Origin: a virus
Reading direction: 5' to 3' (one strand)
Length of the DNA stretch: 64,000 nucleotides
IMG/VR virus record: IMGVR_UViG_3300042346_000188
Location: 1 to 64,000 of that record
Numbering within the stretch: the stretch's first letter is position 1; the number at the start of each line of letters is the position of its first letter. The notes beneath the pieces were generated by a model that had not been told where the DNA came from, did not search any database, and worked only from the letters and a program-made list of their open reading frames with translations. Below are positions 1 to 64,000 of this stretch, piece by piece. A program made the translations under genes and the position numbers.

Positions 1-7
1 AATTATA

Positions 8-454
8 GTGTATGTTGTAACACCTCTTGAGAAGACAGTTAATGCAATCCTAGCAAAAACTACAACAATTTCAGCAGTAACACCCTCAATAACTAATATA
101 TTAGCTAATGTTTCAGTAACTTCAATAGTAGCTTCAGGCGAGATTCAAGACTTAGTCTTTGCACCTGTAGTACCAATAACTGTCATTGATGGTAATACGA
201 TAGTTACACCTACATTAGCATACTCTCCTGTTTTAGAAAATATATCAAGCAGTATTAGTATGACGCCTTACACGGCAAGTGCAGCTACTGTTTTACAATA
301 TGAACTAACAGGTGTCGAGAAAGCTCCTACTATTTTGTACTCATCGCTAGATGCAGAGTATGTTATGGATGGGTATCTCGATGATGGTTATGTTTATAAA
401 GGCCAATTATACATATTAGATGGGTATCTGCTAGAAGGATACATCGAATTATAG
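8..454 (+). CDS. Hypothetical virion-associated protein (start uncertain, near window edge)
   Basis: ORF rich in T/V/S with C-terminal Y-x-x-D-G-Y repeats; heads a run of closely spaced + strand genes. Confidence 0.5.
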   Translation: MYVVTPLEKTVNAILAKTTTISAVTPSITNILANVSVTSIVASGEIQDLVFAPVVPITVIDGNTIVTPTLAYSPVLENISSSISMTPYTASAATVLQYELTGVEKAPTILYSSLDAEYVMDGYLDDGYVYKGQLYILDGYLLEGYIEL

Positions 455-463
455 GAGTAACAA

Positions 464-721
464 ATGGTTCAGCTAGTTACAAGAATTAGTAAAGGATCTC
501 CGTTAACCTACTTAGAGATGGATAACAATCTTGTCTCGCTAAAGACTGGAATTGACACACTAAGCACAACTGTAGAATCTTACATTACAGATAATGATGT
601 TGTTGTGTCCTTTAAAGCAGATAGAAGTGAATTGGCAACTGTTGCCTTCTCAGGAGATTACAGAGATCTTTTAAACAAACCACAGCTAGTAAACGCTAGT
701 TGGAAAATTTTTGAGGAATAA
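464..721 (+). CDS. Small fibre-associated structural protein
   Basis: AGGAG RBS; KGSPLTYLEMDNNL and LATVAFSGDYRDLLNKP motifs typical of phage fibre proteins. Confidence 0.55.
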   Translation: MVQLVTRISKGSPLTYLEMDNNLVSLKTGIDTLSTTVESYITDNDVVVSFKADRSELATVAFSGDYRDLLNKPQLVNASWKIFEE

Positions 722-723
722 TA

Positions 724-1692
724 ATGGCAAATGTAAATGATGTAACAGTAAATTATAACTTCCCAATCCCTAATTTAAATAATACAATTACGTATGATAT
801 TGGTAGATTGAGAACAGCGTTAAGTAGTATGGATGCTTTGTTTAGCACACATGCTGCAGCAATTAATACAAAAGAAGCTACTGCTAATAAAGGCGTAGCA
901 AACGGCTATGCACCATTAGGCGCAGATACTTTAATCCCTTCACAATATCTTCCTAGTTATGTAGATGATGTTGTAGAAGCAGCTGCTCTTGCTAACTTCC
1001 CTGTAACAGGTGAAACTGGTAAGATCTACGTTGCAACAGGCACTGGTAAGACTTATAGATGGTCTGGTAGTGTATATGTTGAAATCAATACATCTGTTGG
1101 TAGTGCAGACACATCTGTTAAGTTAACAACACCAAGAACTATTAGTACTACAGGTGATGGTGTTTGGTCTGTAACATTTGATGGTACTGCAAACGTAACA
1201 GCAGCATTGGCACTTAAAAATAGTGGTGTTACTGCAGGTACTTATGATACTAGTCCAACAGCTATTACTCCAATTACTGTTGATGCACAAGGCCGTATTA
1301 CAGGTACAGGCACAGCTGTAACAATTACACCTGCTTTTGCAAGTCTTACTGGTGTCCCTACAACTGTTGCTGGTTATGGCATTACCAATGCATATACCAA
1401 AACAGAAGTAGATACGGCAATTACTAATGGTACTCCAAGCTTTACCACATTAACAGGTAAACCTACAACTCTTAGTGGTTATGGTATTACAGATGCAGCG
1501 ACTAGTGCGGCTTTAACCGCACATGCTGATGATGCTGCATTGCATTTAACTGCAGGCCAAAATACATTTATTGACGCAATCACTGCTTCATCGGCTGAGG
1601 TTAATTATCTTGTTGGTGTTACCTCTGCTATTCAAACACAACTTAATGCTAAATTAACAAAATCAGGCGCTACTTGGGCTGACTTTACATAG
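724..1692 (+). CDS. Tail-fibre-like protein
   Basis: KGVANGYAPLG, PSQYLPSYVDDV, ITVDAQGRIT and PTTLSGYGITDA motifs typical of phage fibres. Confidence 0.65.
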   Translation: MANVNDVTVNYNFPIPNLNNTITYDIGRLRTALSSMDALFSTHAAAINTKEATANKGVANGYAPLGADTLIPSQYLPSYVDDVVEAAALANFPVTGETGKIYVATGTGKTYRWSGSVYVEINTSVGSADTSVKLTTPRTISTTGDGVWSVTFDGTANVTAALALKNSGVTAGTYDTSPTAITPITVDAQGRITGTGTAVTITPAFASLTGVPTTVAGYGITNAYTKTEVDTAITNGTPSFTTLTGKPTTLSGYGITDAATSAALTAHADDAALHLTAGQNTFIDAITASSAEVNYLVGVTSAIQTQLNAKLTKSGATWADFT

Positions 1693-1699
1693 GTGATTT

Positions 1700-2284
1700 A
1701 TGGCGAATACTAATACAGTCACTACAAACTATTCTTTACCAGTCCCTGAATTGACTAATACATTAGTATATGACATTCCTAGGATTAAGACAGCATTGCA
1801 GGCAGTCGATACCGCATTATTTGGAAAGCAAGCTACATTAGTTTCTGGCACTAATATTAAAACTGTTAACGGTGTTAACCTATTAGGCTCAGGGGATATA
1901 ACTGTTGCAAGCAGTGGTGGAGGATTAGCAGCTACTACAATTAAAACAGCTGCATACACTTCAGTCGCTAATGACCTGGTCAGATGTAATACTGCAGCAG
2001 GTGCTTTTAATGTTACATTCCCAGCATCACCTTCTGACGGTGCCACAATTGGTTTTGTCGATACTAATAATTCCTTTGGCACAAATAACTTAACAATACT
2101 TCCAAATACTGGACAAACAATAGAATCAGACAATACATCATTTATATTAGATATTAGTGGTGCGGCTGTTTCATTTGTTTATACTGGTACTAATTGGAAG
2201 TTATTACAAACACCGTCTGTCCCAGCGACAGCAATATTAACAACTGGCAAGGCTATTGCCATGTCTATCGTCTTTGGAGGTTAA
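1700..2284 (+). CDS. Fibre/virion accessory protein
   Basis: N-terminus resembles that of 724..1692 (VT.NY..P.P.L.NT..YDI.R..TAL); contains TNIKTVNG module. Confidence 0.55.
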   Translation: MANTNTVTTNYSLPVPELTNTLVYDIPRIKTALQAVDTALFGKQATLVSGTNIKTVNGVNLLGSGDITVASSGGGLAATTIKTAAYTSVANDLVRCNTAAGAFNVTFPASPSDGATIGFVDTNNSFGTNNLTILPNTGQTIESDNTSFILDISGAAVSFVYTGTNWKLLQTPSVPATAILTTGKAIAMSIVFGG

Positions 2285-2674
2285 ATGGCTAGTCCAAATA
2301 TAGTAAACGTGGCAAACATCTATGGCAGAACAACCTATCTAACACCTAGTGTTGCTACTAATGTTGTATTATTGACCAACGCCGCGTCTAGTGGTAAAAT
2401 TTTAAAGTTAAATACAATATTAGCAACCAATGTTGATGGTGTAAGTTCTATAAATGCTACTGTCTCCTTGTATACTAATGGTGCGGTGGCTCAAGGATCT
2501 GCTCCCAGCGGTGGTACAGCGTTTCCTTTGATATTTACAGTTTCAGTTCCTCCGGGTGCTGCTTTATCCTTGTTAGATAAATCAATATATTTAGATGAAA
2601 ATATGTCTATTGTTGTAACGTCAGGTACGGCTAGCAAGCTTAATTACACTATTTCTTATGATGAGATTTCCTAA
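2285..2674 (+). CDS. Phage virion accessory protein
   Basis: GGAGG RBS; MASPNIVNV...ISYDEIS, beta-rich small protein coupled to neighbours. Confidence 0.5.
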   Translation: MASPNIVNVANIYGRTTYLTPSVATNVVLLTNAASSGKILKLNTILATNVDGVSSINATVSLYTNGAVAQGSAPSGGTAFPLIFTVSVPPGAALSLLDKSIYLDENMSIVVTSGTASKLNYTISYDEIS

Positions 2675-4017
2675 TGGCTAAATATCAAGGAGGTATGATT
2701 GGAAGCTTAGCGAATAACCCCGATGGTACTAACTATACTGGTAAAGCTAATGGTGTCTTTTCATTACCGCAACAAATTGTTAATAAACGTTCATCTACAT
2801 GGGCAATAGGTCAGACAAAGCCTAATCCTCCGACAATTGGAACTGCTGGCGCTATTAATAATACTTCAATTTCAGTGGCATTTATCCCCCCTGTACAGAA
2901 TGGCGGATCTCCTATAACAAACTACACTATTACAAGTTCTGGCGGACAAGTTGTAACTGGGGCAAGTTCTCCTATAATTGTAACCGGCTTAACTACTGGA
3001 ACGAGTTATACTTTTACAGTTACGGCAACTAACGCAATAGGGACGAGCATTAGTTCAAGTCCTTCAATCGCTGCGTTAGCGCAAAATGCTAAAATATTTT
3101 CAATATCTCCAGCTGTATCTGGCAAAACTACTTGGAATCTAGCAATTGATGGCCAATTAACATTACCTTCTGCAGGTACATGGACAATTGTTCCACAAAC
3201 CGCTTTTACAGCTTCCACAGAAATGTGGGGTGCAGGTGGCGGTGAAGGTTGGAATGAAGCTACTGCGACTAAACGATATGGAGGAGGTGGCGGTTATTCT
3301 TCAGCCACAGTTTCATTTGAAATAGGTGCTACTTATTATTTAATCGTAGGTGCTGGAGGACGAGGTGGCCCTGCAACAAATACTGTTTCTAGTGCATCTA
3401 CAAGCTATTTAGGCGGTGCTTCTGGTGGTTCCAGAGTTCCTGATAAATTATGGGGAGGTTCTGGTGGCGGTCTTAGCGGTATTATTACTTCATCGATTAC
3501 ACAGGCCAATTGTATATTAATTGCAGGTGGCGGTGGCGGTGGTTCTGCTTCATATGGTGATACTGGCAGTAAAGGCGGTGCTGGTGGGGGTACTACTGCA
3601 CAAGCTGGTGAAAATATAACTCTTTCAGGTGGGGGTGGAACACAAGTTAGCGGTGGAACAGCTGGTTCTAGTAGTGGTGCGGATATTACATCACCGGCAG
3701 CTGGTATTGCCTTACAAGGCGGTATAGGCGGTAGTGCATCTGCAACTACTGGCGGTGGCGGTGGCGGAGGTGGTTATTTCGGTGGCGGTGGCGGTGCTGT
3801 TAATGGTGGTAATTCTGGTGGTGCAGGTGGCGGCGGTAGCGGATTTATAAATACTGTTTACGCATCCAATGGCACTTTATTAACTGGTGCACGCGAACAA
3901 CCTGGAAATGCTGCTAGTATTAACAGAGGGACTGCTGGAATGGGGGGTGCTGGCCAAGGTGCTGGCGGAACTGGCTCTGCATCAGGCAATCCTGGAAAAA
4001 TAATAATAGCTTCTTAA
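2674..4017 (+). CDS. Fibronectin type III plus glycine-rich protein (putative adhesin)
   Basis: FN3 pattern (PNPPTI...NGGSPITNY...GLTTGTSYTFTVTATNAIGTS) followed by polyglycine motifs. Confidence 0.65.
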   Translation: MAKYQGGMIGSLANNPDGTNYTGKANGVFSLPQQIVNKRSSTWAIGQTKPNPPTIGTAGAINNTSISVAFIPPVQNGGSPITNYTITSSGGQVVTGASSPIIVTGLTTGTSYTFTVTATNAIGTSISSSPSIAALAQNAKIFSISPAVSGKTTWNLAIDGQLTLPSAGTWTIVPQTAFTASTEMWGAGGGEGWNEATATKRYGGGGGYSSATVSFEIGATYYLIVGAGGRGGPATNTVSSASTSYLGGASGGSRVPDKLWGGSGGGLSGIITSSITQANCILIAGGGGGGSASYGDTGSKGGAGGGTTAQAGENITLSGGGGTQVSGGTAGSSSGADITSPAAGIALQGGIGGSASATTGGGGGGGGYFGGGGGAVNGGNSGGAGGGGSGFINTVYASNGTLLTGAREQPGNAASINRGTAGMGGAGQGAGGTGSASGNPGKIIIAS

Positions 4018-4033
4018 TTTATGAGGATAACAC

Positions 4034-5011
4034 ATGTCTAAAAGCTTATCCTCGATTTTACGGGGAACAAATTATGGTACACTACCAATATCTGCGGGTG
4101 GTACAGGCGGTAATACAGCGGCTACAGCATTAACAGCTTTAGGGGCACAAGCTATATTACCTGCAGCTAATGGTAGCGCAAATGGTTACTTAACATCTAC
4201 TGACTGGACTACGTTTAATTCTAAACTAAGTTCATATACGTTGCCAACCGCTGGTGCATCTACATTAGGTGGTATTAAAGTCGGCACTGGATTAACTATT
4301 GATGTTAATGGCATACTCACAACTACTAATAGCGGCACAGTAACTTCAGTAGCAGGCACTGCACCTATAGTTTCAAGTGGCGGTGCAACACCTACTATCA
4401 GCATAGCCGCTGCCACTACATCAGTAAGTGGCTATCTAACATCTACAGATTGGAATACATTTAACTCTAAGCAAGCTGCTCTGGTATCTGCAACTAATAT
4501 TAAAACTATCAATGGCACTACACTATTGGGTTCTGGTGATTTGGTTATTAGTGTCGGTGGCGGAGCAAATACATTTACTTCATTACAGACTTTTTCTGGC
4601 TCTAGCACACAACTCGCCACAGTTTTTACTAATATGGCTGAGGTCACAACTGTAACAACATTACCTAGTGCTACTTTAACTTATTACACTGCTAGTCAAT
4701 CTGTAATACTTTTCACAAGTAACGCAACAACTAACTGGACGCTCAACATAACCCATTCAGCGGGAACAACGCTAAATACAGCTTTAGCTATTGGGCAGTC
4801 GATTACAATTGCATTTGTTGTTACTAACAGTGCAGTCCCTTATTACAATTCAGTCACGAAGATAGATGGTGTAACCGTCACACCAAAATGGCAAGGCGGA
4901 ACAGCACCAACAGCAGGTAATGCAAGTTCACTAGATACTTATAGTTTTACTATTATTAAAACAGCCGCTTCTACATACACTGTATTAGCTTCATTAACTA
5001 AATTTGCATAG
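4034..5011 (+). CDS. Fibre-like protein with internal repeats
   Basis: Duplicated GYLTSTDW.TFNSK; TLGGIKVG and TNIKTING modules. Confidence 0.6.
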   Translation: MSKSLSSILRGTNYGTLPISAGGTGGNTAATALTALGAQAILPAANGSANGYLTSTDWTTFNSKLSSYTLPTAGASTLGGIKVGTGLTIDVNGILTTTNSGTVTSVAGTAPIVSSGGATPTISIAAATTSVSGYLTSTDWNTFNSKQAALVSATNIKTINGTTLLGSGDLVISVGGGANTFTSLQTFSGSSTQLATVFTNMAEVTTVTTLPSATLTYYTASQSVILFTSNATTNWTLNITHSAGTTLNTALAIGQSITIAFVVTNSAVPYYNSVTKIDGVTVTPKWQGGTAPTAGNASSLDTYSFTIIKTAASTYTVLASLTKFA

Positions 5012-5019
5012 GACGTAAT

Positions 5020-5973
5020 ATGCCTAGTTTAATTACATTTGGCGGTGGTTCGGTAAAATCGTTTGGTGGTACTAGACATAAGCAAGTGTCAGGAAGTGCG
5101 CCTGGCACATATTATCCCCCTGTAATGGCTGGTGAGTTAGGCGTTACTATTCAAGGCGCATCTAGTGTATATATGCCACCACAAGGTTCTGCTCGCAAAG
5201 CCTATGCTGTGTTTACTGGTGCTGGTAATTTTCATATAACTTCTGGTTTTGGTACGGTAAATGCAATCATCTGCGCAGGTGGTGGCGGTGGTAGTAACGC
5301 TGCGTACAAAGGACAAGGTGGTGGTGGGGCTGGTGGGTTATTACAAACTACAATTACCAGTACTGTTGGTTCTAATTATGTAATAACTGTTGGGTCAGGT
5401 GGCGCAAACAACACAAAAGGGTCAAACTCATCAGTTGGTTCATATGTTGCACACGGTGGTGGTGGAGGCGGAGGTGTTACCTGGAACTCAGATAAGAGCG
5501 GTGGTTCTGGTGGGGGTGGCGGGTATAATGGAGCTGTTGGTGGAACAGCTGTAGCTGGGCAGGGTAACGCTGGTGGTGCTGGTGTTCACTCTATTAAACA
5601 AACTGTTAGGTCTGGTGGTGGTGGAGGTGGTGCTGGTGCAGCTGGAAGTAATGGAGCTGTTCGAGGTTATGGCGGTGCTGGTGGTGTAGGGTTAGCTTGC
5701 TACCCAGACCAAGGAAGAAACCCATCAATTGTGTATAATCTTGCAGGTGGTGGTGGTGGAGGTTGGTCAGGTATTACTAGTGGTAACGGTAACATATTTG
5801 GTGGTGGTTCTGCGACTGGATATAGTAATCTACCAATTGGTTCTGCTGGAACAGTCAATACAGGTGGTGGTGGTGGTGGCTGTCATACATCTAGCAACGC
5901 TAATTCGAGTGGTGGTTCTGGTATTGTAATCATTGCTTGGACAGTTCAAACAACATCAGGGGGAATAGGCTAA
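5020..5973 (+). CDS. Glycine-rich virion protein
   Basis: Multiple GGGGG runs; GGSGIVII C-terminal motif. Confidence 0.6.
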   Translation: MPSLITFGGGSVKSFGGTRHKQVSGSAPGTYYPPVMAGELGVTIQGASSVYMPPQGSARKAYAVFTGAGNFHITSGFGTVNAIICAGGGGGSNAAYKGQGGGGAGGLLQTTITSTVGSNYVITVGSGGANNTKGSNSSVGSYVAHGGGGGGGVTWNSDKSGGSGGGGGYNGAVGGTAVAGQGNAGGAGVHSIKQTVRSGGGGGGAGAAGSNGAVRGYGGAGGVGLACYPDQGRNPSIVYNLAGGGGGGWSGITSGNGNIFGGGSATGYSNLPIGSAGTVNTGGGGGGCHTSSNANSSGGSGIVIIAWTVQTTSGGIG

Positions 5974-5977
5974 TAAC

Positions 5978-6334
5978 ATGGCATACTTTGCAGAATTAGA
6001 TGAAAACAATATAGTCCTGAGAGTAATATCTGTTGACAATCACATGCTACTTGATGATGACAATATAGAACAAGAACATTTGGGCATATCTTTTTGCCAA
6101 TCTTTACTTGGCGGTAATTGGCTTCAAACAAGCTACAATACTATCGCAAATACACATACTGAAGGTAAACAACCATTTAGGAAAAATTATGCTGGAATTG
6201 ATTTTACTTATAACCAAACATTAGATGCCTTCATACCGCCACAACCTGATTCATTTTATATATTAGATGAAGATACCTGTAAATGGTATGACCCGCTTTA
6301 TGAACCGTTAACCATAGGAGTTTCTCGTGTCTGA
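5978..6334 (+). CDS. Phage hypothetical protein accompanying glycine-rich fibre genes
   Basis: MAYFAELDENN...WLQTSYN...FRKNYAGI...DAFIPPQP pattern. Confidence 0.6.
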   Translation: MAYFAELDENNIVLRVISVDNHMLLDDDNIEQEHLGISFCQSLLGGNWLQTSYNTIANTHTEGKQPFRKNYAGIDFTYNQTLDAFIPPQPDSFYILDEDTCKWYDPLYEPLTIGVSRV

Positions 6335-6692
6335 ACCCGTAACTGATGTAAAAATTGTAGATAATGTATTTGTAAAAATGTTTAAGTTCTTGCGAGAAGG
6401 TGATACGCATAGCGGACATGCCCATGTGTTTGACCATATAACATTGCTATCTATAGGGTCTGTTCGTATGTTACATGACAATGGCGAACAAGTTTACGTT
6501 GCACCTCATTTAATAGTTACACCAAAAGGCATTGCTCACCAGTTTATTGCATTAGAAGCAGGTACAACGATTTGTTGCATACATGCTATTCGTGATGGCG
6601 ATACTGTAGACTCAGTTGCTAAACAAGATATAACCGAAGAAGAAGCCTTTGACTTATTAACAACTTATGATTTGATTTTACCGATAGAATAA
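6327..6692 (+). CDS. Cupin-like protein
   Basis: HSGHAHVFDHITLL...G and a second H(QF) motif consistent with cupin metal ligands; GTG start with AGGAG. Confidence 0.55.
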   Translation: MSEPVTDVKIVDNVFVKMFKFLREGDTHSGHAHVFDHITLLSIGSVRMLHDNGEQVYVAPHLIVTPKGIAHQFIALEAGTTICCIHAIRDGDTVDSVAKQDITEEEAFDLLTTYDLILPIE

Positions 6693-6773
6693 ATAATAAC
6701 GCAATTATATTGAGGGGTCTTCCTTCATGCCCGAGCTAGACGGTTTCTTTCTAGCAAAACCCCGGGGCTTAAT

Positions 6774-6905
6774 ATGTCATTTTTAGACGATTTAAAAGAT
6801 GCAGTAGAAACAGTAGTAGAGGTAGCTGTACCTTTAGCACCTCACGATATCGTAGAAACAGTTGTTGATGTAACAATCGACACTATCGCGGATGCTGTGT
6901 CATGA
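6774..6905 (+). CDS. Small acidic protein (43 aa, not in ORF track)
   Basis: MSFLDDLKDAVETVV...DAVS*; ATGA overlap with next ORF. Confidence 0.5.
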   Translation: MSFLDDLKDAVETVVEVAVPLAPHDIVETVVDVTIDTIADAVS

Positions 6906-7069
6906 AGAATACTTTAGACAAAGCATTTAAAGACGCAGGAAAAGCTATTAATCACACTGTACATGAAGCTGCAGATGTTGCAGAAAAAGTTGTGACTAAT
7001 CCTGATGTACAAGACGTGGCAAAAGAAGTTGCTATTGGCGTTGCTGTTGCAGCGATTACAGCGGTCTAA
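6902..7069 (+). CDS. Small protein with hydrophobic C-terminus (55 aa), possible lysis accessory
   Basis: MKNTLDKAFK...VAIGVAVAAITAV*; ends 2 nt before the endolysin start. Confidence 0.5.
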   Translation: MKNTLDKAFKDAGKAINHTVHEAADVAEKVVTNPDVQDVAKEVAIGVAVAAITAV

Positions 7070-7071
7070 TT

Positions 7072-7527
7072 ATGGAACTTAGCGATAAAGGCGCAGAAGA
7101 CTTAAAAGGTTCTGAAGGGTTTAGATCGCAACCGTATCCAGATGGTGAGGGCGTCCCTACTATTGGCTTTGGCAGTACCTTCTATGAAGATGGTACCAAA
7201 GTTACCATGAAGGACGCTCCCATTACTAAGGAACGAGCGTTACAGCTTTTCAAAGTTACCCTTAAGCAATACGTAAGCGCAGTAGACAAGTCTGTTACTG
7301 TATCCTTAACCCAAAACGAATTCGATGCATTGGTCGAATTAACATATAATATTGGTGGCCCTGCTTTCAAAGGCTCTACACTATTACGTTTATTAAATGC
7401 AGGCGCACCGAAAGAACAAGTGGCTGCTCAATTCCTTAGATGGAATAAAGATAACGGTAAGGTAGTTGTCGGCTTGACCAATAGACGCAAACGTGAATCA
7501 AACAAATTTTTAGGACTTACAAAATGA
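7072..7527 (+). CDS. Endolysin, GH24 phage lysozyme
   Basis: EGFRSQPYPDGEGVPTIGFG catalytic E/D/T pattern; QNEFDALV, YNIG and GLTNRRKRE motifs. Confidence 0.93.
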   Translation: MELSDKGAEDLKGSEGFRSQPYPDGEGVPTIGFGSTFYEDGTKVTMKDAPITKERALQLFKVTLKQYVSAVDKSVTVSLTQNEFDALVELTYNIGGPAFKGSTLLRLLNAGAPKEQVAAQFLRWNKDNGKVVVGLTNRRKRESNKFLGLTK

Positions 7528-7721
7528 GTGAATTAATTGAACCAAAAGCAGTACCAGTTGCGGTAATCAATACTGTTGAAATTGCACCATTCCACTGTCA
7601 AACACCTTCTGATTGGGATTTAACACTAAATGAAGATGGCTCTTTAACAGCGCATAGCCCTGTTTCTGGAGAAACCTTTGAAGGAACAATGGCTAACTTC
7701 AATAAAGCTATGAGAGGCTAA
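7524..7721 (+). CDS. Hypothetical protein
   Basis: Coupled ORF between endolysin and portal. Confidence 0.55.
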   Translation: MSELIEPKAVPVAVINTVEIAPFHCQTPSDWDLTLNEDGSLTAHSPVSGETFEGTMANFNKAMRG

Positions 7722-7722
7722 G

Positions 7723-9318
7723 ATGACAGGCACCGTTAAAACAGTAGCAGATCCTTGTCAGACATACATTCATTTTATATCTTCGTGGGCTAAAAGTCGT
7801 GCTGTTTGTAATGGTGAACGCGCAGTCAAAGAATTAGATGGACATTTAGATTTGATTCGGATGTCTAATCTTTTAATACCCTTTTCTCCTTCAATGAGTA
7901 GTGCGCAATACGATTTCTATAAAGCAGAAGCAGAGCTGCCTGGCATTACTGCACAATTTGCAAAAATGTTAGTAGGTGGCATGTTGCGTAAACCACCTAT
8001 TGTAGAGTTACCAGAAAATGCACCTGAAGATGCTTTGGACTGGATTGTTAATAATATTGGTCGTGATGATTGTACATTAGTTGCCTTTTTAGATGATATC
8101 CTTTGGGAAGAAGTACAGACCTCACGTGCTTGGGTTTTCATTGATTACCCCCGTGTTTCTAACTCAGATCTTCTTGACAAAGAAACCAAAGAGCAAATAA
8201 AGCCTTACCCTATTTTACAGAAAGCTGAAACAATTATAAATTGGTCTACACGTACAAATATGCTTGGCAAAACAGTATTAAATAGGATTATTGTAAAAGG
8301 CTATATGGATGACTACACTACGAATGAATTCCATGCAATTCGTGTACCTGCAGTTTGGGTGCATGAGTTAGATGAGAGTGATGAATATAGAATACGTATC
8401 TACCAAGGTACAATTGCAGATAATGGTGATCAAACTTTAAAACCAGGTGATGCTGCAAACAAGAATGACAGATTGCTTCCAGCAGGAGGATTTCAACTTA
8501 TAGAAGTAATTGATAATATTTTGGCAAATGGCGAAAAATTAAATCACATACCTGCGTGGCCTTTAAATGGAAACATTACACCAATTACTCCATTGCTTTC
8601 TCCAATCGTTGACAAAGAAATTAGCTTATATAATAAAATTAGTAGAAGGAATCATCTATTGTATGGTGCTTCTACCTACACTCCTGTTATTGCTTCTGAT
8701 ATGCCTGATGAAGAGTTTGATGATATTGTACAATCAGGTTTAGGTTCTTGGATACGACTAAGGCAAGGCGATACAGCAACTGTACTGGAAACACCTACAG
8801 CCGCACTATCCGATATGCAAGCTGCAATTTTATCTACAATGGATGAAATGGCTAAGCTTGGCATTAGAATGCTGACAACAGAAAATGAGCAATCTGGTAT
8901 TGCATTAGAATTGCGTAATGCATCTCAGACAGCACAGCTTGCTGTTCTTAGTACCAAAATATCTAATACAATGAAACAAGCAATATGTTTAATGCTAAAC
9001 TGGCGGTATAATATAGACTGCAAAGCTTGTGATATAAAGTTTGAACTATCTGCAGACTTTGACCCAGTGCCATTAGGTGCTGAGTGGTTGAATTTAATTA
9101 CACAGTGGTACCAATCAGGCCTATTGCCTAGACCAGTGTGGTTACAAATGCTTAAAGCAAATGATATACTTAATGCTGAGTATGATGATGAAGAAGCTAT
9201 GGGACAAATTAATCAAGATGAGTTGATTATTCCAGCATCTACAAAGTACAATGATCAATACTCAATGCAAGTAGAAGCAGCTAAACAAGGACAGAAAGCT
9301 AAACCAATTAAAGAATAG
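7723..9318 (+). CDS. Portal protein (DUF4055-like)
   Basis: 531 aa at the start of the head module; AWVFIDYP, IINW, ADFDP motifs and acidic C-terminus. Confidence 0.8.
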   Translation: MTGTVKTVADPCQTYIHFISSWAKSRAVCNGERAVKELDGHLDLIRMSNLLIPFSPSMSSAQYDFYKAEAELPGITAQFAKMLVGGMLRKPPIVELPENAPEDALDWIVNNIGRDDCTLVAFLDDILWEEVQTSRAWVFIDYPRVSNSDLLDKETKEQIKPYPILQKAETIINWSTRTNMLGKTVLNRIIVKGYMDDYTTNEFHAIRVPAVWVHELDESDEYRIRIYQGTIADNGDQTLKPGDAANKNDRLLPAGGFQLIEVIDNILANGEKLNHIPAWPLNGNITPITPLLSPIVDKEISLYNKISRRNHLLYGASTYTPVIASDMPDEEFDDIVQSGLGSWIRLRQGDTATVLETPTAALSDMQAAILSTMDEMAKLGIRMLTTENEQSGIALELRNASQTAQLAVLSTKISNTMKQAICLMLNWRYNIDCKACDIKFELSADFDPVPLGAEWLNLITQWYQSGLLPRPVWLQMLKANDILNAEYDDEEAMGQINQDELIIPASTKYNDQYSMQVEAAKQGQKAKPIKE

Positions 9319-9329
9319 AGGTATTTACC

Positions 9330-12300
9330 GTGGCCATTAATGCTAATACACAAATTTATGATAAAACACTAGATCGAGCAGCAATGCTACGACTACATGA
9401 AAGAAGGGTAGTTGGTAAGGTTGATGTAATCATTGATGGTCATATCCTTCGTCTGGACAAATTAATAAAAGCTTTTGAAGGTATGAATCCTTTTAAAGTT
9501 GCATTAGATAAAGAGTTGCACAACACGTATTCACGAATCAACAACTCAGTAGAGAAGGATTTATTGTCTTTGACTACAGATCAACTTTCTTTTGCTTACC
9601 AAAAAGTAGAAGTAGCAATGGGACATATATGGCGTACTGAACGGCCTAAAGTTCGTGTTGCTGAAGAAATTGCGCTTGCTAATCCGCTCTATAAGAATCA
9701 AACAATGGAACAAGGTTGGCAGGGTATTTCTAAAAATGAGAAGGTTAGAATTGAAGCTGTAATTCGAAAAGGAATTGCAGATGGTAGTACTATTGATGAA
9801 ATAGCATTAGCAGTACGTACAGGAAATGTTCACAATATAACTAGAAACCAAGCAAAAGGCTTAGTCATTACTGCAGTTACTTCTGTAACAAATCAAGCTG
9901 ACCACGCAATTTATAAGGCTAATGCAAAGGCATTATTAGGCTGGGAATACGTTGCTGTACTTGATGCTCGTACTACACCTTTGTGTGCAGGCAGAGATGG
10001 ACATATCTATGAGATAGGAGATGTTGTACATTTGCCTCCAGCCCATTGGCATTGCCGTTCTACAACAACACCTGTATTTAAATCATGGGATGACATTTCT
10101 AAATTAGAAAGTGTTGCTCAAATACGTAAGCGAAACTTAGCAGGACTTACGGATAAACAAAAGGCTTTTTATGATGGTAATACTCCATTAAAAGAAAGCT
10201 ATAACGATTGGCTGCTAAGACAACCACAAGATGTTCAACTAAGACATTTAGGTGATTATAAAAAAGTAGGTATGTTTAATTCTCAACAACTTACTTTGGA
10301 CAAATTTACCAATGATGAAGGTAATACAATAGGTATCAAAGAATTACGTAAGATGACAGATTCTACTTATGTACTTCCAAATGATACCCAGAAGTTTGCC
10401 AATGCTAAGGCTAAATTAGATGCAATGCAATTGCCTATAATGACACCTGAAGATTTATTTGATAATAAAGAATTAGTAAAAACATTAAGAGATTATTATT
10501 TATTACAAGCTGGAGAATTAGATGGTACTTTATCACTCACAAACTATCGCGGTGCCCTCATACACACCAAGAAATCTACCAAGACACGAGTGCTCAACAA
10601 CCTTCCAACCGAAGACCAAACAATATTTAATCCAGTCACAGGCCGTTACGAAGATACCCGACTCTACCAGCCCAATGTACAAGTACTAAATAATAACCTT
10701 AGATTACTACGCGAAAGTCCAACATTAAAACAAGCAGATAAAGACTTTATCGAAAATTTTGTTGGTAGCCTTGATGAAAAGATGGGTGCAAATGAGAGAG
10801 CTGTAGTGGCAGATAATCTTCGTATTATCTTTACTAGGTTTAGAAACAATGGTGAGCAATGGAATAACTTTAAAGCTGTTGTTCAAGGCCAAATTAAGTT
10901 TGATGTAATGAACGTATCTGATTCATTGGAAACACAACTACGTGCTGATATTGATGTACTTAAAAAGCTTAAGCAAGACAATTACATTGACCCTATATTA
11001 GGGCCTACTCAGTTGCAAGATTTGCATGATAACTTTATCAGCAATATACGCGCTAAGAATAATTGGGAAGATTCTACTGCCCCTAAAATAGCTAGAGAAT
11101 TGCGCAATACCTTTGACTACAAAATACCGCTTAAGCTTAAGTTGTTGCCTAATGGTAAGCCACGTATTAGCGAAGAAGCATTAACACAATTTTATTTGAA
11201 ATTTGCCCATAGGCTGAGTCTTGCTGATATGCCTGACAGAGATCAGTTTGCTGTAGCACTTGGTAGAGATTTATACAATCTTGCCAACCTAAATGGTAAT
11301 AGACGTGAATGGTACAGCACAGGAATGGCGCTATTAGAAGCAAAGAATGTAAAGAAATTCTTCGAAGTAGAAACGTTTGGTGTACAAAAGCGAAGAATGA
11401 AAAGTAGATTGAGTAACAGTTTGTTTGGACCTTATTATGACACTCTGTCATATAACATACGTGTGACTGATCCTCGTGTACAAGAATATGCGCAGCTCAC
11501 AAGGAAAGTGGATGTCGGCCTACGTGTTGGCGTTACAACGGATAAGAACAAGTTAATATTCCGCGAGGGTTATAAGACTTATTTTATTGACAGAGGTCTC
11601 CTAGGCCTAGAGGACACACGGATACCTATTACATCTACAAATAGTTTTGGTGATTTTCCTGAGAAGTTTGTTGATAAGAATTTGGCAGATGCTTTAAACT
11701 GGGCATCTAAGTCTAAATACAAAATTGACGAAGACTTCTACGATTTCACTCAGAAATTATTGTACTTCGAAGATGATAGAGGTAACGCTAAAAAGTACAA
11801 CGAATTGAATGAATACAAACATTATATATCTTCAAGAGGAGATGCTTATGAGAGATTCAAATCAATGGAGTGGTTACGCACTAGAGGATATTCTTTTAGT
11901 AATCATGCTTTTGTTGACCATCGCGCTCGTATATATGATCGCGGACTCATTAGTCCTCAGTCAGGAGAATCCTTCAGACCATTTCTTAACACAGAACAAT
12001 CAAAAGTGTTGGGTGAGGCCGGATACAGAAACTTCAGAGACCAAATAGGTGCATTCATGGGCGGTCTTAATGATACTTTTGAAGGACGATATAATTCGTT
12101 ATCTTTCACTGGTAGACAAAAGATTGCTGATAAGCTATGGCCTGATATGGTTGACATTGGTAATAAAATGTTACGTGCCAAACCTGCTGATATTCGTGCT
12201 ATACTAGAGTCAGAAATGGTACAACTAGTAGATGGTGAAGAGCTGGGTAAGTTCTTTAGATTCGCTATGGAGTCAGCTAAGATAGATAATCATCTTAAAG

Positions 12301-13955
12301 CTGGCGGAGCCATGGAAGACTATAAGACAGCCTTAGCTTTAGAACAAGATGCTTCATCTTCTGGTGCTCAGATCATTGCATTGACAACCAAGAACAAACA
12401 GCTAGCAGAATTATCTAATGTTGTACCTACAAATCAAAAACGTAGGCTATATGATGAGATTGCTGCTGCCACTTATAATGATCCGCGTTTTAAAGTATTA
12501 AACGAGAAGTTAGGGTTAAATGAAAAAGATTTACGAAAAGCTGCGAAAGCTCAGAACATGGTTACGTTTTATGGTGCTGGTGAACGAACTGGCATCCTTA
12601 ATGTGGAAGGTAAACTATCAAAGGTCTTGGACAAGCAAGGTAACACGTTGGTCGTTAAAGCGTCTGATCGTGATAAGGTACTTAATGAGATTTCTGCAAG
12701 AGCAGCAAGATACGAACGTTTCGATCCTGAAACAGCTGAACAGCTCAAACAGCTCAGAGCAAATGTACGCGATATCTTTAATAAAGGCCAAGATCCTGGG
12801 GACGATATTATGGAAGCGCTCTACTTCCTCGATCCAGAGACTAGGCAGTTAGTTGAAAAGATGTCTCATCAGTACGATAGAGTTGTAACACCATCAGACT
12901 TTGCTGCTATTGCAAGACTAATGTCTGAACAGCTAAGTGAACAAGTGCCTATTCTAAAAGACTTTACTAAGTTCTTTGGAAGACTTGCTGAAGATTTCTT
13001 AGTTAATTCTAAACCTTCGCAAGCAGCACTTGACTGGAAATCTATTGGTATTACCACTGCCTTAAGACCTTATCAGAAAGGTTATGTACTTCCTGATCGT
13101 ATCAGTGAAATACTGGGTTTAAAGGCAGGAGAAGCAGTAACTGAAAAGTTCTTAAAAAGGTTTAATGGCTGGAAACCAGACGGTTCTTTAGCTGATATTA
13201 TCTATGGTGTAAAAGGCCCCGATGACAGACGTACTGGCTTTAAAGTACTTAAAATTGAACCTGTAGATAAGATTGAAATATCTAAGGGTATCGAAATCTT
13301 TTATGCTAACAAGCTTCCTAAGTCTTGGACAAATGTACCTTGGGTTAATTTTGATGGTAAAATCATTGAACAGAACTTTACCCAAACATTTGAAGAAAGA
13401 CTAGCTTATAAAGATAAGGAAGGTAATTGGGTAAACAATATCTTGCAAATACCTCAAAAGACAGAGGCTACATGGTGGGAACAAGTTGTAAATGCTGATG
13501 GCAAGATTAATGATATAGCTGATGCAGGAAAAGCACGTACTGCTTTTGCCGTTAATGGCAACCATTCAAATGACGCCACATTGGTTAAGAACTTTCACCT
13601 ATGGGGTAAAGAAAATGGTATTGCCACTAGTACTATTCATGACGCATTCTTTGCTAATGCAGCAGATATGTTAAATGCTCGTGATGGTATTCGTAAATTA
13701 TACGCAAAAACATTGGATGCTAATCCCGTTGTAGCTACACTAAATGAGATGAAAGCTCGTGGATTACCTAAAGAGCTTTACGATCAATACCTTCAAGAAG
13801 CCATAGACAAGGGATTAATACCTGTAGAGGGTGTTTCTATTGTTGGTGGTAAACGCTTGAAGAAATCTGATATCCTTACTAAAGAGGATATTTTATCAAC
13901 AATACCCGATCCTACTAAATTTGAAAATGATTGGGGTTTTTATGGAATTGGATAA
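9330..13955 (+). CDS. MuF/SPP1 gp7-like minor head protein fused to a T7-family single-subunit RNA polymerase (putative virion RNAP)
   Basis: N-terminal YVAVLDARTTPLC...PPAHWHCRS (MuF); C-terminal DHRARIY, DASSSGAQ (motif A), RKAAKAQNMVTFYG (motif B), NGNHSNDA and IHDAF (motif C). Confidence 0.9.
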   Translation: MAINANTQIYDKTLDRAAMLRLHERRVVGKVDVIIDGHILRLDKLIKAFEGMNPFKVALDKELHNTYSRINNSVEKDLLSLTTDQLSFAYQKVEVAMGHIWRTERPKVRVAEEIALANPLYKNQTMEQGWQGISKNEKVRIEAVIRKGIADGSTIDEIALAVRTGNVHNITRNQAKGLVITAVTSVTNQADHAIYKANAKALLGWEYVAVLDARTTPLCAGRDGHIYEIGDVVHLPPAHWHCRSTTTPVFKSWDDISKLESVAQIRKRNLAGLTDKQKAFYDGNTPLKESYNDWLLRQPQDVQLRHLGDYKKVGMFNSQQLTLDKFTNDEGNTIGIKELRKMTDSTYVLPNDTQKFANAKAKLDAMQLPIMTPEDLFDNKELVKTLRDYYLLQAGELDGTLSLTNYRGALIHTKKSTKTRVLNNLPTEDQTIFNPVTGRYEDTRLYQPNVQVLNNNLRLLRESPTLKQADKDFIENFVGSLDEKMGANERAVVADNLRIIFTRFRNNGEQWNNFKAVVQGQIKFDVMNVSDSLETQLRADIDVLKKLKQDNYIDPILGPTQLQDLHDNFISNIRAKNNWEDSTAPKIARELRNTFDYKIPLKLKLLPNGKPRISEEALTQFYLKFAHRLSLADMPDRDQFAVALGRDLYNLANLNGNRREWYSTGMALLEAKNVKKFFEVETFGVQKRRMKSRLSNSLFGPYYDTLSYNIRVTDPRVQEYAQLTRKVDVGLRVGVTTDKNKLIFREGYKTYFIDRGLLGLEDTRIPITSTNSFGDFPEKFVDKNLADALNWASKSKYKIDEDFYDFTQKLLYFEDDRGNAKKYNELNEYKHYISSRGDAYERFKSMEWLRTRGYSFSNHAFVDHRARIYDRGLISPQSGESFRPFLNTEQSKVLGEAGYRNFRDQIGAFMGGLNDTFEGRYNSLSFTGRQKIADKLWPDMVDIGNKMLRAKPADIRAILESEMVQLVDGEELGKFFRFAMESAKIDNHLKAGGAMEDYKTALALEQDASSSGAQIIALTTKNKQLAELSNVVPTNQKRRLYDEIAAATYNDPRFKVLNEKLGLNEKDLRKAAKAQNMVTFYGAGERTGILNVEGKLSKVLDKQGNTLVVKASDRDKVLNEISARAARYERFDPETAEQLKQLRANVRDIFNKGQDPGDDIMEALYFLDPETRQLVEKMSHQYDRVVTPSDFAAIARLMSEQLSEQVPILKDFTKFFGRLAEDFLVNSKPSQAALDWKSIGITTALRPYQKGYVLPDRISEILGLKAGEAVTEKFLKRFNGWKPDGSLADIIYGVKGPDDRRTGFKVLKIEPVDKIEISKGIEIFYANKLPKSWTNVPWVNFDGKIIEQNFTQTFEERLAYKDKEGNWVNNILQIPQKTEATWWEQVVNADGKINDIADAGKARTAFAVNGNHSNDATLVKNFHLWGKENGIATSTIHDAFFANAADMLNARDGIRKLYAKTLDANPVVATLNEMKARGLPKELYDQYLQEAIDKGLIPVEGVSIVGGKRLKKSDILTKEDILSTIPDPTKFENDWGFYGIG

Positions 13956-14086
13956 TGGCTGAAATCAAAAGATGTAACTGTAACCATGCAGTACAAGATA
14001 AACTATATGGCACTGGAATGCGTGTTATGAATGCAACTCAGAAGAAAGACTTTCGCTGTACTGTATGCGGAGCAACACACAAATGA
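13955..14086 (+). CDS. Small Cys-rich putative zinc-binding protein (43 aa)
   Basis: MAEIKRCNCNH...FRCTVCGATHK*; start overlaps the RNAP stop codon. Confidence 0.6.
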   Translation: MAEIKRCNCNHAVQDKLYGTGMRVMNATQKKDFRCTVCGATHK

Positions 14087-14160
14087 ACTTTAGCCATGCA
14101 TTTGACACATGGGTACCCTCTGTATCAGATCTATTAGCAGAAGATTGGATAACAGTTTAA
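14083..14160 (+). pseudogene. Internally deleted DUF2829 (Tad2-like) remnant, 25 aa
   Basis: MNFSHA joined directly to FDTWVPSVSDLLAEDWITV, resembling the two ends of DUF2829 proteins. Confidence 0.5.
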
Positions 14161-14178
14161 GTACACAAACGGAGGCAG

Positions 14179-14197
14179 ACCCCGTTAAATTAACCCT
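14179..14197 (+). promoter_or_regulatory. Class A repeat ACCCCGTTAAATTAACCCT, copy 1 (putative phage RNAP promoter)
   Basis: Exact 19-mer, four intergenic copies; this one lies inside the inverted repeat GGAGGCAG/CTGCCTCC. Confidence 0.75.
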
Positions 14198-14289
14198 TCC
14201 CTGCCTCCCCCTATATTCATTATATATAGTTATTATCTCTTATTATAATATCTATTATACTAAGTAATATACTATATAATCATTATAGA

Positions 14290-14308
14290 ACCCCGTTAAA
14301 TTAACCCT
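14290..14308 (+). promoter_or_regulatory. Class A repeat, copy 2, upstream of scaffold/capsid operon
   Basis: Exact 19-mer 80 nt before the scaffold start. Confidence 0.75.
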
Positions 14309-14387
14309 AAATATAAAATTTAGTGATTCCAACATTATAGATTGTATCTATAATATATAAAGAGTTGTACTCAAAGGAAATAAACAA

Positions 14388-15035
14388 ATGTCTACCGAAA
14401 CTGATGAAACAAAAACACAAGAAACTAATACTCCTGCTCCGGATAATACTCCTGCCACTCCTCCTGTGGATGACGTGGACAGCAAGATCCAAGAAGCTCT
14501 TAAGCCAATCAAGACAAAACTTGACAGTGCGTACAAAGAGCGTGATGAAGCCTTAAGAAAAGCTGCAGAGTATGAACAGAAAGAAAAAGAAGCTAATATA
14601 GCACGTCTACAAGAAGAAGGGAAACACAAAGAAGCCTTTGAACTTCAGTTGGCAGAAACCCAAGCTAAATTGGAAGCTGTAACAAAGCGTAACGTAGAGC
14701 TTGCTCGTGATGCAGAAATCAAAACTGTACTAGCAAACTATGCGCTTAGAAGTGACAAAGCTCGCGATATGGCCTATATGGATATTGCCAGTCAACTTAT
14801 TCAAAATGAGAATGGTGTCTGGGTTCACAAGAGTGGTGCCGATCTTAGAACGTTTGTAAAACAATTCTCTGAACATGACGATAATTCTTTCTTGTTTAAA
14901 GCCAAACCATCATCAGGCGGCGGTACTACACCATCTGGAACAAATAATCTTCCTGATAACTCGCCTAAATCAATCTTTGCGATGTCTCAGGAAGAGGTAC
15001 TCAAACTCGCGGCTGAAGGAAAGCTTCGCCGTTAA
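14388..15035 (+). CDS. Capsid scaffolding protein
   Basis: Acidic/Pro N-terminus, coiled-coil core, FLFK...GGG tail; immediately before the capsid gene. Confidence 0.8.
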   Translation: MSTETDETKTQETNTPAPDNTPATPPVDDVDSKIQEALKPIKTKLDSAYKERDEALRKAAEYEQKEKEANIARLQEEGKHKEAFELQLAETQAKLEAVTKRNVELARDAEIKTVLANYALRSDKARDMAYMDIASQLIQNENGVWVHKSGADLRTFVKQFSEHDDNSFLFKAKPSSGGGTTPSGTNNLPDNSPKSIFAMSQEEVLKLAAEGKLRR

Positions 15036-15050
15036 TATTAAGGAAATAAA

Positions 15051-16301
15051 ATGGCAGCAAATAGCGTTACCTATACCAGTGGAACATCTGGTAATAATAA
15101 CAACTATGTATTACAAGAAGCAATTGGCGCATACAGCGATGAAGCTTATACTAATGCTCGTAAGTTATCTGGTACTGGAATCACCTCTAGCAACCCACAA
15201 ATTGACACTAACACAGAAACCTTTATTGGTCAAATGCGTTGGTTGAAACCTTTAAATCCTAAAATCAACATTGCATCATTAACAGATGCTGCTGATGGTG
15301 AGAAAACTAACTATACATCTGATTTTAGTACTTACATTAAAACTGTACGTACACACGGTGCTGAAAAAGTCAATATGACTGAAGTAGTTACTCGTCAAGA
15401 CGGTTTGGCTAAAATTGGTCGTGACTTTGGTGAAACTCGTGCTAAAGACGAACATGATGCTATTCTTTCTGTACTTAAAGGTGTAGCTATCTCTGAAGCA
15501 TTAGTTGGCACAGCTGGCGCTGGTGGTCAATCATGGTCAAACGATCCTGCTGACGCAACTTATGGCTTTTATGTAGATATCGGTTCAGCTACTGCTGGTG
15601 CAGGCAAAATCGTTTCTGGAAACGGTAAAGATAGAGACAACGTTCTTAACTATGCGTACCAAGGTGCTTCAAGAGCAGAAGGCTTGTTAGATGCATTTGG
15701 CAAAGCTTTCAAAGACTATGAACCAGATTGGGCATACTTAGCTGTATCTCCAGAAGTTTTAGCTTCTTTCCGTTCAGCTAATTTTGTTGATGAAACAACT
15801 GTAACCGAAGGTAATATTAACTTCCAAACAATTTTCAACGGTAAATTCCGCTTGATTGTAACACGGGCTAACCAATCTTTAAGTGCATCTGACCTTGCTG
15901 TACTTAACGCAGGTGCTGGTGTTGATATTGTTGGTACTAAAACTTCATTCATTATTTTGCCAGGTGCTATTGCAATGGAAACATTAGCAGTGCCTGATTC
16001 AACTGAAGTATACCGTGACGCTAACAAATACAAAGGTGGTGGTGTTACTTCTGTCTGGTCACGTTGGGGTTATGTACTAGCTCCTGCTGGTTATGATTGG
16101 AATGGTATTTCAACTGCATTCCCTTCAGATGCTGATTACGCTTCATACCGCAGTACTTCTGGCGGTAATACAACTTCAGTAGTTGCTGCTGCAGGAACAC
16201 AAGCTGCTCTTATCTCTAACCGTGCAAACGTTAAAGGTACTTGGACACGTAAAACACAATCAGCCTTATCACTAGGCATTTTACCAGTATTCCATTCTTA
16301 A
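15051..16301 (+). CDS. Major capsid protein
   Basis: 416 aa after scaffold, strong AAGGA RBS, biased codon usage. Confidence 0.8.
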   Translation: MAANSVTYTSGTSGNNNNYVLQEAIGAYSDEAYTNARKLSGTGITSSNPQIDTNTETFIGQMRWLKPLNPKINIASLTDAADGEKTNYTSDFSTYIKTVRTHGAEKVNMTEVVTRQDGLAKIGRDFGETRAKDEHDAILSVLKGVAISEALVGTAGAGGQSWSNDPADATYGFYVDIGSATAGAGKIVSGNGKDRDNVLNYAYQGASRAEGLLDAFGKAFKDYEPDWAYLAVSPEVLASFRSANFVDETTVTEGNINFQTIFNGKFRLIVTRANQSLSASDLAVLNAGAGVDIVGTKTSFIILPGAIAMETLAVPDSTEVYRDANKYKGGGVTSVWSRWGYVLAPAGYDWNGISTAFPSDADYASYRSTSGGNTTSVVAAAGTQAALISNRANVKGTWTRKTQSALSLGILPVFHS

Positions 16302-16311
16302 GGAGTAGGTT

Positions 16312-16794
16312 ATGGCACTCGTTAAAGGTGTTAATTCATATGCTGATTTGACAGAGGCCGATACTTATTTTGAAAACAAGCTAGATGTTGCTGCTTGGAC
16401 CGATGCAGCTGAAGTTCAAAAAGAACAAGCTCTTTGTACTGCAACATCTATACTTGATGAGATGGTTTGGATTGGGATAATCTCTAGCGAAACACAAGAC
16501 TTGGCCTTTCCTCGTAAAGAAGCTGAATACTTTGATCCGAAACTAGGCACTATGAAGTCTTTAAATAGTATAGAGGTTCCTGGTAGAATTGTCAATGCTA
16601 CGTATGAACTTGCTTATCATTTATTAAATAATGATGGCCTCTATGACGATACAGGTATGGTTAAAAACTTGGAGCTAGGTGACATTGTATTGGAGACAGT
16701 AATGCCTGCCAACAAAACACCAAGAATAGTAAAGAGTTATATTAAGCCTTTATTGTCTAATAGTGGCGCAAGAACATGGTGGAGGGCTAACTAA
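16312..16794 (+). CDS. Head-tail adaptor protein
   Basis: NSYADLTEADTYF...QDLAFPR...ATYELA pattern; follows the capsid gene. Confidence 0.7.
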   Translation: MALVKGVNSYADLTEADTYFENKLDVAAWTDAAEVQKEQALCTATSILDEMVWIGIISSETQDLAFPRKEAEYFDPKLGTMKSLNSIEVPGRIVNATYELAYHLLNNDGLYDDTGMVKNLELGDIVLETVMPANKTPRIVKSYIKPLLSNSGARTWWRAN

Positions 16795-17135
16795 TGGCCT
16801 ATAAAGGACTTATTGGTAGTCAGCTGAATATGGCTTTTAATATGGCCAAGGACTTAGCGGTTCTTGTAACCTTTCAGAAGGCTGCAAAAGAATTTGATTT
16901 TAGTACTGGTACTGTGGACACTGGTGTAATAACTAGTATCCCCGTAAAGGTCATTCCATTAAAAACTAAAAAGACAAAAGATTCAGAATCCTTACAAATT
17001 CTATTAAAGAATAAGGATGTCGGTGATTTGTCTTTATTTTCTACTGTTGTGAATAACGGGGTGGAATGGACTATTGGTACTATAATCATCTCAAATACAT
17101 ACACTAGCGTACTAGAGCTTACGAGGACATTATAA
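16794..17135 (+). CDS. Head closure/head-tail joining protein
   Basis: Size and synteny. Confidence 0.55.
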   Translation: MAYKGLIGSQLNMAFNMAKDLAVLVTFQKAAKEFDFSTGTVDTGVITSIPVKVIPLKTKKTKDSESLQILLKNKDVGDLSLFSTVVNNGVEWTIGTIIISNTYTSVLELTRTL

Positions 17136-17545
17136 TGGGAAAATTCGTAAGTCTTGAACAGGATGTCTTTAGTGTATTTGCTTCTCCTGAGTGGGTAGCA
17201 GAAGATATAAAAACATTCCCGACAAATTATATAGCTGTGAGCAGTGGCAAAGAATTTATTCGCGTCTCTGTGATACCCAGTGGAAACGGTTTAAACCGTA
17301 ACTCTACAAAAGGTATTCTCATAATTGATATTTTTATACCTGCCGGAGAAGGTACAAGACGTGCCTTCGAGATAGCAGACGCACTTGATTCTCATCTAGT
17401 GAATAAGTCTATAAAACATCTAACGGATACAGCTCAAACTCAATTTGGGTTTAGTTCAATTAGTCCTAACGGTGTTGATAAGGACACGCCTTCACTATAT
17501 AGAGTCACTTACTCTATCACATTTAATTATTTTTGTAAGGAATAA
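17135..17545 (+). CDS. Tail terminator protein
   Basis: GILIIDIFIPAGEG..RAFEIADAL motif; precedes tail tube genes. Confidence 0.65.
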   Translation: MGKFVSLEQDVFSVFASPEWVAEDIKTFPTNYIAVSSGKEFIRVSVIPSGNGLNRNSTKGILIIDIFIPAGEGTRRAFEIADALDSHLVNKSIKHLTDTAQTQFGFSSISPNGVDKDTPSLYRVTYSITFNYFCKE

Positions 17546-17547
17546 CA

Positions 17548-18120
17548 ATGGCACACATTTCTAGCTTAACCGCTGCAATGTTCTCTGATTTATCAGTAAA
17601 CCCAACCGCAAGTTCAGACGCAGCATGGAACGCATTAGCTACAGAAGCAGACTATAATGGTAAATTTGCAGGTACTGGCGCTAATACATTAGTATCTATT
17701 TCGCATTTGAAAGAGTTTCCTGCGTTAGGTACTCCCGCAAATATCACTAAAGTTCCTGAATACGGTTCTAAAACTTCTAAACAAGTGCAAGGCCAAGCTG
17801 ATCTTCCAAACATGGAAATTACGCTTAACTATATCCCAAGCTTGTGGGCTGGTAACGAATTACGTAACGAAGCTGCTTCTAATGCAGCAACAGGTGTTAA
17901 GGTTGGCGATGGCAAACTTTACATTTTCCGTTTTGCATTATTAGGTACAGATCCTGTTGCAGGCTTAACTTCTGCCAACTTGGCTACTATTGAAAACTCT
18001 TGCTTTTACTTCTTAGGTAAAATGGAAGCATTGGAAGTAACTTCAAGTTTAACTGAAGCTATGACTGCTAAGCTAACAATTTCAGTACAATCTGAAATTA
18101 AAGGCGCATACACTAACTAA
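17548..18120 (+). CDS. Tail tube (major tail) protein, paralog 1
   Basis: EFPALGTPANITKVPEYG...QVQGQAD...EITLNYIP motif; synteny. Confidence 0.8.
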   Translation: MAHISSLTAAMFSDLSVNPTASSDAAWNALATEADYNGKFAGTGANTLVSISHLKEFPALGTPANITKVPEYGSKTSKQVQGQADLPNMEITLNYIPSLWAGNELRNEAASNAATGVKVGDGKLYIFRFALLGTDPVAGLTSANLATIENSCFYFLGKMEALEVTSSLTEAMTAKLTISVQSEIKGAYTN

Positions 18121-18129
18121 GGAGGCCTT

Positions 18130-18822
18130 ATGGCAACGGCAAAAGGTCACATTTCTAGCTTAACCGCAGTAATGTTCTCTGATTTATCAATCACTAACTA
18201 TCCAGTTACTAGTTCAGATTGGGATTCAGCATTCAGTACACCATCTACTGTTGAAGCAAAGCTTGGGCAACTATTTGATAATAAGTCAAAACTAGTTTTG
18301 ATTGATGATAGTATTGCGGGTGGTGTATCTTTCGCAGATTTGATTGATACTACTAACACTGTAGTGCCAGGGGCAGCTGCTGGCAATGCAGAGTTTATTC
18401 GTATTACTCACTTAAAAGAATTCCCTGCTCTAGGCACACCTGCTAATATCACTAAGGTTCCTGAATACGGCTCTAAAACTTCTAAGCAGGTACAAGGACA
18501 AGCCGATCTTCCGAACATGGAAGTCACCTTGAACTATATTCCTAGTTTGTGGGCAGATGCAATTGTACATGATGAAGATGGTGTAGCTCGTCAGCCTAAA
18601 GTTGGTGATGGCAAGACATATGTATTCCGTTTTACTTTGTTAGGTACAGAGCCTAGCGGTTACACAACTTCTGAGTTAGCTGCAAGTGCTGAGCATTCTT
18701 GCTTTTATTTCTTAGGTAAGATTGAAGCTCTAGAAGTAACTTCAAGCTTAACAGAGGCAATGACTGCTAAGCTCACTATCTCAGTACAATCAGAAATTAA
18801 AGGTGCTTATACAGCAGCTTAG
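18130..18822 (+). CDS. Tail tube protein, paralog 2
   Basis: Shares long identical blocks with 17548..18120 plus an N-proximal insertion. Confidence 0.8.
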   Translation: MATAKGHISSLTAVMFSDLSITNYPVTSSDWDSAFSTPSTVEAKLGQLFDNKSKLVLIDDSIAGGVSFADLIDTTNTVVPGAAAGNAEFIRITHLKEFPALGTPANITKVPEYGSKTSKQVQGQADLPNMEVTLNYIPSLWADAIVHDEDGVARQPKVGDGKTYVFRFTLLGTEPSGYTTSELAASAEHSCFYFLGKIEALEVTSSLTEAMTAKLTISVQSEIKGAYTAA

Positions 18823-18830
18823 TTTAATTG

Positions 18831-18858
18831 TGGAGGGTTTCGGCCCTCCATTTCTTTT
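18831..18858 (+). terminator. Rho-independent terminator
   Basis: TGGAGGG-TTTCGG-CCCTCCA then TTTCTTTT. Confidence 0.8.
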
Positions 18859-18868
18859 CGAGACAACA

Positions 18869-19084
18869 ATGGCTAAAATTAAACCATTCAGTATTGACTA
18901 TGTTGTCGGTATTACCGTTAAACATATGCTGAAAAGTATAGACGTCAGTATTAATAAAACATTCCAACGTACGAAAGATGGTTCACTTTCAGCTGAAAAA
19001 TCAGTGGAAGCGTTTGAAGCATTATCCGTATTACATCAAATGAGAGCGCAACTAAATGAACGCCCAAACAATCAAGGTAAATAA
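18869..19084 (+). CDS. Hypothetical protein (start revised to ATG 18869)
   Basis: The longer ORF-track start overlaps the terminator. Confidence 0.55.
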   Translation: MAKIKPFSIDYVVGITVKHMLKSIDVSINKTFQRTKDGSLSAEKSVEAFEALSVLHQMRAQLNERPNNQGK

Positions 19085-19085
19085 T

Positions 19086-19403
19086 ATGTCAGAAGCAAAA
19101 GGTATTAAAGGTCTAGTCGGCCAAAAAATGAACAAATCTACTAAATTTTTAGGTAGTGATGTTAAAATTTCGAAACTAACAGTAGCAGAAGTTGTAGAAA
19201 TCCAAAAGCGTGCTCAAGATATTGAAAAAGATGAGACTGCTGGTTTGGAAGTTTTGAAACTAGTAATTCGTTCTGCTGTAGAAGGCGGTGACGAATTAAC
19301 CGATGATGATTTTGATAACTTTCCAATGGATGAATTATCTAGACTTTCAAATGATATTATGAAATTCTCAGGTATGGGTCAAGATCAGGGAAAGTCGTCT
19401 TAA
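19086..19403 (+). CDS. Tail assembly chaperone (lambda gpG-like)
   Basis: Between tail tube and tape measure; ends at a GGGAAAG slippery site. Confidence 0.75.
   Translation: MSEAKGIKGLVGQKMNKSTKFLGSDVKISKLTVAEVVEIQKRAQDIEKDETAGLEVLKLVIRSAVEGGDELTDDDFDNFPMDELSRLSNDIMKFSGMGQDQGKSS
19388..19394 (+). other. Programmed -1 frameshift site GGGAAAG
   Basis: Same heptamer as lambda G/GT; the -1 frame (VVLSDEELPIFEIAYQLKMPV...) is open into 19448..19738. Confidence 0.85.
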
Positions 19404-19447
19404 GTGACGAAGAGCTTCCTATTTTTGAAATAGCGTATCAACTTAAA

Positions 19448-19738
19448 ATGCCTGTTAGCAAGTTATACGAAGATATGACTTATGAAGAGCTTTTAGGCTG
19501 GTTTAACTATTTTGAAAGGCGGCCTGTAGAGTGGAGAGCAGATGATCGTGCTGCTAAGCTCTTACAGGCACAGGGTGTTAATCAAAAGCCTTGGCAGCTA
19601 TTTACTTCATTAGAGCCTATTTATAATCCGCCCTCCAAGGTTAATTCGGATGGTAGTTTTGATACCAGCAGCTTTAAGCGTTCTGGATTCTTCCAGAAAC
19701 TTGCAACTGCCACAGGCGGGGAGTCTGTTCTTAAATGA
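19448..19738 (+). CDS. Tail assembly chaperone extension (gpT-like, C-terminal part of the frameshift product)
   Basis: MTYEELLGWFNYF motif; in frame with the -1 slip. Confidence 0.75.
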   Translation: MPVSKLYEDMTYEELLGWFNYFERRPVEWRADDRAAKLLQAQGVNQKPWQLFTSLEPIYNPPSKVNSDGSFDTSSFKRSGFFQKLATATGGESVLK

Positions 19739-20028
19739 ATATGAAAATTGATTTAAATTTAATGTCAGAGTTTAAACAAAAGTCTGAAATTATCAAAAAC
19801 AAAGAAGCTAAGAGATTAGTGGAAGAGTTACGTGCAGCAACACCTATAGATACGGGTAGAGCTAGAGCAGGTTGGAAATATGAAGACGGTCAGATAAGCA
19901 ATGATGTTGAATACATTGATAGACTCAATGCAGGGAGCAGTACACAAGCACCCACGCATTTTATAGAAAGAACTCTGCTTGCAAATGAAAATGTAAGCCC
20001 TAATGGTGTAATTGTTACACCTAAATAA
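19735..20028 (+). CDS. HK97 gp10-like tail completion protein
   Basis: TPIDTGRARAGW...NDVEYI..LN.G.S.QAP motif. Confidence 0.75.
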   Translation: MNMKIDLNLMSEFKQKSEIIKNKEAKRLVEELRAATPIDTGRARAGWKYEDGQISNDVEYIDRLNAGSSTQAPTHFIERTLLANENVSPNGVIVTPK

Positions 20029-20032
20029 TACT

Positions 20033-20062
20033 ACCCCCTTATTCTTATGTAAGGGGGTTTTT
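20033..20062 (+). terminator. Rho-independent terminator-like hairpin before the tape measure gene
   Basis: ACCCCCTTA / TAAGGGGGT followed by TTTT. Confidence 0.7.
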
Positions 20063-20076
20063 AATGGAGAATTTAA

Positions 20077-23000
20077 ATGTCAGGTATAGTAATTGAAGTC
20101 GATGCTAATACCCGAAAAGCACAGAGAAATCTAGAGGAAGTAAATACTGCGGTTAAGTCAATTTCACATAGTGTGAATGCAATGACCGATGGCTTTAAAA
20201 GTGCTTTTGTAGCAATTGGGTCTACCTTTGCAGCAGACCAACTCTTAAGATACGTAGAAGATACCACATCATCGCTACAAGAGATGGAAAACAAAGTTGC
20301 ATTGATTGTAGGTAAAAGTAATGAGTTATATGATACACAAGTAAGACTTAGAAATATTGCTGATGAAACTAAGGGAACCTACTCAGAAACTGTGGAAGTG
20401 TTCACAGCAATGGGACGCGCAATGCGTGGTACCAATGTTGACATTGAGCGATTACTTAGATCTTCTAAAACAATACAACAAGCAGTAGCAATCTCAGGCT
20501 CTTCTGCAGAAAGCTCTAAAGCAGCGTTAGTACAACTAGGTCAAGGTTTTTCTTCAGGTACATTACGCGGTGAAGAGCTTAATTCTGTAATGGAACAAAC
20601 ACCACGTATTGCAGCTATGATTGCAGATAGTATGGGTGTTACTCTTGGTCAGATGCGCCTAATTGCAGCACAGGGTGAAGTTACTTCAGAGGTTATATTC
20701 AAAGCCTTAGCAGACCAAGCAGAGCGTATTAATAAGGAATTTACAAATATAGTACCAACTCTTTCAAAATCTCTAATTAAGATGAAAGAGAACGCTGCAT
20801 ATGCTTTTGCTGAATTTGATAAAGGGCTAGAGCTATCAGATAAATTATCAAAGAATATTTTTGGTGTATCTGAAGCATTAGGTGCTTCTATAGATAAAGC
20901 TTATCTACTAGGTTATGCTTTGAAAGTTGCATTAAAATCTTATAATACTCCTCTTAAAGATTTACTAGAGCCTATAACAGAGTTTCTAGATATATCTATC
21001 TACATGTTTAGACATGCTTTAGATACCATTGGATTTACAAGATTTGTAACTTCTGTTATTGAGCCTATGCAAACAAAGTTTGTAGCATTTGTAGATGTTG
21101 CAATGACTAAGTGGAAAATGTTTGGAAGTTTGCTACGTAGTAATAAAGGCAATGACTCATTCTATATAATAAAACCTCTTAAAGAAATTGGAAATATAAC
21201 TTTCCTAACAATGCGAAACAGTTTAATTACTGTAGAAGCTCAGTTAACTTCTGTAGTACAAGGAGTTACAGGTAGATTCAGAGCATTTATTATTAAGGAA
21301 ATGCGTTCCTTTAATATTGGTGGTGAAATAGCTTGGTTCAAAATATCTAAGTCTATTATTGAAAATCTTCAAGAATCTTTCTTAGGTATTAATTCGGTTG
21401 GTGCTATTTTAAAAGCTACTACAAGCGCACTATTTGTAGAATTGGGCAGTAGTTTAGGCGGATTGTTACAAGATTTAGGTGACAGTCTAGCACAGTATGA
21501 CCTATTCGAAAGAATTTTTGGTATTACAACAGCTACTTCTAAGTTAGCAAAAATAACTGGTAACTTAATAAATACTGCTACTAAATTTGGTAGCGACTTT
21601 TTCTCAGCAGTGATAGACACTTCCGAAACGTTTGTTGATGAATTGTACTATACTCTTGCAGAAGGACTTAACACAGTATTACCTAAGTTTGCAAAAATAG
21701 ATATGCCAATTGCGTTCAAATTAGACGCATTGATAACTAGCGCAGAAGAAAGCTTAGATGGGCTATTGAATAGCTTTGTAACATTTTCTGAGAGATTGGC
21801 TAAATTAGATCTATTTGGAATGTTAGTAAAAGGCTTGAGCGAATTGGGGGTAATAGCTGTTGATGTATTCAATGTACTTATTCATTGGGTAACAACATTT
21901 ACCAATTTAGTTGTAAAAAGCGATATCGGTGCTTGGTTTGTTCGCGCCATAGATGGGATAGGTTTTTATGCAGATAAACTTAGAAACATTCTTGCGCCTA
22001 TTCAAGCCTTTGGTGATGCAGTCATTGAAGTATTCTTCAAAGTTTATGATGCAGTAATTGGGCACTCTTGGTGGACAGATACAGTAGAAACAATCATCTA
22101 CACATCTGCAAATCTTTGGGGAAATACTAAGAAAGGTTTAGGAGACTTTGGTAATAGCGTTATAGATTTATTTGAAAACATCTATGATAAAATTGGAAAT
22201 ATTTTAACAAAGGTTGCCAAATTAGACTTTTCAAAGACTATGGGTAAGCTTAATGCAAAACTATATGCATACTCTCCTGACTTAGCTGGATACGCAGTCT
22301 CTATTGAAGACTCAATAGGCAAGGCTGTAACTTTCTTACAAGTGGCTTTTACTAATACAAAATTATTTGATGGATTAAGATATTCTTTTGCAGCATCAAT
22401 GGGTGCGGGTTTTACATTCTTAGAGCAAAGATTTAGAGCATGGATTGCAACTTGGCCTATTGCCTTGAGACAAGCTTTCTCTGTAGCAGCAATGGCTATG
22501 GTCTTTAAAAGCTTACCTAAGGTAATTGCCGAAGGTGTTATGGGTGGATGGCTATTAGCTTCTGCTATTATTTCAAGCACATCTCTTGCTATTACCTTAA
22601 CTGCAAATACCTTTGATAAGAGTCTAGGTGTTGAGTTAGGTAAGATGGCAGGCGATTTAGCTGCAGGCGTTGTAAACGGATCAGTTGTAGATATTCCAAG
22701 ATTGATTGGAGAAGCTTTTGCATTTATTGGAAACTTTATGCAAAACTTCTTGACAGGAATACCTTACGTTGGTGTATTGTTTGCTGGTATTTTTAAAATT
22801 GCATCATTGTTTGGTTCTGGCCCTGCTGTTGGTGTACTAGGCGCATGGCTATTTGGCGGTACAGCTGTAAGACTTTTGTCTGAATTAGGCATCTATCGCA
22901 AAACAATGGGAGATATTGTAACTAGACAACGTAGCTTCCAGTCATTCTTTTCAGGGACATATACTGGTAGTAAATCAGGCGGTCCACCGACACCATTAGG

Positions 23001-26000
23001 AAAAATCTCACAAGCATTTTTCAATGATACAAATCGTACTCAAAGCCTTGCTATAATGGGGTTAGGGATGGATGTATCTGGTATGTTTAATTCATTGTAT
23101 AAAGATAATGTAATTGGTCATGCTATAGCGCGTGGTGGGTTAATATGGCTAGCACTTACTGGTGAAAGTGGTCTTCAAAGTATGAAGACAAATATTCTTG
23201 CACCAATCATGGCTAACTTATACTCTGTATTGGATCGTAGCCCAATGTGGTGGAAGATTAAGGATAAATGGAATAGAGAAGTTACATCATCAGCCGCTGG
23301 TGGCTTTGTAGGATTGACACAATGGATGGCTCGTGAAGCTGGTACATTAGCTACTTTTGTACACGATAGACTTGCAATGGCTTTTAGCAATTCTAACAAA
23401 ATTGGCGGTGCTACATTTATGCAGCATCTCTTATTGGGCAGAGGCGCAAACAGCTTTGATATTGTAGATAGATTTATTCTTCAAGTTGAATCAGCAATGG
23501 TTCGAATGAAAGAAAGAATTGGAAGAATTAGCGGTGTTGGTGGTATCCTTGGGTGGTTGATTCCTTCTCAGAAAACTGTATTTATGATGCTTGCAGGCTT
23601 GGCATTAGCATTGTCAGCAATGGCAACCCAAGCGGCTGAAACTAACTTTGATAATAAATTTGTAAAGGTTAGTAAAGGTGGCGATAAAGAACAGATGGCC
23701 AAAGATGGAAACCTTAATCAGTATGGTAAATACACCAATGATATTAAAGGTATTACAGAGGAATGGAATCTTGCTGCAACTATTGGTAATCCCTTACAAG
23801 CTATTAAAGACGCATGGGATACTATTAATGTGACTGCAACACAGTGGTTACTAGGTATTACAGCAGGTGCTACAGTATTCTTAATTGTTGCAAAAGAGCT
23901 TAAAAGAACATTAACAGCAACTTATGCAGAAGTAGATAGAGCAGGTCTTGTAATGACTGCTATCTCATATTTAGTTAAATCAACATTCAGAATAATTACA
24001 AGCACTATTGTAGAAGCTTTACGTTTATTATATTTTGAAACAGTTAGTTTTAAGCGTGAGAAACTTACAGGTCTTGCGTATGCTACTGCAATGATACAAA
24101 GCGCTTTAGCAGTTATTGTTAGATTTATAGCAGCAATATACATACCGCAAGCTTTTGGTTTAGGCGGAATGGGCATGGGTATTGGAGCATTAGCAGCTTG
24201 GGCAGCTTATAGTTCTGGGCCAGCTGTTGCATTGAGAATGGCAGCTAATAAGAAATTAGAAGCAGCACTATTAATGCGCGATACATTGCTAATGAAGCTT
24301 GATAATAAGTTTGCAAACCTTGCATATTTAAATGCTAGAGTACCTACTAGTACAGGTGTTTTGCGCTCTGTAGATATACTCTTACAGACGGCAGCAGCTG
24401 CAGGTGCAATGGTTAGCGGTAGATTAAGATCATTACCAGCAGGTATGTTAAAAGAATCTATTGCTGAAGGCCGTGGCGCACATATTGCACAATACGTAGC
24501 ATCTACAAGCTATGCAGGGGCAGCTCAACAAGTTGCTATGGGCATTTCTGCTAGTAAACAAGCTTTAATCAATAAGCTTGATACTGCTAAAATGTTTAAT
24601 AGAACTGGCGTACAAGAATCTCTTGCAGTATTTACAATGCTTGAAGATAAGTTTATAAGATTTGCATCTACTTTAAAAGCTATCCGTAGTGTACTTGATT
24701 CTGGCATGTCTATCTTAGGAGCAGCAGCTACTTATAGGGCTATGAGCTCCATGATGGCATTATACATTGTTGGTAACTTAGTCAATGCATTTGCTAATCC
24801 CAAGAAACGTGGAGAACAAGAAGGATTCCTTGGTTCTGGGCATGCTATTGGCATGGACTATTTTGGTAATATGCCTTTCTTTGGCGGTGAAGTTCCTTTA
24901 AGTCATTTATTAGTACCAGGAGCTATGGGTATTTGGATGCTTAAGAGTGCTAAACGTGTTGGCTTGGCAAGAGCACATGATGTTTCATTTGCTAAACAAA
25001 CAGCGCGTTACGAAAAGACATATGCATCTCAAATAGCTGCTGACGCATCTGCTTTAAATCAGTATAAAGCTCAACAAGCAATTTATGAAAGTACCGTAGC
25101 AGCAAATCCTGCTGCATCAATGGTACCCCCTATTGTGCCTACTGCTACAGCACCTGCCAGACCTGTTAAAAAGTCGCAAATAGAATTAGAAGCTCGTGAT
25201 GCAAAGAAACGTGCATTTATGGAATGGCAAAAGAATTCAGAAGATAGAGCGTGGATGGCTAGACAAGAGTCTAAGCTATTCCAAAAACAAGGTCTTGGAA
25301 CTGCAGCTGAATACCTTGCAATGACAACTATGCAACAAAGAGACACAGGCGTCAGAGCTACAAGACAAGGTTTTATGCAAGGTCGTTACGATGAGCGTAT
25401 GGCGGCTGGCAGAGGCTCTGTAATTCGACACACAATGCCTGCTGTTGCGGGAGCTGGTGTAGCTGGCTTGGGAATGATGGCTGTTGGCGGGTATTTAGGT
25501 GCTAAGGCTGGTAGTTCAATGTCAGACGGTTCACAAGAAGGCATCTCGTTAGGTGCTGTAATTGGTGCTGGTCTTGCCGGTTGGATTGGTAAAGATGTAG
25601 TTACTTCTTTATTTAATGTACTCAAAAATACTAAGAATCTTGCTCTGTTTAAATGGACATGGATTCCTGTTGCAATGGCAATGGCTTGGGATTCTATTTC
25701 AACAGCTCATAAAACTATCTGGGACAGAATAATTGGTCTTTGGGATAGCTTTAAGAATATGATTGGATTAAAAGAAGAACCTAAAGATCTTAAAACAGGT
25801 CTTGGCCAATCTAACATGGTAGAAGCTGCTAAACTAGGTATTTCTCCTTCCTTTGATATATCTAAAATTGATATGGAAAAGCTCAGTTATTCTGAGTCAA
25901 CTATATTAAAAGATACATTGAAAAAGGCGGATGAAGCACTAAATGCTGCTCATGCTGAAAGATTACGTTTAGGTTATGTTACAGATGAAACAGCCTCGGC

Positions 26001-29000
26001 TGCTAATGAATCTTTGAAAGCTTTAGCTCGTATGTCTAAAGAGTTTGCAGCCAAAACTAAGATTAATGTAGAAGAAACTGCAAATCAAATGTTACTATTA
26101 AGTCGTAAAAATGACTTAGACCCTACACGTGGTACACAAGCTAAAGATTTTATTGGTGGCAATTGGAAAGAACTATTAGGCGCAGTTGCAATGACTGTCC
26201 TTGGTAGTAAGCTTAAGTTACTTGCCCCATTGGGTGCTGAGTTAGCTCCTGCAGCTGCTGGTACAAGTAATGCAGCAAGATATGGCAGATATATTTCAGA
26301 TAAGGGCGGTAATATTGTTCGTGTAGCAGCATCCTTTATTGGTCTCAAAGGTATGCAAGAAGACATGAGTACTGCTATTGCTTCTGGTGCTGTTGAAGGG
26401 TTATCAGTAGGTCTCATGGTACCTGGCCCTTATAAGGCTGTATCAGGCGCAATTGGATTGGCTGTTGGTGCCGGCATAGGTGCTGCAACATCTGCATTCT
26501 CTTCACGTAAAGAAGATTACCAAAGAAGAGATTTTGTAGAATTCCCTTCTAGCCAAGGTTATGTACCTAGTATTCCAACTACGTACAATCCGATGGAATC
26601 GCAACGCCCAGATTATCTGACTGTTGCAACTAGTGACGCTGAACGTGCAAGATTAGAGGCTGAAAATTTAAGAAAATCTTTTATTAATTCAATCAAAGAG
26701 TCTACTTCTGCATATAACCAAATGGATAAAGGTAGTGGATTAGCTGCTGAGTATTCAGACAGATTAGCTGAGCTTAATAAGACCTATCATGGGTTTAAGG
26801 CAACTCAATATGAGATTGGAGATTCTGGTGCTATAAATAATAAAGAGCTTAATGCTAAGTATTATCGCAAGCTAAAAGAAAATGTAGAAGCTTTACAAGA
26901 GTGGACTGATGCAAGTATTAAGCAAACAGAATTTTTAAGAAAAGTTTCAGCAAGAGAAGCAATTGCAAAGAATGAACCTGGCTTTTGGAAACCATTAGGT
27001 GTAACATTAGATAATCTAAAAGATTTTCAATTATCAGGGCCACAGTTTGCAGTAGGCCAAGATGTTAAGAAACGTGCAGATACACTAGTACATCAAACAC
27101 AATTTAGTGATAATGCTGATAGTAATGCAAATCTATTTGAAAAGAAACGCCTTGCAGATAAGCGTATATATTTACAAACATTAGAAGCTGATAAGTACCT
27201 AAATAGCGGTATGGCATTAACTAAGCTTGGCAATGATATAAGCTTAGCTCTTGGTGATGAAGTTAAATATCTTTCTGAAGATATTACTAATAATCTTAGA
27301 GAACGTATTCGTAAAATTCAGTTTGTAGAAGAACAAGCATTAACTAGAATCCAGTTACCTTCCCTTGAAAACTTAGATGCAATGCCATTGGCAGATAGAT
27401 CAGCTGCTAAGATACGTAATCAAGTGTTGATGGATAAGTATAATTCTGATGTAGAACGTGCGGATGCTCGTAAGAAAGCTTTACCTGGTTTTAGATTTGG
27501 TACTAGGTATGCTGCTTTAGATGCTGTTACTAAAACACCAGAAGCTATGAGTGCTAAGATGACTAATTTATATGCTGCAGATGCTACTAAAGCACTTGCC
27601 AATTATAGAGAATTAGGTCTTGAGCAAACCAATGATTTAATGCTAACTAAAGAACGCTTATCTGTAATAAGAGATTATGCTGTAAGCGAACATAAATTAG
27701 ATTTACTTGTTGATGTTGATAAGCTAATAAGCAGCGTAGATAAGGCCTTAACACCTTTACAATTAACAGTTTCTGCAGCATTAGAAAATGCATTTGCAGG
27801 ACTTAGTGATCAGGCTGTTACATTCTTACCTGCTGATACTTTCATTGAATTAAAAAGTATTGGTACTCAAATTGCAAGAATCAAAAAGGATCTTGATGAC
27901 CCTGAAAGTCAATTCTTACCACAAGAAGACTTAATTGCAAAGAAGAATGCTCTAAAAGATCTTAAAGCACGTGCTGAAGATTTAGTAGCTGTCCTTCAAA
28001 CTGCTACAGGGGATACAATGTTAGCTGCTGTTTCTGATTTAGGTTTATCAGTAACGCAACGTGCTAGCGTTTCTCTTAGTCAGATGAAAGCTGCTTTAGC
28101 TTTGAAAAATGGTATTGCTTCAGTTGCCGGTCAATTAGCCAATACAACCGATCCTACAGAACAGCAAAGATTAATACAAAAAGCAGCTGGTTACGAGAAT
28201 ACCCGTGACTTGTTAAAATTCACAGCAACTCTAGATAAATCTGGATTTAATACAGTAGCAGAAGCTTTGGGCCTTGATCTTAATAAATTGAGTAATAAGG
28301 GTAAAAGTCTTCTAAAAGAATTCTCAGGTCTTGCTAAATATATTAATATATTAAAAGCTGATTCTGTACAGCTCAATAGCCAAGCTGCTATTGACAAATA
28401 TCTGTCTAACTTAACTGCATTGGCACGTTTAACAGAACGTGTTCAAATGACTAATAAGCAAAATACCTTAGAGATTTTAGGTGATCTTGCTGGCGGCAAG
28501 ACTAGTGTTAATCTTGCAGAACAATTATCATTAGGTGTTGTGAACGGGCTATCTAATACATCCAAGGTGCTTAAGCAAAAGTTATCAGAAGCAATTGCTG
28601 ATAGTGGCGATGTACTTGATGGTGTTGCACTTAAGATTGCAAAAGGTATAGATGCATTGTCTAGCTATCAACCTTTAATTGCATTCTTTGATTCGCTTGC
28701 GGACAAGGCAGAAACAGCTATTCATGGTGGTATTGGCAGAGCTTTAGAACAAGTTAATAAAGCCTTTCCTGACTTGAAAATAGACGCTACAGTAATGGGC
28801 AAAATGGATGCGGGTGCTAGAAAGTCACTTACAGACAAGGCCTACAATGTAAACATATTGCGTGAGCTTCAAACAAAGCCTTTGAACGAGGATCAAGCTA
28901 AAGTTTTAAACAGGCTTGGTGAACTTGGTCCAGAAAAGACTATTGAAGAGTTTGCTAAAGTTGGTAAATCTTTATTAGAATCTATTGGTATTACTGATAT

Positions 29001-32000
29001 TCAGCTGAATACAGTGGCATTAGATGGCGTTCAAAATGCATTAAAATTTAATACAGATGCAATCAATGCTAATACATCTTCATTAGGAGGCAAGCCTCCA
29101 CCAGCTAGTGAGAATACAGGCATAGTAACACCTAAGTCTGAATTCAAAAATACTGGTACCCAATATGACGAGATGTTTAAGAAATATGGAGAAATGAATA
29201 ATGTTCCTCCTGCACTCTTAAAGGCTATTGCTACTAACGAAACTGCTAACTTTGATACAAAAGCTGTTAGTTCTGCTGGTGCTGTTGGTATAATGCAACT
29301 TATGAAAGCAACAGGAGATAGATTTGGTGTAACTGATCGTACTAATGCAGAGCAATCTATTGCCGGTGCGGGTAAATATCTTCGTTACTTGATGGATAAG
29401 TTCCCTACTCTAGAAGAAGTTTCAGCAGCTTATAATGCTGGTGAGGGTAGCGTAGAGAGAGCTAATGCCAAAGCAAAGGCTAATGGTGGCTCATTTAAGG
29501 ACTACTTGCCTAGACCTAAAGAAACTGTACCTTACACTGGTCGTGTAATGGCGGACTATGCAAACTTCTCTAAACCAGTCGAACCGCCAAAGATTACTGA
29601 AAAGTATATTGAGTATGGAGATAAGATAGGTTCTCAACTTAATAAATTCTTTAGCTATAAGCCACCTGCAAATGAAGTACCTTTTGGCTTTAGTACAAAC
29701 CTTGAAAACTTTATACCAAAGAAATCTGATATAGAGTTGCCTGATGCTCAGATGGCCTATGAAGACTTTAAACCATTTAAGGTTACTTTAAGTAAGCCTA
29801 ACAAGCCTACTACAACTGTAAACGGTGGTACCGATTTAGATACTAATATGAATGGTATCAATATTACTGCAAGGGATAAGCGTGACGATATTTACAAAAG
29901 TCTTGATTCTTTTGATAGAATGTTTGGAGATTTTGGTACTGCAGACCTTGCCGATACAATGGATAAGATTCGCGAAGGCTTGAAAGCAACTGGAGAAGGT
30001 AATCCTGCTTATGATGCTCAGCATATTGCTGAAAAGATTGCAGATCAAATTGGTGTTAATACTAATTTGCCTGATCTTAAATTAGGAGCATTACCTGATA
30101 CTAGTATAAAAACAGTTGGCTCTCAGGTAGATCTTAAGCCATTTACTAATGCTTTAGAAGTCTATGGTAATTCAGTACCTACAGAAGCTCCTACTGTAAT
30201 GGATACCTTTAGAGGAAGTAACAAACCATTAGCAGGTCAATATGGCGATGCCTTAGGTCTTGATCCAAAAGCATTGCAAACATTATCAGCAGGACAATTT
30301 AGTGCTTTAGACACCATGACTGCAGCAAGAGCTAATGTACAGCAACAACTTACAGAAGGTCTTGGTACTAAAGGTTATGATGCTTCAGCAGCAACTCAAG
30401 CGCTAAAGAATCTTGATGATCAAATTAACTCTTTTGTTGAAGGTGTAAATGCTAATGTTGCTGAGCTTAAGGTAGATAAGGCTGGTGCATATATGGCAGC
30501 CAACAAGAACAACATTACTGGATTCTTAGGTAAATTTAGTTCTATTGGCACTGAAGTAACCGGCATGATGAATGAAGCAGATAAAGCTACTGCCAAATCT
30601 ATGGCTATTCAGAAATTGTACTTAGAAGATAAGTTGGCAAAAGACAGTATTGCTGGAAAGTCAACCCAAGAAACAAGCAAACAGTTAGCTGATTTGGCGG
30701 ATGCAGAGGGTTACCTTAAAGATAAAACTTTAGAAGCTGCTAATGCAGTTCGTGAGGCTGGTAAGGCGTTTGCCGATTCTATCACTTCAACATTCAAAGA
30801 TGCCTTCAAAGGCCTATTGAATAGAGAATCTGATAAAGGTAAATCTGTCTTTAAGACCTTCACTGATAAACTTGTAAAAGGTATCAAAGATCAAACTGTC
30901 GATATCTTCACCAATGCTGTAACAGATAGTATTGGCTTAGGCAAAGGCGGCTTGTTTACTAAGATGCTTAGTAGAACTGGTGCTGGATTATCATCTGGAT
31001 TCCGTGCATTAGGTGGTGGTGTTCAGAGCTTGCTGTCTGGTAAAGGTAGTTGGAGTGGCTTCACTTCTGGTGTTAGTAGCTGGTTTAGCGACTTGACAGC
31101 TAATTTAGACAATGCTACGCCTGAAGAAATTCAAATGGCGGCAGCAACTAAGTTCTCTGATGCCGTTGACAGGTTTGCAGGCGGTGGTGCCATTTCTGGA
31201 GCCGCTAATGCAGCCACAGGCAGCGGAATTGGTGGTGCCTTGATGAGTGCCATGCCGTGGGTTGGCGGTGCCGCAGGCGTTGCGGGATTGGGCTATATGG
31301 CAACTAAAGGTGGTGACTGGAGTAGTGGTTTAAAAGATCTTGGTGCTAATTTTACAACTAAAGCTGGTAGTGCATTAACACCTTCCGGCAACCCTATGGA
31401 GACATTAGATCCACGTACAGGGTTGTTTGGTAAAATGGATCCTTTTGATGCTGATGTTACAGGCTTATTTAATAATAAGAGTAGCAGTAACAAGAACGGC
31501 TGGTCAGCTGGCCTATCAGATTCTTTAGCTAAGAGTACCCCTGACACTACAGGCCTGTGGGATATAATTATGAAACCTATTAAATGGTTCTTTAGTTTAA
31601 TAGGCGATGGTTTTACAGGAATTATGTCATTCTTTACGGGTGCTGGGCAGGGCGTTGGGACTAGTTCAGGTAAGCCTGAAAGTGCTACAAGCCCCTTAGA
31701 TAGTTTTAAGCTTAAGTTTGCTAATGGTGGGCCAGTCTCAGGCGGTGGTACAACTACTTCTGATTCTATACCTGCAATGCTATCTGATGGTGAATTTGTA
31801 ATCAATGCAAAATCTACCAGAGAAAACAGAGAAATGCTGGAGCGTATTAATCGCGGTGAAGTAGTTAAGCGTTCACTAGGCGGTATTGTTTCAATGGGTA
31901 CAAGCCTTGCAGGAAGAGCTATTGGCGGTAAAACAGGAACAGCCCTAAGTTCATTGGGTTCTATTGCTAGTGGTGTTGCAGGCATGCTATCTAGTCAGCA

Positions 32001-33135
32001 AGCTGAACAAGCCGCTGAGTCTTTGTTAGCCGCATCTCAACACTTAGAAACAGCCGCAACAGCCTTAGAAAACTTTGCAGCCACTGGCAGTATGGGTGGC
32101 GGTGCTGGTGGTTTTGGCGGTCTTAATGGCAGTACAATCGGCTTAAACGGCATTCCAGAGGGTATGACAAATTTCTCTAGACAGACAGGTATGGAGGGTG
32201 CAACCACTCAGGGTATTGCCGATACAAGCGGTTATGGCGCTACGCCTGGATTAACACCAATATCTAGTGTAGGTATGGGTGATCTATCGGCTTCAGGTGG
32301 TATGGTTGGTGGTGGCGGTGGAATGTTTGATGGTATTTTTGACTTCTTTTCAAAATTAGATTTTGGTAAGATGTTTGGAAGTCTTGGCAGTCTGTTTGGT
32401 CTTGGGGCTGCTACTGGTGGACATATTGTTGGCCCAGGTTCTGGTACTTCTGACTCTATTCCAGCTAACTTGTCTAACGGTGAGTTTGTCGTAAACGCAG
32501 CAGCTACTAAGGGTAATCTAGGGTTATTACACTCTATCAACGCTGGTAAAAAGGTTCAACATCGTGCCCTAGGCGGTTTGCTAACAATGATTCCAGGACT
32601 AGTTGGTGGTATTGGTGGTATGATTAAAGGCGGTGGCGGAGGTGGTGCAGGTGGTATTATGGGCATGATTTCGCAGTTACTTGGCCCCTTAATGAAGCTG
32701 TTTGGTGGCGGTGCAGGTGGTGGCGGTATTATGAGTTTATTTGGCGGTACTAAAGCAGCTACTGGTGGAAAGATTGTTGGACCAGGCTCTGGTACTTCGG
32801 ACTCTATTCCTGCAATGATATCTAATGGCGAATTTGTTGTTAATGCCGCAGCTACTAAGGCAAACCTTGGTCTTTTACATAGCTTAAATAGTAGTCGTCA
32901 ACGTTTTGCAGAAGGTGGTCTAGCTGGTGTTTCAAGTGGCATTATGACAACACCAACTGCAAAAGGCTTTAAACCGGTATCAGTAGACAAGTCAACAAAG
33001 AGTACTCAACAGGTGGTTAACCTTAATATAACAGGTGACATCTCTCGTCAAACTAAGTCAGAAATCTTTAAGATGATGCCTACAATTGCGAGTGGTGTTA
33101 ATTTACAAAATAAAGAAGCAGGAATTAAACGATAA
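20077..33135 (+). CDS. Tape measure protein with internal lytic transglycosylase (SLT) domain
   Basis: QLGQGFSSGTLRGEELNSVMEQTP tape-measure motif; AIATNET...AVSSAGAVGIMQLM...AYNAGEG (SLT, ~29160-29570); three C-terminal GG...TSDSIPA.LS.GEFV repeats. Confidence 0.92.
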   Translation: MSGIVIEVDANTRKAQRNLEEVNTAVKSISHSVNAMTDGFKSAFVAIGSTFAADQLLRYVEDTTSSLQEMENKVALIVGKSNELYDTQVRLRNIADETKGTYSETVEVFTAMGRAMRGTNVDIERLLRSSKTIQQAVAISGSSAESSKAALVQLGQGFSSGTLRGEELNSVMEQTPRIAAMIADSMGVTLGQMRLIAAQGEVTSEVIFKALADQAERINKEFTNIVPTLSKSLIKMKENAAYAFAEFDKGLELSDKLSKNIFGVSEALGASIDKAYLLGYALKVALKSYNTPLKDLLEPITEFLDISIYMFRHALDTIGFTRFVTSVIEPMQTKFVAFVDVAMTKWKMFGSLLRSNKGNDSFYIIKPLKEIGNITFLTMRNSLITVEAQLTSVVQGVTGRFRAFIIKEMRSFNIGGEIAWFKISKSIIENLQESFLGINSVGAILKATTSALFVELGSSLGGLLQDLGDSLAQYDLFERIFGITTATSKLAKITGNLINTATKFGSDFFSAVIDTSETFVDELYYTLAEGLNTVLPKFAKIDMPIAFKLDALITSAEESLDGLLNSFVTFSERLAKLDLFGMLVKGLSELGVIAVDVFNVLIHWVTTFTNLVVKSDIGAWFVRAIDGIGFYADKLRNILAPIQAFGDAVIEVFFKVYDAVIGHSWWTDTVETIIYTSANLWGNTKKGLGDFGNSVIDLFENIYDKIGNILTKVAKLDFSKTMGKLNAKLYAYSPDLAGYAVSIEDSIGKAVTFLQVAFTNTKLFDGLRYSFAASMGAGFTFLEQRFRAWIATWPIALRQAFSVAAMAMVFKSLPKVIAEGVMGGWLLASAIISSTSLAITLTANTFDKSLGVELGKMAGDLAAGVVNGSVVDIPRLIGEAFAFIGNFMQNFLTGIPYVGVLFAGIFKIASLFGSGPAVGVLGAWLFGGTAVRLLSELGIYRKTMGDIVTRQRSFQSFFSGTYTGSKSGGPPTPLGKISQAFFNDTNRTQSLAIMGLGMDVSGMFNSLYKDNVIGHAIARGGLIWLALTGESGLQSMKTNILAPIMANLYSVLDRSPMWWKIKDKWNREVTSSAAGGFVGLTQWMAREAGTLATFVHDRLAMAFSNSNKIGGATFMQHLLLGRGANSFDIVDRFILQVESAMVRMKERIGRISGVGGILGWLIPSQKTVFMMLAGLALALSAMATQAAETNFDNKFVKVSKGGDKEQMAKDGNLNQYGKYTNDIKGITEEWNLAATIGNPLQAIKDAWDTINVTATQWLLGITAGATVFLIVAKELKRTLTATYAEVDRAGLVMTAISYLVKSTFRIITSTIVEALRLLYFETVSFKREKLTGLAYATAMIQSALAVIVRFIAAIYIPQAFGLGGMGMGIGALAAWAAYSSGPAVALRMAANKKLEAALLMRDTLLMKLDNKFANLAYLNARVPTSTGVLRSVDILLQTAAAAGAMVSGRLRSLPAGMLKESIAEGRGAHIAQYVASTSYAGAAQQVAMGISASKQALINKLDTAKMFNRTGVQESLAVFTMLEDKFIRFASTLKAIRSVLDSGMSILGAAATYRAMSSMMALYIVGNLVNAFANPKKRGEQEGFLGSGHAIGMDYFGNMPFFGGEVPLSHLLVPGAMGIWMLKSAKRVGLARAHDVSFAKQTARYEKTYASQIAADASALNQYKAQQAIYESTVAANPAASMVPPIVPTATAPARPVKKSQIELEARDAKKRAFMEWQKNSEDRAWMARQESKLFQKQGLGTAAEYLAMTTMQQRDTGVRATRQGFMQGRYDERMAAGRGSVIRHTMPAVAGAGVAGLGMMAVGGYLGAKAGSSMSDGSQEGISLGAVIGAGLAGWIGKDVVTSLFNVLKNTKNLALFKWTWIPVAMAMAWDSISTAHKTIWDRIIGLWDSFKNMIGLKEEPKDLKTGLGQSNMVEAAKLGISPSFDISKIDMEKLSYSESTILKDTLKKADEALNAAHAERLRLGYVTDETASAANESLKALARMSKEFAAKTKINVEETANQMLLLSRKNDLDPTRGTQAKDFIGGNWKELLGAVAMTVLGSKLKLLAPLGAELAPAAAGTSNAARYGRYISDKGGNIVRVAASFIGLKGMQEDMSTAIASGAVEGLSVGLMVPGPYKAVSGAIGLAVGAGIGAATSAFSSRKEDYQRRDFVEFPSSQGYVPSIPTTYNPMESQRPDYLTVATSDAERARLEAENLRKSFINSIKESTSAYNQMDKGSGLAAEYSDRLAELNKTYHGFKATQYEIGDSGAINNKELNAKYYRKLKENVEALQEWTDASIKQTEFLRKVSAREAIAKNEPGFWKPLGVTLDNLKDFQLSGPQFAVGQDVKKRADTLVHQTQFSDNADSNANLFEKKRLADKRIYLQTLEADKYLNSGMALTKLGNDISLALGDEVKYLSEDITNNLRERIRKIQFVEEQALTRIQLPSLENLDAMPLADRSAAKIRNQVLMDKYNSDVERADARKKALPGFRFGTRYAALDAVTKTPEAMSAKMTNLYAADATKALANYRELGLEQTNDLMLTKERLSVIRDYAVSEHKLDLLVDVDKLISSVDKALTPLQLTVSAALENAFAGLSDQAVTFLPADTFIELKSIGTQIARIKKDLDDPESQFLPQEDLIAKKNALKDLKARAEDLVAVLQTATGDTMLAAVSDLGLSVTQRASVSLSQMKAALALKNGIASVAGQLANTTDPTEQQRLIQKAAGYENTRDLLKFTATLDKSGFNTVAEALGLDLNKLSNKGKSLLKEFSGLAKYINILKADSVQLNSQAAIDKYLSNLTALARLTERVQMTNKQNTLEILGDLAGGKTSVNLAEQLSLGVVNGLSNTSKVLKQKLSEAIADSGDVLDGVALKIAKGIDALSSYQPLIAFFDSLADKAETAIHGGIGRALEQVNKAFPDLKIDATVMGKMDAGARKSLTDKAYNVNILRELQTKPLNEDQAKVLNRLGELGPEKTIEEFAKVGKSLLESIGITDIQLNTVALDGVQNALKFNTDAINANTSSLGGKPPPASENTGIVTPKSEFKNTGTQYDEMFKKYGEMNNVPPALLKAIATNETANFDTKAVSSAGAVGIMQLMKATGDRFGVTDRTNAEQSIAGAGKYLRYLMDKFPTLEEVSAAYNAGEGSVERANAKAKANGGSFKDYLPRPKETVPYTGRVMADYANFSKPVEPPKITEKYIEYGDKIGSQLNKFFSYKPPANEVPFGFSTNLENFIPKKSDIELPDAQMAYEDFKPFKVTLSKPNKPTTTVNGGTDLDTNMNGINITARDKRDDIYKSLDSFDRMFGDFGTADLADTMDKIREGLKATGEGNPAYDAQHIAEKIADQIGVNTNLPDLKLGALPDTSIKTVGSQVDLKPFTNALEVYGNSVPTEAPTVMDTFRGSNKPLAGQYGDALGLDPKALQTLSAGQFSALDTMTAARANVQQQLTEGLGTKGYDASAATQALKNLDDQINSFVEGVNANVAELKVDKAGAYMAANKNNITGFLGKFSSIGTEVTGMMNEADKATAKSMAIQKLYLEDKLAKDSIAGKSTQETSKQLADLADAEGYLKDKTLEAANAVREAGKAFADSITSTFKDAFKGLLNRESDKGKSVFKTFTDKLVKGIKDQTVDIFTNAVTDSIGLGKGGLFTKMLSRTGAGLSSGFRALGGGVQSLLSGKGSWSGFTSGVSSWFSDLTANLDNATPEEIQMAAATKFSDAVDRFAGGGAISGAANAATGSGIGGALMSAMPWVGGAAGVAGLGYMATKGGDWSSGLKDLGANFTTKAGSALTPSGNPMETLDPRTGLFGKMDPFDADVTGLFNNKSSSNKNGWSAGLSDSLAKSTPDTTGLWDIIMKPIKWFFSLIGDGFTGIMSFFTGAGQGVGTSSGKPESATSPLDSFKLKFANGGPVSGGGTTTSDSIPAMLSDGEFVINAKSTRENREMLERINRGEVVKRSLGGIVSMGTSLAGRAIGGKTGTALSSLGSIASGVAGMLSSQQAEQAAESLLAASQHLETAATALENFAATGSMGGGAGGFGGLNGSTIGLNGIPEGMTNFSRQTGMEGATTQGIADTSGYGATPGLTPISSVGMGDLSASGGMVGGGGGMFDGIFDFFSKLDFGKMFGSLGSLFGLGAATGGHIVGPGSGTSDSIPANLSNGEFVVNAAATKGNLGLLHSINAGKKVQHRALGGLLTMIPGLVGGIGGMIKGGGGGGAGGIMGMISQLLGPLMKLFGGGAGGGGIMSLFGGTKAATGGKIVGPGSGTSDSIPAMISNGEFVVNAAATKANLGLLHSLNSSRQRFAEGGLAGVSSGIMTTPTAKGFKPVSVDKSTKSTQQVVNLNITGDISRQTKSEIFKMMPTIASGVNLQNKEAGIKR

Positions 33136-33767
33136 TGATACACGGTATCCTAGATGATTCAGGCAATATAATTGCATCCTTTGTAGTCCCTTTGACTGTA
33201 AAGAGCAATCAGCCAGTATTTGTCTCGGATACCCTTTCGTTAAAGCGTGCGATCCAACGTAGATCTTCTCAGAGATGGGAGATAGAGACTCGTCTATCTC
33301 CTCTCAAGGAATCAGCTAACGATTTGATGGTAAACTTTATAACAAAGGGTTTCGATACAATACATCAAATTATAGTCCCACAAAATTATGCTGTTTTTAC
33401 AAAAACAACTGCAGCGGGGCTTGTTCAAACAGATTCAGTTAATAGAGTAGCAGGCGTAAATCAGCTTGCTATTGCTATGACAGCTATAAATGCAGGCAAG
33501 TTAATACCAAAAGGTGCATTTATTAAATTTGCAAATCACTCTAAAATCTATATGGTTATAGAGAACTGTAGTATGTCAGCTTCACAGGTGACAGCACTTA
33601 AGATATTTCCACAGTTAAGACAAGCGGTCCCAGCAGGTACACTAATCACATATAGTGATGATGTTAGAATGTCTGTACGATATGATACAGAAGTGGTAAC
33701 CGGAATGGTATATGAAGACGGGTTACTAATGGATAATGGCGTTATTAAATTAATAGAGGCGTTATGA
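33135..33767 (+). CDS. Distal tail protein (putative)
   Basis: Follows tape measure; IKFANHSKIYMV and IFPQLR motifs. Confidence 0.6.
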   Translation: MIHGILDDSGNIIASFVVPLTVKSNQPVFVSDTLSLKRAIQRRSSQRWEIETRLSPLKESANDLMVNFITKGFDTIHQIIVPQNYAVFTKTTAAGLVQTDSVNRVAGVNQLAIAMTAINAGKLIPKGAFIKFANHSKIYMVIENCSMSASQVTALKIFPQLRQAVPAGTLITYSDDVRMSVRYDTEVVTGMVYEDGLLMDNGVIKLIEAL

Positions 33768-34600
33768 TAATTTTCCCCCCAAATGTACAGTGGGCACTAC
33801 AACAAGATACTATTGAAGCGTTTTATATGCTTCGTATTCTACAAGAAACACACTGTACAATAGCTGCAGCGGCGGCAGGCACCACTACTATAAGCTTATT
33901 GCCTGCAATTCCAACACAAAATAAAGTAATAAGAGCTGGGACAGTTGTTACGTTTGCAGGTGATACAAAGAAATACTCAGTTGTTACGGGAGGAGATCTC
34001 TCTGATACTACAGCAACTACCGTGACTATCTCACCAGCTCTGACAAGTGCAAAGCTTGTAAATACAAAAGTTACATTTGAATATAATGTAATACACAGTA
34101 CAAGCTTATTCATGGATATAGATCTTCTAGATTCTGCAGGTCTTCCTGTGCTAGGGCATAGTTACGTTGCAGATGACACAATTGCAAGTGTAGATGCACC
34201 ACAAGCTACTACTAATGTAGATAGAGAGCAATTTAGAATTTTACTGAGTGATCCGCGCTTAGAGTCAATGGAAACTGTGTTTAACAACCTAGTTGGCTAT
34301 CCTATTGAAGTTAGACTAGGTTTTTTAAATATTGACACTTGTATGCCTTTCCTCAGCCTTTCTGACACCATTATAGTATATAAAGGTCGTGTAGACAGCA
34401 CGGCATACTCAATCAAGACACAAGAGATGGGTGAAGCTGTATTACAAGTAACTGGTTCAAGTCCAATGAGAAGCTTAGATGCAAAGAATTCACTATTCTT
34501 AAGCAGAGATTACGTACGACAGCTAAGTCCGAATGATTCTTCTTGTGATCAAATCTTTGAAGGTTCAGAAGCACTAGTATTAAAGTGGGGTAGAATCTAA
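33764..34600 (+). CDS. Tail tip/hub protein (putative)
   Basis: Synteny; YKGRVD and terminal LKWG motifs. Confidence 0.55.
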   Translation: MIIFPPNVQWALQQDTIEAFYMLRILQETHCTIAAAAAGTTTISLLPAIPTQNKVIRAGTVVTFAGDTKKYSVVTGGDLSDTTATTVTISPALTSAKLVNTKVTFEYNVIHSTSLFMDIDLLDSAGLPVLGHSYVADDTIASVDAPQATTNVDREQFRILLSDPRLESMETVFNNLVGYPIEVRLGFLNIDTCMPFLSLSDTIIVYKGRVDSTAYSIKTQEMGEAVLQVTGSSPMRSLDAKNSLFLSRDYVRQLSPNDSSCDQIFEGSEALVLKWGRI

Positions 34601-37600
34601 TGGTATTTTTAACATTAACACTTGCCACCTGGATTATGATAGCAATGGTTGCTATTTCAGTTGGGATGACAATTTATAGTTTAATGCAAACACCACCAGC
34701 CTTCGATACGAGTGCTTTGGAAGCCCGTAAGGGAGCTGAAGTTGTTATTGAAGGAAAGTCAGAAGATCTTCCATTAGTTTACGGAAGAGCTTTAGTAGGC
34801 GGTTCACGTGTATTTCATGCAGTATCTAGTGATTTTAATTATGTAGCATCTAATGCAGATAAAACGTTTGCAACAGGCGTTAACCATACGGTAACTTGGT
34901 TTACAGAGTTTTACTTAGTTAATAATCCTCGTGCAGTAAATGCAATATTAGAAAAGAGAGGTACTACAGGTACAACTGAGGTTCTCACTCAATTAGCAAA
35001 AAGTATTAACGGTAGGAAGAATGAATTTTTATATTTTCAACAAGCACTTTGCCAAGGCCCGATTGGGGGTGTAATTGATGTTGTACTAGAATCATCACGA
35101 TACTTAGATGATGCAACCTTAGCTACTTTTGGTGCTCCAGATGATCTTAATACTGGTGAAAAGCATAAATGGAGTGATCCGAAAAAGGCACGTACAGCTG
35201 TTAGGATTGATGTACATTATGATGCAGGGATGAATATCGCAGATAGTATCATTGCAGCTAATTTTCCTGAAAGATCAGATGCTACATTTAACAATATTGT
35301 GTATGCCAGTGCTACAGTACGTACAGACAGAGATGATCCACAATTTAGTGCGCCACCCAGGCTACAGTTCTATATAGAGGGCAAGAAAGTTCGTAAAGTT
35401 GTAAACGGAGTATTAAATACAAACTTTGAGTATAGTAATAACCCAGCCTGGTGTTTGTTAGATTATCTATTAGACGGTCTTTCTGGTGCGTCAATTCCTG
35501 TTGAAGAGATTAATCTTCCAAGCTTTGAAGCTGCTTCTTTAGTCTGTGATTATATTGTTGCAGAAGATGTGACGACAGCTGGAAAGATTTGGCAGAATAC
35601 AGAAGGTACTCGCAATATTCATACGCGAGATCTACCTCTTTATGAATGCAATATGATCATTGATACTAAGAAGCCAATTAGAGATAATATTACCGGCATG
35701 TTAACTAGTATGGGTGATGCTCGTTTAATATGGTCACAGGGGCAATATAGACTTAGCCTCCAATATACACACACAAGTAATGATGACTTGTTCATTGTAG
35801 CTGAGCTTGGTGAAGATGACTTAGTGCTTGATCAAGAAGTTGAAATCAATTTACCTTCAGCTAGTGATCGCTTAAATTATTGTACAGTTAAGTTTCATAA
35901 TGAATTGTCTAATTTTAAAGAAGATTCTGTAAGTTGGCCGCCTAAATTTCCCGGTAAAGTTTATAAGGGTGTTGGTGGTAAGAAGTATCCTATTTCGGAT
36001 TATAGTTATACAGAAGATAACGAGGATGGCAGCTTTAATAGAGGCGCTAATCTGTTAAACTCTGTAGGTGTTTGGGGGTCTACTCTCAATACTACATACT
36101 TAAGCTATTACATCATTTTGACTTATGAAGATGTTATGGATCCTGATAACAACGACCTAATCAAACCTGTTAAGGTGCAGTACACAGGTGATAATGAAAT
36201 TAGGATTCGTATTAAAAACAAAACCAATACTATTACCTACTTAGATGCTCAACACAAAGATTGGAAATCACAAAAAGAATCTATAGTTACGTTGCCTATT
36301 CTAAAAGGTGAAACACAAGTTTTCCATATAGAAATAGACGGGACTAATACTCAGAAGGAAAAAGCCGTAGCTGCTAGAATAGTTAACGGCCCTAAAATAC
36401 TGTGGACAACTCGTGAGTCAGCTTATTCAGATGTATTAGAGATTGATAATACAGATACAACATACTCAGTCTTCTTAGAAGAAGATGGCGGTACTAAGTT
36501 GGAGATGGAAACTTCAGTTGAAGCAATGACAGACCCTTATCATGCAGCAGCTAAAGCAGAAGAGTATGTACGAATGAGTAGATCCTCTTTCGTAATTAAG
36601 TTTAAATATGTTGTAAGACAAAACTATTTAGAGCCTGGAGATTTTGTTAAGCTTACTAGTCCTACCCTTAATCTTGCAGGTGAAATATTTAGAGTCAATT
36701 CTGTTAAGATTGTTGAGGGTCATAATTGTGAAGTAACTGCACAACGTTTTGATCACTTGCAGTTAGCTTGGTCACAAAAAGATGATCAGCATATGGTTCC
36801 GCCAAATATTTATAGTAATCTTTTTAATCCCCCAAGAAATCTTAAATACATACCTACAGGCAGCTCTCGATTAATTACATCAGGCACGTTAGTTTGGGAC
36901 GCTCCGGGTGATGCTGTAGATTTGGCTTATTACATTGTATCTGTACACGAAGCCGATGGCCCAACGCGGACTAACAACGCTCCAATCTTTAGAGAGCTAG
37001 GACGTGTAGCCGAAAGTTCTTTTGTATTACCTAAGCTAGAAGCTTTTAGTGCAATATTTTCAGTGATGGCTGTCAGTACATCTGGTCGTCGTTCTACTAC
37101 AATCTATACTGGTGATAAAGCACAAATAATAGATGTTTATGATTCGTATCTATTTGATGGGTTAACAGTATCACGTAGCGGTCTTACTGTAAACTGGACT
37201 GCTTGCAATGTTTATGAAAGTGGTGTTTTGTTAAAAGCTTTACCAGCAGGCACAGTTACATGGACAGAAGGTCTTTTATTTATTTACTTTGATTTTGTTA
37301 ACGACAAGATTATTAAGGCTACAACAGACTATACTCAGGTTTATAATGGCGTTGTATTGGCAACATTTGATGGTGTTGAGTTTAACCTTAGTGTATCCGA
37401 ACTAGATGCACCTACAGTATTAACTGTTGAAGGCCGTACTGATACAGTGTTTGATTCTAAAGATGCTAAAATTGTCTGGCAAGCTAATTCTTCAAATCTA
37501 TCAGCAAGTACTTTCTTAAAACATTATCTTGTTCAAGTACTTACTACAGCAGATGTATTAAAGAAAGCTTATGTAATTACGCCTGACAAAGATGATGCAG

Positions 37601-40600
37601 GCTCTCTGTTAATTACTGATACAATGAATTTAGAGTTATTTGGTACATTAACTCGTAGCTTTAAAGTGCGTGTCTATACAGTTGATTCTGCAGGATTATT
37701 ATCTGCAACACCTAAAGTTTCTACTATTACAAATGCAGCACCTTTAGTAACAACCTTAGAGCTAACACCAACTGTTAAAGCTGTCTTTGTAAAAGCTGCA
37801 ATTATGTCTGAAGATGATATTGTAAAATATGAATTCAAACAGTATGCAACGGAAACAATAGCAACTGCAGAAAACACAATAACAACAGTTAGTAATAGTT
37901 GTACCTTTGCCACAGCTGATGATTTAGATCGTTGGTATACAGTGACAGGGTATGATTACTATGGTGTTGGTATTGAGTCCGCTCGTGTTAAAGAAAAATC
38001 ATTAGCGCAACCACAGTCTACTGGCTATGCGTTCTTACGATATGCAAGTGATACGGCACCTGTTGCGCCGACTGGCGGTACGTACCTGTTGCCAGTACCC
38101 ACAAAAGGCACAGCAACCGACCCACTTGGCACGTTGGCGTGGAGCGATGGCATCCCTGATGGCACGGCACGCTTGTGGCAGACAGCGCGAATATTCACGG
38201 CTAACGAGCAACCACCGCATCAAACTGCGTGGCAAACACCTGTATTAGTTGCAAACAGTGCTACAATTAAGTATCAATATAGTTCTGTCAATCCGCCTAC
38301 AACCGCTGATGCAGATTGGGCAGATGGCCCAGGAATAGCAACTTTGTATATGAGAGTTGGTACTTCAAAAGATGGTATTAATGGTCCATGGGTTTGGGGA
38401 GCAGCGTTTAAAGTTAAAGGTGAAGCACCACAGTCTAGCTTTGTATCTACTGTATTTGCGAGAGCTACAGGTAGTGTTGTTCCTGATTTACCTACTGGCG
38501 GTACTTATCCGCGTGGATTACCTGCTGGAAGTATATGGAAGGATGGCATTCCTGGCGGCACAGGTAAGATTTATACATCTAGTAGGCTATTTACTAGTGA
38601 TGCTTTAACTCCACAAGATCCTGCCTGGTCTACAGTAACATTAATGGTAACTAACGATAAGACTAAATTTCAGCTTAATAATAGTGATCCTATTTCTGCT
38701 ACTGGCTGGTATGATTCTGACGATGCGAGTAAAGACCCTACGCTTGCGATTTATATGCGTATTAATTATTCTGAAGATGGCGGGACTACTTGGACTTATG
38801 GATTGCCTTCAAAGATAAAAGGTGAAAAGGGCGACCCTAGCTATACAAGTTTTATTAGTACTGTATTTACAAGAACAACAGGTAAGCCATTACCAACGCC
38901 TGTAGCACCTACTGCTGGTACCTTTGCAACAGATGGGTTGCCAAATGATGGTGTATGGGTAGATGGTATACCTCCATTACCGGGTGTATTGTGGAGTAGT
39001 TATAAGACATTTACAAACGATCCTAATGCAACTGCTGAGAGTTGGAGCACACCTGTACGTATTCTAGACGATGATAAAACAGACTACCAATTTAGTGTTA
39101 CAAACAGTTCTATAAATAGCACTTGGCAAGATGATGCATTCGAAGGTGCCGTATATATGCGTATTGGAACGTCTGTAGATGGTGTAAGTTTTACTTATGG
39201 ACCTGGTATTAAAATAAAAGGTGAGAAGGGTGATCCTGGTTTAATATCCTTTAAGAGTACTGTATTTACTAGACGTGCCGCAACCAACCCAGTAACAGCT
39301 GTACCTACTGGCGGCTCTTTTGATTCACCTAGACCTGGTCCTGATCAAATAGAATGGGAAGATGGTATACCAGAGGGTGACGGTATTGTATGGCAATCTT
39401 ATACTACTTTTGTAAATGACCCTAATGCAGCAACACCAGCATGGAGTACGCCTAAGGCTGTTTTAAATGATAATAATACAAAATATTACTTTAACACTGC
39501 TAATGTTGCTACGGGTTGGGTTACAGTCCCTAGCACAACTACTGAGTGGATGCGTATCGACACAAGTACTGATGGCTTCCTTACTACTGTAACTGGCACT
39601 CCATTCAAGATAAAAGGAGAACAAGGTGAGACTGGGTATACAGTATTTAAAAGCACTGTATTTACCAGACGTGCTGCTAATAACCCGCCTACATTCACAC
39701 CAACAGGTATTACTTCTGATAATCTGCCAACACAAGTAGAATGGGTAGACGGTATACCGCCTTTACCTGGTGTATTGTGGGAATCACATGCTTATATCAG
39801 CACTGACCCTGCTGTGACAACAGTCACCTGGTCTGAACCTAAGCAAATTTTAAATGATGTTAATACTAAACATTACTTTGCTACAACTAACTCTGCAGTG
39901 GATAGTGATTGGTCTTTAACGCCAAGCACAACTACAGAGTGGATGAGGATTGATACGAGTATTGACGGATTCATGACGACTTCTGTTAAGGGCACACCAT
40001 TTAAAATTAAAGGTGAAAAAGGTGAAACAGGGTCTGGTATTGACATACGACTAACAAATGATTTAGCTTATATACCAACGGATCTTAGCAATGTCTCAGA
40101 TTATTCAAAGGCTGCTACAGGTATTGTTGTTCAGAATAATAATGTAGATGTTGCGTATTCAGCTACAGCAGTCACACTTGTAGGTGCTTTACCAAACACT
40201 TATAGTGTTACTCTGGAAAAGGAGAGTTTAACAGGCACACCCTCTTTAGAAGTAATTAATGGTATTGTAACTAGTAAAGACTTTGGTACTATCACTCAAG
40301 GTGTTGCTAAATTAACTTTTGTTGTAACTATAAAAGATCAGTATGGAAATATACTAGGGCCGTTTAAGAAGTCACAAACGCTAGTTAAACAATTTCCTAA
40401 TGGTACTTTAGAGCTATTAGCAACTTCTGCAGCGCAGTTAAGCGTATTAGACACTGTATTACCGCTTGTTACGAATATTAATGTCACGTATTCTCCTGAT
40501 AAAAATGGCGATGGCTTTGCTGATGGGACAATAACCTGGGACTACCCTGTTGATGCGGCTATATCAGGTTTTGTTGTTTGTTACAATAATGTAAGATATT

Positions 40601-43600
40601 CCCCAGGCACAACTAACTTCATACTGACTGACTATACTTGTGACGATGTGCTAAATAATCTTACAAAGCAAATTATAAAGATTGGTACAGGAACAAGATC
40701 AGTTAGCGTGCCTAACATGGGTACGGAAAGTTATCGAGTTGCATTTGTTTTTGCATATAGAGTTCTTTCAAAAGCCACTTATGATGCTTACCAGTTTTCT
40801 AGGGTAATTTATGACGAGGCGTATTGGGCAGTTTCTTCGCCAAAGAGTTTAGGGGTAACAGTTGTAGAAAAGAGTACGCCGCCTGAGCGTTATACTGACG
40901 TTGTCAATAAAGACATGGAAGTAAGTTTGGAAGATGGTAGCACTATTAAAGTGTCTGAAATCTTTGAAAATACGGTTAACGCAAATGTTATCAATAGTAA
41001 TGCAGCGCTAGTAGCACCTACTGAGGGTACGGTTCTATTCACTTATAGCGGTGCGGATACTACAAGCGGCAATGTAAATTTGAACATTAGCTTTGAAGCA
41101 AGTAATCCAATAGCTGTAACATCTAGGTATGCTTTTTGTGTTATAAGCAAAGAGACTGCAGACTTAACCTTGTTTACAAATTTAACTAACAAGCAAATTA
41201 TGGAGGAGCAGAAGTCAGCTACAAAGTTTGTTGAGGCATCGGAGGGTGTACTACAGTCAAATGGTAGATTTAAATATTCTGTCCAAGCAGCTAATGTCCC
41301 TGGTGCGCTAAACCATGCTGTCTATATATTTGCATTTAGGTATGCATCAGGTGGTAAGCTTTCAAGAAACAATTTTATCGATGTTACAACTAAAACACAA
41401 TATTATGGCTCTCCTGTACTTAAAGTGGGTACAACAAAGTATAGCGGTAATGTTGTCCTTAAAGGTGATGACATTAAGGATAAAACAGGTGTAATTACTA
41501 GTTTAACAGATTTGAGTAAGGTTGCTGAGGATTGGAATCTGGCTAATAATAAAACATTGTCAGCGATAACAGCTTTGCCTCTAATCTCTGCAACAGTACC
41601 ACCTATTGTTTATGATAGCTCTGCAAACAGTTCTGGCAATGTAGATTACAAACTTAACTTCTTTTATAATGGCGTTGTTATACCACCAGCACTTCCTGCT
41701 GTAGACGATAGTATTGATGGTTTTTGTATATTAGAGCAAACTGTACTGCCAAACACTGCTGACGGTCTTCCCTCAAAAACCATAGCTACACCTACTGCTG
41801 CAAAAATGCTTACTAATCCTGCGGCAAGATTTCTTGATGCAAGAGACTATGTAAGCGTAGACGCAGGTACATATAAATATGAAGTAGACATGGAAGAGAC
41901 AAAAGCAATACCCTACCGAGTAGTGTTTATCTTTGCATATCGTGCAATAACTTCTGGACAAAAGAAGCAGATTCAGTCAGGTACAACTCTTGTAGAGATT
42001 GGTGATAAAGAGAAGAAATCATATATTGTCTCTGCTGTCGTAAGGACTCATCCTTTAAATACAATAGTAGTTGACGGTGTGGTTACTAGCCCTAGTCTAT
42101 TTACAGGGGAGCTGTATATAAGAGCTGGCTTAAGAGATAGCTATGGCACTACAATAGCTATTAACAAGCTTTCAGAAACTATTTCTGATTTTGATAAGAC
42201 CAATAATACTTCTATTGCTAAAATTGTAGCTGTAACTAACCTAGCGCTTAGCTATAATTCCATTGGGTGTACTTCTGGTAATGTTAATTTAGTCATTGAT
42301 TTTGATTTTGCAGGAAGCTTAGCAGACATTGATGGTTTTGTATATTATGAAGCTACAAAAGATGGGCAAGGTACTATAGCAGACGTTGGACTAGCAACCT
42401 TGTTTGGCAACGTAAACTCAAGGTTTATTGACGTAGACGCTACCGTATCTGGTACACACTTCACAGTTGAAATAGAAGAGGCTAAGCCAACACTATTTAG
42501 AACAGTATTTGTTTGTGCTTTTAGGGAAGTTTATGACACCACCTACAAGGCTGCTAATAAACTATCAACTGCACTTAAGCCTGGCTTATTAACCTTTGGT
42601 AAGAGATTTTTTATTGTCTCGCCTATTGCTCGCAGTAATTTGAGTGGAAATTTATATCAACCACAATCGCAGGCAATAATAAAAGCTGGTGTAAATGTTG
42701 GCGGTTCAAGAGTAATTACACTATCTGATGCTATTGGTGACTGGGATTTAGCAAATAACGGCGGATTGGCAGGAAATACTGATACTGTCGCTGCACCTAC
42801 TTACCCTTTAACAGATGCAATGATAATTGAAGGCGGGCTGTTAGCAACTAATATCAATATTACTGCAAATTGGTTGTATACTATTGTGCAGATAGTTGAT
42901 CCGATTACAAACGAGCTTATAAATCCTATTGATGGCTTTCTTGTGTATTTGCTTGAGGATACTAACACCAGCCCAGGTACTGTAATAAACTTAAATGACC
43001 TGACTGTAAAGAAGACTTTTGTAACTACAGATGTAACTAAACGTAGCTATAAGTTTGAGGCAATGCCCATTAAAAAGGATAAAAATACTCTATATTACTA
43101 CAACGTTGCTGTTTTTGCGTATCGTGTAATCAGTGAGGCTACGTATACAAAAGGTTTAAAAACGTCAAGTTTAAAACCTTCGCTTAAAAGACCTTCTGCA
43201 TTCAATACGCCGATGTGTATTTCAAGTTCAACATCTTATGCGTTAACCGCAAATGCGTCATACGTATTAAAAGATACAAAGGGGGCGTTGCCGCATGACT
43301 ATCCAATTGGCGGTGACTTCTGGTTAAATACAGCTGGTTATGCAGTGGCAGGTATTCCGCATTTGCAAGTTGGATATTATAACAATGCAGGCTGGAGTCC
43401 ACTAACTGAGGATGAAGTTATCAAAAAGTTCAATACAGCGTATGCTTCAAAGACAGGTACAATCCATGAGTATAGCTCTCCCCTTGAGCCTATAAATTAC
43501 CCTGGATTCTATTGGAAAAACACATCTGGCGAGGTAGTGTCTGGTGTAGCTCCTAATGGTGTTGTGTACTGGGATGTAACTCGTCTTATGTGGCAACCTA

Positions 43601-43956
43601 AGGTAGCTAAGACCGCAGGTAAAGTGACTGAAGGCGATCCAGCCATAATAGTGCCATATGAGGGTACTGTGTTATTAAGTACAGTGCTTAATTCTAATGG
43701 TACAAAAACATTATATAGAGGTCGTAATGGCCAATGGGAACCACATGTACAGCTTTCTACTAGTGAAATATTTACGACAGAAAAGCTAATGAAAGCTAAC
43801 AAAGTAGCAACCAAAGCTTTCGTTACTGGTACATCAGGGTATTTTACTCGTACAATTAATTCGAAAGGTAAATTACCAGAGTGGCCTAAGTCGGCTACTG
43901 ATATATTTGCTAAAAGCTTATTAGTAGGTAACGTTTTACCAACTTTAATTTTATAG
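34600..43956 (+). CDS. Large tail tip/host-specificity protein with repeat arrays
   Basis: LPLVYGRA, YSNNPAWCLLDYL and LEPGDFV motifs of tail tip proteins; FN3-like domains and two repeat arrays. Confidence 0.8.
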   Translation: MVFLTLTLATWIMIAMVAISVGMTIYSLMQTPPAFDTSALEARKGAEVVIEGKSEDLPLVYGRALVGGSRVFHAVSSDFNYVASNADKTFATGVNHTVTWFTEFYLVNNPRAVNAILEKRGTTGTTEVLTQLAKSINGRKNEFLYFQQALCQGPIGGVIDVVLESSRYLDDATLATFGAPDDLNTGEKHKWSDPKKARTAVRIDVHYDAGMNIADSIIAANFPERSDATFNNIVYASATVRTDRDDPQFSAPPRLQFYIEGKKVRKVVNGVLNTNFEYSNNPAWCLLDYLLDGLSGASIPVEEINLPSFEAASLVCDYIVAEDVTTAGKIWQNTEGTRNIHTRDLPLYECNMIIDTKKPIRDNITGMLTSMGDARLIWSQGQYRLSLQYTHTSNDDLFIVAELGEDDLVLDQEVEINLPSASDRLNYCTVKFHNELSNFKEDSVSWPPKFPGKVYKGVGGKKYPISDYSYTEDNEDGSFNRGANLLNSVGVWGSTLNTTYLSYYIILTYEDVMDPDNNDLIKPVKVQYTGDNEIRIRIKNKTNTITYLDAQHKDWKSQKESIVTLPILKGETQVFHIEIDGTNTQKEKAVAARIVNGPKILWTTRESAYSDVLEIDNTDTTYSVFLEEDGGTKLEMETSVEAMTDPYHAAAKAEEYVRMSRSSFVIKFKYVVRQNYLEPGDFVKLTSPTLNLAGEIFRVNSVKIVEGHNCEVTAQRFDHLQLAWSQKDDQHMVPPNIYSNLFNPPRNLKYIPTGSSRLITSGTLVWDAPGDAVDLAYYIVSVHEADGPTRTNNAPIFRELGRVAESSFVLPKLEAFSAIFSVMAVSTSGRRSTTIYTGDKAQIIDVYDSYLFDGLTVSRSGLTVNWTACNVYESGVLLKALPAGTVTWTEGLLFIYFDFVNDKIIKATTDYTQVYNGVVLATFDGVEFNLSVSELDAPTVLTVEGRTDTVFDSKDAKIVWQANSSNLSASTFLKHYLVQVLTTADVLKKAYVITPDKDDAGSLLITDTMNLELFGTLTRSFKVRVYTVDSAGLLSATPKVSTITNAAPLVTTLELTPTVKAVFVKAAIMSEDDIVKYEFKQYATETIATAENTITTVSNSCTFATADDLDRWYTVTGYDYYGVGIESARVKEKSLAQPQSTGYAFLRYASDTAPVAPTGGTYLLPVPTKGTATDPLGTLAWSDGIPDGTARLWQTARIFTANEQPPHQTAWQTPVLVANSATIKYQYSSVNPPTTADADWADGPGIATLYMRVGTSKDGINGPWVWGAAFKVKGEAPQSSFVSTVFARATGSVVPDLPTGGTYPRGLPAGSIWKDGIPGGTGKIYTSSRLFTSDALTPQDPAWSTVTLMVTNDKTKFQLNNSDPISATGWYDSDDASKDPTLAIYMRINYSEDGGTTWTYGLPSKIKGEKGDPSYTSFISTVFTRTTGKPLPTPVAPTAGTFATDGLPNDGVWVDGIPPLPGVLWSSYKTFTNDPNATAESWSTPVRILDDDKTDYQFSVTNSSINSTWQDDAFEGAVYMRIGTSVDGVSFTYGPGIKIKGEKGDPGLISFKSTVFTRRAATNPVTAVPTGGSFDSPRPGPDQIEWEDGIPEGDGIVWQSYTTFVNDPNAATPAWSTPKAVLNDNNTKYYFNTANVATGWVTVPSTTTEWMRIDTSTDGFLTTVTGTPFKIKGEQGETGYTVFKSTVFTRRAANNPPTFTPTGITSDNLPTQVEWVDGIPPLPGVLWESHAYISTDPAVTTVTWSEPKQILNDVNTKHYFATTNSAVDSDWSLTPSTTTEWMRIDTSIDGFMTTSVKGTPFKIKGEKGETGSGIDIRLTNDLAYIPTDLSNVSDYSKAATGIVVQNNNVDVAYSATAVTLVGALPNTYSVTLEKESLTGTPSLEVINGIVTSKDFGTITQGVAKLTFVVTIKDQYGNILGPFKKSQTLVKQFPNGTLELLATSAAQLSVLDTVLPLVTNINVTYSPDKNGDGFADGTITWDYPVDAAISGFVVCYNNVRYSPGTTNFILTDYTCDDVLNNLTKQIIKIGTGTRSVSVPNMGTESYRVAFVFAYRVLSKATYDAYQFSRVIYDEAYWAVSSPKSLGVTVVEKSTPPERYTDVVNKDMEVSLEDGSTIKVSEIFENTVNANVINSNAALVAPTEGTVLFTYSGADTTSGNVNLNISFEASNPIAVTSRYAFCVISKETADLTLFTNLTNKQIMEEQKSATKFVEASEGVLQSNGRFKYSVQAANVPGALNHAVYIFAFRYASGGKLSRNNFIDVTTKTQYYGSPVLKVGTTKYSGNVVLKGDDIKDKTGVITSLTDLSKVAEDWNLANNKTLSAITALPLISATVPPIVYDSSANSSGNVDYKLNFFYNGVVIPPALPAVDDSIDGFCILEQTVLPNTADGLPSKTIATPTAAKMLTNPAARFLDARDYVSVDAGTYKYEVDMEETKAIPYRVVFIFAYRAITSGQKKQIQSGTTLVEIGDKEKKSYIVSAVVRTHPLNTIVVDGVVTSPSLFTGELYIRAGLRDSYGTTIAINKLSETISDFDKTNNTSIAKIVAVTNLALSYNSIGCTSGNVNLVIDFDFAGSLADIDGFVYYEATKDGQGTIADVGLATLFGNVNSRFIDVDATVSGTHFTVEIEEAKPTLFRTVFVCAFREVYDTTYKAANKLSTALKPGLLTFGKRFFIVSPIARSNLSGNLYQPQSQAIIKAGVNVGGSRVITLSDAIGDWDLANNGGLAGNTDTVAAPTYPLTDAMIIEGGLLATNINITANWLYTIVQIVDPITNELINPIDGFLVYLLEDTNTSPGTVINLNDLTVKKTFVTTDVTKRSYKFEAMPIKKDKNTLYYYNVAVFAYRVISEATYTKGLKTSSLKPSLKRPSAFNTPMCISSSTSYALTANASYVLKDTKGALPHDYPIGGDFWLNTAGYAVAGIPHLQVGYYNNAGWSPLTEDEVIKKFNTAYASKTGTIHEYSSPLEPINYPGFYWKNTSGEVVSGVAPNGVVYWDVTRLMWQPKVAKTAGKVTEGDPAIIVPYEGTVLLSTVLNSNGTKTLYRGRNGQWEPHVQLSTSEIFTTEKLMKANKVATKAFVTGTSGYFTRTINSKGKLPEWPKSATDIFAKSLLVGNVLPTLIL

Positions 43957-43964
43957 GAGTATAA

Positions 43965-46900
43965 ATGACAACGTACGTAGCAGCAGGTGATCAGTGGACT
44001 AACACTGCTGACGCCAATGTAACTGATCCTACTACAGGGCAAGTTATAAAACCTGGTACTACTGTCGAATTTAATGGAGAGGACTGGAGCTATATTTCAG
44101 TCCTTCCGACTAAATCGGCAACAGCGCCGACAGAACAAGTTAGGGGGCAATTGTGGGTTAATACCGCAGTTACCCCTAATACTCTATCACAATATATCCC
44201 AGCAACAAATACTTGGGAAGTTATATCTACAATAGTAGAAAAACCTGAAGATATTGGTTGTGAAGAAGCTTCAACACACAACGAGTATCAAGGCCTTTAT
44301 AATGTTAATGCTATATACTCAAAAGGTGATGTAGTTAGTTATCAAGGTAAGAAATGGTGGGCATTAGGTACTAATCAAAATATAACGCCAACAGAAAGTA
44401 TTAGCTGGACACTATTAACGTCTACAGGAGAATCTGGTAAGTCTACATTTGAACTGAGCTTCTATACAGTAGCTGCCCAAGCACCATCAACATCTCCTTC
44501 TGGAAATTATTCTAGAAACATGGTAACGGGTGTAGTATCTAGCGAAGCAGGTTTTGCTTTAAATGGCTGGAGTGTAAACCCGCCTGCAGCTGTACTAGGG
44601 CACACTCTCTGGAGGATGACAAACATTGCAGAAGCAACAGCAGGTATGTTAGATACAGGGCCAATTCAATGGGTACCTAAAACACCCGTTGCAATAAGTG
44701 CGTCAGGTGTTTCTGCTAACTTTAGCATTGGAACGGTAACAAAAGGCGACAATGCAGCTGTAACTAAAGCAGGTACTGATGGTAATTTTACACTAGATTT
44801 TGTACTGCCTAAAGGTGACCCAGGTGCCGCAGAAAGATATGATATCTTAGGCGGTACCACTTATATTGACTGTAACCACATAACAGGTATCCCTGTATTA
44901 GAGTTTCTAAACTTTTCTTTATTAAAGAGTTTAGGTGCCTCCACTTCAGATGTTACTAGTGTAGTTTGGTCAGCGTACTCAATGTCACAATATGGCTATG
45001 CAGGTAATGCTATACCTGTAAGTAATTTAAATAATGGCGCATGCAGTGTAGACTTAGCTACTTGTCGATGGGGGTTAGTAATTAGCGCAAAGTTAACTGC
45101 AAATGGCCCTACAGTTGCAAGTAGATTTATCGCACCTCAGCTTATTGAGATTCCCGGACCAAAGGGTGATACAGGAGCAAAAGGCGATACAGGCAATACT
45201 GGTACCGCTGCCACAATCAATGTAGGTACTGTAAGCGCAATAGCATATGGTTCTACTCCTACTGTAGTTAACTCAGGAACATCTGCAGCAGCTGTGTTTA
45301 ACTTTGGATTACCGCGTGGTGAAAAGGGTGATGCAGGCGTAATTAGTAGCGTAACAGCTACATCTACAGCAGCAGGTACAAACGCTGCAGTTACATTAGG
45401 TGGTACACCAAGTGACCGTACAATTGCACTGAGTATTCCAAAAGCTTATAATGGTACGAGTCGCGTATTTATTGAGATGTATAAATGGGCAGTAGATGAG
45501 CCTACTATAAAGCCTTCAGGTACTTCTACTTATACATGGGCAGATGACACGTATAGTTGGCCTACAGGTGGTTCTAATTCATGGACAGCTTATCCAGGTG
45601 CTGCTCCAGGCGGTATGACGCTTTGGGTAGTTAGAGCAAAAATTGTTAGCCAAATAGTAGAGGCAACAACAGATGTTACTTGGTCAGATGCTGTAATTTA
45701 TCCTATTAGTGGATCTGGTCCAGGCTCTTATACTTGGATTAAGTACGCTACTGCAGCAGATGGCACAGGCATGACAGATACTTATAGTGATACTATGAAG
45801 TATATGGGTATTGCCGTAAATAAGTTGACTGCTACAGAGTCTACTAGTGCTGCTGCATATGATTGGGTTAGAATTAGAGGTGCTGATGGTCTTGATGGGG
45901 TTTCTACTACTATGTATAAGGTAGAGCCTGTTGATCCAATCTTGACTAAAAATGCTGCAACTGGAACTCTGAATAAAACTCAAATTACTTTTAATTCGTA
46001 TGCTAGAACAGGGGTTGGTGCTTTTGTAGATTATGCAGCGTTTTGGCGTGTATATGTAGATGGTTCAGAAGTTAGTGCCTCTGCTACAAGTACTTCAACA
46101 AAGACTGCAAATATTACTAGTGGGTCAGGTTACGTTAAAGCAATCATCTATTCAGATTCTGCCAGAACAGTTAAGGTAGATGAAGTATATGTACCTATTG
46201 TAAATGAAGGTCCAAAAGGTGATACAGGTACTTTAGCATTAGGTACAATAGCTACAGGTGCTCCAGGTTCTACTGTTGCAATTACTAACACAGGGACAGC
46301 GTCTGCTGGTATTCTTAATATTACAATACCTAGAGGAGATGTAGGCGCTACGGGTGCTGTACAAACCATTTCTATTGGGACTGTTACAAAAGGTATCACA
46401 GCTGCTGTAACTCGCACATTAACAGGTTTAAATAATAGTTTTGATTTTGTACTACCACAAGGTGATAAGGGTGATGCAGGGACAATAGCTATTGGCACGG
46501 TATCCACAGGCGCTGCTGGCTCTAATGTTGCTATTACAAACGTAGGTACAGCTTCTTCGGCTACCCTTAATATTTCAATACCAAAGGGTGATCAAGGATT
46601 ACCGCCTACAATAACAGCTAATAGTACTACAACAGGTACTGCAGGGAGTTCTGCCAGTGTTACATTAGATGCATCAAGCACCTCTACAGCTGCTAAGTTT
46701 AATTTTACAATACCTAAGGGTGATAAGGGAGATGCTGGTAATGCGGGTAGTATTGCTGTAGGTACAGTAACTACTGGTAATGCAGGCACATCTGTTTCAG
46801 TTTCAAATAGTGGAACTACATCTGCAGCTGTATTTAATTTTACAATACCTAAGGGAGATGTTGGTCCTGTTGCCGCATTTAGTGTGGGTACAGTTACAAC

Positions 46901-47780
46901 AGGTAGCGCAGGCTCTAGTAGTGCTGCAAGTATAAGTGGAACAAGTGCTAGCCCTGTGTTAAACCTAACAATTCCAAAAGGCGATAAAGGAGATATTGGC
47001 CCTAATCTATTTATAACATCTAGCAGAGAGTTAGCTTTCTATTCGGTTGATAACATATATTCTGGATCAGGTAATAGTAATATAACCCTAACAGCTGTTA
47101 AGTCGTCAGATATTACTAGTACAAGTTATGTATGGTCATTTTCAGGCTTTAATGGTGGGAATCCCTCTACTAGTGCTCAAAATGCTGTAATTAGTACGTC
47201 TAATATGGGTACATCTCGCGCAGCAACAGCCACTTGTACTATTGGCGGATACTCTTATATGGTAACTATTTATCGTATGAATGAAAGCTCTGCAGAAGCC
47301 GGGGCTACCGTTGGCGCAGATTGGAGCAGTAACGTAACAAATAGGCCTACTTCTTTATCTGGTATTAACTCAACGGAAGGCACGTTGCTTGGATTGTTTT
47401 CATATAGCGGATCTACTGTAACTTTAAATGCTAACTTCCAATCAAATGCTAATATTACTGCTTATTATTCTTCTGATGAAAGATTAAAAGAATGTGTACG
47501 TAAGATATATGATCCTATTGGAAAGTTAAAATCAATATCAGGTAACAACTTTAAATGGGCAGAAGATTATTATGCTAAACAAGATTCTGATTTTGTTAAG
47601 GAATGGGATGTTGGTGTACTTGCGCAAGAAGTAGAAAGAGTATTACCAGAAGCTGTTAGAAAACGTAGTGATGGATTCTTAGCGGTAGATTACGCTAAAA
47701 TTATACCTTTACTTATTGAGGGTTTTAAAGCTCAACAAGAAATTATAGAGGAACTTAGAAATGCCATACAGCATAAGTGA
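43965..47780 (+). CDS. Tail fibre with collagen-like repeats and C-terminal S74-type intramolecular chaperone
   Basis: Repeated (F/L)TIPKGDKGD units; YYSSDERLKE...VGVLAQEVERVLPEAV...VDYAKIIPLLIE. Confidence 0.85.
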   Translation: MTTYVAAGDQWTNTADANVTDPTTGQVIKPGTTVEFNGEDWSYISVLPTKSATAPTEQVRGQLWVNTAVTPNTLSQYIPATNTWEVISTIVEKPEDIGCEEASTHNEYQGLYNVNAIYSKGDVVSYQGKKWWALGTNQNITPTESISWTLLTSTGESGKSTFELSFYTVAAQAPSTSPSGNYSRNMVTGVVSSEAGFALNGWSVNPPAAVLGHTLWRMTNIAEATAGMLDTGPIQWVPKTPVAISASGVSANFSIGTVTKGDNAAVTKAGTDGNFTLDFVLPKGDPGAAERYDILGGTTYIDCNHITGIPVLEFLNFSLLKSLGASTSDVTSVVWSAYSMSQYGYAGNAIPVSNLNNGACSVDLATCRWGLVISAKLTANGPTVASRFIAPQLIEIPGPKGDTGAKGDTGNTGTAATINVGTVSAIAYGSTPTVVNSGTSAAAVFNFGLPRGEKGDAGVISSVTATSTAAGTNAAVTLGGTPSDRTIALSIPKAYNGTSRVFIEMYKWAVDEPTIKPSGTSTYTWADDTYSWPTGGSNSWTAYPGAAPGGMTLWVVRAKIVSQIVEATTDVTWSDAVIYPISGSGPGSYTWIKYATAADGTGMTDTYSDTMKYMGIAVNKLTATESTSAAAYDWVRIRGADGLDGVSTTMYKVEPVDPILTKNAATGTLNKTQITFNSYARTGVGAFVDYAAFWRVYVDGSEVSASATSTSTKTANITSGSGYVKAIIYSDSARTVKVDEVYVPIVNEGPKGDTGTLALGTIATGAPGSTVAITNTGTASAGILNITIPRGDVGATGAVQTISIGTVTKGITAAVTRTLTGLNNSFDFVLPQGDKGDAGTIAIGTVSTGAAGSNVAITNVGTASSATLNISIPKGDQGLPPTITANSTTTGTAGSSASVTLDASSTSTAAKFNFTIPKGDKGDAGNAGSIAVGTVTTGNAGTSVSVSNSGTTSAAVFNFTIPKGDVGPVAAFSVGTVTTGSAGSSSAASISGTSASPVLNLTIPKGDKGDIGPNLFITSSRELAFYSVDNIYSGSGNSNITLTAVKSSDITSTSYVWSFSGFNGGNPSTSAQNAVISTSNMGTSRAATATCTIGGYSYMVTIYRMNESSAEAGATVGADWSSNVTNRPTSLSGINSTEGTLLGLFSYSGSTVTLNANFQSNANITAYYSSDERLKECVRKIYDPIGKLKSISGNNFKWAEDYYAKQDSDFVKEWDVGVLAQEVERVLPEAVRKRSDGFLAVDYAKIIPLLIEGFKAQQEIIEELRNAIQHK

Positions 47781-50700
47781 TGTAAATGTAGACTTAGGCA
47801 GAACTACAACAGCAACAACAAGCTTAAATGAACCTGTAGTTAGAGATTTATTATTAGCAGACCCTTATCCTGCTCCTGTAAATTTATATCCAGACCTTTC
47901 ACCTGAAAACAATACGCCACCAGTTTTATCTGTTAATACTATTACCCAAAATAGTTGTATCTTTACGTGGACAGGTGGTGAAACTTATGGTACATATCAG
48001 CTACGAGGTAGATGGAAAGATAAAGATGGCTATTGGGTAAATATTGCAGCTGGGAATACTTTAACAAAAGGGGCTGTATTTAATTTCGGTTATTCGGGTG
48101 ATCTTCGTAATACAATGTACGGATATTATGAAGTGTTTATTGTAATTAGATTTAATGGAATTGATTATCTGCCTTCTAACACAGTTAATGTACAGCTCTT
48201 AGATTGGTCGTTTGAGGATGGCTTTTATCCAGCTACGCCATATGGTGTAGGCAGCACCGCAGATGCAAACTACCCAAATCATAGTGTAACTTATCGATAT
48301 GATATAAGATGGTTTAGACTTGCTCTTAGGCTAAAAGGAGTTGCTGATTCTGAATTAGGAGGTAGTGCACCGGCCACATATACTAACTTCAGCATGTCAA
48401 TACATAGAAATGTAACAATCTATGATAGTAACAATTATAATGGTAATGTAGTAATGACTGTGCTTGCCGGTAATAATAATTATCTATGGGAAGCACCTAA
48501 GTTAATTATAGGCATTGATGTAGGTAGTGATCATGACTTTACATTTGTATATTCAGGCATAGCTAATGTAGATCCTTCTGACTACGTATTAGGTCATTAC
48601 GAAACAGATACAACTTATCAGCCTGGTGATGTTGTTTGTATGTATAGTAATTTAGTAATGTGTATTAAAACATGCACTAATATTGAACCTTTTAATCATG
48701 CAAGTTGGTCTTATTATTGGGACTATCCCCCTACAAATCCTGGAAGAGCTATTGCCTTTTGGAATACTCACTATGCTAGAAATAGTACTTTCATAAATAA
48801 TGGTACTATTCTAGGCGGTGGTGGCGGTGGAGGACGGGGTGGTGAGACAACTATTACAGAATTATACTATAACCCTTCAGCTTTTATAAACCAAAAGTAT
48901 TTAAAGGGAGATGCCGTAACGCACTCAGGTAATATATTTGTTTGTGTTACAGACACAGTGTCTGCTTACTTTAATGGTACTTTCACATGGTCAACACCCG
49001 TTAGGAGTTCTCACACAACATACTGGCGTTTCTATGCCCTTAGCACCGAAAAGTTTTCAACAGGCTCAGATGGCCTTCAAGGTGGACCTGCTCTATACCA
49101 AGGTAGCGGAATATCAGGTGGCGTAAAGCTTATGAATAACGGTACAATCTTTGGTGGTGGTAATGGTGGTGGTGGCGGTGGTGGCGGTACAGTTCCTATG
49201 TCTTACGCAGTTGTTTATGGGTTTAATGGTGAAGGTACATTTAGTAGTACGCCTGTAAGTCCTGCAGGTGGCGACGGTGGTCATGGTTCTTTCTATAACA
49301 GAGCTGAAGTAAACCCTTCTGTTGATTTCAAATACAAAGGTGGTATGGGTGGTAAAGGCTCCATAAATGGATTGACAGCAGGTGAGAATGCTACTGGTGC
49401 AAATCATGATTACAGCGGAGACGGTCTGGGGGGTGGCTATATTGCAAACAATTGGACAGAAGGCAGCTTCAATGTACTGCCTGGCGGTAAGCCGCTACCC
49501 CCTGTTTTAAGTATAGCAGCTGTTAGCCAAAATTCTATTACATTAGGAATAGCTAAGCAAGATCCTATTGGAGGCAATACACCGACAGGTTACTATATTT
49601 ATGATAGTGCTAATGTGCAGCAAGGAAGTACTACAAACGATACATTTACAATAGCAGGACTGACATCAGATACGTCTTATAGTTATTACGTTACAGCGTA
49701 TAATACTCTTGTATCAGCAAGCTCTAGCACTATAATTGGGAAGACAGCTTTAATATTGCCTACATTTACCTTTGGTGTTGATAATAAGACTTACAACTCA
49801 TTTACAGTTATTATTAGTAAAGTTACCTCTGCTATTTATTATGAAATTTATTTTAATGGCGTATTAAGAACTACAATAAATGATTCTGGGAACAGTACTA
49901 CTGTTTACGCAACTGGGCCTACAATGGGGATCTCTTCAACAACTTATGTAACAGTTAAGGCCTATAGTGGTACTAACTCTTCAGTGCTAACTCCTCCGCA
50001 AGCATGGACAACTACTTATGCTGCTGTTCCCGCAGTGCCTACTTCGTTTACATATGCAGAAACTAATAATACTAATGCATTGTTATCATGGTCTGGCAGT
50101 GGCGTCTCGTACAAGATAGCTGTTAAAAATCAGTCTAATAATGCTGTTACAAACTATACATCTAGTATAATGAATATTACAGCTACTGGTCTAGATTATG
50201 GCACTCTTTATGAGATAAGTATTGTTGCTGTTAATGAGATAGGTGACTCTATTGCTTATGTAATACCAAATGTAATGCTAGTTGACGTATACCTACCGAC
50301 ACTAACCTTGTCATCAGTCACTACGAAAACCTTTAATGTATCTTTTGGTGGGCCAATGACAGGCCACACCCATACCCTTATGCTACAGTCAATGGAATAC
50401 TCTGGCGGCTGGGAAACAGAAATTATAGGTGCATACGCTAGTGGCAGTGCTTTCACACCTCCTAATAGATCTCGTGGTAAGTATAGACTAAGGATACAAG
50501 TTGCTAATTCTGGTGGAAAGGTCATGGCAACGCCTTATTTAGATGTACAGCTTTCAGATTGGGTTATTAGTTCATCTACGACTACCAATACACCTCAGAA
50601 TATGTCCAATGGTTGGTATTTTAACGATGCATGGATACGAAATAATACTACTGCATTAGCCGCCTCAAACCCAGAATCTACTTGCTTGCGTAGTGTAACT

Positions 50701-51396
50701 ATAAATAGCTCTGGAAGCTACACAACTACAGTTAGTAGCGGTACAGCCAAGCCTTTAAAAATAGATATTAATTCCTCTATTGAGAGCAACACAACACTAA
50801 CTTTTAATAATAGCGGTACCATTCAAGGCGAAACTCTTTCAACAGCAAGAGTATTTAATAAACCTGAAAATGCTTTTGATATTTATTGCGCTTGTAAGCT
50901 TGTAATAAACAATAATGGCACAATAAGAGGTAGAGGTGGCAGTGGTGGCAGAGGTGGTTCTTCAATTAATCGTGGCGATTATGATGGCGAAGCTGGCGGT
51001 CCAGGCGGAGATGCTATTTATGCTTCTACAAATTTAACTCTTAATAATTATGGGACGCTTGCTTGTGGCGGTGGAGGAGGCGGTGGAGGTGGAGGTAATG
51101 GTTCTGGTGCCAGTACTTGGAGTAGCTCTACATATGCCAGAAGCACTACATATCCTACTCCGTCAGGCTCTGATGTAGGTACTAATGGCACTTCAGGCAA
51201 GGCAAGCGGTGGCGGTGGTGGAGCAGGTGGTACTGGCGCAAACGGAGCTGCGGGCACTGGTGTGTACGGTACTTACTCTCGTCAAGGTGATAATAGCGGT
51301 ATATATGCGTCAGGCGGTGCTGGAGGTGCCAAGGGTTCTGCACTTACGGGTGGAGGTAGCGTAACACTTAACAACTACGGGACATATTACCCATGA
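47761..51396 (+). CDS. Glycine-rich adhesin-like protein with FN3 repeats
   Basis: Two NNGTI.G.GG polyglycine modules separated by FN3-like domains; directly after the chaperone-bearing fibre. Confidence 0.65.
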   Translation: MPYSISDVNVDLGRTTTATTSLNEPVVRDLLLADPYPAPVNLYPDLSPENNTPPVLSVNTITQNSCIFTWTGGETYGTYQLRGRWKDKDGYWVNIAAGNTLTKGAVFNFGYSGDLRNTMYGYYEVFIVIRFNGIDYLPSNTVNVQLLDWSFEDGFYPATPYGVGSTADANYPNHSVTYRYDIRWFRLALRLKGVADSELGGSAPATYTNFSMSIHRNVTIYDSNNYNGNVVMTVLAGNNNYLWEAPKLIIGIDVGSDHDFTFVYSGIANVDPSDYVLGHYETDTTYQPGDVVCMYSNLVMCIKTCTNIEPFNHASWSYYWDYPPTNPGRAIAFWNTHYARNSTFINNGTILGGGGGGGRGGETTITELYYNPSAFINQKYLKGDAVTHSGNIFVCVTDTVSAYFNGTFTWSTPVRSSHTTYWRFYALSTEKFSTGSDGLQGGPALYQGSGISGGVKLMNNGTIFGGGNGGGGGGGGTVPMSYAVVYGFNGEGTFSSTPVSPAGGDGGHGSFYNRAEVNPSVDFKYKGGMGGKGSINGLTAGENATGANHDYSGDGLGGGYIANNWTEGSFNVLPGGKPLPPVLSIAAVSQNSITLGIAKQDPIGGNTPTGYYIYDSANVQQGSTTNDTFTIAGLTSDTSYSYYVTAYNTLVSASSSTIIGKTALILPTFTFGVDNKTYNSFTVIISKVTSAIYYEIYFNGVLRTTINDSGNSTTVYATGPTMGISSTTYVTVKAYSGTNSSVLTPPQAWTTTYAAVPAVPTSFTYAETNNTNALLSWSGSGVSYKIAVKNQSNNAVTNYTSSIMNITATGLDYGTLYEISIVAVNEIGDSIAYVIPNVMLVDVYLPTLTLSSVTTKTFNVSFGGPMTGHTHTLMLQSMEYSGGWETEIIGAYASGSAFTPPNRSRGKYRLRIQVANSGGKVMATPYLDVQLSDWVISSSTTTNTPQNMSNGWYFNDAWIRNNTTALAASNPESTCLRSVTINSSGSYTTTVSSGTAKPLKIDINSSIESNTTLTFNNSGTIQGETLSTARVFNKPENAFDIYCACKLVINNNGTIRGRGGSGGRGGSSINRGDYDGEAGGPGGDAIYASTNLTLNNYGTLACGGGGGGGGGGNGSGASTWSSSTYARSTTYPTPSGSDVGTNGTSGKASGGGGGAGGTGANGAAGTGVYGTYSRQGDNSGIYASGGAGGAKGSALTGGGSVTLNNYGTYYP

Positions 51397-51836
51397 TAGT
51401 ACGTAAGATAAAAAGCCAAGAAGAAATGGACAAATGCGTAGATATGTATATTAACATCTACGAAAATGAAATTATCCCATTAGATCGCGACAAGTCATTA
51501 TTATCTATGAGACGTCACGTTGCTGCAAGGCAATTCTTTAGAGTTGTTGAAGATGATGGAGAAGTAATAGCATGGATTGCTGGAGCAGTTTTAGAGAGAG
51601 AGTTTATTGCAGAGAAATACATGCAACAAATATATTACTGCTCTAATCAAAAGGGTATGAAGTCTTACCGTTGTGTAGTATTGTTACATCAAGCTTTAGT
51701 AGAAGAAGCTAAGGCGTTAGGTATTAAATATGTACTTTCTACAGGCAGTCATGCCGATACTGAGAATGTGTTTGTAAGGATTCTTGGTAAGAATGGTTGG
51801 AATGTAAGAGGGTACCTAGCAATTTTTCATTTATAA
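51393..51836 (+). CDS. GNAT-fold acetyltransferase-like protein
   Basis: VVEDDGEVIAW...LVEEAKALG...LGKNGW pattern. Confidence 0.55.
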   Translation: MIVRKIKSQEEMDKCVDMYINIYENEIIPLDRDKSLLSMRRHVAARQFFRVVEDDGEVIAWIAGAVLEREFIAEKYMQQIYYCSNQKGMKSYRCVVLLHQALVEEAKALGIKYVLSTGSHADTENVFVRILGKNGWNVRGYLAIFHL

Positions 51837-51845
51837 GGATTAAGC

Positions 51846-52511
51846 ATGGCCAAAAGAGTTAGGAAGGAACAGCCTACAGATGTTATTGATGCAGTCAAAC
51901 CAATAACACTCTTGACTAAAGCACAGAAACAGTATTTCAATTCAATGAAAACGAATACTATTACTTTTGGGATTGGCGTTGCGGGGACGGGAAAGTCTTA
52001 CGTTGCAATCTCCTATGCTGCACAATTGTTACAAGAGAAGAAGATAAACAAGATTATCTTAACAAGGCCAGCTGTTGAGGCTGGAGAATCGTTTGGATTT
52101 CTTCCTGGAGAGTTAGATGAAAAGTATGCGCCTTATATTGATCCTGTAAAAGATATACTTAATAAAAGATTAGGTACATCTTTCACTGATTACTTGTTTA
52201 AACGAAAGATTATTGAAGCGCGGCCACTAGCATTTATTAGGGGAAGTACTTTTGAAGAAGCTTTTGTAATACTAGATGAGGCTCAAAACTGTACACCTAC
52301 TCAGATGAAAATGTTTCTAACTAGAATTGGCGAAGATGCAAAAGTTGTTATAGATGGGGATATCCAACAAAAGGATATCAAAGGCACATCAGGATTGTCT
52401 GATGCAATTGTAAGATTGCAAGGGATGAACGATGTGGGTATTGTTACATTTGACATTGAAGATGTTGTCCGTAGCGGCATCTGTAAAGAAATTATTAGGA
52501 GGTATGCATGA
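51846..52511 (+). CDS. phoH: PhoH-like ATPase
   Basis: GVAGTGKS Walker A, LTRPAVEAGE, GFLPG, RGSTF, DEAQN and GDIQQ. Confidence 0.95.
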   Translation: MAKRVRKEQPTDVIDAVKPITLLTKAQKQYFNSMKTNTITFGIGVAGTGKSYVAISYAAQLLQEKKINKIILTRPAVEAGESFGFLPGELDEKYAPYIDPVKDILNKRLGTSFTDYLFKRKIIEARPLAFIRGSTFEEAFVILDEAQNCTPTQMKMFLTRIGEDAKVVIDGDIQQKDIKGTSGLSDAIVRLQGMNDVGIVTFDIEDVVRSGICKEIIRRYA

Positions 52512-52690
52512 AGTATATATGGGCAAGGCTTAAAGAGCCTTCAACATGGTTTGGACTGATTTCAGCTACATTAGCTGTATTAAGTTCGTTTAAATTTATT
52601 ACATTAACAGCAGAAGAAATGGATAGTCTGCTTGCGTTGTCAGTTGCTCTTTTGGGCAGTGGTAGCGTAGTATCCAAAGATCCACAATAG
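52508..52690 (+). CDS. Putative holin (two TM segments)
   Basis: RLKEPSTWFG followed by hydrophobic helices; 60 aa. Confidence 0.6.
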   Translation: MKYIWARLKEPSTWFGLISATLAVLSSFKFITLTAEEMDSLLALSVALLGSGSVVSKDPQ

Positions 52691-52696
52691 CGGTAC

Positions 52697-52724
52697 GCCT
52701 CGACACAATTGTCGGGGCTTTTTT
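52697..52724 (+). terminator. Rho-independent terminator ending the late region
   Basis: GCCTCGACA-CAAT-TGTCGGGGC then TTTTTT. Confidence 0.85.
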
Positions 52725-52930
52725 ACGAGAGTCATGGGGGCAATTTTGCGGGGCAAGACGGGGCATTTCTGCACGAATTTTGGTGGGCGGCAAATCTGGG
52801 CCTGTGTGGCGCGGGGCGGTGGGGGCATCACTGGTGGATCAGGGTGGCAGTTGCGTGCCGTGTAGGGCAGTTTCTGGTGCCAGAACGGGTACACGTGGGG
52901 CAGTTGCGTGCAGTTCTTCAGGTACACTCA
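52725..52930. repeat. GC-rich, G-skewed non-coding tract with GGGCA/GGCAGTT repeats
   Basis: Repeated GGGGCA and two copies of GGCAGTTGCGTGC in an otherwise AT-rich genome. Confidence 0.65.
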
Positions 52931-52949
52931 ACCCCGTTAAATTAACCCT
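52931..52949 (+). promoter_or_regulatory. Class A repeat, copy 3
   Basis: Exact ACCCCGTTAAATTAACCCT. Confidence 0.75.
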
Positions 52950-52984
52950 TGCGGCCTCCCCCTGTATTATCTCTCTTAGTAATA

Positions 52985-53017
52985 CGGAAATAATAGTATC
53001 TTATATGAAGTACAATA
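52985..53017 (+). promoter_or_regulatory. Class B repeat CGGRAA-N5-GTATCTTATATGAAGTACAATA, copy 1 (putative early promoter)
   Basis: Exact 22-mer at 52996..53017; CGG starts 11 nt upstream in all three copies. Confidence 0.75.
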
Positions 53018-53040
53018 ATAACCTTATATAGGATAACATT

Positions 53041-53871
53041 ATGTTTATTACAAGAAAAATGGTATTAAAAGATTTTGCAGTTAATCGTAAGAAAGCTACA
53101 AAGAAATATGGCAAGCATGAGTTGCCTCAAATTGACTATTCAAGTGATGCTCTGTCTTACAACATAAAAACTGTTTTGGCAACTTATCTTCAAGCCGGTA
53201 GTATGGCCTATGCACAGTTGAAACTCCACTCCGAAGCTGCAATTTCTTTGTGGGAACCTACTAAAAGGATATTTAAGATAGATCCTACAGTGTCTGCTGA
53301 ATTGTGTAATTCAGCTGTTAGCGCTAGGGTGCCTGTAGATATTATAAGACTTCCTGATTGGTCTATAAGAGTTGATTGCCCTGAGATGCAACTAATGGCC
53401 TGTAAGTTGCGAGTACATGCCAATGGTGATATAGAAGATATGTTAGTAATAGTCATTGATGAAGAAAAAGAGCAAGTTGCAAAGGCTCTACGCCTAAATG
53501 AACCCTGGTGCGCTGATGAAGACACTGAAGAGGCTAAAGCTTACATTGGAAAGGCACTTTCTCTTTTATTATATTTGAGCACAGTGCATAATAGCGTTCC
53601 AAGATCTGCTTATAAAAAGTATACGGCTCTTAGTAAGAAAAATCAAACCAAACCTTTTATCTATCCTGAAAAAGCTTCTATAGTAAAGATAGGAGAAGAG
53701 CTTGGAAAAATGCTTCAAACAGCTTATACAAAGCAAGCAGGCTACAGTATGAAAGCGCACATAAGAAGAGCGCATTGGCATAACTATTGGACAGGTCCGA
53801 AAGATAATAGGAAGCTAATATGTAAGTGGACAAACTCCACAGGTGTTAATATGAATTTAGCCGATGTATAA
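53041..53871 (+). CDS. Early hypothetical protein with C-terminal HxRRxHW motif
   Basis: HIRRAHWHNYWTG; first gene after the class B repeat. Confidence 0.65.
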   Translation: MFITRKMVLKDFAVNRKKATKKYGKHELPQIDYSSDALSYNIKTVLATYLQAGSMAYAQLKLHSEAAISLWEPTKRIFKIDPTVSAELCNSAVSARVPVDIIRLPDWSIRVDCPEMQLMACKLRVHANGDIEDMLVIVIDEEKEQVAKALRLNEPWCADEDTEEAKAYIGKALSLLLYLSTVHNSVPRSAYKKYTALSKKNQTKPFIYPEKASIVKIGEELGKMLQTAYTKQAGYSMKAHIRRAHWHNYWTGPKDNRKLICKWTNSTGVNMNLADV

Positions 53872-53873
53872 CG

Positions 53874-53906
53874 CGGGAAATACGGTATCTTATATGAAGT
53901 ACAATA
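53874..53906 (+). promoter_or_regulatory. Class B repeat, copy 2
   Basis: Exact 22-mer at 53885..53906. Confidence 0.75.
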
Positions 53907-53923
53907 CTAACTTGGAGATTAAA

Positions 53924-54133
53924 ATGAAATACGAAGTGTTTATATTTGAACGTAATGCCGACAGTTATCATGATAGAGCAAATTTATTAAAAGCTTATAG
54001 AAGTTTTGAAGAATATGAGGATAAGATGGTGTTTGTTGTTGATACCGAAACAGGTGCCTTTGAGGTTATCTGTAATAAAGAGCAACTAAGTCTAGCAGCT
54101 GCAAAATTATTGTATATGGGGGAATTAAGATGA
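53924..54133 (+). CDS. Early hypothetical protein (start revised)
   Basis: GGAG RBS before ATG 53924; the ORF-track start runs through the promoter repeat. Confidence 0.6.
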   Translation: MKYEVFIFERNADSYHDRANLLKAYRSFEEYEDKMVFVVDTETGAFEVICNKEQLSLAAAKLLYMGELR

Positions 54134-54429
54134 GCACAGTAATGTTTATGATTGACGCGGTTTTAGATATACGCGTTAGAACCCATTCAGTATTTGAATA
54201 TGTACTATTCGAAGCTGAGTGTTACGATGAGTGTATTACTCTCCTAGACAGCGCTGATGCACGTCTTAGAGTTGGTAATAATTACTCATATTCTTGGAAC
54301 CATACCCATTGGGATGGACAAAGATTAGAGTCATTTATTACACTTTTAGATTTACTTGATGATGATAAGTACAAATTAAACGTCCTTACAGAGGGCCATC
54401 TTTTTCAACAAGGGGTATTAGTATTATGA
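54130..54429 (+). CDS. Early hypothetical protein
   Basis: ATGA-coupled ORF. Confidence 0.6.
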   Translation: MSTVMFMIDAVLDIRVRTHSVFEYVLFEAECYDECITLLDSADARLRVGNNYSYSWNHTHWDGQRLESFITLLDLLDDDKYKLNVLTEGHLFQQGVLVL

Positions 54430-54584
54430 GTGAATGGTATAGCTTTATCGAAGCAATGTTACTGGTTGGTTTTTATTTTGTTTATGTAGCTTACAATGTA
54501 TTTGCAGAAGACTGCAAAGATAGACGTAAGTATTGCAAGGTACGTCGTTGGGCACGGCATGCTCTGCAAAAGGACTACAAATAA
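54426..54584 (+). CDS. Small membrane protein (52 aa)
   Basis: MSEWYSFIEAMLLVGFYFVYVAY... with basic tail; ATGA-coupled. Confidence 0.5.
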   Translation: MSEWYSFIEAMLLVGFYFVYVAYNVFAEDCKDRRKYCKVRRWARHALQKDYK

Positions 54585-54587
54585 ACG

Positions 54588-54620
54588 CGGAAAACGGGGT
54601 ATCTTATATGAAGTACAATA
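54588..54620 (+). promoter_or_regulatory. Class B repeat, copy 3
   Basis: Exact 22-mer at 54599..54620. Confidence 0.75.
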
Positions 54621-54658
54621 AGGTACCTCAATTCAATTAATCCAAGAGGAGAAAAATT

Positions 54659-54889
54659 ATGTTTAGTTTACTTGATTCACAATGTGCTTGTGTAGGTAGC
54701 AGTTATGATATATTCACGGAAGAATATTTTGAAGCACTATACCATATCGAGTATGGCGACGGAAAAGAGTCTCACGCCTTCTTGGATCATCATTTGAAGG
54801 GTAAACAAAAATCTGAACCAGCGTCTGAGTTCAAAGACGTAAAAACAATACAGATTCCATTTGAGGAGGAGTTTGAAGGCTATTGGTAA
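54659..54889 (+). CDS. Early hypothetical acidic protein
   Basis: GAGGAG RBS. Confidence 0.6.
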   Translation: MFSLLDSQCACVGSSYDIFTEEYFEALYHIEYGDGKESHAFLDHHLKGKQKSEPASEFKDVKTIQIPFEEEFEGYW

Positions 54890-54896
54890 CAGCCGC

Positions 54897-54926
54897 ATAG
54901 ACCTGAGTAGGTCTATAAAGTGCTTA
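54897..54926 (+). ncRNA. Candidate H-type pseudoknot, copy 1
   Basis: ATAGAC/GTCTAT stem 1 and TGAGTA/TGCTTA stem 2; same architecture at 59283. Confidence 0.45.
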
Positions 54927-54978
54927 TGTGTATAAGGATGTGTATCCTATACTGATGAGACTATAAAGTCGAAACAAC
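54927..54978 (+). ncRNA. Hammerhead ribozyme type III, copy 1
   Basis: GUA site, stem I, CUGAUGA, stem II GACU-AUAA-AGUC, GAAAC; stem III is short. Confidence 0.75.
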
Positions 54979-54996
54979 TCCAAGAGGAAATTTACA

Positions 54997-55281
54997 ATGA
55001 AAAACAAATTAGATAAACTAGCTTTAATTGGTGTCCTAAACACTTTCTGGGTGTTTGAACGCAACGGGATGGGCGGTGTACCCTCCTTTGATTTCACTAA
55101 TAAAAAAGCTGGAGTTAATGTCTGGCACATCGAGGGCGACAAAGTAGGCATAATGTTACTTGAAACAAAGGAGGTATTTGAAACTAACCTAGAATGGGAT
55201 GAGATTTCCGAATCCTATGGGCTTGGAGATTGGGATATTCCAAGATTAAATTCTCTAATTAACTTAACTGAAGGTGATTAA
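54997..55281 (+). CDS. Early hypothetical protein
   Basis: GAGGA RBS just downstream of hammerhead 1. Confidence 0.6.
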   Translation: MKNKLDKLALIGVLNTFWVFERNGMGGVPSFDFTNKKAGVNVWHIEGDKVGIMLLETKEVFETNLEWDEISESYGLGDWDIPRLNSLINLTEGD

Positions 55282-55282
55282 A

Positions 55283-55468
55283 ATGGAAGGTACAATTTTT
55301 GAAATTGGTGGTTATGAGTTTTACATAGCTTGGAATGAAAAGATGACAATCTACAAAGTATGGTATGATCGCGGCCATTACCTTGATAGACGCGCTCCAA
55401 GGTTTGAATGCACTTCTTATGAGGAATCTGTGGCATTCTGTAAACTCAAATACGCTTACTGTGGGTAA
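55283..55468 (+). CDS. Early hypothetical protein
   Basis: AGGTGA RBS; start 55283 or 55274. Confidence 0.5.
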   Translation: MEGTIFEIGGYEFYIAWNEKMTIYKVWYDRGHYLDRRAPRFECTSYEESVAFCKLKYAYCG

Positions 55469-55522
55469 GTGTCTCGGGATGTGTATCCCAACTGACGAGT
55501 CTAAAAAGACGAAACACACTTA
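55466..55522 (+). ncRNA. Hammerhead ribozyme type III, copy 2
   Basis: GUC site, stem I GGGAU-GUGU-AUCCC, CUGACGA, stem II GUCU-AAAA-AGAC, GAAAC, stem III. Confidence 0.88.
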
Positions 55523-55533
55523 GGAGTTATATT

Positions 55534-55710
55534 ATGTTTACTATTGAAATCAATGATGTAGAAATTGAAATGAAAGAAACAGGAATGGGTATTTGGGAAG
55601 GTTCTAAAGAATTTTATCAAGTAGTATTTGATGAATTTCTTCAAGAATTGTTTGTAGCAGCAATGCTAGGCAATCGTATTGTTAAGTGTGAGAGTCAATT
55701 CTTATGCTAA
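55534..55710 (+). CDS. Early hypothetical protein (58 aa, not in ORF track)
   Basis: AGGAG RBS directly after hammerhead 2; MFTIEINDVE...SQFLC*. Confidence 0.6.
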   Translation: MFTIEINDVEIEMKETGMGIWEGSKEFYQVVFDEFLQELFVAAMLGNRIVKCESQFLC

Positions 55711-55828
55711 AACATACAGTTTATGGTATTGGAAATACCGTAATGTCTTCAATAGATATGAGTGCAGATGTAATTACAATTGGGCTAGCATTAGCTCTAC
55801 TTTTAATGTTTACAAAATAGGTGATATT

Positions 55829-56248
55829 ATGTTTCCTTTAATTGCTTTAGGTGTTACAGCTTTAGGTGGATTTGGTTATACTAAAACAAATTCTTACAAA
55901 AGAAAAGTAGAACGTCATGCAAGACGTGCTGCTGAGAAAGCAACAAAAATTGCGAAAACCCAACTAGAGGCTGAAGCCTTGCATGACCTGATGGTAGAAG
56001 ATATGGCTAAGTCAGACTCTGCTAATCTTGAAGGTCGATTCTGTGTTAACGAGAAAGATAAGGAGTTAAAATATGTACGCTCAATACGAACATTAAAGCT
56101 GGATAATTTACAAATACTTTCGTATGAGAAAGATGATACGGAAGTAGCAGTTGTTGATACAAAGGGTTCGGTCGTCCCCTTCTATTTGAAAAAGAACGAT
56201 GCGCTTCTACTACAAGAAATTTTAGACAAACGGTTTCCAACACCGTAA
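55829..56248 (+). CDS. Membrane-anchored hypothetical protein (start revised)
   Basis: AGGTGA RBS; N-terminal MFPLIALGVTALGGFG. Confidence 0.55.
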   Translation: MFPLIALGVTALGGFGYTKTNSYKRKVERHARRAAEKATKIAKTQLEAEALHDLMVEDMAKSDSANLEGRFCVNEKDKELKYVRSIRTLKLDNLQILSYEKDDTEVAVVDTKGSVVPFYLKKNDALLLQEILDKRFPTP

Positions 56249-56483
56249 GTTGGAGAGTATTGTAGTCATATCTAAGGATTACAATGGCATTTCTACAATA
56301 CTCGGTTACAATTCTGTTAATGTTTGCTTTATTAGGCATCTCGCTTGTTAGTTTTACTGTAGGTACATGTATTCACCTACACAGAACAGGAGTAAGAAAA
56401 TGCCGTTAATTTATTTAGCAGTTGTTGTATTAGTTGCAAAAGTTATGGACTCCGTTATTAACGAAGACAAGTAACAAAAACAC

Positions 56484-56531
56484 ACCCCTTTCAGATTCGA
56501 TTCCTTAACAGGTTTCGGGTTTGAGAGGGGT
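56484..56531 (+). other. Long imperfect hairpin upstream of the RNAP gene (terminator or processing site)
   Basis: CCCCTTTCAGATTCGA pairs with TCGGGTTTGAGAGGGG using G-U pairs; pyrimidine tract follows. Confidence 0.55.
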
Positions 56532-56552
56532 TCCTCCTTTATTTTTTCCATT

Positions 56553-58781
56553 TTGGTACTTATGCGAAATAAATTATTACGTTCTTTAAAGTCTAGAATT
56601 GTATCTGAGATTGCTCCTCAATCTCCATTACGATTCTTAAAGAAGTTGAATATCGAAGATCATCTTGATGAGATAATTGCCAACGCTTATTTGTATACTA
56701 GGCCTAAGAAAGGCTCTGATAAGCAGATTATAATGTCAGAGGTAATTAGTATTCTTGGCCATAACATGCGAAAAGGTGAAAAGAAAGACTCTGCTACTGC
56801 AGCAAGATGCGGAGCATTCATTCTGTATTCTTTTGACAGCTTAGGTCTAACAGAAATTGTAATGACTAATGCAGCCAATGGGCACGGTACATATATTGTT
56901 AATGTAATTGATGAAAAGAGTATGCAAGAGTTGTGGGAAACTGTTGGTAGGCAAGGAGGTAAGGGAAAACTGCCCTCACTAGTACCATATGAAGATTGGA
57001 AAGGGTTTAAACATTCTACAGGCTTGTCTTTAGTTAAGACACAGTCTAGAGAGGTTGCAGCTACACTAACACCAGCTACTCATCCTATTGTATTTGAAGC
57101 AGTAAATAAGAGTCAAAGAGTTGGCTGGATTATAAACCAAGAAGTATACGCAATTGCTAAGTGGGCGTTGAGTAATAAAACAGAAGCATTCTCAGATATT
57201 TGGGAACAAAACAATCCACAGGCAAGAACAACAAAGCTGCGAGAAACCAAAGCAATTTTAAGTATTGCAGATAAGTTTACTGATACAACTTTCTATCATC
57301 TGTACTACCTTGATTTTAGAGGTCGTAAGTACCCTACAACAGCATATCTGCATGAACAATCTTCAGATATAGCTAAAGGCTTACTGCTTAGAAAAGACAA
57401 GAAAGTTATTGGACAAGAGGGTTTCTTTTGGCTATGTGTATCTATTGCATCTAATTGGGCAGGCAGCTCAGGCAGAGAAGATGGTGCAAAGACTGACAAA
57501 ATACCACTTAGAGATAGATACCATTGGGTTCTAGACAATGAAGAGATTTTAACAGCTTATGCAATGTCGCCTAAGTTGCATCAAGGTTGGATGGATGCTG
57601 ATAAGCCTTGGCAATTCCTTGCAGCTTGTGTAGAGCTTAAGAATGCATTAAGTATGGGTTCAATGTACTTACAGTATGAATCACATATAGAATGCTTTAT
57701 TGACGGTTCTACTAATGGCTCTCAACATTTAAGTGCGTTAACTAGAGATGAAGTTACTGCCCCTTATGTTAATTTAGTACCGCTAGATATGCCTGGTGAT
57801 TTATATGCATACGTAGCTGCTCATGTGTGGATGAAGATTGATTCAGTTCTTAGCAGAATGCCACCTGCATTAATACTAGAATGTGAAGAATTCATTGATG
57901 GATTAATATCGCTGAAGAAGAAAATTGTAGCTGCAGAGCCTAAATCTGATTTGAGAGCAGAATTAGTAATGCAAATTAGACAGTACAAAAAAGATTGGGA
58001 ATCTGTTGGCAATAAAGCTGCACCTGTATTCTGGGGTAGAATTAAAGACTCTAAGCAAAGACGTAAAATTGTAAAGAGAAATGTAATGACACTACCTTAT
58101 GGGGGCTCTAGCTATGGTCTATCTGAACAACAAATAGATGATTCAAAGAAACATGGCATAGAGTTGTTAATGAATATGGAGCATAAATGGGCAGCTTGGA
58201 TGGGCAGATTGGTATATGAAGATGCTAAAGACTCGCTAGAAAGACCTATGATGTTGTTGTCTGTATTTGAAAAAGCTGGTGCAGCTGCAGAGAAAAGAGG
58301 TCAATTCTTAGAGTGGGTTGTGCCTGTAACAAACTTTCCTGTAGTACAAAACTATACAGAGGGTAAGACTAAGAGAATACATATTCAGTGGGGGCCTCGA
58401 ATTGGTATTAGAAGCGATACCACAGGATACTTTGGGAATGATCTGCAATTGCATGTATGTTTCATTGAGGATCAAGTTCCCTCAAAAGGAAAGCAGTCTC
58501 AAGGAGCAGCACCTAATGTAATCCATTCTTTGGATGCAGCACATCTAGCAATGACAACAGTTAGATGTGATTTTCCTATCACTACAATACATGATTCATA
58601 TGGATGCCTATTAGCAGACATGCCTAAGCTTTATCGTATTGTGCGTGAGACATTTGTTGAGTTGTACCGAGATAATCCTTTGTACCCTATCATAGATAAG
58701 ATTGATGGTGATCTTACTTATGTAGATATGGGTGATTTGGATGTTAATTTAATTCTAGAAAGTGAATATGCTTTCGCATAG
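56553..58781 (+). CDS. T7-family single-subunit DNA-directed RNA polymerase (stand-alone; start may be ATG 56562)
   Basis: DFRGRKY, PWQFLA, DGSTNGSQH (A), RKIVKRNVMTLPYG (B), PNVIHSLDA and IHDSY (C). Confidence 0.96.
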   Translation: MVLMRNKLLRSLKSRIVSEIAPQSPLRFLKKLNIEDHLDEIIANAYLYTRPKKGSDKQIIMSEVISILGHNMRKGEKKDSATAARCGAFILYSFDSLGLTEIVMTNAANGHGTYIVNVIDEKSMQELWETVGRQGGKGKLPSLVPYEDWKGFKHSTGLSLVKTQSREVAATLTPATHPIVFEAVNKSQRVGWIINQEVYAIAKWALSNKTEAFSDIWEQNNPQARTTKLRETKAILSIADKFTDTTFYHLYYLDFRGRKYPTTAYLHEQSSDIAKGLLLRKDKKVIGQEGFFWLCVSIASNWAGSSGREDGAKTDKIPLRDRYHWVLDNEEILTAYAMSPKLHQGWMDADKPWQFLAACVELKNALSMGSMYLQYESHIECFIDGSTNGSQHLSALTRDEVTAPYVNLVPLDMPGDLYAYVAAHVWMKIDSVLSRMPPALILECEEFIDGLISLKKKIVAAEPKSDLRAELVMQIRQYKKDWESVGNKAAPVFWGRIKDSKQRRKIVKRNVMTLPYGGSSYGLSEQQIDDSKKHGIELLMNMEHKWAAWMGRLVYEDAKDSLERPMMLLSVFEKAGAAAEKRGQFLEWVVPVTNFPVVQNYTEGKTKRIHIQWGPRIGIRSDTTGYFGNDLQLHVCFIEDQVPSKGKQSQGAAPNVIHSLDAAHLAMTTVRCDFPITTIHDSYGCLLADMPKLYRIVRETFVELYRDNPLYPIIDKIDGDLTYVDMGDLDVNLILESEYAFA

Positions 58782-58790
58782 GAGTTTATA

Positions 58791-59093
58791 ATGCAGTTAA
58801 TGACAATTCGTGAGTACTTAGAAATGATTGAGTTTGAAGTATGTTATCAGACATTGAGCCACAGGTTAACTTTGATAGGTGTCAGACCTTATCAGTTTAA
58901 AAAGGTTGGTAAGAACTTTGCAGGTTTATTTAAACTATCTGATCTACAAGCTGCTGGTAACTACAAGAGAAGACTACCACGTAAACCACAACCTGTAGTC
59001 TTGCAAACAGAAATACTTAGGTTTCTAAGTAACCCTTTAACGCCTGTACATCGCTGGTATGGCTATAGAAATGAGGAATTAAAATGGCTTTGA
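58791..59093 (+). CDS. Hypothetical basic protein, possibly DNA-binding
   Basis: AGGAG RBS; basic composition. Confidence 0.55.
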   Translation: MQLMTIREYLEMIEFEVCYQTLSHRLTLIGVRPYQFKKVGKNFAGLFKLSDLQAAGNYKRRLPRKPQPVVLQTEILRFLSNPLTPVHRWYGYRNEELKWL

Positions 59094-59284
59094 GTGTAAT
59101 TGGCGGTGGAAAGAATAAAGAACCACAAATAAAGATTTTTAAAGTTGTTCAAGGTGATCCAGATCATATTGATCAATTAAATGTACTAATTGCCAATAGC
59201 TGGCAAATTACAGAAATCATTTCTCTTAGCGGCTTTTTAAATATGCCAGGGGAAGCTCACTATTTATTGGAAAAAGTAGATTAA
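59084..59284 (+). CDS. Hypothetical protein
   Basis: GAGGA RBS; overlapping ORF. Confidence 0.55.
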   Translation: MALSVIGGGKNKEPQIKIFKVVQGDPDHIDQLNVLIANSWQITEIISLSGFLNMPGEAHYLLEKVD

Positions 59285-59310
59285 GCCTGGGCATGCTTCT
59301 TAACTGCCCA
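59283..59310 (+). ncRNA. Candidate H-type pseudoknot, copy 2
   Basis: AAGC/GCTT stem 1 and TGGGCA/TGCCCA stem 2. Confidence 0.45.
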
Positions 59311-59332
59311 CAACTGACAGAAGGAGGTCGTC

Positions 59333-59707
59333 ATGTTAATGACACCAACACTATGTCTCGTTGCTGCAATGTACTTCGAGGCTAGAAACCAAACGTCCGA
59401 TGCCATGTTAGGTGTCGGTCAAGTATTGATGGAGAATACAGAGAATGGCAAAACTATGTATGATACATTGAAAAAGAAAGGGCTGTTCTCTTGGGCTAGG
59501 AAAGGTGTTAAGATACCAAATCCTAAGAGTCCGGCGGACGTTGAAGTTTTTGAGCATCAGCAGAAGCTGGCGCGAAAAATGCTTTTCAAACAGCTTAGAA
59601 CACCTTTATTACGAGGTAAGTATAAGCATTTTAATAATTGGCAATTAGGCAGGCGATTCAAAACTAATGTACCGTTGGTTAGAATTGATGACTTAGTTTT
59701 CTATTAG
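59333..59707 (+). CDS. SleB-like (Hydrolase_2) cell wall hydrolase
   Basis: CLVAAMYFEARNQ...VGQV, FSW and terminal IDDLVFY motifs. Confidence 0.75.
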   Translation: MLMTPTLCLVAAMYFEARNQTSDAMLGVGQVLMENTENGKTMYDTLKKKGLFSWARKGVKIPNPKSPADVEVFEHQQKLARKMLFKQLRTPLLRGKYKHFNNWQLGRRFKTNVPLVRIDDLVFY

Positions 59708-59715
59708 GATATTTT

Positions 59716-59985
59716 ATGTACGAAGATTTATATGCAACAGTACAATATGTACTAGAGTCAGAAGGGAATGATTTTGAAGAATACATGGATGCTACGTGGG
59801 GTACAGAAGATTTCACATTGGCTAATGGCGACATGTTCGATAGGGCTCTAAAAGACCCCGATGTCGATCACCCATATGCTACAGCAATAAAGGCTAGAAG
59901 AAAACTTGATGAAATGTGTGAAGCTGATAGAGTAGCAAAACCTTTGTATTTAACAGTAGATCAAGTAATGGCATTAGCGCTATGA
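59716..59985 (+). CDS. Hypothetical acidic protein
   Basis: AGGA RBS. Confidence 0.55.
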   Translation: MYEDLYATVQYVLESEGNDFEEYMDATWGTEDFTLANGDMFDRALKDPDVDHPYATAIKARRKLDEMCEADRVAKPLYLTVDQVMALAL

Positions 59986-60146
59986 GTGCGTGGGATTATA
60001 TCATAATTGCGTATGCTGTATTTGCTACTTATAGGGTAGGGAAGTTGACTATCATAATTAATGAGCTTAGGAATGTATGCGCAGATCTAGAATCACGTTT
60101 AATTTTAATTACGTTAAGTAAAGGACCAAATGACAAATTTCACTGA
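59982..60146 (+). CDS. Small membrane protein (54 aa)
   Basis: MSAWDYIIIAYAVFATY...; ATGA-coupled. Confidence 0.45.
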   Translation: MSAWDYIIIAYAVFATYRVGKLTIIINELRNVCADLESRLILITLSKGPNDKFH

Positions 60147-60306
60147 TGAAGAGATAGAAGAATTACGCCAAATGATTAATGTACTTGGCGTATGTATAGG
60201 CGGTCCAGAAGGCTATGATGAAAATGATCCTAGTAGCTACTGGCCATTGGCAACTGCTATTGTAAAATGGCAAGGGAGGTTAAATGAAAATATTCAGCAA
60301 GCTTAA
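60130..60306 (+). CDS. Small hypothetical protein (58 aa)
   Basis: AAGGA RBS; MTNFTDEEIEELRQ... Confidence 0.45.
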   Translation: MTNFTDEEIEELRQMINVLGVCIGGPEGYDENDPSSYWPLATAIVKWQGRLNENIQQA

Positions 60307-60664
60307 TGATCTGCTGATTGCATTACAATCAAACCCAGATTATCATGAAATTCTTGAAGACATGCTTCCTGTATTAAGGGGCTTAATTCCAACTAGTACA
60401 TTAATGAATGACTTAGGTGGTGATGTTTATATTCTCGAAACATTGGAAGATTTCAAAGAGATTGAAGTATTTGATTTGGATGACCCTGGTAAGAGTCTAC
60501 TTGATAAAGCAGGCATATTTGACATTGTATCGTTTTGCGATGTAGATTGGATAAAAATACTATCATTAACATCAGATAGCGGTGGTCCGGTTTATTACAT
60601 TCCACGAGAGCTTGCTCGACTTAACCCAAACGTGGGAGCATCTCTTGAGCTTTCGAATTCATAG
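60284..60664 (+). CDS. Hypothetical protein
   Basis: GGAGG RBS. Confidence 0.6.
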   Translation: MKIFSKLNDLLIALQSNPDYHEILEDMLPVLRGLIPTSTLMNDLGGDVYILETLEDFKEIEVFDLDDPGKSLLDKAGIFDIVSFCDVDWIKILSLTSDSGGPVYYIPRELARLNPNVGASLELSNS

Positions 60665-60683
60665 ACCCCGTTAAATTAACCCT
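60665..60683 (+). promoter_or_regulatory. Class A repeat, copy 4, upstream of replication genes
   Basis: Exact 19-mer immediately after the 60664 stop, 30 nt before the SSB start. Confidence 0.78.
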
Positions 60684-60712
60684 TACATCAACCTACTATA
60701 TGAGATTTAAAA

Positions 60713-61210
60713 ATGGCAATTCTTAAAAATATTGAAATACACTGGCCACAACTTGATAAACCTGAATCAAAGTATAATCCTCAGAATCCAAGATGGACAA
60801 TGCAATGCCGCACTTATGATAAGGCTCTCTCGAAGCAAGTTAAAGCAATGGGAGTTAAGGTTGAGGAAGAGGAATTACCAGATGGTACAGAATACTGGAG
60901 ATTCTCTTTAGGAAAGAATACTGTTTCAAAAACTACAGGGAACAAGAATCCGCCTGTAGAAGTTTTAGATGGTAACTTACAACCAATTCCTTCTAAGTCT
61001 ATTGGCAATGGTTCTGTTGCAAATGTACGTGTTTTAGAATGGGAAGATAAGAATAAGGCTGGCGTAAGTGCTGGTGCAATCTTAATGGCAGTACAGATTA
61101 CAAAATTAATCCCTTATGTAGCAAAAGGTATTGATAAGGAATCTTTTGAAGTTACAGAGACAGAGATTGTATATGAAGAAATGCCAGATATTGATGGGGA
61201 TGTATTCTAA
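60713..61210 (+). CDS. Single-stranded DNA-binding protein (T7 gp2.5-like)
   Basis: IGNGSVANV, LMAVQITKL and acidic tail ending in F (DIDGDVF). Confidence 0.75.
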   Translation: MAILKNIEIHWPQLDKPESKYNPQNPRWTMQCRTYDKALSKQVKAMGVKVEEEELPDGTEYWRFSLGKNTVSKTTGNKNPPVEVLDGNLQPIPSKSIGNGSVANVRVLEWEDKNKAGVSAGAILMAVQITKLIPYVAKGIDKESFEVTETEIVYEEMPDIDGDVF

Positions 61211-61710
61211 TGGCACGCTATAACTATACAGCAATCAATGAAGATGGCTCTGAAGGTACAAAATACTCTGACTTCAATGAGATACCAATCAATGCTATTA
61301 TTGGAGATTATGGCCATATTAGAGCAACTCGCGTGGAAGACGATACAATGGCGGGTGCGCTAGTAATCAGAGATGATTATGAAGCTTGGCGTGAAATGCT
61401 TGATCGCTGTCATTGGGTTCCAAAGTCTGAAGTTGCTACTGCAGTGGATCCAAAGCATTACAAGGGCTACGTAGAGGAATTCCAATGGATTGACACTATG
61501 AGCCGTATCCCTACGCTTAAAGATCCTAAAATATTTTCTGGTGCTGTAGAAATGCAAATTAGAAAGTATCTTGATCGCAATGGGCAAAAGGATGATGTTA
61601 TACAAGAGTTGCTTAAAGCACGATGGTATTTAAACTATCTGATTGCTTATAAAGTAGCAGATAGGCCAATCATGGTAGATGAGGTCGAAGATATTATATC
61701 TTCAATTTAA
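61210..61710 (+). CDS. DUF3310 / T7 gp1.7-like protein (putative nucleotide kinase)
   Basis: VDPKHY...KYLDRNGQKD...ELLKARWYL. Confidence 0.7.
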   Translation: MARYNYTAINEDGSEGTKYSDFNEIPINAIIGDYGHIRATRVEDDTMAGALVIRDDYEAWREMLDRCHWVPKSEVATAVDPKHYKGYVEEFQWIDTMSRIPTLKDPKIFSGAVEMQIRKYLDRNGQKDDVIQELLKARWYLNYLIAYKVADRPIMVDEVEDIISSI

Positions 61711-61714
61711 CAAC

Positions 61715-61747
61715 AAAAGGGCGTTTCGCATAAGCGGAGCGCCTTTT
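61715..61747 (+). terminator. Terminator-like hairpin (possibly bidirectional)
   Basis: AAAAGGGCGTTTCGC-ATAA-GCGGAGCGCCTTTT. Confidence 0.65.
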
Positions 61748-61761
61748 AATCGAGACTTACT

Positions 61762-63714
61762 ATGAATTATGTATTCGACATAGAATCGGATGGATTGCTG
61801 AAAGACGTTACACGAATGTGGATTATGGTCGTTAAAGATCTTAAAACGGGTAAACGTACAAGGTTCTTAGAAGGTGATCTTGGTTGGCAAGAGTTGTTTA
61901 ACAATGCTAATCAAGTCGTTGGTCATAATATTATAAATTACGACTTACCTGTTCTTGAAAAGTTGTTTGGCTATAGACTGCCAACGTATGTAAAAGCTGT
62001 AGATACTTTAATTCTTTCACAAATACTTGACTATAAAAGATTTGGTGATAAAGGTCATTCTCTTAAAGTATGGGGCGAATATTTAGATGCACCTAAACAA
62101 GAATTTGAAGATTGGTCTAAGTACTCGGAAACAATGGCTCTCTATTGCGAAAATGACGTTGAGGTTAATACCAAAATTTTAATGGCATTGAAAGATGAAT
62201 TAGACAGAGGCGCTGATAGGTTTCCTGAAAAGTTTAAATTAACAAGAGAGTACATTAAAGTAGAGCATGCAGTTGCTAAATGGTGTGCTGATGCAAGTTT
62301 GCACGGCTGGCCATTTGATGTAGAAAAAGCTTATGAGCTTTATGATGAGCTTGAAACAAAGATGAATAGTACTTATGGGATACTTAATAAAAAGCTTGGT
62401 GTAAAAACTGTAGCTTGCGATAAGAAGGCTAGTGATCCGACTGACTTTGGACGTAAGCCTAAATTCCTAAAAGACGGTAGGTATGATATACACCTTGCTC
62501 GTTGGTTTAATATTGACCAGTGGAGCGGAGTTGAGCCTGACGATCGTTTAGTAGCCGGTGAGTATTGTAAGTTTGAAATTGTACCGTTGAGTCTTAACTC
62601 AGTAGCTGATGTAAAGATATTTCTATATAGAAATGGCTGGCAACCAACAGATTGGAACTACAAGTTAACTGAAGATCTAAAGCGTGAAAGAACAACGCCT
62701 AAAATTACTGAAGATAGCTTAGAGTTCTTAGGCGGAGATGGCAAGCTATATAGTAACTATTTGACTGAGAAGGCTAGACACTCAATTGTAAAAACATGGT
62801 TGGAGAACGTAGATGACAATAATAGACTTCATGGAGACTGCATGGTTATCGGGACCCCTAGCATGCGTTCACGTCATAGTATTATTGTTAATATCCCTAG
62901 TCCTGATGCTCCATACGGGAAACAAATGAGATCATTGTTCAAGTGTAGTCCTGGTTGGAAAATAGTAGGCTGTGACAGTGCTGGCAATCAAGCTAGAGGC
63001 TTGGCTCATTTTCTTAAAGATGATAAGTTTACAGATATTCTTCTAAATGGCGATATTCATACTTTTAATGCAGATACCCTTACTCGTATTTTGAGAAAAA
63101 ATCTTTACATTGATTGGAATGAGTATTGGATAGAACAGGGCGTTACGGCAGATGAAAAGCATACGTTAGAAGAGAACCTTGCTATTCGTAGAAGAAATTG
63201 TGCTAAGCGGGTATTGTATGCATTCTTGTTTGGAGCTTCAGGTGGCAAGCTTTGGAGCTATATGTTTAATGGAGAAATGAATGACACGCAAGGCAATAAA
63301 GTCAAAAAAGAGTTTATTGCTGCAGTTCCAGGTTTTAAAGAACTTCTAAAAGAGCTGGAAACTACATATGGTGGTACAAAGAAAACAGGACACGGTTACA
63401 TTGCTAGCTTGGCGCACACTAGATTGTATGTAGATTCTTTTCATAAGTTACTAGTGTACAAGCTACAAGCTACAGAAAAGATTACTTGTGGTGCAGCATG
63501 TATGCTAGTACAACAATACCTACAAGAAGAAGGTATTCCTTATCAACCTTTGATTATGTATCATGACGAGTTTCAATTCATGGTACCTGAAGAGCATGCG
63601 GAGAGAGCAGTAGAATTAGGCATAAAAGCCTTCCAAGAAGGCCCTAAATTGTTTGGAGTCACCATTATGGATGGCTCTGGTTCCTTTGGTAACACTTGGC
63701 TGGAGACGCATTGA
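61762..63714 (+). CDS. DNA polymerase family A (T7-like) with 3'-5' exonuclease
   Basis: FDIESD, GHNIINYD and YCENDV (exonuclease); GCDSAGNQAR, GDIH, AKRVLYAFLFG and HDEFQ. Confidence 0.95.
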   Translation: MNYVFDIESDGLLKDVTRMWIMVVKDLKTGKRTRFLEGDLGWQELFNNANQVVGHNIINYDLPVLEKLFGYRLPTYVKAVDTLILSQILDYKRFGDKGHSLKVWGEYLDAPKQEFEDWSKYSETMALYCENDVEVNTKILMALKDELDRGADRFPEKFKLTREYIKVEHAVAKWCADASLHGWPFDVEKAYELYDELETKMNSTYGILNKKLGVKTVACDKKASDPTDFGRKPKFLKDGRYDIHLARWFNIDQWSGVEPDDRLVAGEYCKFEIVPLSLNSVADVKIFLYRNGWQPTDWNYKLTEDLKRERTTPKITEDSLEFLGGDGKLYSNYLTEKARHSIVKTWLENVDDNNRLHGDCMVIGTPSMRSRHSIIVNIPSPDAPYGKQMRSLFKCSPGWKIVGCDSAGNQARGLAHFLKDDKFTDILLNGDIHTFNADTLTRILRKNLYIDWNEYWIEQGVTADEKHTLEENLAIRRRNCAKRVLYAFLFGASGGKLWSYMFNGEMNDTQGNKVKKEFIAAVPGFKELLKELETTYGGTKKTGHGYIASLAHTRLYVDSFHKLLVYKLQATEKITCGAACMLVQQYLQEEGIPYQPLIMYHDEFQFMVPEEHAERAVELGIKAFQEGPKLFGVTIMDGSGSFGNTWLETH

Positions 63715-64000
63715 TGAATAGCGAGCAATACCTTTTAGTATGTTTAATGGAAGAGTTATCAGAAGCAGCACAAGAAGCTTCTAAATGTATTAGATTCACA
63801 CTAGATCATCAGTATGAAGAATACGAACACACAAACAAGCAAAAGCTAAAGAATGAATTAGCGGACGTACAAGCTATTCTTATTATGCTAGCTAGTGAAT
63901 GTAATATTAGGCTGAATTGTGATATGAAATCTCACATAAGAGATAAGATAGCCAAAACAGAAATGCGTATGATTTTGTCACAAGATATGGGAGTTTTAGA
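63714..64000 (+). CDS. MazG-like nucleotide pyrophosphohydrolase (partial, runs off window)
   Basis: LMEELSEAAQEASK...NELADV; frame open to the window end. Confidence 0.7.
   Translation, partial: MNSEQYLLVCLMEELSEAAQEASKCIRFTLDHQYEEYEHTNKQKLKNELADVQAILIMLASECNIRLNCDMKSHIRDKIAKTEMRMILSQDMGVL

Follow-up and report, generated by a model that had tools for sequence, protein, structure and literature searches.

One gene joins a MuF head protein to a T7-type RNA polymerase

Why does the minor head protein gene of a tailed phage run on into an RNA polymerase, and where might such an enzyme act? The gene occupies positions 9330 to 13955 of the window, a 64,000-nucleotide stretch of the virus record IMGVR_UViG_3300042346_000188; all features given below with window coordinates lie on its plus strand. 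It is one open reading frame for 1541 amino acids (about 175 kDa), with the stop codon included in the coordinates. The GTG start has a GAGGT ribosome-binding site 7 nt upstream, and the portal stop codon lies 12 nt before it. A sequence-only reading had proposed that this frame fuses a MuF/SPP1 gp7 domain to a complete T7-type RNA polymerase (RNAP). Both domain matches exceeded the curated cut-offs, and the motifs quoted (LDARTTPLC, PPAHWHCRS, DHRARIY, DASSSGAQ, RKAAKAQNMVTFYG, NHSNDA and HDAF) were all found where they had been placed.

The N-terminal region (9330–10319, residues ~1–330) is a genuine head-morphogenesis domain of the MuF/SPP1 gp7 type. The expected Pfam family Phage_Mu_F matched residues 141–246 at 1.4e-13 (52 bits against a cut-off of 29.6), and the fusion protein matched the head morphogenesis family phrog_241 at 5.6e-56. 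Residues T215, C219, P236, P237, H239, C242 and R243 are conserved, and structural matches in BFVD were minor capsid or head morphogenesis proteins, including the MuF-ADP-ribosyltransferase (MuF-ART) of phage Xp12. This is the sole MuF domain encoded by the complete 81-kb genome. It is followed by a flexible linker (10314–10391, residues ~329–354), where pLDDT falls below 50–60 (model m82dd1eb7604c), and by a helical connector of ~200 residues (10392–11006, residues ~355–559). The connector matched no family in a Pfam search and lies outside the T7 superposition described below; it is kept within the clade, for example at L466 and N488.

The remainder (11007–13952, residues ~560–1541) comprises the N-terminal domain, thumb, palm, fingers and C-terminus of a T7-type single-subunit RNAP. 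It matched PF00940 (RNA_pol) with 45.4 bits against a cut-off of 22 and an RNAP family of PHROGs at 1.6e-23, and the family profile matched T7 RNAP at 2.5e-31. Foldseek matches of this part had E values of about 1e-17 to 1e-18. Residues 123–1102 of its AF2 model (pLDDT 82.5, pTM 0.79) superposed on residues 36–883 of T7 RNAP with a VIA Z of 29.4. The sequence is highly divergent from other RNAPs, and structural alignments gave 12–18% identity to T7 RNAP. Motifs B and C are separated by an insertion specific to the clade (13017–13322, residues ~1230–1331), which was modelled with low confidence (pLDDT 30–55, model md6a5af16ca1d).

The whole-fold superposition bears out the proposed completeness of the enzyme, and inspection of the catalytic motifs revealed that every T7 catalytic residue is kept. 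In the T/DxxGR motif DHRARIY (11916–11936, residues 863–869), D863, R865, R867 and Y869 correspond to T7 D421, R423, R425 and Y427. Motif A, DASSSGAQ (12348–12371), carries D1007, the counterpart of T7 D537 and invariant throughout the family. In motif B, RKAAKAQNMVTFYG (12534–12575), residues R1069, K1073, M1077, Y1081 and G1082 are spaced like T7 R627, K631, M635, Y639 and G640. H1412 and D1415 of NGNHSNDA (13554–13577, residues 1409–1416) match T7 H784 and D787, and H1437 (nt 13638) and D1438 of motif C, IHDAF (13635–13649), match H811 and D812. Conservation of D863/R865/R867, D1007, R1069/K1073/Y1081/G1082, H1412/D1415 and H1437/D1438 extends to members at 17% identity. From these residues, the fused RNAP is apparently active and catalytically competent.

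The fusion is widespread and kept in one frame

Whether the fusion is a product of sequencing error, which could join separate MuF and RNAP genes during assembly or gene calling, was decided by comparing independent sequences. A single open frame spans both domains in 78 of 80 independent IMG/VR viral contigs, in three contigs from metagenome-assembled genomes, and in the isolate genomes of phages DSS3_VP1 and DSS3_PM1. No sign of the mis-assembly or intervening stop that the sequence-only reading had named as a danger was seen in these contigs. With nothing found in its favour, an artefact has practically no chance of being the explanation, and we rejected it as refuted by the independent contigs. 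The two interrupted genes contain group I introns with HNH genes, inserted exactly in motif B and at NGN|HSNDA; splicing would restore the fusion in both.

A search for the same architecture in phage sequences found it, besides DSS3_VP1 and DSS3_PM1, on at least 577 IMG/VR contigs, a count that is a lower bound. The RNAP module was matched by merely 171 representatives among 1.84 billion, and a MuF domain was present in 24 of 25 divergent long representatives of the RNAP clade. Judged from these comparisons, the fusion is ancestral, ancient and obligate for this RNAP clade.

The gene belongs to the late head module of a siphovirus

The fusion is a late head-module gene. Directly upstream is the portal gene (7723–9318; phrog_145, 9.8e-55), and downstream follow the scaffold gene (14388–15035) and the major head protein gene (15051–16301). 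This is the canonical portal-MuF-scaffold-MCP slot, as the first reading of the locus had recognised; the portal precedes the fusion in 56 of 56 related loci, and scaffold and major capsid protein (MCP) follow it in 49 of 49. No prohead protease gene was found from the portal to the major head protein. The tail genes encode a tail terminator, a tail tube, a 4352-residue tape measure, in which no RNAP match was found, and Dit; the predicted tail length is about 650 nm. Since these genes are present and none among them encodes a sheath, the assignment to siphoviruses stands. A strong intrinsic terminator (52697–52718) closes the late module. The replication module is T7-like, with primase-helicase, DNA polymerase, gp2.5-like single-stranded DNA-binding protein (SSB) and ligase.

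A second RNA polymerase and two classes of promoter-like repeats

The early block ends with a free-standing canonical T7-like RNAP gene (56553–58781) for 742 amino acids ending in EYAFA (PF00940 1.8e-66; phrog_414 1.4e-122). This second RNAP is highly divergent; the DSS3_VP1 orthologue is 33% identical. Upstream of it are three copies of a promoter-like 22-mer, class B (52996–53017, 53885–53906 and 54599–54620), all confined to the 1.7 kb with which the early region opens. A close relative has two copies in the same position, and class B is not conserved past this closest relative. These repeats carry a −10-like element, TACAAT. Sigma-70-like sites showed no enrichment in the early block (19 observed, 14.3 ± 4.2 expected).

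A second promoter-like repeat, the 20-mer class A, occurs seven times in the genome. Four copies are in the window, at 14178–14197, at 14289–14308 upstream of the scaffold gene, at 52930–52949 at the late/early junction, and at 60664–60683 ahead of the genes for an SSB-like protein, a kinase and DNA polymerase; the others are at genome positions 74110, 77634 and 77728. Class A copies precede middle and late genes, and their core is conserved in relatives. DSS3_VP1 mirrors this layout of two RNAPs and two repeat classes: a comparable repeat family, with CGTTAAA common to its copies (at least 11), has no member within the early block, which starts with a private two-copy repeat. Because that early repeat contains a perfect TATAAT, the early class could be transcribed by host RNA polymerase. 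The free RNAP and the two repeat classes are what would be expected of an N4-style relay, and class B, assigned by position alone, most likely serves the fused RNAP.

A capsid-packaged polymerase may start a two-polymerase cascade

On the basis of the fusion of an RNAP to the only MuF domain, that of the portal-associated minor head protein, the phage probably packages a transcription enzyme of its own in the capsid. We hypothesize that this RNAP is ejected with the DNA and starts a two-polymerase cascade that resembles that of N4 and arose independently, and we give this reading a probability of roughly 55%. In SPP1, gp6 recruits gp7; likewise, the MuF domain would recruit the entire fusion protein to the portal and into the procapsid. 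Produced late, with few copies packaged, the protein, whose C-terminal 980 residues would form a complete and competent T7-type polymerase, would leave through the long tail with the DNA end or just behind it. In the new cell it would begin by transcribing the earliest genes, with the class B sites at 52996–54620 as its most likely promoters, and the transcripts would include the gene for the free RNAP. The latter would then read the seven class A sites before replication, packaging and head genes. All features that the sequence can show agree with this idea, whose core was already proposed in the sequence-only reading. We infer packaging, ejection and host-independent early transcription from the roles of MuF/SPP1 gp7 and of the N4 virion RNAP (vRNAP), and likewise infer the enzymatic activity and the pairing of each polymerase with a promoter class. 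Against this proposal, a protein of ~175 kDa would need to traverse the predicted tail of about 650 nm, and the early promoter class could be read by the host RNA polymerase.

The polymerase might instead never be delivered, and the fusion, or an RNAP freed from it by cleavage or internal initiation, might act late in the producing cell, in late transcription or in coupling to head assembly, with MuF alone doing the head job. The gene does sit in the late module flanked by class A sites, residues 329–354 are flexible and could be cut, and the location of the RNAP part inside the capsid is putative. We nevertheless regard late action as unlikely: split genes should be common if the two parts worked separately, yet both domains share one frame in 78 of the 80 loci and introns account for the two interruptions, and MuF is retained by 24 of 25 divergent members. 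Moreover, the stretch from portal to major head protein has no protease gene, and a free RNAP is already present, with class A sites ahead of late genes.

Slightly more doubtful is that the packaged and ejected enzyme serves mainly as a motor, pulling the 81-kb genome through the long tail by transcription, or as a maker of replication primers, while the host polymerase transcribes the early genes. T7 RNAP has an established role in genome entry, since its transcription draws in most of the T7 genome, and the T7-like replication module, the very long tape measure (4352 residues) and the −10-like elements of the early repeats (TACAAT here, TATAAT in DSS3_VP1) are in keeping with this. However, the fusion also occurs in DSS3_VP1, whose tape measure is of ordinary size (1655 residues), and the free T7-like RNAP is already available to pull or prime. 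Since transcription-driven entry needs promoters of the enzyme at the entering end, the motor role largely overlaps with the cascade favoured here. It is very improbable that the RNAP module has lost its activity and persists only as bulk or structural cargo on the head protein, although its identity to T7 RNAP is as low as 12–18% and residues 1230–1331 form a large low-confidence insertion. Conservation of all catalytic residues is complete or no lower than 90% among members with 17–67% mutual identity, and homing introns placed exactly in catalytic motifs point to strongly constrained DNA.

Comparison with known systems

Both phages, this one and N4 (Schitoviridae), encode a single-subunit RNAP of the T7 superfamily among the late virion genes and a second RNAP in the early/middle region. 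A handful of early promoters heads the early region in each, three in N4 and three class B sites here. The N4 enzyme gp50 is, in agreement with the first reading of the locus, a much larger podovirus protein of ~3500 residues without MuF; here a MuF anchor carries the enzyme in a 1541-residue siphovirus protein. gp50 also contains N- and C-terminal domains of its own, among them a metallopeptidase-like region that encapsidation requires (PMC5512222), and N4 has the ejection proteins gp51/gp52 (PMC13434306). The family profile did not detect gp50, and the fold of the fused RNAP is nearer to T7 RNAP (Z 29.4) than to the N4 mini-vRNAP (Z 16.6–19.8), which argues for an origin independent of the N4 vRNAP; with no sequence relation, the analogy is functional only.

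T7 RNAP (Autographiviridae) shares with the fused enzyme the whole fold, from N-terminal domain to C-terminus, and all catalytic residues. It is a free, non-virion early protein of 883 residues made from host-transcribed mRNA and ending in FAFA, whereas the enzyme here ends in FYGIG, sits behind MuF and the helical connector, and alone has an insertion of ~100 residues before the specificity-loop region.

Precedents exist for a siphovirus virion RNAP on a structural protein and for MuF with enzymatic cargo. In the Thermus siphovirus P23-45, gp96 is an RNAP fused to the tape measure and gp64 a non-virion RNAP; the virion enzyme transcribes pre-early genes, including that of the second RNAP, and the two use different promoter motifs (PMC10770324). 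Both phages have very long tape measures (5002 residues there, 4352 here), but P23-45 uses two-barrel RNAPs, relatives of the cellular enzyme, whereas both enzymes here are T7-type with a right-hand fold, and the carrier there is the tail tape measure instead of a capsid-internal MuF protein. The proposed relay would be N4-like or P23-45-like and would have arisen independently, by combining a T7-type enzyme with a MuF anchor. Known MuF-effector fusions are MuF polymorphic toxins and MuF-ART, -RNase and -RelA/SpoT proteins (Iyer et al. 2017, PMC5512222), which likewise have an N-terminal MuF after the portal and a C-terminal enzymatic domain proposed to enter the capsid and be injected. They carry toxins or host-modifying enzymes of 100–300 residues, compared with a polymerase of ~1000 residues here; that survey includes no RNA polymerase as MuF cargo and confines virion RNAPs to N4-like phages (PMC5512222). 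Our literature searches found no paper describing a MuF-RNAP fusion, so the earlier impression that no characterised example is known holds.

The closest comparison is with the Naomviridae, the cultured marine roseophages DSS3_VP1 and DSS3_PM1. They have the same fusion (27–31% identity over aligned segments, 89% coverage), annotated solely as head morphogenesis, and the papers describing them do not mention its RNAP part; those on DSS3_VP1 make no reference to any RNAP. Gene order is identical, and portal, scaffold, MCP, adaptor, tail tube and free RNAP are 33–42% identical. DSS3_VP1 differs in having deoxyuridine DNA, for which it uses Dcd and Dtm, enzyme families not found in this genome. 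As both are in culture, these phages could provide an experimental model for the MuF-RNAP fusion.

A MuF domain and a T7-type RNA polymerase in one reading frame

The gene between portal and scaffold had been read, from sequence alone, as a MuF/SPP1 gp7 head domain continuing in one frame into a T7-type RNA polymerase (RNAP). This reading held. ORF 9330-13955 (+) is a single frame of 1541 codons, and every motif quoted in the sequence-only reading was found where it had been placed. The start codon is GTG with GAGGT 5' of it, and the portal stop lies 12 nt before the start. Both expected Pfam families were recovered, Phage_Mu_F (PF04233) at residues 141-246 (1.4e-13; 52 bits, cut-off 29.6) and RNA_pol (PF00940) at residues 1379-1483 (6.8e-12; 45.4 bits, cut-off 22). 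PHROGs assigned residues 59-368 to head morphogenesis (phrog_241, 5.6e-56) and residues 860-1121 to RNA polymerase (1.6e-23 and 8.6e-09).

The record is 81,115 bp long and rated complete by CheckV, and the window covers its first 64 kb; all genes lie on the + strand. The fusion is preceded by an endolysin (7072-7527, +) and the portal (7723-9318, +), and followed by the scaffold (14388-15035, +), the major head protein (15051-16301, +), an adaptor, a tail terminator, two tail-tube paralogues, a tape measure of 4352 aa (20077-33135, +), and Dit with fibre-like giants, all on the same strand. The tail genes are of the siphovirus type and include no sheath; the phage is therefore a siphovirus, as had been claimed. 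Elsewhere the genome encodes TerL and a replication set of the T7 type. Across the complete genome, MuF was matched by the fusion gene alone. Among related loci, the portal lies 5' of the fusion in 56 of 56, and scaffold and major head protein lie 3' of it in 49 of 49. Family score, position directly after the portal and a MuF/minor capsid-like fold all place the N-terminal part in PF04233.

Several other features of the window were recorded. The two tandem major tail protein paralogues (17548-18822; 190 and 230 aa) are encoded by DNA segments 82-84% identical (repeat families D6 and D7). The ORF after Dit (34600-43956, 3118 aa) has no PHROG family, a weak DUF7359 match only, and internal repeats of about 400 nt at 38812, 39211 and 39607; it presumably encodes a giant protein of the tail tip or of a fibre. 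Three adjacent glycine-rich proteins 5' of the endolysin (2674-5973; fn3 and ALK/LTK glycine-rich domains, GGT-rich repeats) are probably fibre or decoration proteins. Within the tape measure, residues ~3015-3161 resemble a lytic transglycosylase. At ~0.15 nm per residue, the length of this protein corresponds to a predicted tail of about 650 nm. For the type III hammerhead ribozymes proposed at 54927-55522, an Rfam search over the whole window at gathering thresholds gave no match to any family.

Predicted fold and catalytic residues

Two AlphaFold2 models, built with alignments of 32 family members as input, were both confident (residues 1-600, pLDDT 84.6; residues 440-1541, pLDDT 82.5 and pTM 0.79). 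With the N-terminal ~330 residues, Foldseek found 81 matches in BFVD at E <= 0.001. Those with names are head morphogenesis or minor capsid proteins. Among the matches are the orthologue in the cultured roseophage DSS3_VP1 (4.4e-33) and, from phage Xp12, a fusion of MuF to an ADP-ribosyltransferase (4e-14). The same part matched nothing in PDB at this threshold, and no solved MuF structure was located there. A low-confidence linker (residues ~329-354) leads into a helical connector (~355-559), which has no Pfam family and lies outside every RNAP superposition.

Residues ~560-1541 of the predicted model can be superposed on T7 RNAP as a whole (VIA-align Z 29.4, rmsd 5.5, 584 aligned residues; 123 to 1102 of the model on 36 to 883 of T7), with Foldseek E-values of about 1e-17 to 1e-18. 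The predicted fold is complete for the PF00940 family, from the N-terminal domain through the C-terminus. Superposition scores were Z 26-28 for mitochondrial RNAPs, 16.6-19.8 for the N4 mini-vRNAP and 14 for full-length N4 gp50.

Residue equivalences were obtained by aligning T7 RNAP to the family model with hmmalign, and the T7 catalytic set is present in full. D863/R865/R867/Y869 correspond to T7 D421/R423/R425/Y427 of the T/DxxGR motif, D1007 to D537 of motif A, H1412/D1415 to H784/D787, and H1437/D1438 to H811/D812 of motif C. In motif B, R1069/K1073/M1077/Y1081/G1082 correspond to R627/K631/M635/Y639/G640 with the R-x3-K-x3-M-x3-Y-G spacing of T7. Y639 is the tyrosine by which T7 RNAP selects ribonucleotides, and the identical spacing therefore places this tyrosine in the fused enzyme. 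Across 25 representatives with 17-67% identity, D1007 and R867 are invariant, and K1070, K1073, Y1081, G1082, D1415 and D1438 are at least 90% conserved, as are T215, C219, P236, H239, C242 and R243 of the MuF signature. An insertion of about 100 residues (1230-1331), modelled with low confidence, lies between motifs B and C.

Spread of the fusion, introns and accessory insertions

An exhaustive phmmer search with the RNAP module gave only 171 matches at E <= 0.001 among 1.84 billion representative proteins, and the clade is sharply isolated. In every long representative the match begins at residue ~630-920, and 24 of the 25 carry Phage_Mu_F. A word-indexed search returned 395 proteins. Almost every full-length one has both Pfam domains and a length of ~1540 aa; full-length homologues that are named carry only the label 'SPP1 gp7 family putative phage head morphogenesis protein'. 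IMG/VR and prokaryotic genomes were searched with an alignment of closer relatives. At least 577 IMG/VR contigs encode a relative of the fusion, and one open frame runs over both domains in 78 of the 80 fetched, which disposes of a stop or mis-assembly between them. The sequence-only reading knew of no characterised example; among 50,697 deposited phage genomes the full form occurs only in EBPR siphovirus 1 (57% identity) and the Naomviridae phages DSS3_VP1/PM1 (30%), annotated as 'head protein', 'minor head protein-like' or 'head morphogenesis'. The DSS3_VP1/PM1 fusion protein, YP_010105321, is about 165 kDa at full length.

The two exceptions, L019 and L049, and EBPR siphovirus 1 are interrupted exactly within motif B, between AQNMV and TFYG, or between NGN and HSNDA. 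In L019 (10219-10425) and L049 (9224-9459) Rfam identifies the interruptions as group I introns, with 73.8 and 56.3 bits where the gathering score is 50; an HNH endonuclease ORF comes after each intron. That of EBPR siphovirus 1 (L001, 9190-9971) is at the same motif B site as in L049, and its intron falls below the Rfam gathering score. True split genes were thus rejected in favour of group I introns carrying HNH genes. Homing elements within RNAP motifs indicate that the DNA there is strongly constrained.

Longer homologues have an extra 100-150 aa as accessory insertions near residue 990, or C-terminal extensions; inteins were rejected as the source of this extra sequence. The hot spot for these variable insertions follows residue ~990 of the window protein, about 15 residues before motif A (P0009, P0022, P0067, P0071, P0082, P0087, P0099, P0113 and P0119), and three homologues have C-terminal extensions of 260-340 aa instead (P0152, P0159 and P0166). 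No Pfam family was found in the accessory sequences of the members tested. One 1024-aa protein (P0034) is 82% identical to the RNAP part over half of the query and matches GNAT acetyltransferases weakly at residues 506-570; either a chimeric gene call or one more accessory insertion could explain it.

Among 185,579 prokaryotic species genomes only three loci were found, all in MAGs and none in isolate genomes; one is a 74-kb phage-sized contig and two are short contigs. The fusion phages are lytic, not prophages. Clues to the host were unreliable: a single UniRef entry is labelled 'Flavobacterium sp.', and the MAG bins belong to Gammaproteobacteria and Beijerinckiaceae.

A second RNA polymerase and the position of the fused branch

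The genome also encodes a free-standing T7-like RNAP (56553-58781, +; 742 aa; PF00940 1.8e-66, phrog_414 1.4e-122), which ends in EYAFA, as in T7. DSS3_VP1 has it in common (gp080, 33% identity), along with portal (42%), scaffold (39%), major capsid protein (40%), adaptor (40%) and tail tube (37-40%). Identity between the fused and the free RNAP is 22-25%, around motifs A and C only. With a profile of the fused module, the free RNAPs of DSS3_VP1 (106.8 bits) and of the window phage (71.5) scored no better than T7 RNAP (106.2), and a recent duplication of the phage's own RNAP was rejected. N4 RNAPII subunits gp16 and gp15 scored 38.9 and 25.8 bits, and N4 gp50 was missed. A PDB profile search agreed, with T7 RNAP at 2.5e-31 and none of the N4 vRNAP chains at E <= 0.1, and phrog_2166 ('N4-like RNA polymerase'), which also matches the free RNAP, gave the fusion only 0.0072. 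Orthology to N4 vRNAP was rejected by profile, PDB profile search and superposition scores. By these profile scores and its low identity to the free RNAP, the fused enzyme is an old, separate branch of the T7-type superfamily.

DSS3_VP1 has enzymes for deoxyuridine DNA. No dCMP-deaminase-family, YfbR-like HD or ThyX match was found in the window phage genome, so the fusion is not tied to uracil DNA, and such a link was rejected for this genome.

Promoter-like repeats

Two families of promoter-like repeats were found. Class A is a 20-mer, AACCCCGTTAAATTAACCCT, with seven genome copies: at 14178 and 14289 (+), after the fusion gene and before the scaffold; at 52930 (+), at the late/early junction; at 60664 (+), before the genes for an SSB-like protein, a kinase and DNA polymerase; at genome position 74110; and at genome positions 77634 and 77728, both upstream of TerL. 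The second family, class B, consists of three copies of a 22-mer (52996, 53885 and 54599, +) and is found nowhere else. These copies lie in the initial 1.7 kb of the early block, and the free RNAP gene closes that block. A strong terminator (52697-52718, +) closes the late module; about 190 bp of strongly G-rich non-coding DNA (52740-52930) between it and the first class A and B sites could act as an origin, in packaging or in regulation.

The class A core recurs in three of four complete relatives in 4-7 copies, two of these relatives having a fusion protein 59-66% identical, and class B recurs in the closest relative only, at the same position. In DSS3_VP1 (NC_055826) an analogous T7-style family, ATAGG(G/T)T(G/A)CGTTAAAGAGGGG, has at least 11 copies and CGTTAAA in common with class A (2333, 6580, 7408, 19202, 19237, 19329, 29396, 45926, 46393, 46551, 55101 and 59196). 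Every copy of its CGTTAAAGAGGGG core is either within the late module or 3' of the free RNAP gene, and none is in the early block. At the start of that block, directly after the late terminator and before the first two early ORFs, DSS3_VP1 has a private 33-nt repeat in two copies (35790 and 36237), whose core matches class B at 11 of 15 positions in a post hoc comparison. We found no published description of either DSS3_VP1 family.

A proposed delivery pathway and its rivals

On these grounds we propose that MuF would dock the polypeptide at the portal while the procapsid assembles, and that the RNAP part would ride in the capsid and be ejected with the DNA. The fused RNAP would then transcribe the early block from class B sites, the free RNAP gene included, and the free RNAP would subsequently read class A sites. 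For this chain as a whole we put the probability slightly above even, at roughly 55%. Its parts draw on different evidence. Packaging and ejection are suggested by SPP1 gp7 and the MuF-cargo concept (PMC5512222), and the polymerase relay by analogy with N4 and P23-45 (PMC10770324). Reading of class A by the free RNAP has comparative support, and the position of class B suggests the fused enzyme as its reader.

A live alternative for class B is that the host RNAP reads these early sites. The DSS3_VP1 33-nt repeat has TATAAT inside it. In favour of the proposed pathway, sigma-70-type sites are not enriched in the early block of the window (19 versus 14.3 +/- 4.2 expected); this is weak evidence. 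Other rivals concern the fused polymerase itself, which might be a DNA-entry motor or primase, might act late inside the producing cell without delivery, or might be an inactive relic. The complete catalytic set and its conservation speak against the relic. The delivery pathway is the most likely of these readings.

Significance and comparison with known systems

Virion-packaged RNAPs are rare and have been informative about transcription, and a paper on them leaves open whether they have a common origin or arose by convergence. Virion-delivered RNAP and MuF-carried cargo are both already known, and a MuF-RNAP is a variant of these. No description of such a fusion was found in the full-text literature, a coverage that leaves out most subscription journals, and the papers describing DSS3_VP1 nowhere mention an RNA polymerase. 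The significance lies in a fusion that is widespread, unannotated and present in cultured phages. We consider the odds evenly balanced that MuF-RNAP represents a class of T7-type RNAP, delivered in the capsid, that is ancient and widespread and has gone unrecognised, a virion RNAP invented independently alongside N4 gp50, crAss gp66, the jumbo-phage virion RNAPs and P23-45 gp96. With the free RNAP it would make these siphoviruses (Naomviridae and hundreds of uncultured freshwater, marine and sludge phages) host-independent in transcription from the first minute, class B-type sites being the promoters of the virion enzyme and class A sites, with their CGTTAAA core, those of the free one. If so, MuF would be a different, modular anchor by which a T7-type enzyme was recruited, a polymerase of 1000 residues would be within the capacity of the MuF cargo system, and polymerase relays would have evolved repeatedly. 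At least 577 viral contigs with the present label 'head morphogenesis protein' would then have their annotation corrected. The clade could also yield compact, orthogonal RNAP-promoter pairs for biotechnology. The idea is directly testable because cultured members exist, DSS3_VP1/PM1 growing on Ruegeria pomeroyi DSS-3.

The survey of MuF fusions and virion RNAPs by Iyer et al. 2017 (PMC5512222) describes packaged early-phase effectors, late virion gene products in which a virion-targeting domain (MuF, portal or MPTase) is joined to enzymes acting early after DNA entry. By architecture and gene context the fusion fits these polyvalent proteins, and delivery would follow by analogy. MuF polymorphic toxins of temperate phages differ, having a C-terminal toxin, usually an adjacent immunity gene, and a prophage location. 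With RNAP as cargo and only the three MAG loci, a prophage or toxin context was rejected for the fusion. The tail of Thermus phage P23-45 is comparable in length to that predicted here, whereas DSS3_VP1 has an ordinary tape measure of 1655 aa as against 4352 aa; the fusion and a long tail are therefore not linked. N4 gp50 is a protein of ~3500 aa whose C-terminal encapsidation region resembles metallopeptidases, and its phage is a podovirus that has ejection proteins of the gp51/gp52 type; the fusion, in contrast, has 1541 aa and no peptidase domain, and it is encoded beside siphovirus-type tail genes.

Follow-up and report, generated by a model that had tools for sequence, protein, structure and literature searches.

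How does a phage that encodes two single-subunit RNA polymerases (RNAPs) divide its transcription between them? The question arises from an 81,115-bp (81-kb) viral genome of freshwater source. The window, meaning the whole stretch of DNA analysed, comprises 64,000 nt of that record. The genome is strictly unidirectional with all genes oriented one way, and its 4352-aa tape measure protein indicates a long-tailed particle. One RNAP is fused to a head protein and the other, RNAP2, stands alone. The best explanation, to which we give a probability of about 0.6, is a two-step relay of these phage-own polymerases.

The first-pass annotation had proposed both the MuF-RNAP fusion and the stand-alone 742-aa RNAP, and Pfam and PHROGs concur on the two genes as placed in Table 1. 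The fusion gene lies between the portal and scaffold genes, the usual place of a minor head protein. Its MuF domain scores 52 bits against the PF04233 cut-off of 29.6, and residues 58–369 match PHROG 241 (head morphogenesis, E 5e-56). With the domain above the Pfam cut-off and the portal gene adjoining, it qualifies as a MuF/SPP1 gp7 minor head protein. MuF is kept in all distant fusion members, down to 21–26% identity, and at 90% identity the fused protein falls into at least 396 clusters. It is routinely annotated just as 'head morphogenesis protein', and the RefSeq label on the Naomviridae fusion is merely 'head morphogenesis'.

A survey, in the passages that deal with MuF, counts it among the portal-associated head proteins and presumes that the cargo domains fused to it enter the host (PMC5512222). 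The MuF fusion partner points to a capsid location for the polymerase.

The C-terminal 1100 aa of the fusion combine the catalytic motifs of a single-subunit RNAP (PF00940) with the right-hand fold and its N-terminal domain. The RNA_pol match to PF00940 scores 45 bits, where the cut-off is 22, and the comparison with T7 RNAP gives an hhalign E of 1.7e-4. The motifs are DHRAR (R867), D1007, K1073/Y1081/G1082, H1412 and H1437-D1438, with these catalytic residues unchanged throughout an alignment of family members 21–53% identical. An AlphaFold2 model of this part, of only moderate confidence (pLDDT 69.7), matches, along its length, T7 RNAP 1cez (Foldseek E 1.2e-15) and also mitochondrial RNAPs.

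RNAP2 resembles T7 RNAP at a phmmer E of 1.2e-46, and its true start is probably ATG 56562, not TTG 56553. It retains R258, D384, K508/Y516/G517, H658 and H680-D681, and its C-terminus, ...ESEYAFA, keeps the T7-type YAFA, the aromatic-Ala-Phe-Ala foot of single-subunit RNAPs (PF00940). A terminator-like hairpin lies directly 5′ of its gene (56524–56540) and counts against the relay proposed below. Since the catalytic residues are intact in both polymerases and invariant across the fused family, both enzymes are apparently active, and the inactive RNAP that the first-pass annotation had allowed for finds no sign in their sequences.

The two enzymes had been held too different for a recent duplication, and this view is upheld. 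Their differing motifs, DASSSGAQ in the fusion and DGSTNGSQH in RNAP2, are real and contain D1007 and D384, respectively. The sequences align only in short patches of 22–25% identity around motifs A and C. Phylogenetically, each RNAP forms its own clade with 100% support and the branching orders of the two clades match. RNAP2 clusters with the T7-like enzymes (99% support), N4 RNAPII falls outside that group and the N4 mini-vRNAP makes a separate long branch. Moreover, both RNAPs are present in every near-complete relative checked (G001–G003, G006–G010, DSS3_VP1 and DSS3_PM1). These sequence comparisons support the two RNAPs as ancient, co-inherited partners. The fused RNAP evolves slower than RNAP2, with tree paths of 0.31 versus 0.67 from G000 to G006 and 0.53 versus 0.83 from G000 to G002.

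Table 1. Features of the window that bear on the transcription programme.
Feature	Coordinates	Strand	Remarks
Portal protein gene	7723..9318	+	PHROG 145 portal, E 9.8e-55; Pfam DUF4055; immediately 5′ of fusion gene
MuF-RNAP fusion, 1541 aa, candidate virion RNA polymerase	9330..13955	+	Pfam MuF and RNA_pol
MuF (SPP1 gp7-like) head-morphogenesis domain	9750..10067	+	residues 141–246; PF04233 (Phage_Mu_F)
Full-length single-subunit RNAP portion, including N-terminal-domain equivalent	10650..13955	+	residues ~441–1541
Class A site, first of tandem pair	14179..14197	+	followed by C-rich box CTCCCCCTATATT; ahead of scaffold/capsid genes
Class A site, second of tandem pair	14290..14308	+	80 nt 5′ of scaffold gene
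Scaffold gene	start 14388		scaffold and major head protein called by PHROGs
Intrinsic-terminator-like hairpin and T-run	52697..52728	+	9-pair stem with 6 G-C pairs, then TTTTTT
Class A site and C-rich box	52931..52949	+	late/early junction, 65 nt 5′ of first class B
Class B site 1	52980..53022	+	core 52996–53016; ahead of first early gene (53041)
Class B site 2	53869..53911	+	core 53885–53905; CGCGGGAAA just before
Class B site 3	54583..54625	+	core 54599–54619; CGCGGAAAA just before
Small early genes	53041..56248	+	no recognisable function
RNAP2, stand-alone canonical T7-like RNA polymerase, 742 aa	56553..58781	+	PF00940 E 1.8e-66
Seven small ORFs, RNAP2 to next class A	58791..60664	+	ORF map
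Class A site ahead of replication module	60665..60683	+	begins at base after stop codon

The two exact intergenic repeat families reported earlier are also real. Class A, ACCCCGTTAAATTAACCCT, has four exact copies in the window where shuffles of it give 0.02, and class B, GTATCTTATATGAAGTACAAT, has three where shuffles give 0.00. The copies of each keep to one strand and to intergenic DNA, and relatives have both classes at corresponding positions.

Class A occurs in seven exact copies in the whole record, 7/7 on the + strand, which is the coding strand, and all ahead of gene modules. It heads the packaging and capsid/tail modules and the replication module, which runs from a nucleotide kinase and DNA polymerase A onward, and is absent from the interval that runs from the first class B site to RNAP2. 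The tandem copies flank an AT-rich stretch. At the late/early junction, the order of class A with its C-rich box and then class B recurs in relatives L015–L018 and L021, and a class A site lies 5′ of the first class B at the early-region head in every genome examined. The motif drifts in G002 and is replaced in DSS3_VP1 and G010. About 15 copies are found in DSS3_VP1, in a T7-like form of ...CGTTAAA followed by GAGGGGGA.

Class B is confined to the interval between the late terminator and RNAP2, with no further exact copy in the remainder of the genome. It is made up of CGCGGAAA, 5–7 nt, GTATCTTATATG and then a purine, and its copies lie 40–60 nt 5′ of a start codon. A relative with 52% G+C carries the 12-nt core and the CGCGGAAA box unchanged, and a close variant, GCATCTATAATG, stands at the early-region head of DSS3_VP1, a phage of an alphaproteobacterium. 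A conserved hairpin is absent from class B; a weak stem, GTAtCTT/AAGTAC, is possible in the window, and the 3′ arm of this stem shows no conservation in G002, G003, G006 and G008.

The strong hairpin predicted as a terminator closes the long late operon. Beyond it, six of the small early genes were scanned without any Pfam family at E up to 0.01, and a 276-aa early protein has one PHROG match, of the unknown function class. The early location of RNAP2 is as first described, but it does not come last in the early region, in that seven small ORFs follow before the next class A. Pfam gave nothing for the three of them scanned, and the seven probably still belong to the early unit. The early region also contains two hammerhead-like elements, so RNA processing may belong to the programme.

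In the relay that we propose, the fusion would be made late, docked in the capsid via its MuF (SPP1 gp7-type) domain and released from the capsid together with the DNA. In the new host, the fused enzyme would initiate at the 2–3 class B sites after the late terminator and transcribe RNAP2 along with the small genes of the early region. As a T7-group enzyme of the ordinary kind, RNAP2 would then initiate at the class A sites heading the later modules. The fusion gene itself lies within a class A-headed module, and the cycle would thereby close. The relay may also help pull the genome into the cell, because every gene points one way. No role of the host RNAP is apparent. That the repeats are promoters and that the fusion is packaged and ejected is what we infer.

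The gene order is that of an N4-type relay, in which the gene of the candidate virion RNAP lies among the late genes, a small number of early sites occupy one end and the other RNAP is encoded downstream of them, and this order is kept in 8 genomes. The layout is shared by G001, G002, G003, G006, G008, G010 and DSS3_VP1. The first-pass annotation had assigned class B to the virion enzyme and class A to RNAP2; the arrangement behind this stands, with class B only 5′ of RNAP2 and class A heading the replication and capsid modules, and the assignment itself is probable. This pairing is drawn from the positions, the logic of timing and a weak rate correlation, which is based on a handful of genomes and appears to link the slow-changing class B with the slower fused RNAP and the class A drift with RNAP2. 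The RNA data are metatranscriptome contigs, which are uninformative on 5′ ends.

The usual programme for phages with a T7-like RNAP would be different: the host RNAP reads the early genes from class B or unrecognised host promoters, RNAP2 reads class A and the MuF polymerase has another job, such as DNA pull-in, replication priming at the tandem class A/AT-rich elements or late-only action. It has a parallel in the chasevirus phiEcoM-GJ1, annotated with a host σ70 promoter 5′ of its RNAP gene. The class A and C-box elements contain TTAACC, 16–18 nt and a TATTAT-like box and score 9/12 as σ70 sites, one of which overlaps the junction element. The class B core holds a perfect TATAAT in DSS3_VP1 and G010, so reading by the host is possible in these two.

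In the window, however, the class B core (TTATAT or TATATG) is without the essential A and T of the σ70 −10 box and without a −35 box, and a σ70 scan called 0/3 of the sites. The core is nevertheless identical over 37–52% G+C in this lineage. The same core at 52% G+C, the variant in DSS3_VP1 and the missing σ70 features make class B an unlikely host promoter. Nor are σ70-like sites enriched in the early region (31 versus 28.3 ± 5.2 in 52400–61000). Moreover, a catalytic centre kept invariant for so long on a capsid protein requires a polymerase function at or before entry. We regard the T7-style programme as unlikely.

A second alternative, which we rate as quite unlikely, exchanges or shares the sites: the injected fused RNAP starts at the junction class A, perhaps at all class A, and RNAP2 or both enzymes use class B. 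The sequence itself ties no enzyme to either motif, and in all the genomes examined the late/early junction has a class A site before its first class B. The injected enzyme could equally start at class A upstream of class B. However, RNAP2 acting on class B alone would merely re-express the early genes, a purposeless task for a canonical T7-group enzyme. The number and distribution of class A (7 here and ~15 in DSS3_VP1) are typical of T7-group promoters, as is its T7-like form in DSS3_VP1, and it diverges by lineage as those promoters do, in step with the faster RNAP2.

That class B is no promoter, but an early-regulator operator or an RNA-level signal for processing or translation control with the early genes read from the upstream class A, would suit its placement ahead of start codons and the hammerhead-like elements, yet is very unlikely, as its secondary structure is not conserved with the pairing downstream half lost in relatives, its TATA(T/A)T end with a purine resembles the initiation region of single-subunit RNAP promoters, and the G006 and G008 copies directly follow ORF ends at varying distances from the next gene.

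The relay of a capsid enzyme and an early enzyme may extend further. With odds slightly short of even, a large and widespread long-tailed phage group including the Naomviridae transcribes its whole genome without the host RNAP, by means of two T7-fold enzymes of ancient divergence, the capsid MuF enzyme acting on the long, family-wide class B and the early enzyme on a lineage-specific class A. On this reading, MuF would be a general vehicle delivering a working transcription machine.

We found no paper describing a relay from a packaged fused RNAP to a free RNAP. N4 is a known case of a virion RNAP handing over to a second phage RNAP with single-subunit enzymes, and the virion-to-second-RNAP relays of jumbo and crAss-like phages use unrelated enzyme types. 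If true, the present design would be an independent invention of the N4 logic, combining a pair of T7-fold enzymes with another delivery module in ordinary-sized long-tailed phages. A cultured pair exists in DSS3_VP1 on Ruegeria pomeroyi, which makes the model directly testable. If confirmed, it would offer two new orthogonal polymerase-promoter pairs for biotechnology. Speculatively, the relay might explain how the dU-DNA phages of the group express genes from a template that the host RNAP may read poorly.

Among known systems, T7 and the Autographiviridae and the Chaseviridae (phiEcoM-GJ1) share with this phage the unidirectional genome, the early RNAP gene and ~20-nt phage promoters, candidate ones here, before the middle and late modules. 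The C-terminal YAFA of the T7 group is found again in RNAP2. The class A copy 5′ of the putative early promoters takes the place of T7 phiOL, and the tandem class A sites around an AT-rich stretch are arranged like those of the T7 origin. With a single RNAP, the phages of these families express their early genes from host σ70 promoters, whereas this phage has an extra capsid-linked RNAP and a non-σ70 early motif.

Comparable designs are those of phiKZ, AR9 and PBS2, with virion and non-virion RNAPs, of crAss-like gp66 and of the tape-measure-fused RNAP of P23-45. Among them are a virion RNAP succeeded by a second phage enzyme, independently of the host RNAP, and a polymerase joined to a virion structural protein. 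All these enzymes belong to multisubunit or two-barrel types, which have no kinship with the T7/Pol A fold that this phage employs twice.

The Naomviridae (roseophages DSS3_VP1 and DSS3_PM1; PMC8323127) have homologues of both RNAPs at 30–33% identity and a related class B motif at the early-region head. Their gene order is also alike, from portal, MuF-RNAP, scaffold, capsid, tape measure, early genes and RNAP to nucleotide kinase, DNA polymerase, exonuclease, primase/helicase and RNR. The kinship is very distant, class A is unlike except for the common CGTTAAA, and their source is marine whereas ours is freshwater. No dCMP deaminase homologue was found here at the matching position, so dU-DNA is not indicated. 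The Naomviridae paper does not mention RNA polymerases (PMC8323127).

The MuF-fused effector cargo or polyvalent proteins (Iyer et al. 2017, PMC5512222), as described in the MuF passages, likewise join MuF to an enzymatic domain, with presumed co-delivery with DNA and a gene among the late virion genes. The fused domains named in those passages are RNases, 2H phosphoesterase, RelA/SpoT, PRTase and zeta-toxin-like kinase, and RNA polymerase is not among them.

Closest in logic is coliphage N4 (Schitoviridae), whose virion RNAP gp50 is followed by RNAPII gp15/gp16 and then the host RNAP (PMC4496689). As proposed here, both have a virion-carried single-subunit RNAP, a set of about three early promoters located at one end of the genome and an early-encoded second single-subunit RNAP that takes over, and in both the virion enzyme is strongly diverged from T7. 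The N4 virion enzyme is a 3500-aa three-part protein, whereas the fusion has 1541 aa with a MuF head domain; the N4 early promoters form a hairpin (5–7-bp stem, 3-nt loop), whereas class B has no conserved one; and the particle here is by its tape measure a long-tailed one. Late and middle modules here share the same class A signal, so no late phase by the host RNAP is apparent.

Two direct equivalences were rejected. RNAP2 is not an N4 RNAPII, being one 742-aa chain that groups with T7-like enzymes, whereas N4 RNAPII is split into gp15 and gp16. Nor is the fused enzyme homologous to the N4 vRNAP, as the family profile against N4 residues 998–2103 gave an hhalign E of 0.17 and a probability of 0.4%. 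Because of the latter, the earlier phrase 'N4-like logic built from different parts' is a fair description of this phage.

Transcription of the window phage probably (roughly 0.6) proceeds as a relay between two phage-encoded RNAPs, in which the MuF-RNAP fusion is packaged and ejected, reads the class B repeats for the early genes and RNAP2, and leaves class A to RNAP2. The fusion would be made late from class A transcripts, dock at the portal via MuF and exit with the DNA. Its polymerase would initiate at class B to express the early genes with RNAP2, which would then serve every class A site. We infer here the promoter role of the repeats, the enzyme–motif pairing, the packaging and the ejection.

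RNAP2, the stand-alone 742-aa enzyme, matches PF00940 at E 1.8e-66 and T7 RNAP at E 1.2e-46 (phmmer). It has R258 as the T/DxxGR arginine, D384 in motif A, K508/Y516 in motif B, H680-D681 in motif C, and H658. Its C-terminus reads ESEYAFA versus ESDFAFA in T7, and its N-terminal region is ~170 residues shorter. By these matches RNAP2 is an ordinary T7-group enzyme. No Shine-Dalgarno sequence lies 5′ of either candidate start codon.

In the 1541-aa fusion, Pfam and PHROG place the MuF/SPP1-gp7 head domain at the N-terminus and the polymerase in the C-terminal ~1100 residues (about 441–1541), with motifs DHRAR (R867), DASSSGAQ (D1007), RKAAKAQNMVTFYG (K1073, Y1081, G1082), NHSND (H1412) and IHDAF (H1437-D1438). 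The polymerase part is very divergent. Against T7 RNAP it reaches only E 0.006 by phmmer and 1.7e-4 by the family profile, and that profile has no similarity to the N4 mini-vRNAP (E 0.17). Over its whole length, an AlphaFold2 model (moderate quality, pLDDT 69.7) finds the T7 and mitochondrial RNAPs as structural matches at E ~1e-15. Alignment between the two polymerases is limited to the regions around motifs A and C, at 22–25% identity, bearing out the first-pass annotation of two divergent enzymes.

At 90% identity the fused architecture spans at least 396 protein clusters, almost all ~1540 aa long with both Pfam domains. Clustering at 50% leaves 163 representatives; the polymerase lies in the C-terminal half of all full-length ones, and MuF is retained in six of six distant members tested. 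An alignment of fused members that share 21–53% identity shows no change in the catalytic R, D, K, Y, G and D, which argues for selection on polymerase activity. A free RNAP and a fusion are both found in every near-complete relative searched, namely G001–G003, G006–G010 (five of nine long relatives) and two cultured roseophages, DSS3_VP1 (host Ruegeria pomeroyi DSS-3) and DSS3_PM1.

In a maximum likelihood tree (727 columns, quick search, SH-aLRT support only), the fused enzymes all fall in one clade and the RNAP2s in another (support 100 each), and the RNAP2 clade joins the T7-like enzymes (99). The N4 and Chaseviridae branches are very long and their placement is unreliable. Branching order is the same in both clades, so the pair is older than the split of the window lineage from Naomviridae. 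The phylogeny thus agrees with the earlier argument against a recent duplication. Path lengths are shorter for the fused enzyme (G000, the whole record, to G002: 0.53 versus 0.83 for RNAP2). Both polymerase genes attract insertions in relatives (table).

Two exact intergenic repeat families, as first annotated, are present in the record (81,115 bp, estimated complete, the window being its first 64 kb). Class A has seven copies, all intergenic, and class B has three, found nowhere else in the record. Class A indeed precedes the replication and capsid genes. Relatives carry both classes at corresponding positions, with 5–7 copies of the class A core CCCGTTAAATTAACCC in G001, G003, G006 and G008 and a form with 1–2 changes in G002. 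The class B core GTATCTTATATG has 1–3 copies, always between the late/early junction and RNAP2, in G001, G002, G003, G006 and G008, usually preceded at a fixed distance by (C/T)GCGGAAA; G002, with this core, is 52% G+C.

In the distant, Naomviridae-like genomes a signal clearly related to class B stands at the start of the early region: GAGAAA, 6–7 nt, GCATCTATAAT and then a purine. Their dispersed class A-like signal is quite different, ATAGGGTGCGTTAAAGAGG in ~15 copies in DSS3_VP1 and AAAATACTGCCGCCTAATGA in G010. Since the one is kept and the other replaced, class B is a stable, family-wide signal and class A a lineage-specific one. Two motif patterns gave no + strand class A or B match in the first 50 kb of EBPR siphovirus 1 (a partial record); the class B pattern did not fit the GTATCTTATATG form, and the negative is uninformative.

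Several points favour pairing the fused RNAP with class B. By its position, class B needs a reader at a time when RNAP2 has yet to be made. It is non-host in character and conserved in genomes that differ widely in composition. Class A is T7-like in number and spread. Also, the slowly changing motif, class B, matches the slowly changing enzyme, the fusion, in a rate correlation over few genomes.

The rival that survives best, itself unlikely, is a T7-style start by the host RNAP with another job for the fused polymerase. The TATAAT class B core in DSS3_VP1 and G010 leaves room for a sigma-70 reading in those genomes. In the window lineage class B is unlikely to be a sigma-70 promoter: its hexamers TTATAT and TATATG are without the essential A or T, and no −35 box accompanies them. 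A sigma-70 consensus scan called none at class B and found the early region not enriched (31 versus 28.3 ± 5.2).

A swapped or shared pairing, which we judge improbable, stays in play through the class A copy that lies at the junction, upstream of class B. Least probable is that class B is an operator or RNA signal. Both classes end A/T-rich before a purine-rich start, most clearly in DSS3_VP1 and G010; going by known T7-group promoters, this would resemble the general form of single-subunit RNAP promoters. Class B is not an N4-type hairpin either, because relatives do not keep the 3′ arm of the stem that the window sequence could form.

Class A and the T3 promoter have AATTAACCCT in common. 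As a T3-type promoter class A was rejected; the would-be −7 to +1 positions are not conserved among the copies, so the likeness is probably coincidence or at most partial analogy.

A conserved C-rich box (CT.CCCCCT, then A/T-rich such as TATATT) follows three class A copies, and a second promoter-like site (class A or B) lies ~65–110 nt past it over an extremely AT-rich spacer. This subclass occurs in relatives too, and the box overlaps a 9-of-12 sigma-70-like match. These pairs recall the T7 replication origin with its tandem promoters and AT-rich stretch.

Features of the record and its relatives
Feature	Genome	Position	Strand	Remark
MuF-RNAP fusion	window	9330-13955	+
Class A	window	14179, 14290	+	ahead of scaffold and capsid genes
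Class A	window	52931	+	late/early junction
Class A	window	60665	+	ahead of replication genes
Class A	G000	74111, 77635, 77729	+	outside window; last two ahead of terminase module
Class A with C-rich box, tandem	window	14179-14308, 52931-53016
Class A with C-rich box, tandem	G000	77635-77747		outside window
Class B	window	52996, 53885, 54599
Class B-related	DSS3_VP1	35809, 36256
Class B-related	G010	25263, 26188
Glycine-rich coding repeats	window	2674-5973, 32000-32950, 48800-51260
Tape measure gene	window	20077-33135
Strong terminator	window	52697-52728		then ~200 bp G-rich non-coding DNA
G-rich DNA	window	52735-52927		~190 bp, non-coding, repeated GGGGCA/GGCA words; between late terminator and junction class A
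Small early genes	window	53041-56248		function not recognised
Hammerhead-like, type III	window	54925-54980, 55466-55520		between early genes
Terminator-like hairpin and T-run	window	56524-56550		ends 2 nt 5′ of annotated RNAP2 start
RNAP2	window	56553-58781	+	then seven further small ORFs
Fusion with insertion	G001	17996-21508 (L077/L078)		in-frame, ~224 aa, just 3′ of motif B
Fusion split	EBPR siphovirus 1	25771-31144 (L011)		gp47-gp49; by HNH endonuclease gene
RNAP2 split	G008, G009	(L177-L180)

All sizeable ORFs lie on the + strand. By PHROG and Pfam scans, read from the junction near 52.7 kb, the small ORFs after RNAP2 are followed by a replication module (nucleotide kinase, DNA polymerase A, exonuclease, primase/helicase, RNR, ligase and a polynucleotide-kinase-like protein), small genes and the large terminase. 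Wrapping to the record start come decoration-like and Gly-rich proteins, portal and the fusion, then scaffold, major head protein, tape measure protein and large tail proteins up to the terminator. The early proteins scanned (six ahead of RNAP2, three after it) match no Pfam family, so neither a sigma factor nor a known host-RNAP inhibitor is recognised. For the 165-aa protein at 60713, dCMP deaminase was rejected, as it has no similarity to the DSS3_VP1 enzyme.

The phage is long-tailed, since it encodes a tape measure protein. This protein, of 4352 aa, has an internal lytic transglycosylase-like segment and implies an unusually long tail; the 3118-aa and 1211-aa proteins beside it have no PHROG match at E 1e-8. 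The raw repeat list is dominated by long glycine-rich coding repeats of the GGTGGTGG type in several structural genes, which have nothing to do with the promoter-like families. The G-rich stretch may mark a packaging site, an end or an origin. Rfam gives no match in the window at gathering thresholds, and both hammerhead-like elements are full-length RF00008 matches that score 27 and 35 bits, short of the gathering cut-off of 48.5 (E 0.009 and 5.6e-5). UniRef lists one truncated fusion homologue under Flavobacterium sp., only a hint to the host.

Parts of 52001-61500 occur in ten freshwater metatranscriptome runs from three studies, and three runs of one sample contain 0.80–0.86 of the sampled words; these are contigs only, in which starts, strand and levels are unreadable and DNA carry-over is possible. 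Contigs break or join chimerically at class A sites (one begins at 60687, one ends at 60682), and some join flanks of different copies (52949; 60663-60687). The joins could be strain mosaics, recombination at repeats or assembly artefacts. Both the breaks and the joins are confounded by repeats and strain variants, and we base nothing on these or on depth steps. In one freshwater sample, contigs of two runs reach the sequencing adapter at 52693, 3 bases past the stop codon of the last late ORF and just 5′ of the terminator.

The idea of MuF carrying effectors for injection is established. Where the survey PMC5512222 mentions MuF, the cargo domains it names as fused include no RNA polymerase. 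RefSeq names the fusion homologue of DSS3_VP1, gp108, 'head morphogenesis'. Our full-text literature search, pairing MuF or minor head protein with RNAP (single-subunit, T7-like or virion), returned no description of this design. The closest real relatives are Naomviridae, whose description (PMC8323127) makes no mention of RNA polymerases.

The genome layout and RNAP2 resemble those of T7. However, T7 and Chaseviridae possess a single RNAP, and the host reads their early promoters, whereas the window phage has two RNAPs. It falls outside the N4 families on homology, protein architecture, promoter form and RNAPII subunit structure. Yet the proposed order, a virion single-subunit RNAP and then a second phage RNAP, is that of N4, so the first description of an N4-like logic built from different parts remains apt.

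What the first reader, a model, noticed from the sequence alone, without database searches (positions are those of the whole stretch)
54927..54978. Second hammerhead ribozyme with compensatory changes, copy 1
Seen: GUA triplet (cut predicted after A54932), stem I AGGAU/AUCCU with the same GUGU loop, CUGAUGA, stem II GACU/AGUC and GAAAC, upstream of the RBS of 54997. Relative to copy 2 the stems covary (GACU/AGUC vs GUCU/AGAC; AGGAU/AUCCU vs GGGAU/AUCCC), indicating selection on structure. Stem III is only ~3 bp, so activity may be weaker or conditional.
Basis: partly seen in the sequence, partly recalled or inferred. Interest (0 to 1): 0.75.

Follow-up and report, generated by a model that had tools for sequence, protein, structure and literature searches.

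The report
Weak-stemmed hammerhead ribozyme between phage genes
The flagged 52 bases are a real member of the well-known self-cutting hammerhead RNA family, lying between two small early genes of an uncultured lake phage, but it has the weakest closing stem of its family and this kind of arrangement in phages has been known since 2011.

Summary
At 54929-54976 (+ strand) every hammerhead core base is present: GUA (cut predicted after A54932), CUGAUGA, GAAA, and the G-C pair that opens stem II. Stem I has 7 bp with one bulged A, stem II has 4 bp, and stem III has only 3 bp.

Rfam's type III model scores it 27.1 bits, below the 48.5-bit cut-off. Two virusoid-sized records with the same loop I also fall below that cut-off (44 bits). 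A hammerhead descriptor hits 2 of 300 shuffled windows.

The 12-base stem-loop I (GGAUGUGUAUCC) plus the core retrieved 34 viral contigs, 13 MAG contigs (11 Patescibacteria) and cultured Flavobacterium phages. All three stems covary strongly across this family.

Most family members lie 18-42 nt before a start codon. Many follow a hairpin and occur several per contig.

Copy 1 has the family's shortest stem III and its lowest predicted fold stability. It lies in a gene cassette that the closest relatives lack.

Most likely it cuts the early polycistronic RNA between genes 54659-54889 and 54997-55281; cleavage is untested.

This is a new member of a known kind (Perreault 2011). This scan has noted the same hairpin-plus-hammerhead layout on many other genomes.

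The parts
54583..54625 (+). Promoter-like 43-nt box, third copy of a repeat. It is the likely start of the transcript that carries gene A, hammerhead 1 and the downstream genes.
   Evidence: Repeat family D1 at 52980, 53869 and 54583. The same box is present in relatives L003 and L029. Promoter function is inferred.
54659..54889 (+). Gene A, a 76-aa ORFan upstream of the ribozyme
   Evidence: ORF list. No PHROG match.
54897..54926 (+). Hairpin (stem 54897-54903 with 54910-54916, loop UGAGUA) followed by UGCUUA at 54921-54926, which is complementary to the loop. This is a possible small pseudoknot that would cap the 3' end of the upstream cleavage product.
   Evidence: Sequence and fold. A second copy with covarying loop and tail lies at 59283-59310. 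It is 88% conserved with the ribozyme's 5' half in L029.
54929..54932 (+). Stem III 5' strand (UGU) plus A54932 (H17). The predicted cut is between 54932 and 54933.
54933..54951 (+). Stem-loop I: 7 bp with bulged A54949, containing the family-wide GGAUGUGUAUCC
54952..54958 (+). Catalytic core strand CUGAUGA
54959..54970 (+). Stem-loop II, GACU/AGUC with loop AUAA. It opens with the canonical G10.1-C11.1 pair.
54971..54976 (+). Core GAA plus stem III 3' strand ACA
54982..55281 (+). RBS (54982-54990) and gene B (ATG 54997, 94 aa). This is the first gene on the predicted 3' cleavage product.
   Evidence: No PHROG match.
55283..55468 (+). Gene C (61 aa), the second gene between the two ribozymes
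55466..55520 (+). Hammerhead copy 2: GUC at 55471-55473 with the cut after C55473, core CUGACGA, stem III 4 bp
   Evidence: Rfam 35 bits. Model R1 60.8 bits. Conserved in L003, L021 and L022.

Best explanation
The element is a type III hammerhead ribozyme within the + strand early transcript of an 81-kb uncultured lake phage that encodes T7-type RNA polymerases.

Once the RNA through about 54976 has been made, stems I and II fold and dock through their loops, and the short stem III closes the junction. The 2'-OH of A54932 then attacks its own 3' phosphate.

The upstream piece carries gene A. It would end in a 2',3'-cyclic phosphate 6 nt after a hairpin or pseudoknot that could block 3' exonucleases. 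The downstream piece would start with a 5'-OH and the roughly 45-nt folded ribozyme body, then the RBS and gene B 22 nt later.

Together with copy 2, 541 nt downstream, this would cut the early message into a gene A piece, a gene B plus C piece and the remainder. Each piece would have defined ends and a ribosome site freed from upstream context.

Shown here: the motif, its statistical support, family covariation, and the conserved placement before start codons and after hairpins. Inferred: that copy 1 cleaves (probably more slowly than typical members), and every downstream consequence for RNA stability or translation.
For: The complete core and three helices can be read at the stated coordinates.

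The single-family Rfam E-value is 4.5e-5. The descriptor hits 2 of 300 shuffles.

The shared stem-loop I plus core pattern retrieves 34 viral contigs, 13 MAG contigs and cultured Flavobacterium phages.

In 14 non-window members, 96.9% of cells pair and 9 of 16 pairs change on both sides. In 39 distinct members the figures are 94.6% and 13 of 16.

A model built without the window sequences scores copy 1 at 54.3 bits and finds only the two copies in the whole genome. That score is partly circular, because the seeds were fished with the window's own motif.

A15.1 lies 18-42 nt before the next ATG in nearly all members. A hairpin lies upstream in many members, and 41% of upstream windows have z below -2. 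Several hammerheads per contig on one strand are common.

A strain variant in a lake RNA library carries a different hammerhead 3' half (a different stem II, and ACAGUUU in place of copy 1's ACA after GAA) joined to the same gene B leader at 54979 (table 7).

The L029 orthologue keeps the hairpin and 5' flank but has fully compensated changes in stem II (UCC/GGA) and a 5-bp stem III.

Perreault et al. 2011 showed that clustered prophage hammerheads cleave in vitro and in E. coli (PMC3088659).
Against: Stem III has 3 bp, the shortest of all well-scoring members, which have 4-8 bp.

The nearest-neighbour probability of the hammerhead fold is about 2e-7, roughly 9.5 kcal/mol above the ensemble. 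Typical members reach 1e-2 to 0.5.

In the 111-nt context, the minimum-energy fold pairs 54919-54927 with the core and stem II strand AUGAGACU.

Loop II is AUAA where the family has NAAA.

The score is below the Rfam gathering cut-off.

The closest relatives (92-97% identity) lack copy 1 altogether, so it is dispensable.
Confidence: 0.6

Rival explanations
1. It is a decaying or catalytically feeble hammerhead. The motif descends from an active ribozyme but no longer cuts usefully. It persists as a structured leader or as the conserved end of an exchangeable gene cassette.
For: It has the shortest stem III and the lowest predicted fold probability in the family. It has a bulge in stem I and an off-consensus loop II. 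It is absent from the closest relatives. Perreault et al. note that some clustered hammerheads may not be functional.
Against: No core base is mutated. Copy 2 and L029's second hammerhead also have short stem III (4 bp each) and non-Watson-Crick positions in stem I, which suggests a lineage habit rather than decay. No base differences within 54920-54983 were listed in the laid lake runs (table 3). Nearest-neighbour energies ignore the core and loop-loop tertiary contacts.
Confidence: 0.25
2. It is a conditional ribozyme. Cleavage is gated by a competing helix between 54919-54927 and the core strand, by the upstream pseudoknot, or by ribosomes finishing gene A 43 nt before the cut. Processing would then depend on translation or timing.
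For: The competing helix is the minimum-energy fold in context. In copy 2 an upstream hairpin likewise uses the stem III 5' strand. Marginal stem III stability would make the fold sensitive to context.
Against: The competing helix is only partly kept in the L029 orthologue, judged by eye from the sequence, with no covariation seen. The fold z-score is modest at -2.25. Both partners are conserved for other reasons.
Confidence: 0.1
3. The two hammerheads excise the 541-nt gene B plus C RNA (54933-55473), and a host RtcB-type ligase or the ribozyme itself then circularises it.
For: The ends would be a 5'-OH and a 2',3'-cyclic phosphate. Both copies share GUGU in the stem III 5' strand, so a chimeric hammerhead could reform (repeat D2). 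Perreault et al. raise this possibility.
Against: The same authors could not detect circular or spliced products. The chimeric stem III would again have only 3 bp.
Confidence: 0.03
4. It is a chance resemblance to the hammerhead consensus in AT-rich intergenic DNA.
For: The Rfam score is below the cut-off, with E of 0.15 when all families are counted.
Against: The descriptor hits 2 of 300 shuffles. Its 12-nt stem-loop I is identical to that of copy 2 and of dozens of covarying hammerheads. An orthologue is present in L029.
Confidence: 0.01

Closest known systems
Type III hammerhead ribozymes (Rfam RF00008, clan CL00010), as in sobemovirus circular satellites and viroids
   Same: Same core, same topology (helices I and II capped, III open), and an identical GGAUGUGUAUCC stem-loop I to that in two 366- and 377-nt records, L012 and L015. 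From memory, not verified here, those sizes match the velvet tobacco mottle and Solanum nodiflorum mottle virus satellites.
   Different: It is encoded in a dsDNA phage between protein genes, not in a rolling-circle RNA replicon. It has AU-rich stems, a 3-bp stem III, and a score below the Rfam cut-off.
Clustered hammerheads flanking single genes or short gene blocks in prophages (Perreault et al. 2011, PMC3088659)
   Same: Two ribozymes on the coding strand bracket two small genes of unknown function in a phage. The proposed role is the same: cutting a long phage transcript into gene-length messages.
   Different: This is a lytic-looking, uncultured freshwater phage with its own RNA polymerases, not a prophage. 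It belongs to a type III subfamily with a fixed loop I and a recurrent upstream hairpin. I did not find the hairpin mentioned in the section and text passages of that paper that I read.
RNase III processing sites between T7 early genes (own knowledge, not tested here)
   Same: Both lie between small early genes upstream of a T7-type RNA polymerase gene. Cutting would leave a hairpin at the 3' end of the upstream message.
   Different: Here the RNA would cut itself, with no host enzyme, and the end chemistry differs (5'-OH and cyclic phosphate). This is a functional analogy only.
RiboJ-type synthetic ribozyme insulators (own knowledge)
   Same: A satellite-type hammerhead placed just before an RBS, so that cleavage removes the upstream RNA context.
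   Different: This element is natural, and nothing has been measured.

Membership tests
Hammerhead ribozyme, type III (RF00008) | Conserved core: C3-U4-G5-A6-N7-G8-A9, G12-A13-A14, the A15.1-U16.1 pair, and H17 not G | tested here: met
   CUGAUGA at 54952-58, GAA at 54971-73, A54974 paired with U54931, and A54932 as H17
Hammerhead ribozyme, type III (RF00008) | Three helices around the core, with I and II closed by loops and III open | tested here: met
   Stem I has 7 bp with one bulge, stem II has 4 bp, and stem III has 3 bp. Stem III is the shortest in the family.
Hammerhead ribozyme, type III (RF00008) | A G10.1-C11.1 pair opening stem II | tested here: met
   G54959 pairs with C54970. In 12 of the 39 distinct sequences aligned to the family model this position does not form a standard pair.
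Hammerhead ribozyme, type III (RF00008) | Score at or above Rfam's gathering cut-off (48.5 bits) | tested here: not met
   27.1 bits. The virusoid-sized records L012 and L015 also fail at 44 bits, and most phage members do not reach E of 0.01. The cut-off is therefore too strict for this subfamily.
Hammerhead ribozyme, type III (RF00008) | Helices supported by covariation in homologues | tested here: met
   Family alignments A2 and A3. Copy 1 against copy 2 and against the L029 orthologue shows compensated changes in stems I and II.
Hammerhead ribozyme, type III (RF00008) | Loop I to loop II tertiary contact that gives fast cleavage at low Mg2+ | tested here: inconclusive
   Loop I is identical to the family's. 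Loop II is AUAA where the family has NAAA. No structural test was possible.
Hammerhead ribozyme, type III (RF00008) | Site-specific self-cleavage after H17 | not testable with these tools
   Only assembled RNA contigs were available, and these cannot show RNA ends.
Clustered phage/prophage hammerheads (Perreault 2011) | Two or more hammerheads on one strand, close together, flanking single genes or short gene blocks in phage DNA | tested here: met
   The copies at 54929-54976 and 55466-55520 bracket genes B and C. They are the only two in the 81-kb genome.

The most novel reading that the evidence does not exclude
The hairpin or pseudoknot plus hammerhead unit may do more than process RNA. It may be a conserved 'bookend' at which freshwater phages, and Patescibacteria, swap small gene cassettes. 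Each incoming gene would then arrive with its own RNA-level insulation: a defined 5' end before its RBS and a capped 3' end for the gene ahead. Strain variants and relatives break exactly at the edges of these non-coding elements (54640, 54899, 54924, 54959, 54979, 55271), while the genes between them differ.
Probability: 0.15. Interest if true: 0.55.

Novelty: new member of a known kind. Interest (0 to 1): 0.3.

Why it matters
The biological role of bacterial and phage hammerheads is still unsettled 15 years after their discovery. On its own, this copy adds one more example, and a marginal one.

The context found while checking it is more useful. Standard Rfam thresholds miss a type III subfamily with a fixed loop I. 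That subfamily lies in a repeated layout of stop codon, hairpin, ribozyme and RBS in lake phages and Patescibacteria. It is also present, unannotated, in cultured Flavobacterium phages (Elemovirus), where cleavage and its effect on infection could be tested directly.

Tried and rejected
Rfam at gathering thresholds found nothing in the window.

DNA similarity of 54400-55800 to GenBank phages found no match.

Lake metatranscriptome and DNA contigs were laid on 52400-57400. Contigs cannot show RNA ends. The RNA contigs that start at 54982, 55489, 55504 and 55527 are explained by strain-variant branch points, so they give no evidence for or against cleavage.

No back-joined (circular) junction was listed. 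With contigs this says nothing either way.

The nearest cultured relative by RNA polymerase, roseophage DSS3_VP1 (33% identity), has no hit with the family model.

I considered a longer, interrupted stem III formed by 54868-54873 with 54976-54981, judged by eye. I rejected it because the L029 orthologue has no counterpart.

I could not verify the identity of L012 and L015 as named plant-virus satellites from the papers I read.

PHROG and Pfam searches gave no function for genes A to D.

The model R1 scores for the window copies are not independent evidence, because the seeds were retrieved with a pattern taken from the window.

Full report
**What is there.** The window is the first 64 kb of an 81,115-base IMG/VR phage record.
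- The flagged stretch lies in a 107-nt gap between two small + strand ORFs, 54659-54889 and 54997-55281.
- The RBS follows at 54982-54990 and the ATG at 54997.

**Is it more than chance?**
- Rfam reports nothing at its gathering cut-offs.
- With E-value reporting, the type III hammerhead model aligns end to end to two places only. These are 55466-55520 (35 bits) and 54925-54980 (27.1 bits; E of 0.15 against all families, 4.5e-5 for that family alone).
- A descriptor I wrote finds copy 1 and hits only 2 of 300 dinucleotide shuffles of the window. It requires NUH, stem I of at least 5 bp, CUGANGA, stem II of at least 3 bp, GAAA, and stem III of at least 3 bp.
- The sub-threshold Rfam score is not a strong objection. 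Two 366- and 377-nt records with the same loop I score only 44 bits, and most phage relatives score lower still. I recall those sizes as two sobemovirus satellites but could not verify that.

**The family.**
- The stem-loop I that both copies share (GGAUGUGUAUCC), followed by CUGANGAG and CGAAAC, retrieved 34 viral contigs and 13 MAG contigs, 11 of them Patescibacteria.
- A BLAST search then led to 68 cultured Flavobacterium phage records. One of them (L054:4007-4071) scores 57.1 bits with my model and lies unannotated 11 nt before a start codon.
- The parts of these sequences not fixed by the search pattern covary cleanly. In 14 non-window members, 96.9% of cells pair (31-45% when partners are slid) and 9 of 16 pairs change on both sides.
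- In 39 distinct members, including hits not selected by the pattern, 94.6% of cells pair and 13 of 16 pairs change on both sides.
- A covariance model built without the window sequences finds exactly the two copies in the whole genome, at 60.8 and 54.3 bits. This is partly circular, because the seeds were fished with the window's motif.

**Conserved layout.**
- In nearly all members, the ribozyme's 3' end lies 18-42 nt before the next ATG on the same strand.
- Many members are preceded by a strong hairpin that ends within a few bases of stem III. Among upstream 45-nt windows, 41% have a fold z-score below -2, though the set is redundant.
- Contigs often carry three to five copies 1-1.5 kb apart.
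- This matches the clustered prophage hammerheads of Perreault et al. 2011, which cleaved in vitro and in E. coli.
- Earlier notes of this scan report the same hairpin-plus-hammerhead layout on many other genomes.

**How copy 1 differs.**
- Its stem III (3 bp) is the shortest among well-scoring members, which have 4-8 bp.
- Loop II is AUAA where the family has NAAA, and stem I has a bulge.
- In nearest-neighbour terms, the hammerhead fold of copy 1 is about 9.5 kcal/mol above the ensemble. This is the worst of the family, and copy 2 is next worst.
- In context, the minimum-energy fold pairs 54919-54927 with the core strand.
- These energies ignore the tertiary contacts that drive real hammerheads, so they rank the members rather than decide activity.
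- On the other side, no core base is altered. Copy 2 and L029's second hammerhead also have short stems III (4 bp each) and non-Watson-Crick positions in stem I, so this looks like a lineage habit.

**Relatives.**
- Three contigs at 92-97% identity (L003, L021, L022) keep copy 2 but lack copy 1. Window 54641-55270 (gene A, hammerhead 1, gene B) is replaced there by 266 nt holding one different gene.
- A more distant contig, L029, has the same promoter-like box, different genes, and then the same hairpin plus the 5' flank of hammerhead 1 (88% over 61 nt). That is followed by a hammerhead with a different loop I, a fully compensated stem II and a 5-bp stem III.
- Lake DNA and RNA contigs show further variants that break at 54640, 54899, 54924, 54979 and 55271.
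- One of these joins a different hammerhead 3' half to the same gene B leader.
- So a hammerhead before gene B recurs while its sequence is exchanged, and cassette borders coincide with the non-coding elements.

**Genome context.**
- The phage encodes a 742-aa T7-type RNA polymerase just downstream (56553-58781), a MuF-RNA polymerase fusion, PhoH, a family A DNA polymerase, a primase-helicase, ribonucleotide reductase, a ligase and an AAA_33 kinase.
- Its nearest cultured relative by polymerase is roseophage DSS3_VP1 at 33% identity.
- A 43-nt repeat at 52980, 53869 and 54583 looks like a promoter set for these early genes.
- The region occurs in lake-water DNA runs from more than a dozen studies and in lake metatranscriptome contigs.

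**Reading.**
- Most likely (0.6) copy 1 is a working but weak hammerhead. It would cut the early polycistronic RNA after A54932.
- Gene A's message would then end just after a hairpin or pseudoknot, and gene B's message would begin with a 5'-OH, the folded ribozyme body and a free RBS.
- The main rival (0.25) is a feeble or dead copy that persists as a cassette border.
- A conditional ribozyme (0.1), a circular RNA product (0.03) and chance (0.01) follow.
- The effect of a 5'-OH end on stability cannot be predicted without knowing the host. From my own knowledge, a 5'-OH protects against 5'-monophosphate-dependent RNase E entry but marks the glmS product for RNase J1.

**Verdict.** This is a genuine new member of a known kind and is of modest interest in itself. 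The family-level layout and the cultured Flavobacterium phage example are the more useful results.

Noticed in passing
window 52980-53022, 53869-53911, 54583-54625: A 43-nt direct repeat with a 22-nt near-identical core (GTATCTTATATGAAGTACAATA). Each copy lies about 20-40 nt before an RBS and ATG. The repeat is also present in relatives L003 and L029. It is probably a phage-specific early promoter.
   Followed up: partly
window 54897-54926 and 59283-59310: A small hairpin whose loop is complementary to a hexamer 4-6 nt downstream (UGAGUA with UGCUUA; UGGGCA with UGCCCA). Loop and tail covary between the two copies, so this may be an H-type pseudoknot placed after stop codons.
   Followed up: partly
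L054:4007-4071 (MT497017.1, reverse strand, about 19080-19144): Cultured Flavobacterium phage vB_FspP_elemoA_7-9A, and 67 further Flavobacterium phage records with the same BLAST hit, carry an unannotated hammerhead of this family 11 nt before the first gene of an operon. I found no paper mentioning it.
   Followed up: partly
L040-L052 (MAG contigs): Eleven of the 13 bacterial contigs with this hammerhead subfamily are Patescibacteria (Saccharibacteria, Paceibacterota, Giovannonibacteria, Parcubacteria). Most have a hairpin abutting stem III, and a GTTCTTTG-like motif recurs just downstream.
   Followed up: partly
L008:4919-4985, 5384-5438, 6185-6239: A twister-P5 ribozyme above Rfam's cut-off (51.2 bits) and two weaker twister-P1-like hits lie within 1.6 kb of a family hammerhead (L008:4646-4708) in another viral contig.
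   Followed up: no
L009:4060-4122, L009:5583-5645, L013:2194-2256, L020:8165-8227, L028:8857-8919: Several otherwise complete family members have U opposite U at the 10.1/11.1 position that normally holds a G-C pair. In all, 12 of the 39 distinct aligned sequences do not form a standard pair there.
   Followed up: no
window 54641-55270 compared with L003:1990-2255: This is a strain-variable cassette. Close relatives replace gene A, hammerhead 1 and gene B with a single unrelated 266-nt gene. Lake contigs show further variants with borders at the edges of the non-coding elements.
   Followed up: partly
window 9330-13955 and 56553-58781; L039:5692-7840: There are two single-subunit RNA polymerases, one fused to a MuF domain and one stand-alone of 742 aa. 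An AAA_33 P-loop kinase lies next to an ATP-dependent ligase. The kinase could act on the 5'-OH ends that ribozymes create, but this is untested.
   Followed up: partly

Follow-up and report, generated by a model that had tools for sequence, protein, structure and literature searches.

In an uncultured freshwater phage, the spacer that separates two small genes carries what, judged from its sequence and that of its relatives, is a genuine type III hammerhead ribozyme and more than a product of chance. The element, referred to here as copy 2, has a core span of 57 bases and occupies positions 55466-55522 on the + strand of the window, the whole stretch of 64,000 nucleotides that was analysed. 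The preceding intergenic spacer contains a second hammerhead, copy 1, in the same orientation and 541 nt further upstream. Copy 2 probably acts in cis as an intergenic hammerhead that, together with copy 1, splits the transcript into messages of one or two genes. The motif, its homologues and their covariation were established directly; cleavage in vivo and an effect on expression are inferred.

Structure of the ribozyme and its position between genes

The features of the copy 2 region are as follows.

55283..55468, + strand: upstream ORF, 61 aa, no family match (RBS-ATG repeat D13; stop codon UAA 55466-55468 within distal stem III)
55465..55524, + strand: hammerhead ribozyme copy 2, type III (RF00008, 35 bits at 55466-55520; class model R1, 66.4 bits at 55465-55524)
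55471-55473, + strand: GUC cleavage triplet
55473..55474, + strand: predicted scissile bond (C17 = 55473, nucleotide 1.1 = U55474; core position from the Rfam alignment and the descriptor scan)
55474..55491, + strand: stem I and its loop (55474-55480 with 55485-55491, loop GUGU)
55492..55498, + strand: core strand C3-A9 (CUGACGA)
55499..55510, + strand: stem II, GUCU/AGAC (55499-55502 with 55507-55510, loop AAAA)
55511..55517, + strand: G12 A13 A14 and the 3′ strand of stem III in the catalytic register
55522..55710, + strand: AGGAG RBS (55522-55526) and downstream ORF (55534-55710), 58 aa, no family match

Read from 5′ to 3′, the segment 55466-55522 consists of UAAGUGU, C, stem I, CUGACGA, stem II, GAAA and CACACUUA. 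The GUC triplet, stem I, CUGACGA, stem II and GAAA that the initial annotation had listed were each found in place, and its description of an element that overlaps the upstream stop codon (55466-55468) and ends at the RBS of the next gene (AGGAG from 55522) was borne out. The invariant hammerhead core is complete. It includes the pair between A15.1 (55514) and U16.1 (55472) and the residue H17, which must not be G and is C55473; G12 A13 A14 occupy 55511-55513 and the GAAA occupies 55511-55514. The G10.1-C11.1 pair at the base of stem II is formed by G55499 and C55510. Stem I has 7 pairs, a U-A pair, a C.A mismatch at 55475/55490 and then GGGAU/AUCCC, and its apical hairpin, GGAUGUGUAUCC, is common to the whole class described below, both copies in the window included. 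In the Rfam alignment and in the descriptor scan the topology was that of type III, in which loops cap stems I and II and stem III is the open one.

Stem III is the element for which the earlier description had to be changed. The proposed pairing of UAAGUGU with ACACUUA (55516-55522) does give a 7-pair helix. In this helix the register has slipped, so that A55514 and C55515 stay unpaired within the core, and the pairing is not the catalytic one. The catalytic register has only 4 pairs, 55469-55472 with 55514-55517, and 3 further A-U pairs are possible past a 2-base bulge.

Database scores and occurrence in shuffled sequence

The Rfam model RF00008 (Hammerhead_3) matched copy 2 with 35 bits and an E-value of 8.9e-4 for 64 kb searched on both strands. 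A search of the window at Rfam gathering thresholds returned no match, the RF00008 cut-off being 48.5 bits. The Rfam check called for by the initial annotation therefore found the hammerhead family by E-value and did not reach the gathering score. When all 4227 families were considered by E-value, only two matches were found in the 64 kb, both to Hammerhead_3 and corresponding to copies 1 and 2, and no further hammerhead was found in the complete virus record of 81,115 bp. Two viroid-sized records with the same stem I, L014 and L018, scored 44 bits, likewise under the cut-off, and among four phage contigs searched with RF00008 only one hammerhead of the class reached an E-value of 0.01, so that a score below threshold says little for the phage subclass. 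The RF00008 threshold is stringent for this subclass and misses it, widespread as it is in phages.

The window was also scanned with a descriptor that demands the core and any residue but G at position 17, a stem II of 4 pairs, a stem I of 6 pairs or more in which one defect is tolerated, and a stem III with the A15.1-U16.1 pair and 2 others. Exactly two matches were found, copy 1 (54925-54980) and copy 2. In 500 dinucleotide-preserving shuffles a single match appeared in 2 and two matches never did, which amounts to 0.004 per shuffled window.

Homologues and covariation

Homologues were searched for in IMG/VR with the 12-mer GGAUGUGUAUCC followed within 2-5 nt by CUGANGAG. This pattern was found in 39 contigs, and in 37 of them it belongs to a complete hammerhead, in which stem II and GAAA follow, and then a 3′ strand able to pair with the sequence located 5′ of the cleavage site. 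The other two matches, in L013 and L016, have no stem II-GAAA and were rejected. The search fixed nothing but the apical part of stem I and the core, so pairing in stem II, in stem III and in the outer three pairs of stem I counts as free evidence. In a MAFFT alignment of 24 distinct sequences, 86.6% of the cells were paired, compared with 32-45% when the partners were slid, and changes on both sides were found in 12 of the 18 pairs. In a model-based alignment of 43 distinct sequences the corresponding values were 91% and 30-50%, with both-side changes in 15/18 pairs. Covariation in these alignments is strong for stem II, stem III and the outer part of stem I. The proposed type III identity was thus upheld by the complete core, by the covariance-model match and by covariation in 43 distinct homologues. 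A covariance model built from the 24-sequence MAFFT alignment, R1, scored copy 2 at 66.4 bits and copy 1 at 60.7 bits and found nothing else in the genome; in the contigs fetched it also picked up hammerheads whose stem I sequence differs.

The loop I motif (A/C)UGUGUA(U/G) and the loop II NAAA do not change from one class member to another, in contrast to the stems, as would be expected of loops that dock. The G10.1-C11.1 pair is usually held to be important for hammerhead activity. Both copies in the window have it, and this position is not a standard pair in 17 of the 43 distinct class members, for example U.U after CUGAUGA. Four IMG/VR relatives that are about 94% identical cover the site, and all of them keep copy 2, with a loop II of GAAA in place of AAAA (an A-to-G change). 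As for layout, in the fetched contigs the hammerheads typically start 20-100 nt past the preceding stop codon and end 5-33 nt 5′ of the next start codon, and overlap with the stop codon is the sole unusual feature of copy 2. Several contigs of the class have 3-5 hammerheads within a few kb. Arrays of 4-5 in about 3-4 kb were observed at L034:9219-12081, L010:3009-6759 and L037:847-4581. One phage contig with a hammerhead of the class also has a match to a permuted tmRNA family at L003:3258-3515 (79.3 bits, above cut-off).

The viroid-sized L014 (366 nt) and L018 (377 nt), whose sizes are suggestive of plant virusoids and which may be those of VTMoV and SNMoV, although a literature check on the exact lengths did not confirm this, have an identical stem I, GGAUGUGUAUCC, a complete hammerhead and a loop II of GAAA/AAAA. 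By this sequence identity, the phage subclass shares its docking hairpin with small RNA replicons.

Copy 1 and the genomic context

The following features lie upstream and downstream of copy 2.

Ends at 51396: tail-fibre-like protein, 1211 aa
54599..54620, + strand: nearest upstream copy of the repeat GTATCTTATATGAAGTACAATA, putative promoter and possible start of a transcript with both hammerheads
54925..54980, + strand: hammerhead copy 1 (RF00008, 27.1 bits, E 0.15; R1, 60.7 bits; descriptor scan)
56553-58781, + strand: T7-like single-subunit RNA polymerase

Copy 1 has a GUA triplet in which A17 is 54932, so that the cut is predicted after A54932. Its stem III has only 3 pairs, its stem I contains a 1-base bulge, and in its predicted minimum free energy (MFE) structure part of the core is taken up into a lengthened stem I. 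The 5′ halves of the two copies are alike and form a 28-nt repeat, D2, with 79% identity. An 8-pair hairpin (UAGACCUG...UAGGUCUA) is located at 54897-54925, between the stop codon at 54889 and copy 1.

The source is an 81-kb phage genome that encodes a tail fibre, an RNA polymerase and a DNA polymerase. From 51393 to beyond 63714 the genes form one run, every sizeable ORF being on the + strand. The hammerhead region of this run is flanked by the tail-fibre gene on one side and, on the other, by the T7-like RNA polymerase gene, which is followed by a Gp2.5-like SSB and a DNA polymerase. The five small ORFs around the ribozymes belong to no PHROGs or Pfam family, megablast of the 2 kb around the site against cultured phages gave no match, and the nearest cultured RNA polymerase, from DSS3_VP1/PM1 phages, is 33% identical. 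Elsewhere in the genome, a 210-aa AAA_33 P-loop kinase-like ORF (71208-71840; L048:7208-7840) was found directly 3′ of a 462-aa ATP-dependent DNA ligase (69692-71080; L048:5692-7080), a neighbourhood that suggests DNA end repair.

A strong terminator-like hairpin (52697-52718; 9 pairs, 6 of them G-C, followed by a T run) stands 3′ of ORF 52508-52690, where the transcript of the structural genes probably ends and the small-gene region follows. Within that region, the exact 22-bp repeat GTATCTTATATGAAGTACAATA occurs at 52996-53017, 53885-53906 and 54599-54620 and nowhere else in the window. Each copy stands shortly before an RBS and an ATG, and the repeat looks like a promoter. No copy was found between 54620 and the polymerase gene, so one transcript could carry both hammerheads and the small ORFs. 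It could comprise, in this order, ORF 54659-54889, hammerhead 1, ORFs 54997-55281 and 55283-55468, which are flanked by the two copies, hammerhead 2, and ORFs 55534-55710 and 55679-56248. That this transcript is early is plausible from its position upstream of the RNA polymerase gene, by analogy with T7.

The small-gene region differs between strains. A cassette at 54641-55270, which includes ORF 54659-54889, copy 1 and most of ORF 54997-55281, is replaced in the four close relatives by 266 nt of unrelated sequence, so that copy 1 is absent, and one RNA-library contig joins 54640 straight to 55271. The exchange of this cassette indicates that the region is mosaic.

Assembled RNA sequences around the two ribozymes

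The stretch is present in metatranscriptomes from three freshwater or lake studies. The RNA evidence consists of assembled contigs; the site is covered in X1, X2 and X4 and is not covered in X7. In the former three libraries, from two studies, no contig crosses 55465-55488, while the flanks are present at depths of 5-37, and the contigs listed account for all of the depth in the bin 55396-55509. Near copy 2, contigs end at 55464, 55489, 55504 and 55527, and none ends at the predicted cut. The relatives have strain SNPs at 55462 and 55503, the contig end at 55504 being one base past the second, and SNPs of this kind, by breaking de Bruijn contigs, can be another explanation of the gap at 55465-55488. 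Copy 1 is bridged by contigs spanning 54800-55011 in X1 and X2, from which it follows that either copy 1 is not fully cleaved or the library contained DNA. The RNA contigs would agree with a copy 2 that is cut efficiently and a copy 1 that is cut poorly, but they give only a weak and ambiguous hint of it because their ends are not at the cut and SNPs can break assemblies.

Another contig of X2, from a different strain, joins the window at 54979 and has a different sequence just before this point, ending in GGCA-AUAA-UGCC-GAAAC-AG. It looks like the 3′ half of a different hammerhead placed before the same RBS and gene.

Competing folds and other readings

In a nearest-neighbour model, the catalytic fold of copy 2 was 5.6 kcal/mol above the MFE structure when the element was folded in isolation, the competitor being the slipped 7-pair stem III. 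With 40 nt added on each side, the difference was 8.5 kcal/mol and the competitor was the following hairpin.

55452..55472, + strand: predicted rival hairpin, 9 pairs, loop GUG (MFE of 101-181 nt contexts; thermodynamic prediction)

This hairpin lies in the last codons of the upstream ORF and is predicted to sequester the 5′ strand of stem III. The gap calculated for copy 2 is the largest among 18 members of the class; the others, a near-identical relative excepted, are at 0-3.2 kcal/mol. The model ignores loop-loop docking and Mg2+, and hence these energies do not show that the ribozyme is inactive. The 4-pair stem III and the stabler rival folds suggest that copy 2 may cleave more slowly, or more conditionally, than most of the class. 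The folding z-scores, -1.1 and -0.2, are uninformative as support. For copy 2, the predicted probability that the RBS is unpaired is 0.19-0.42 before cleavage and 0.61 after it; for copy 1 the values are 0.37-0.45 and 0.50. These gains in accessibility are too small to support a role for RBS release on cleavage.

These folds raise the possibility, which we consider unlikely, that copy 2 is conformationally gated. The 5′ strand of stem III would be held by the hairpin 55452-55472 or by the slipped helix, cleavage would then be slow or dependent on the passage of ribosomes, and the site would report translation of the upstream gene and would not be cut constitutively. The 5.6-8.5 kcal/mol in favour of the rival folds make copy 2 an outlier among the 18 class members, the stop codon lies within distal stem III with the cut 5 nt after it, and regulated cleavage has been raised by Perreault et al. 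for slower phage variants (PMC3088659). However, the folds are predictions with z-scores of -0.2 to -1.1, such a hairpin can arise by chance, and only relatives of about 94% identity keep it, which provides neither independent conservation nor covariation. The more specific version, in which the cut and a downstream message with a freer RBS appear only after ribosomes have read the upstream gene, is a still longer shot. If it were true, copy 2 would be a natural ribozyme switch that couples neighbouring phage genes.

It is also improbable, to about the same degree as translational gating, that copy 2 is a decayed homologue or a neutral passenger of a shuffled cassette and has lost useful cleavage, with the spacer serving as an RBS linker only. 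The short stem III, the C.A mismatch in stem I and the disfavoured active fold could be taken as signs of decay, and the region is mosaic, with relatives that are devoid of the cassette 54641-55270 bearing copy 1. Nevertheless, the invariant core, the G10.1-C11.1 pair and the conserved loop motifs are all intact, copy 2 is kept in the four relatives that cover it, and both copies are in the place typical of the class, just 5′ of an RBS.

A much less probable reading is that the two hammerheads excise a 541-nt RNA (54933-55473) containing two small ORFs, whose 5′-OH and cyclic-phosphate ends are then joined to form a circle. A same-strand pair at this distance with like 5′ halves (repeat D2, 79% identity) would be compatible with it, and hammerheads also catalyse ligation (PMC6155905). 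Against it, no back-joining joint was seen in the RNA contigs, the close relatives have copy 2 only, and spliced or circular products of tandem prophage hammerheads were sought by Perreault et al. and none was found (PMC3088659). Finally, a chance likeness to the hammerhead consensus, for which the score under the Rfam gathering threshold could be invoked, is effectively refuted by the shuffles, the two adjacent copies, the 37 homologues and the strong covariation.

Proposed role

The reading that we prefer is that of an intergenic hammerhead that cuts its own transcript. On transcription, stems I and II would dock through their conserved loops (a loop I of the UGUGUA type and a NAAA loop II), and the 2′-OH of C55473 would attack the next phosphate, a chemistry taken from the established mechanism of the family. 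The upstream RNA would end 5 nt past the stop codon with a 2′,3′-cyclic phosphate. The downstream RNA would begin at U55474 with a 5′-OH, followed by the stem I and stem II hairpins and then, 48 nt further on, by the RBS. Cuts at copy 1 (after A54932) and at copy 2 would yield single- or two-gene messages whose stability and translation would be independent of the upstream sequence. In bacterial mRNA decay, a 5′-OH combined with a 5′-terminal hairpin should slow the decay that depends on the 5′ end, and the fates of the separated cistrons would be uncoupled.

The role put forward in the initial annotation, processing of a polycistronic RNA that leaves a structured 5′-OH end, is a published hypothesis for phages and, by analogy, would fit the context found here (PMC3088659, PMC6765202). 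Perreault et al. described in 2011 hammerheads that flank single genes in prophages, proposed mRNA processing for them and demonstrated cleavage by tandem prophage hammerheads both in vitro and in E. coli (PMC3088659). Reviews still class the role of phage hammerheads as an open question (PMC6155905, PMC6765202). The arrangement at this locus is ordinary, having been described in phages and prophages since 2011. It brings no new principle and is a clean case, in which two copies of differing predicted quality stand in one transcript beside the gene of a phage RNA polymerase.

Comparison with known systems

Type III hammerheads of RF00008 with docked loops, those of plant virusoids and sTRSV, have the same core and topology, a 7-pair stem I and a 4-pair stem II. 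Copy 2 differs from them in that it is found in the mRNA of a dsDNA phage, between protein genes, and not in a circular RNA replicon, and its stem III is shorter and includes a slip-prone GUGU/ACACAC repeat. The prophage clusters of Perreault et al. likewise consist of same-strand pairs, here 541 nt apart, that flank small phage genes of unknown function, and the role proposed is the same, the cutting of long transcripts into gene-length mRNAs (PMC3088659). In contrast to those clusters, the pair described here belongs to a phage of lytic type and lies directly upstream of the gene for that phage's own T7-like RNA polymerase.

The HHphage ribozyme of the haloviruses HF1/HF2 is located in an early polycistronic transcript, 13 nt 5′ of the start codon of the first gene, and a 5′ end of this transcript has been mapped within 3 nt of the cleavage site (PMC3088659). 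Comparably, the RBS here begins with the last pairing base of copy 2, 55522, which is 12 nt before the start codon. HHphage is a structural variant from an archaeal virus, whereas copy 2 is a canonical type III hammerhead that lies between two genes and overlaps a stop codon. The RNase III sites of T7 early mRNA and the synthetic insulator RiboJ also provide intercistronic cuts that place a structured 5′ end before an RBS. Copy 2 is a member of neither group; by analogy it would have no need of a host enzyme, and its products are predicted to carry a 5′-OH and a 2′,3′-cyclic phosphate.
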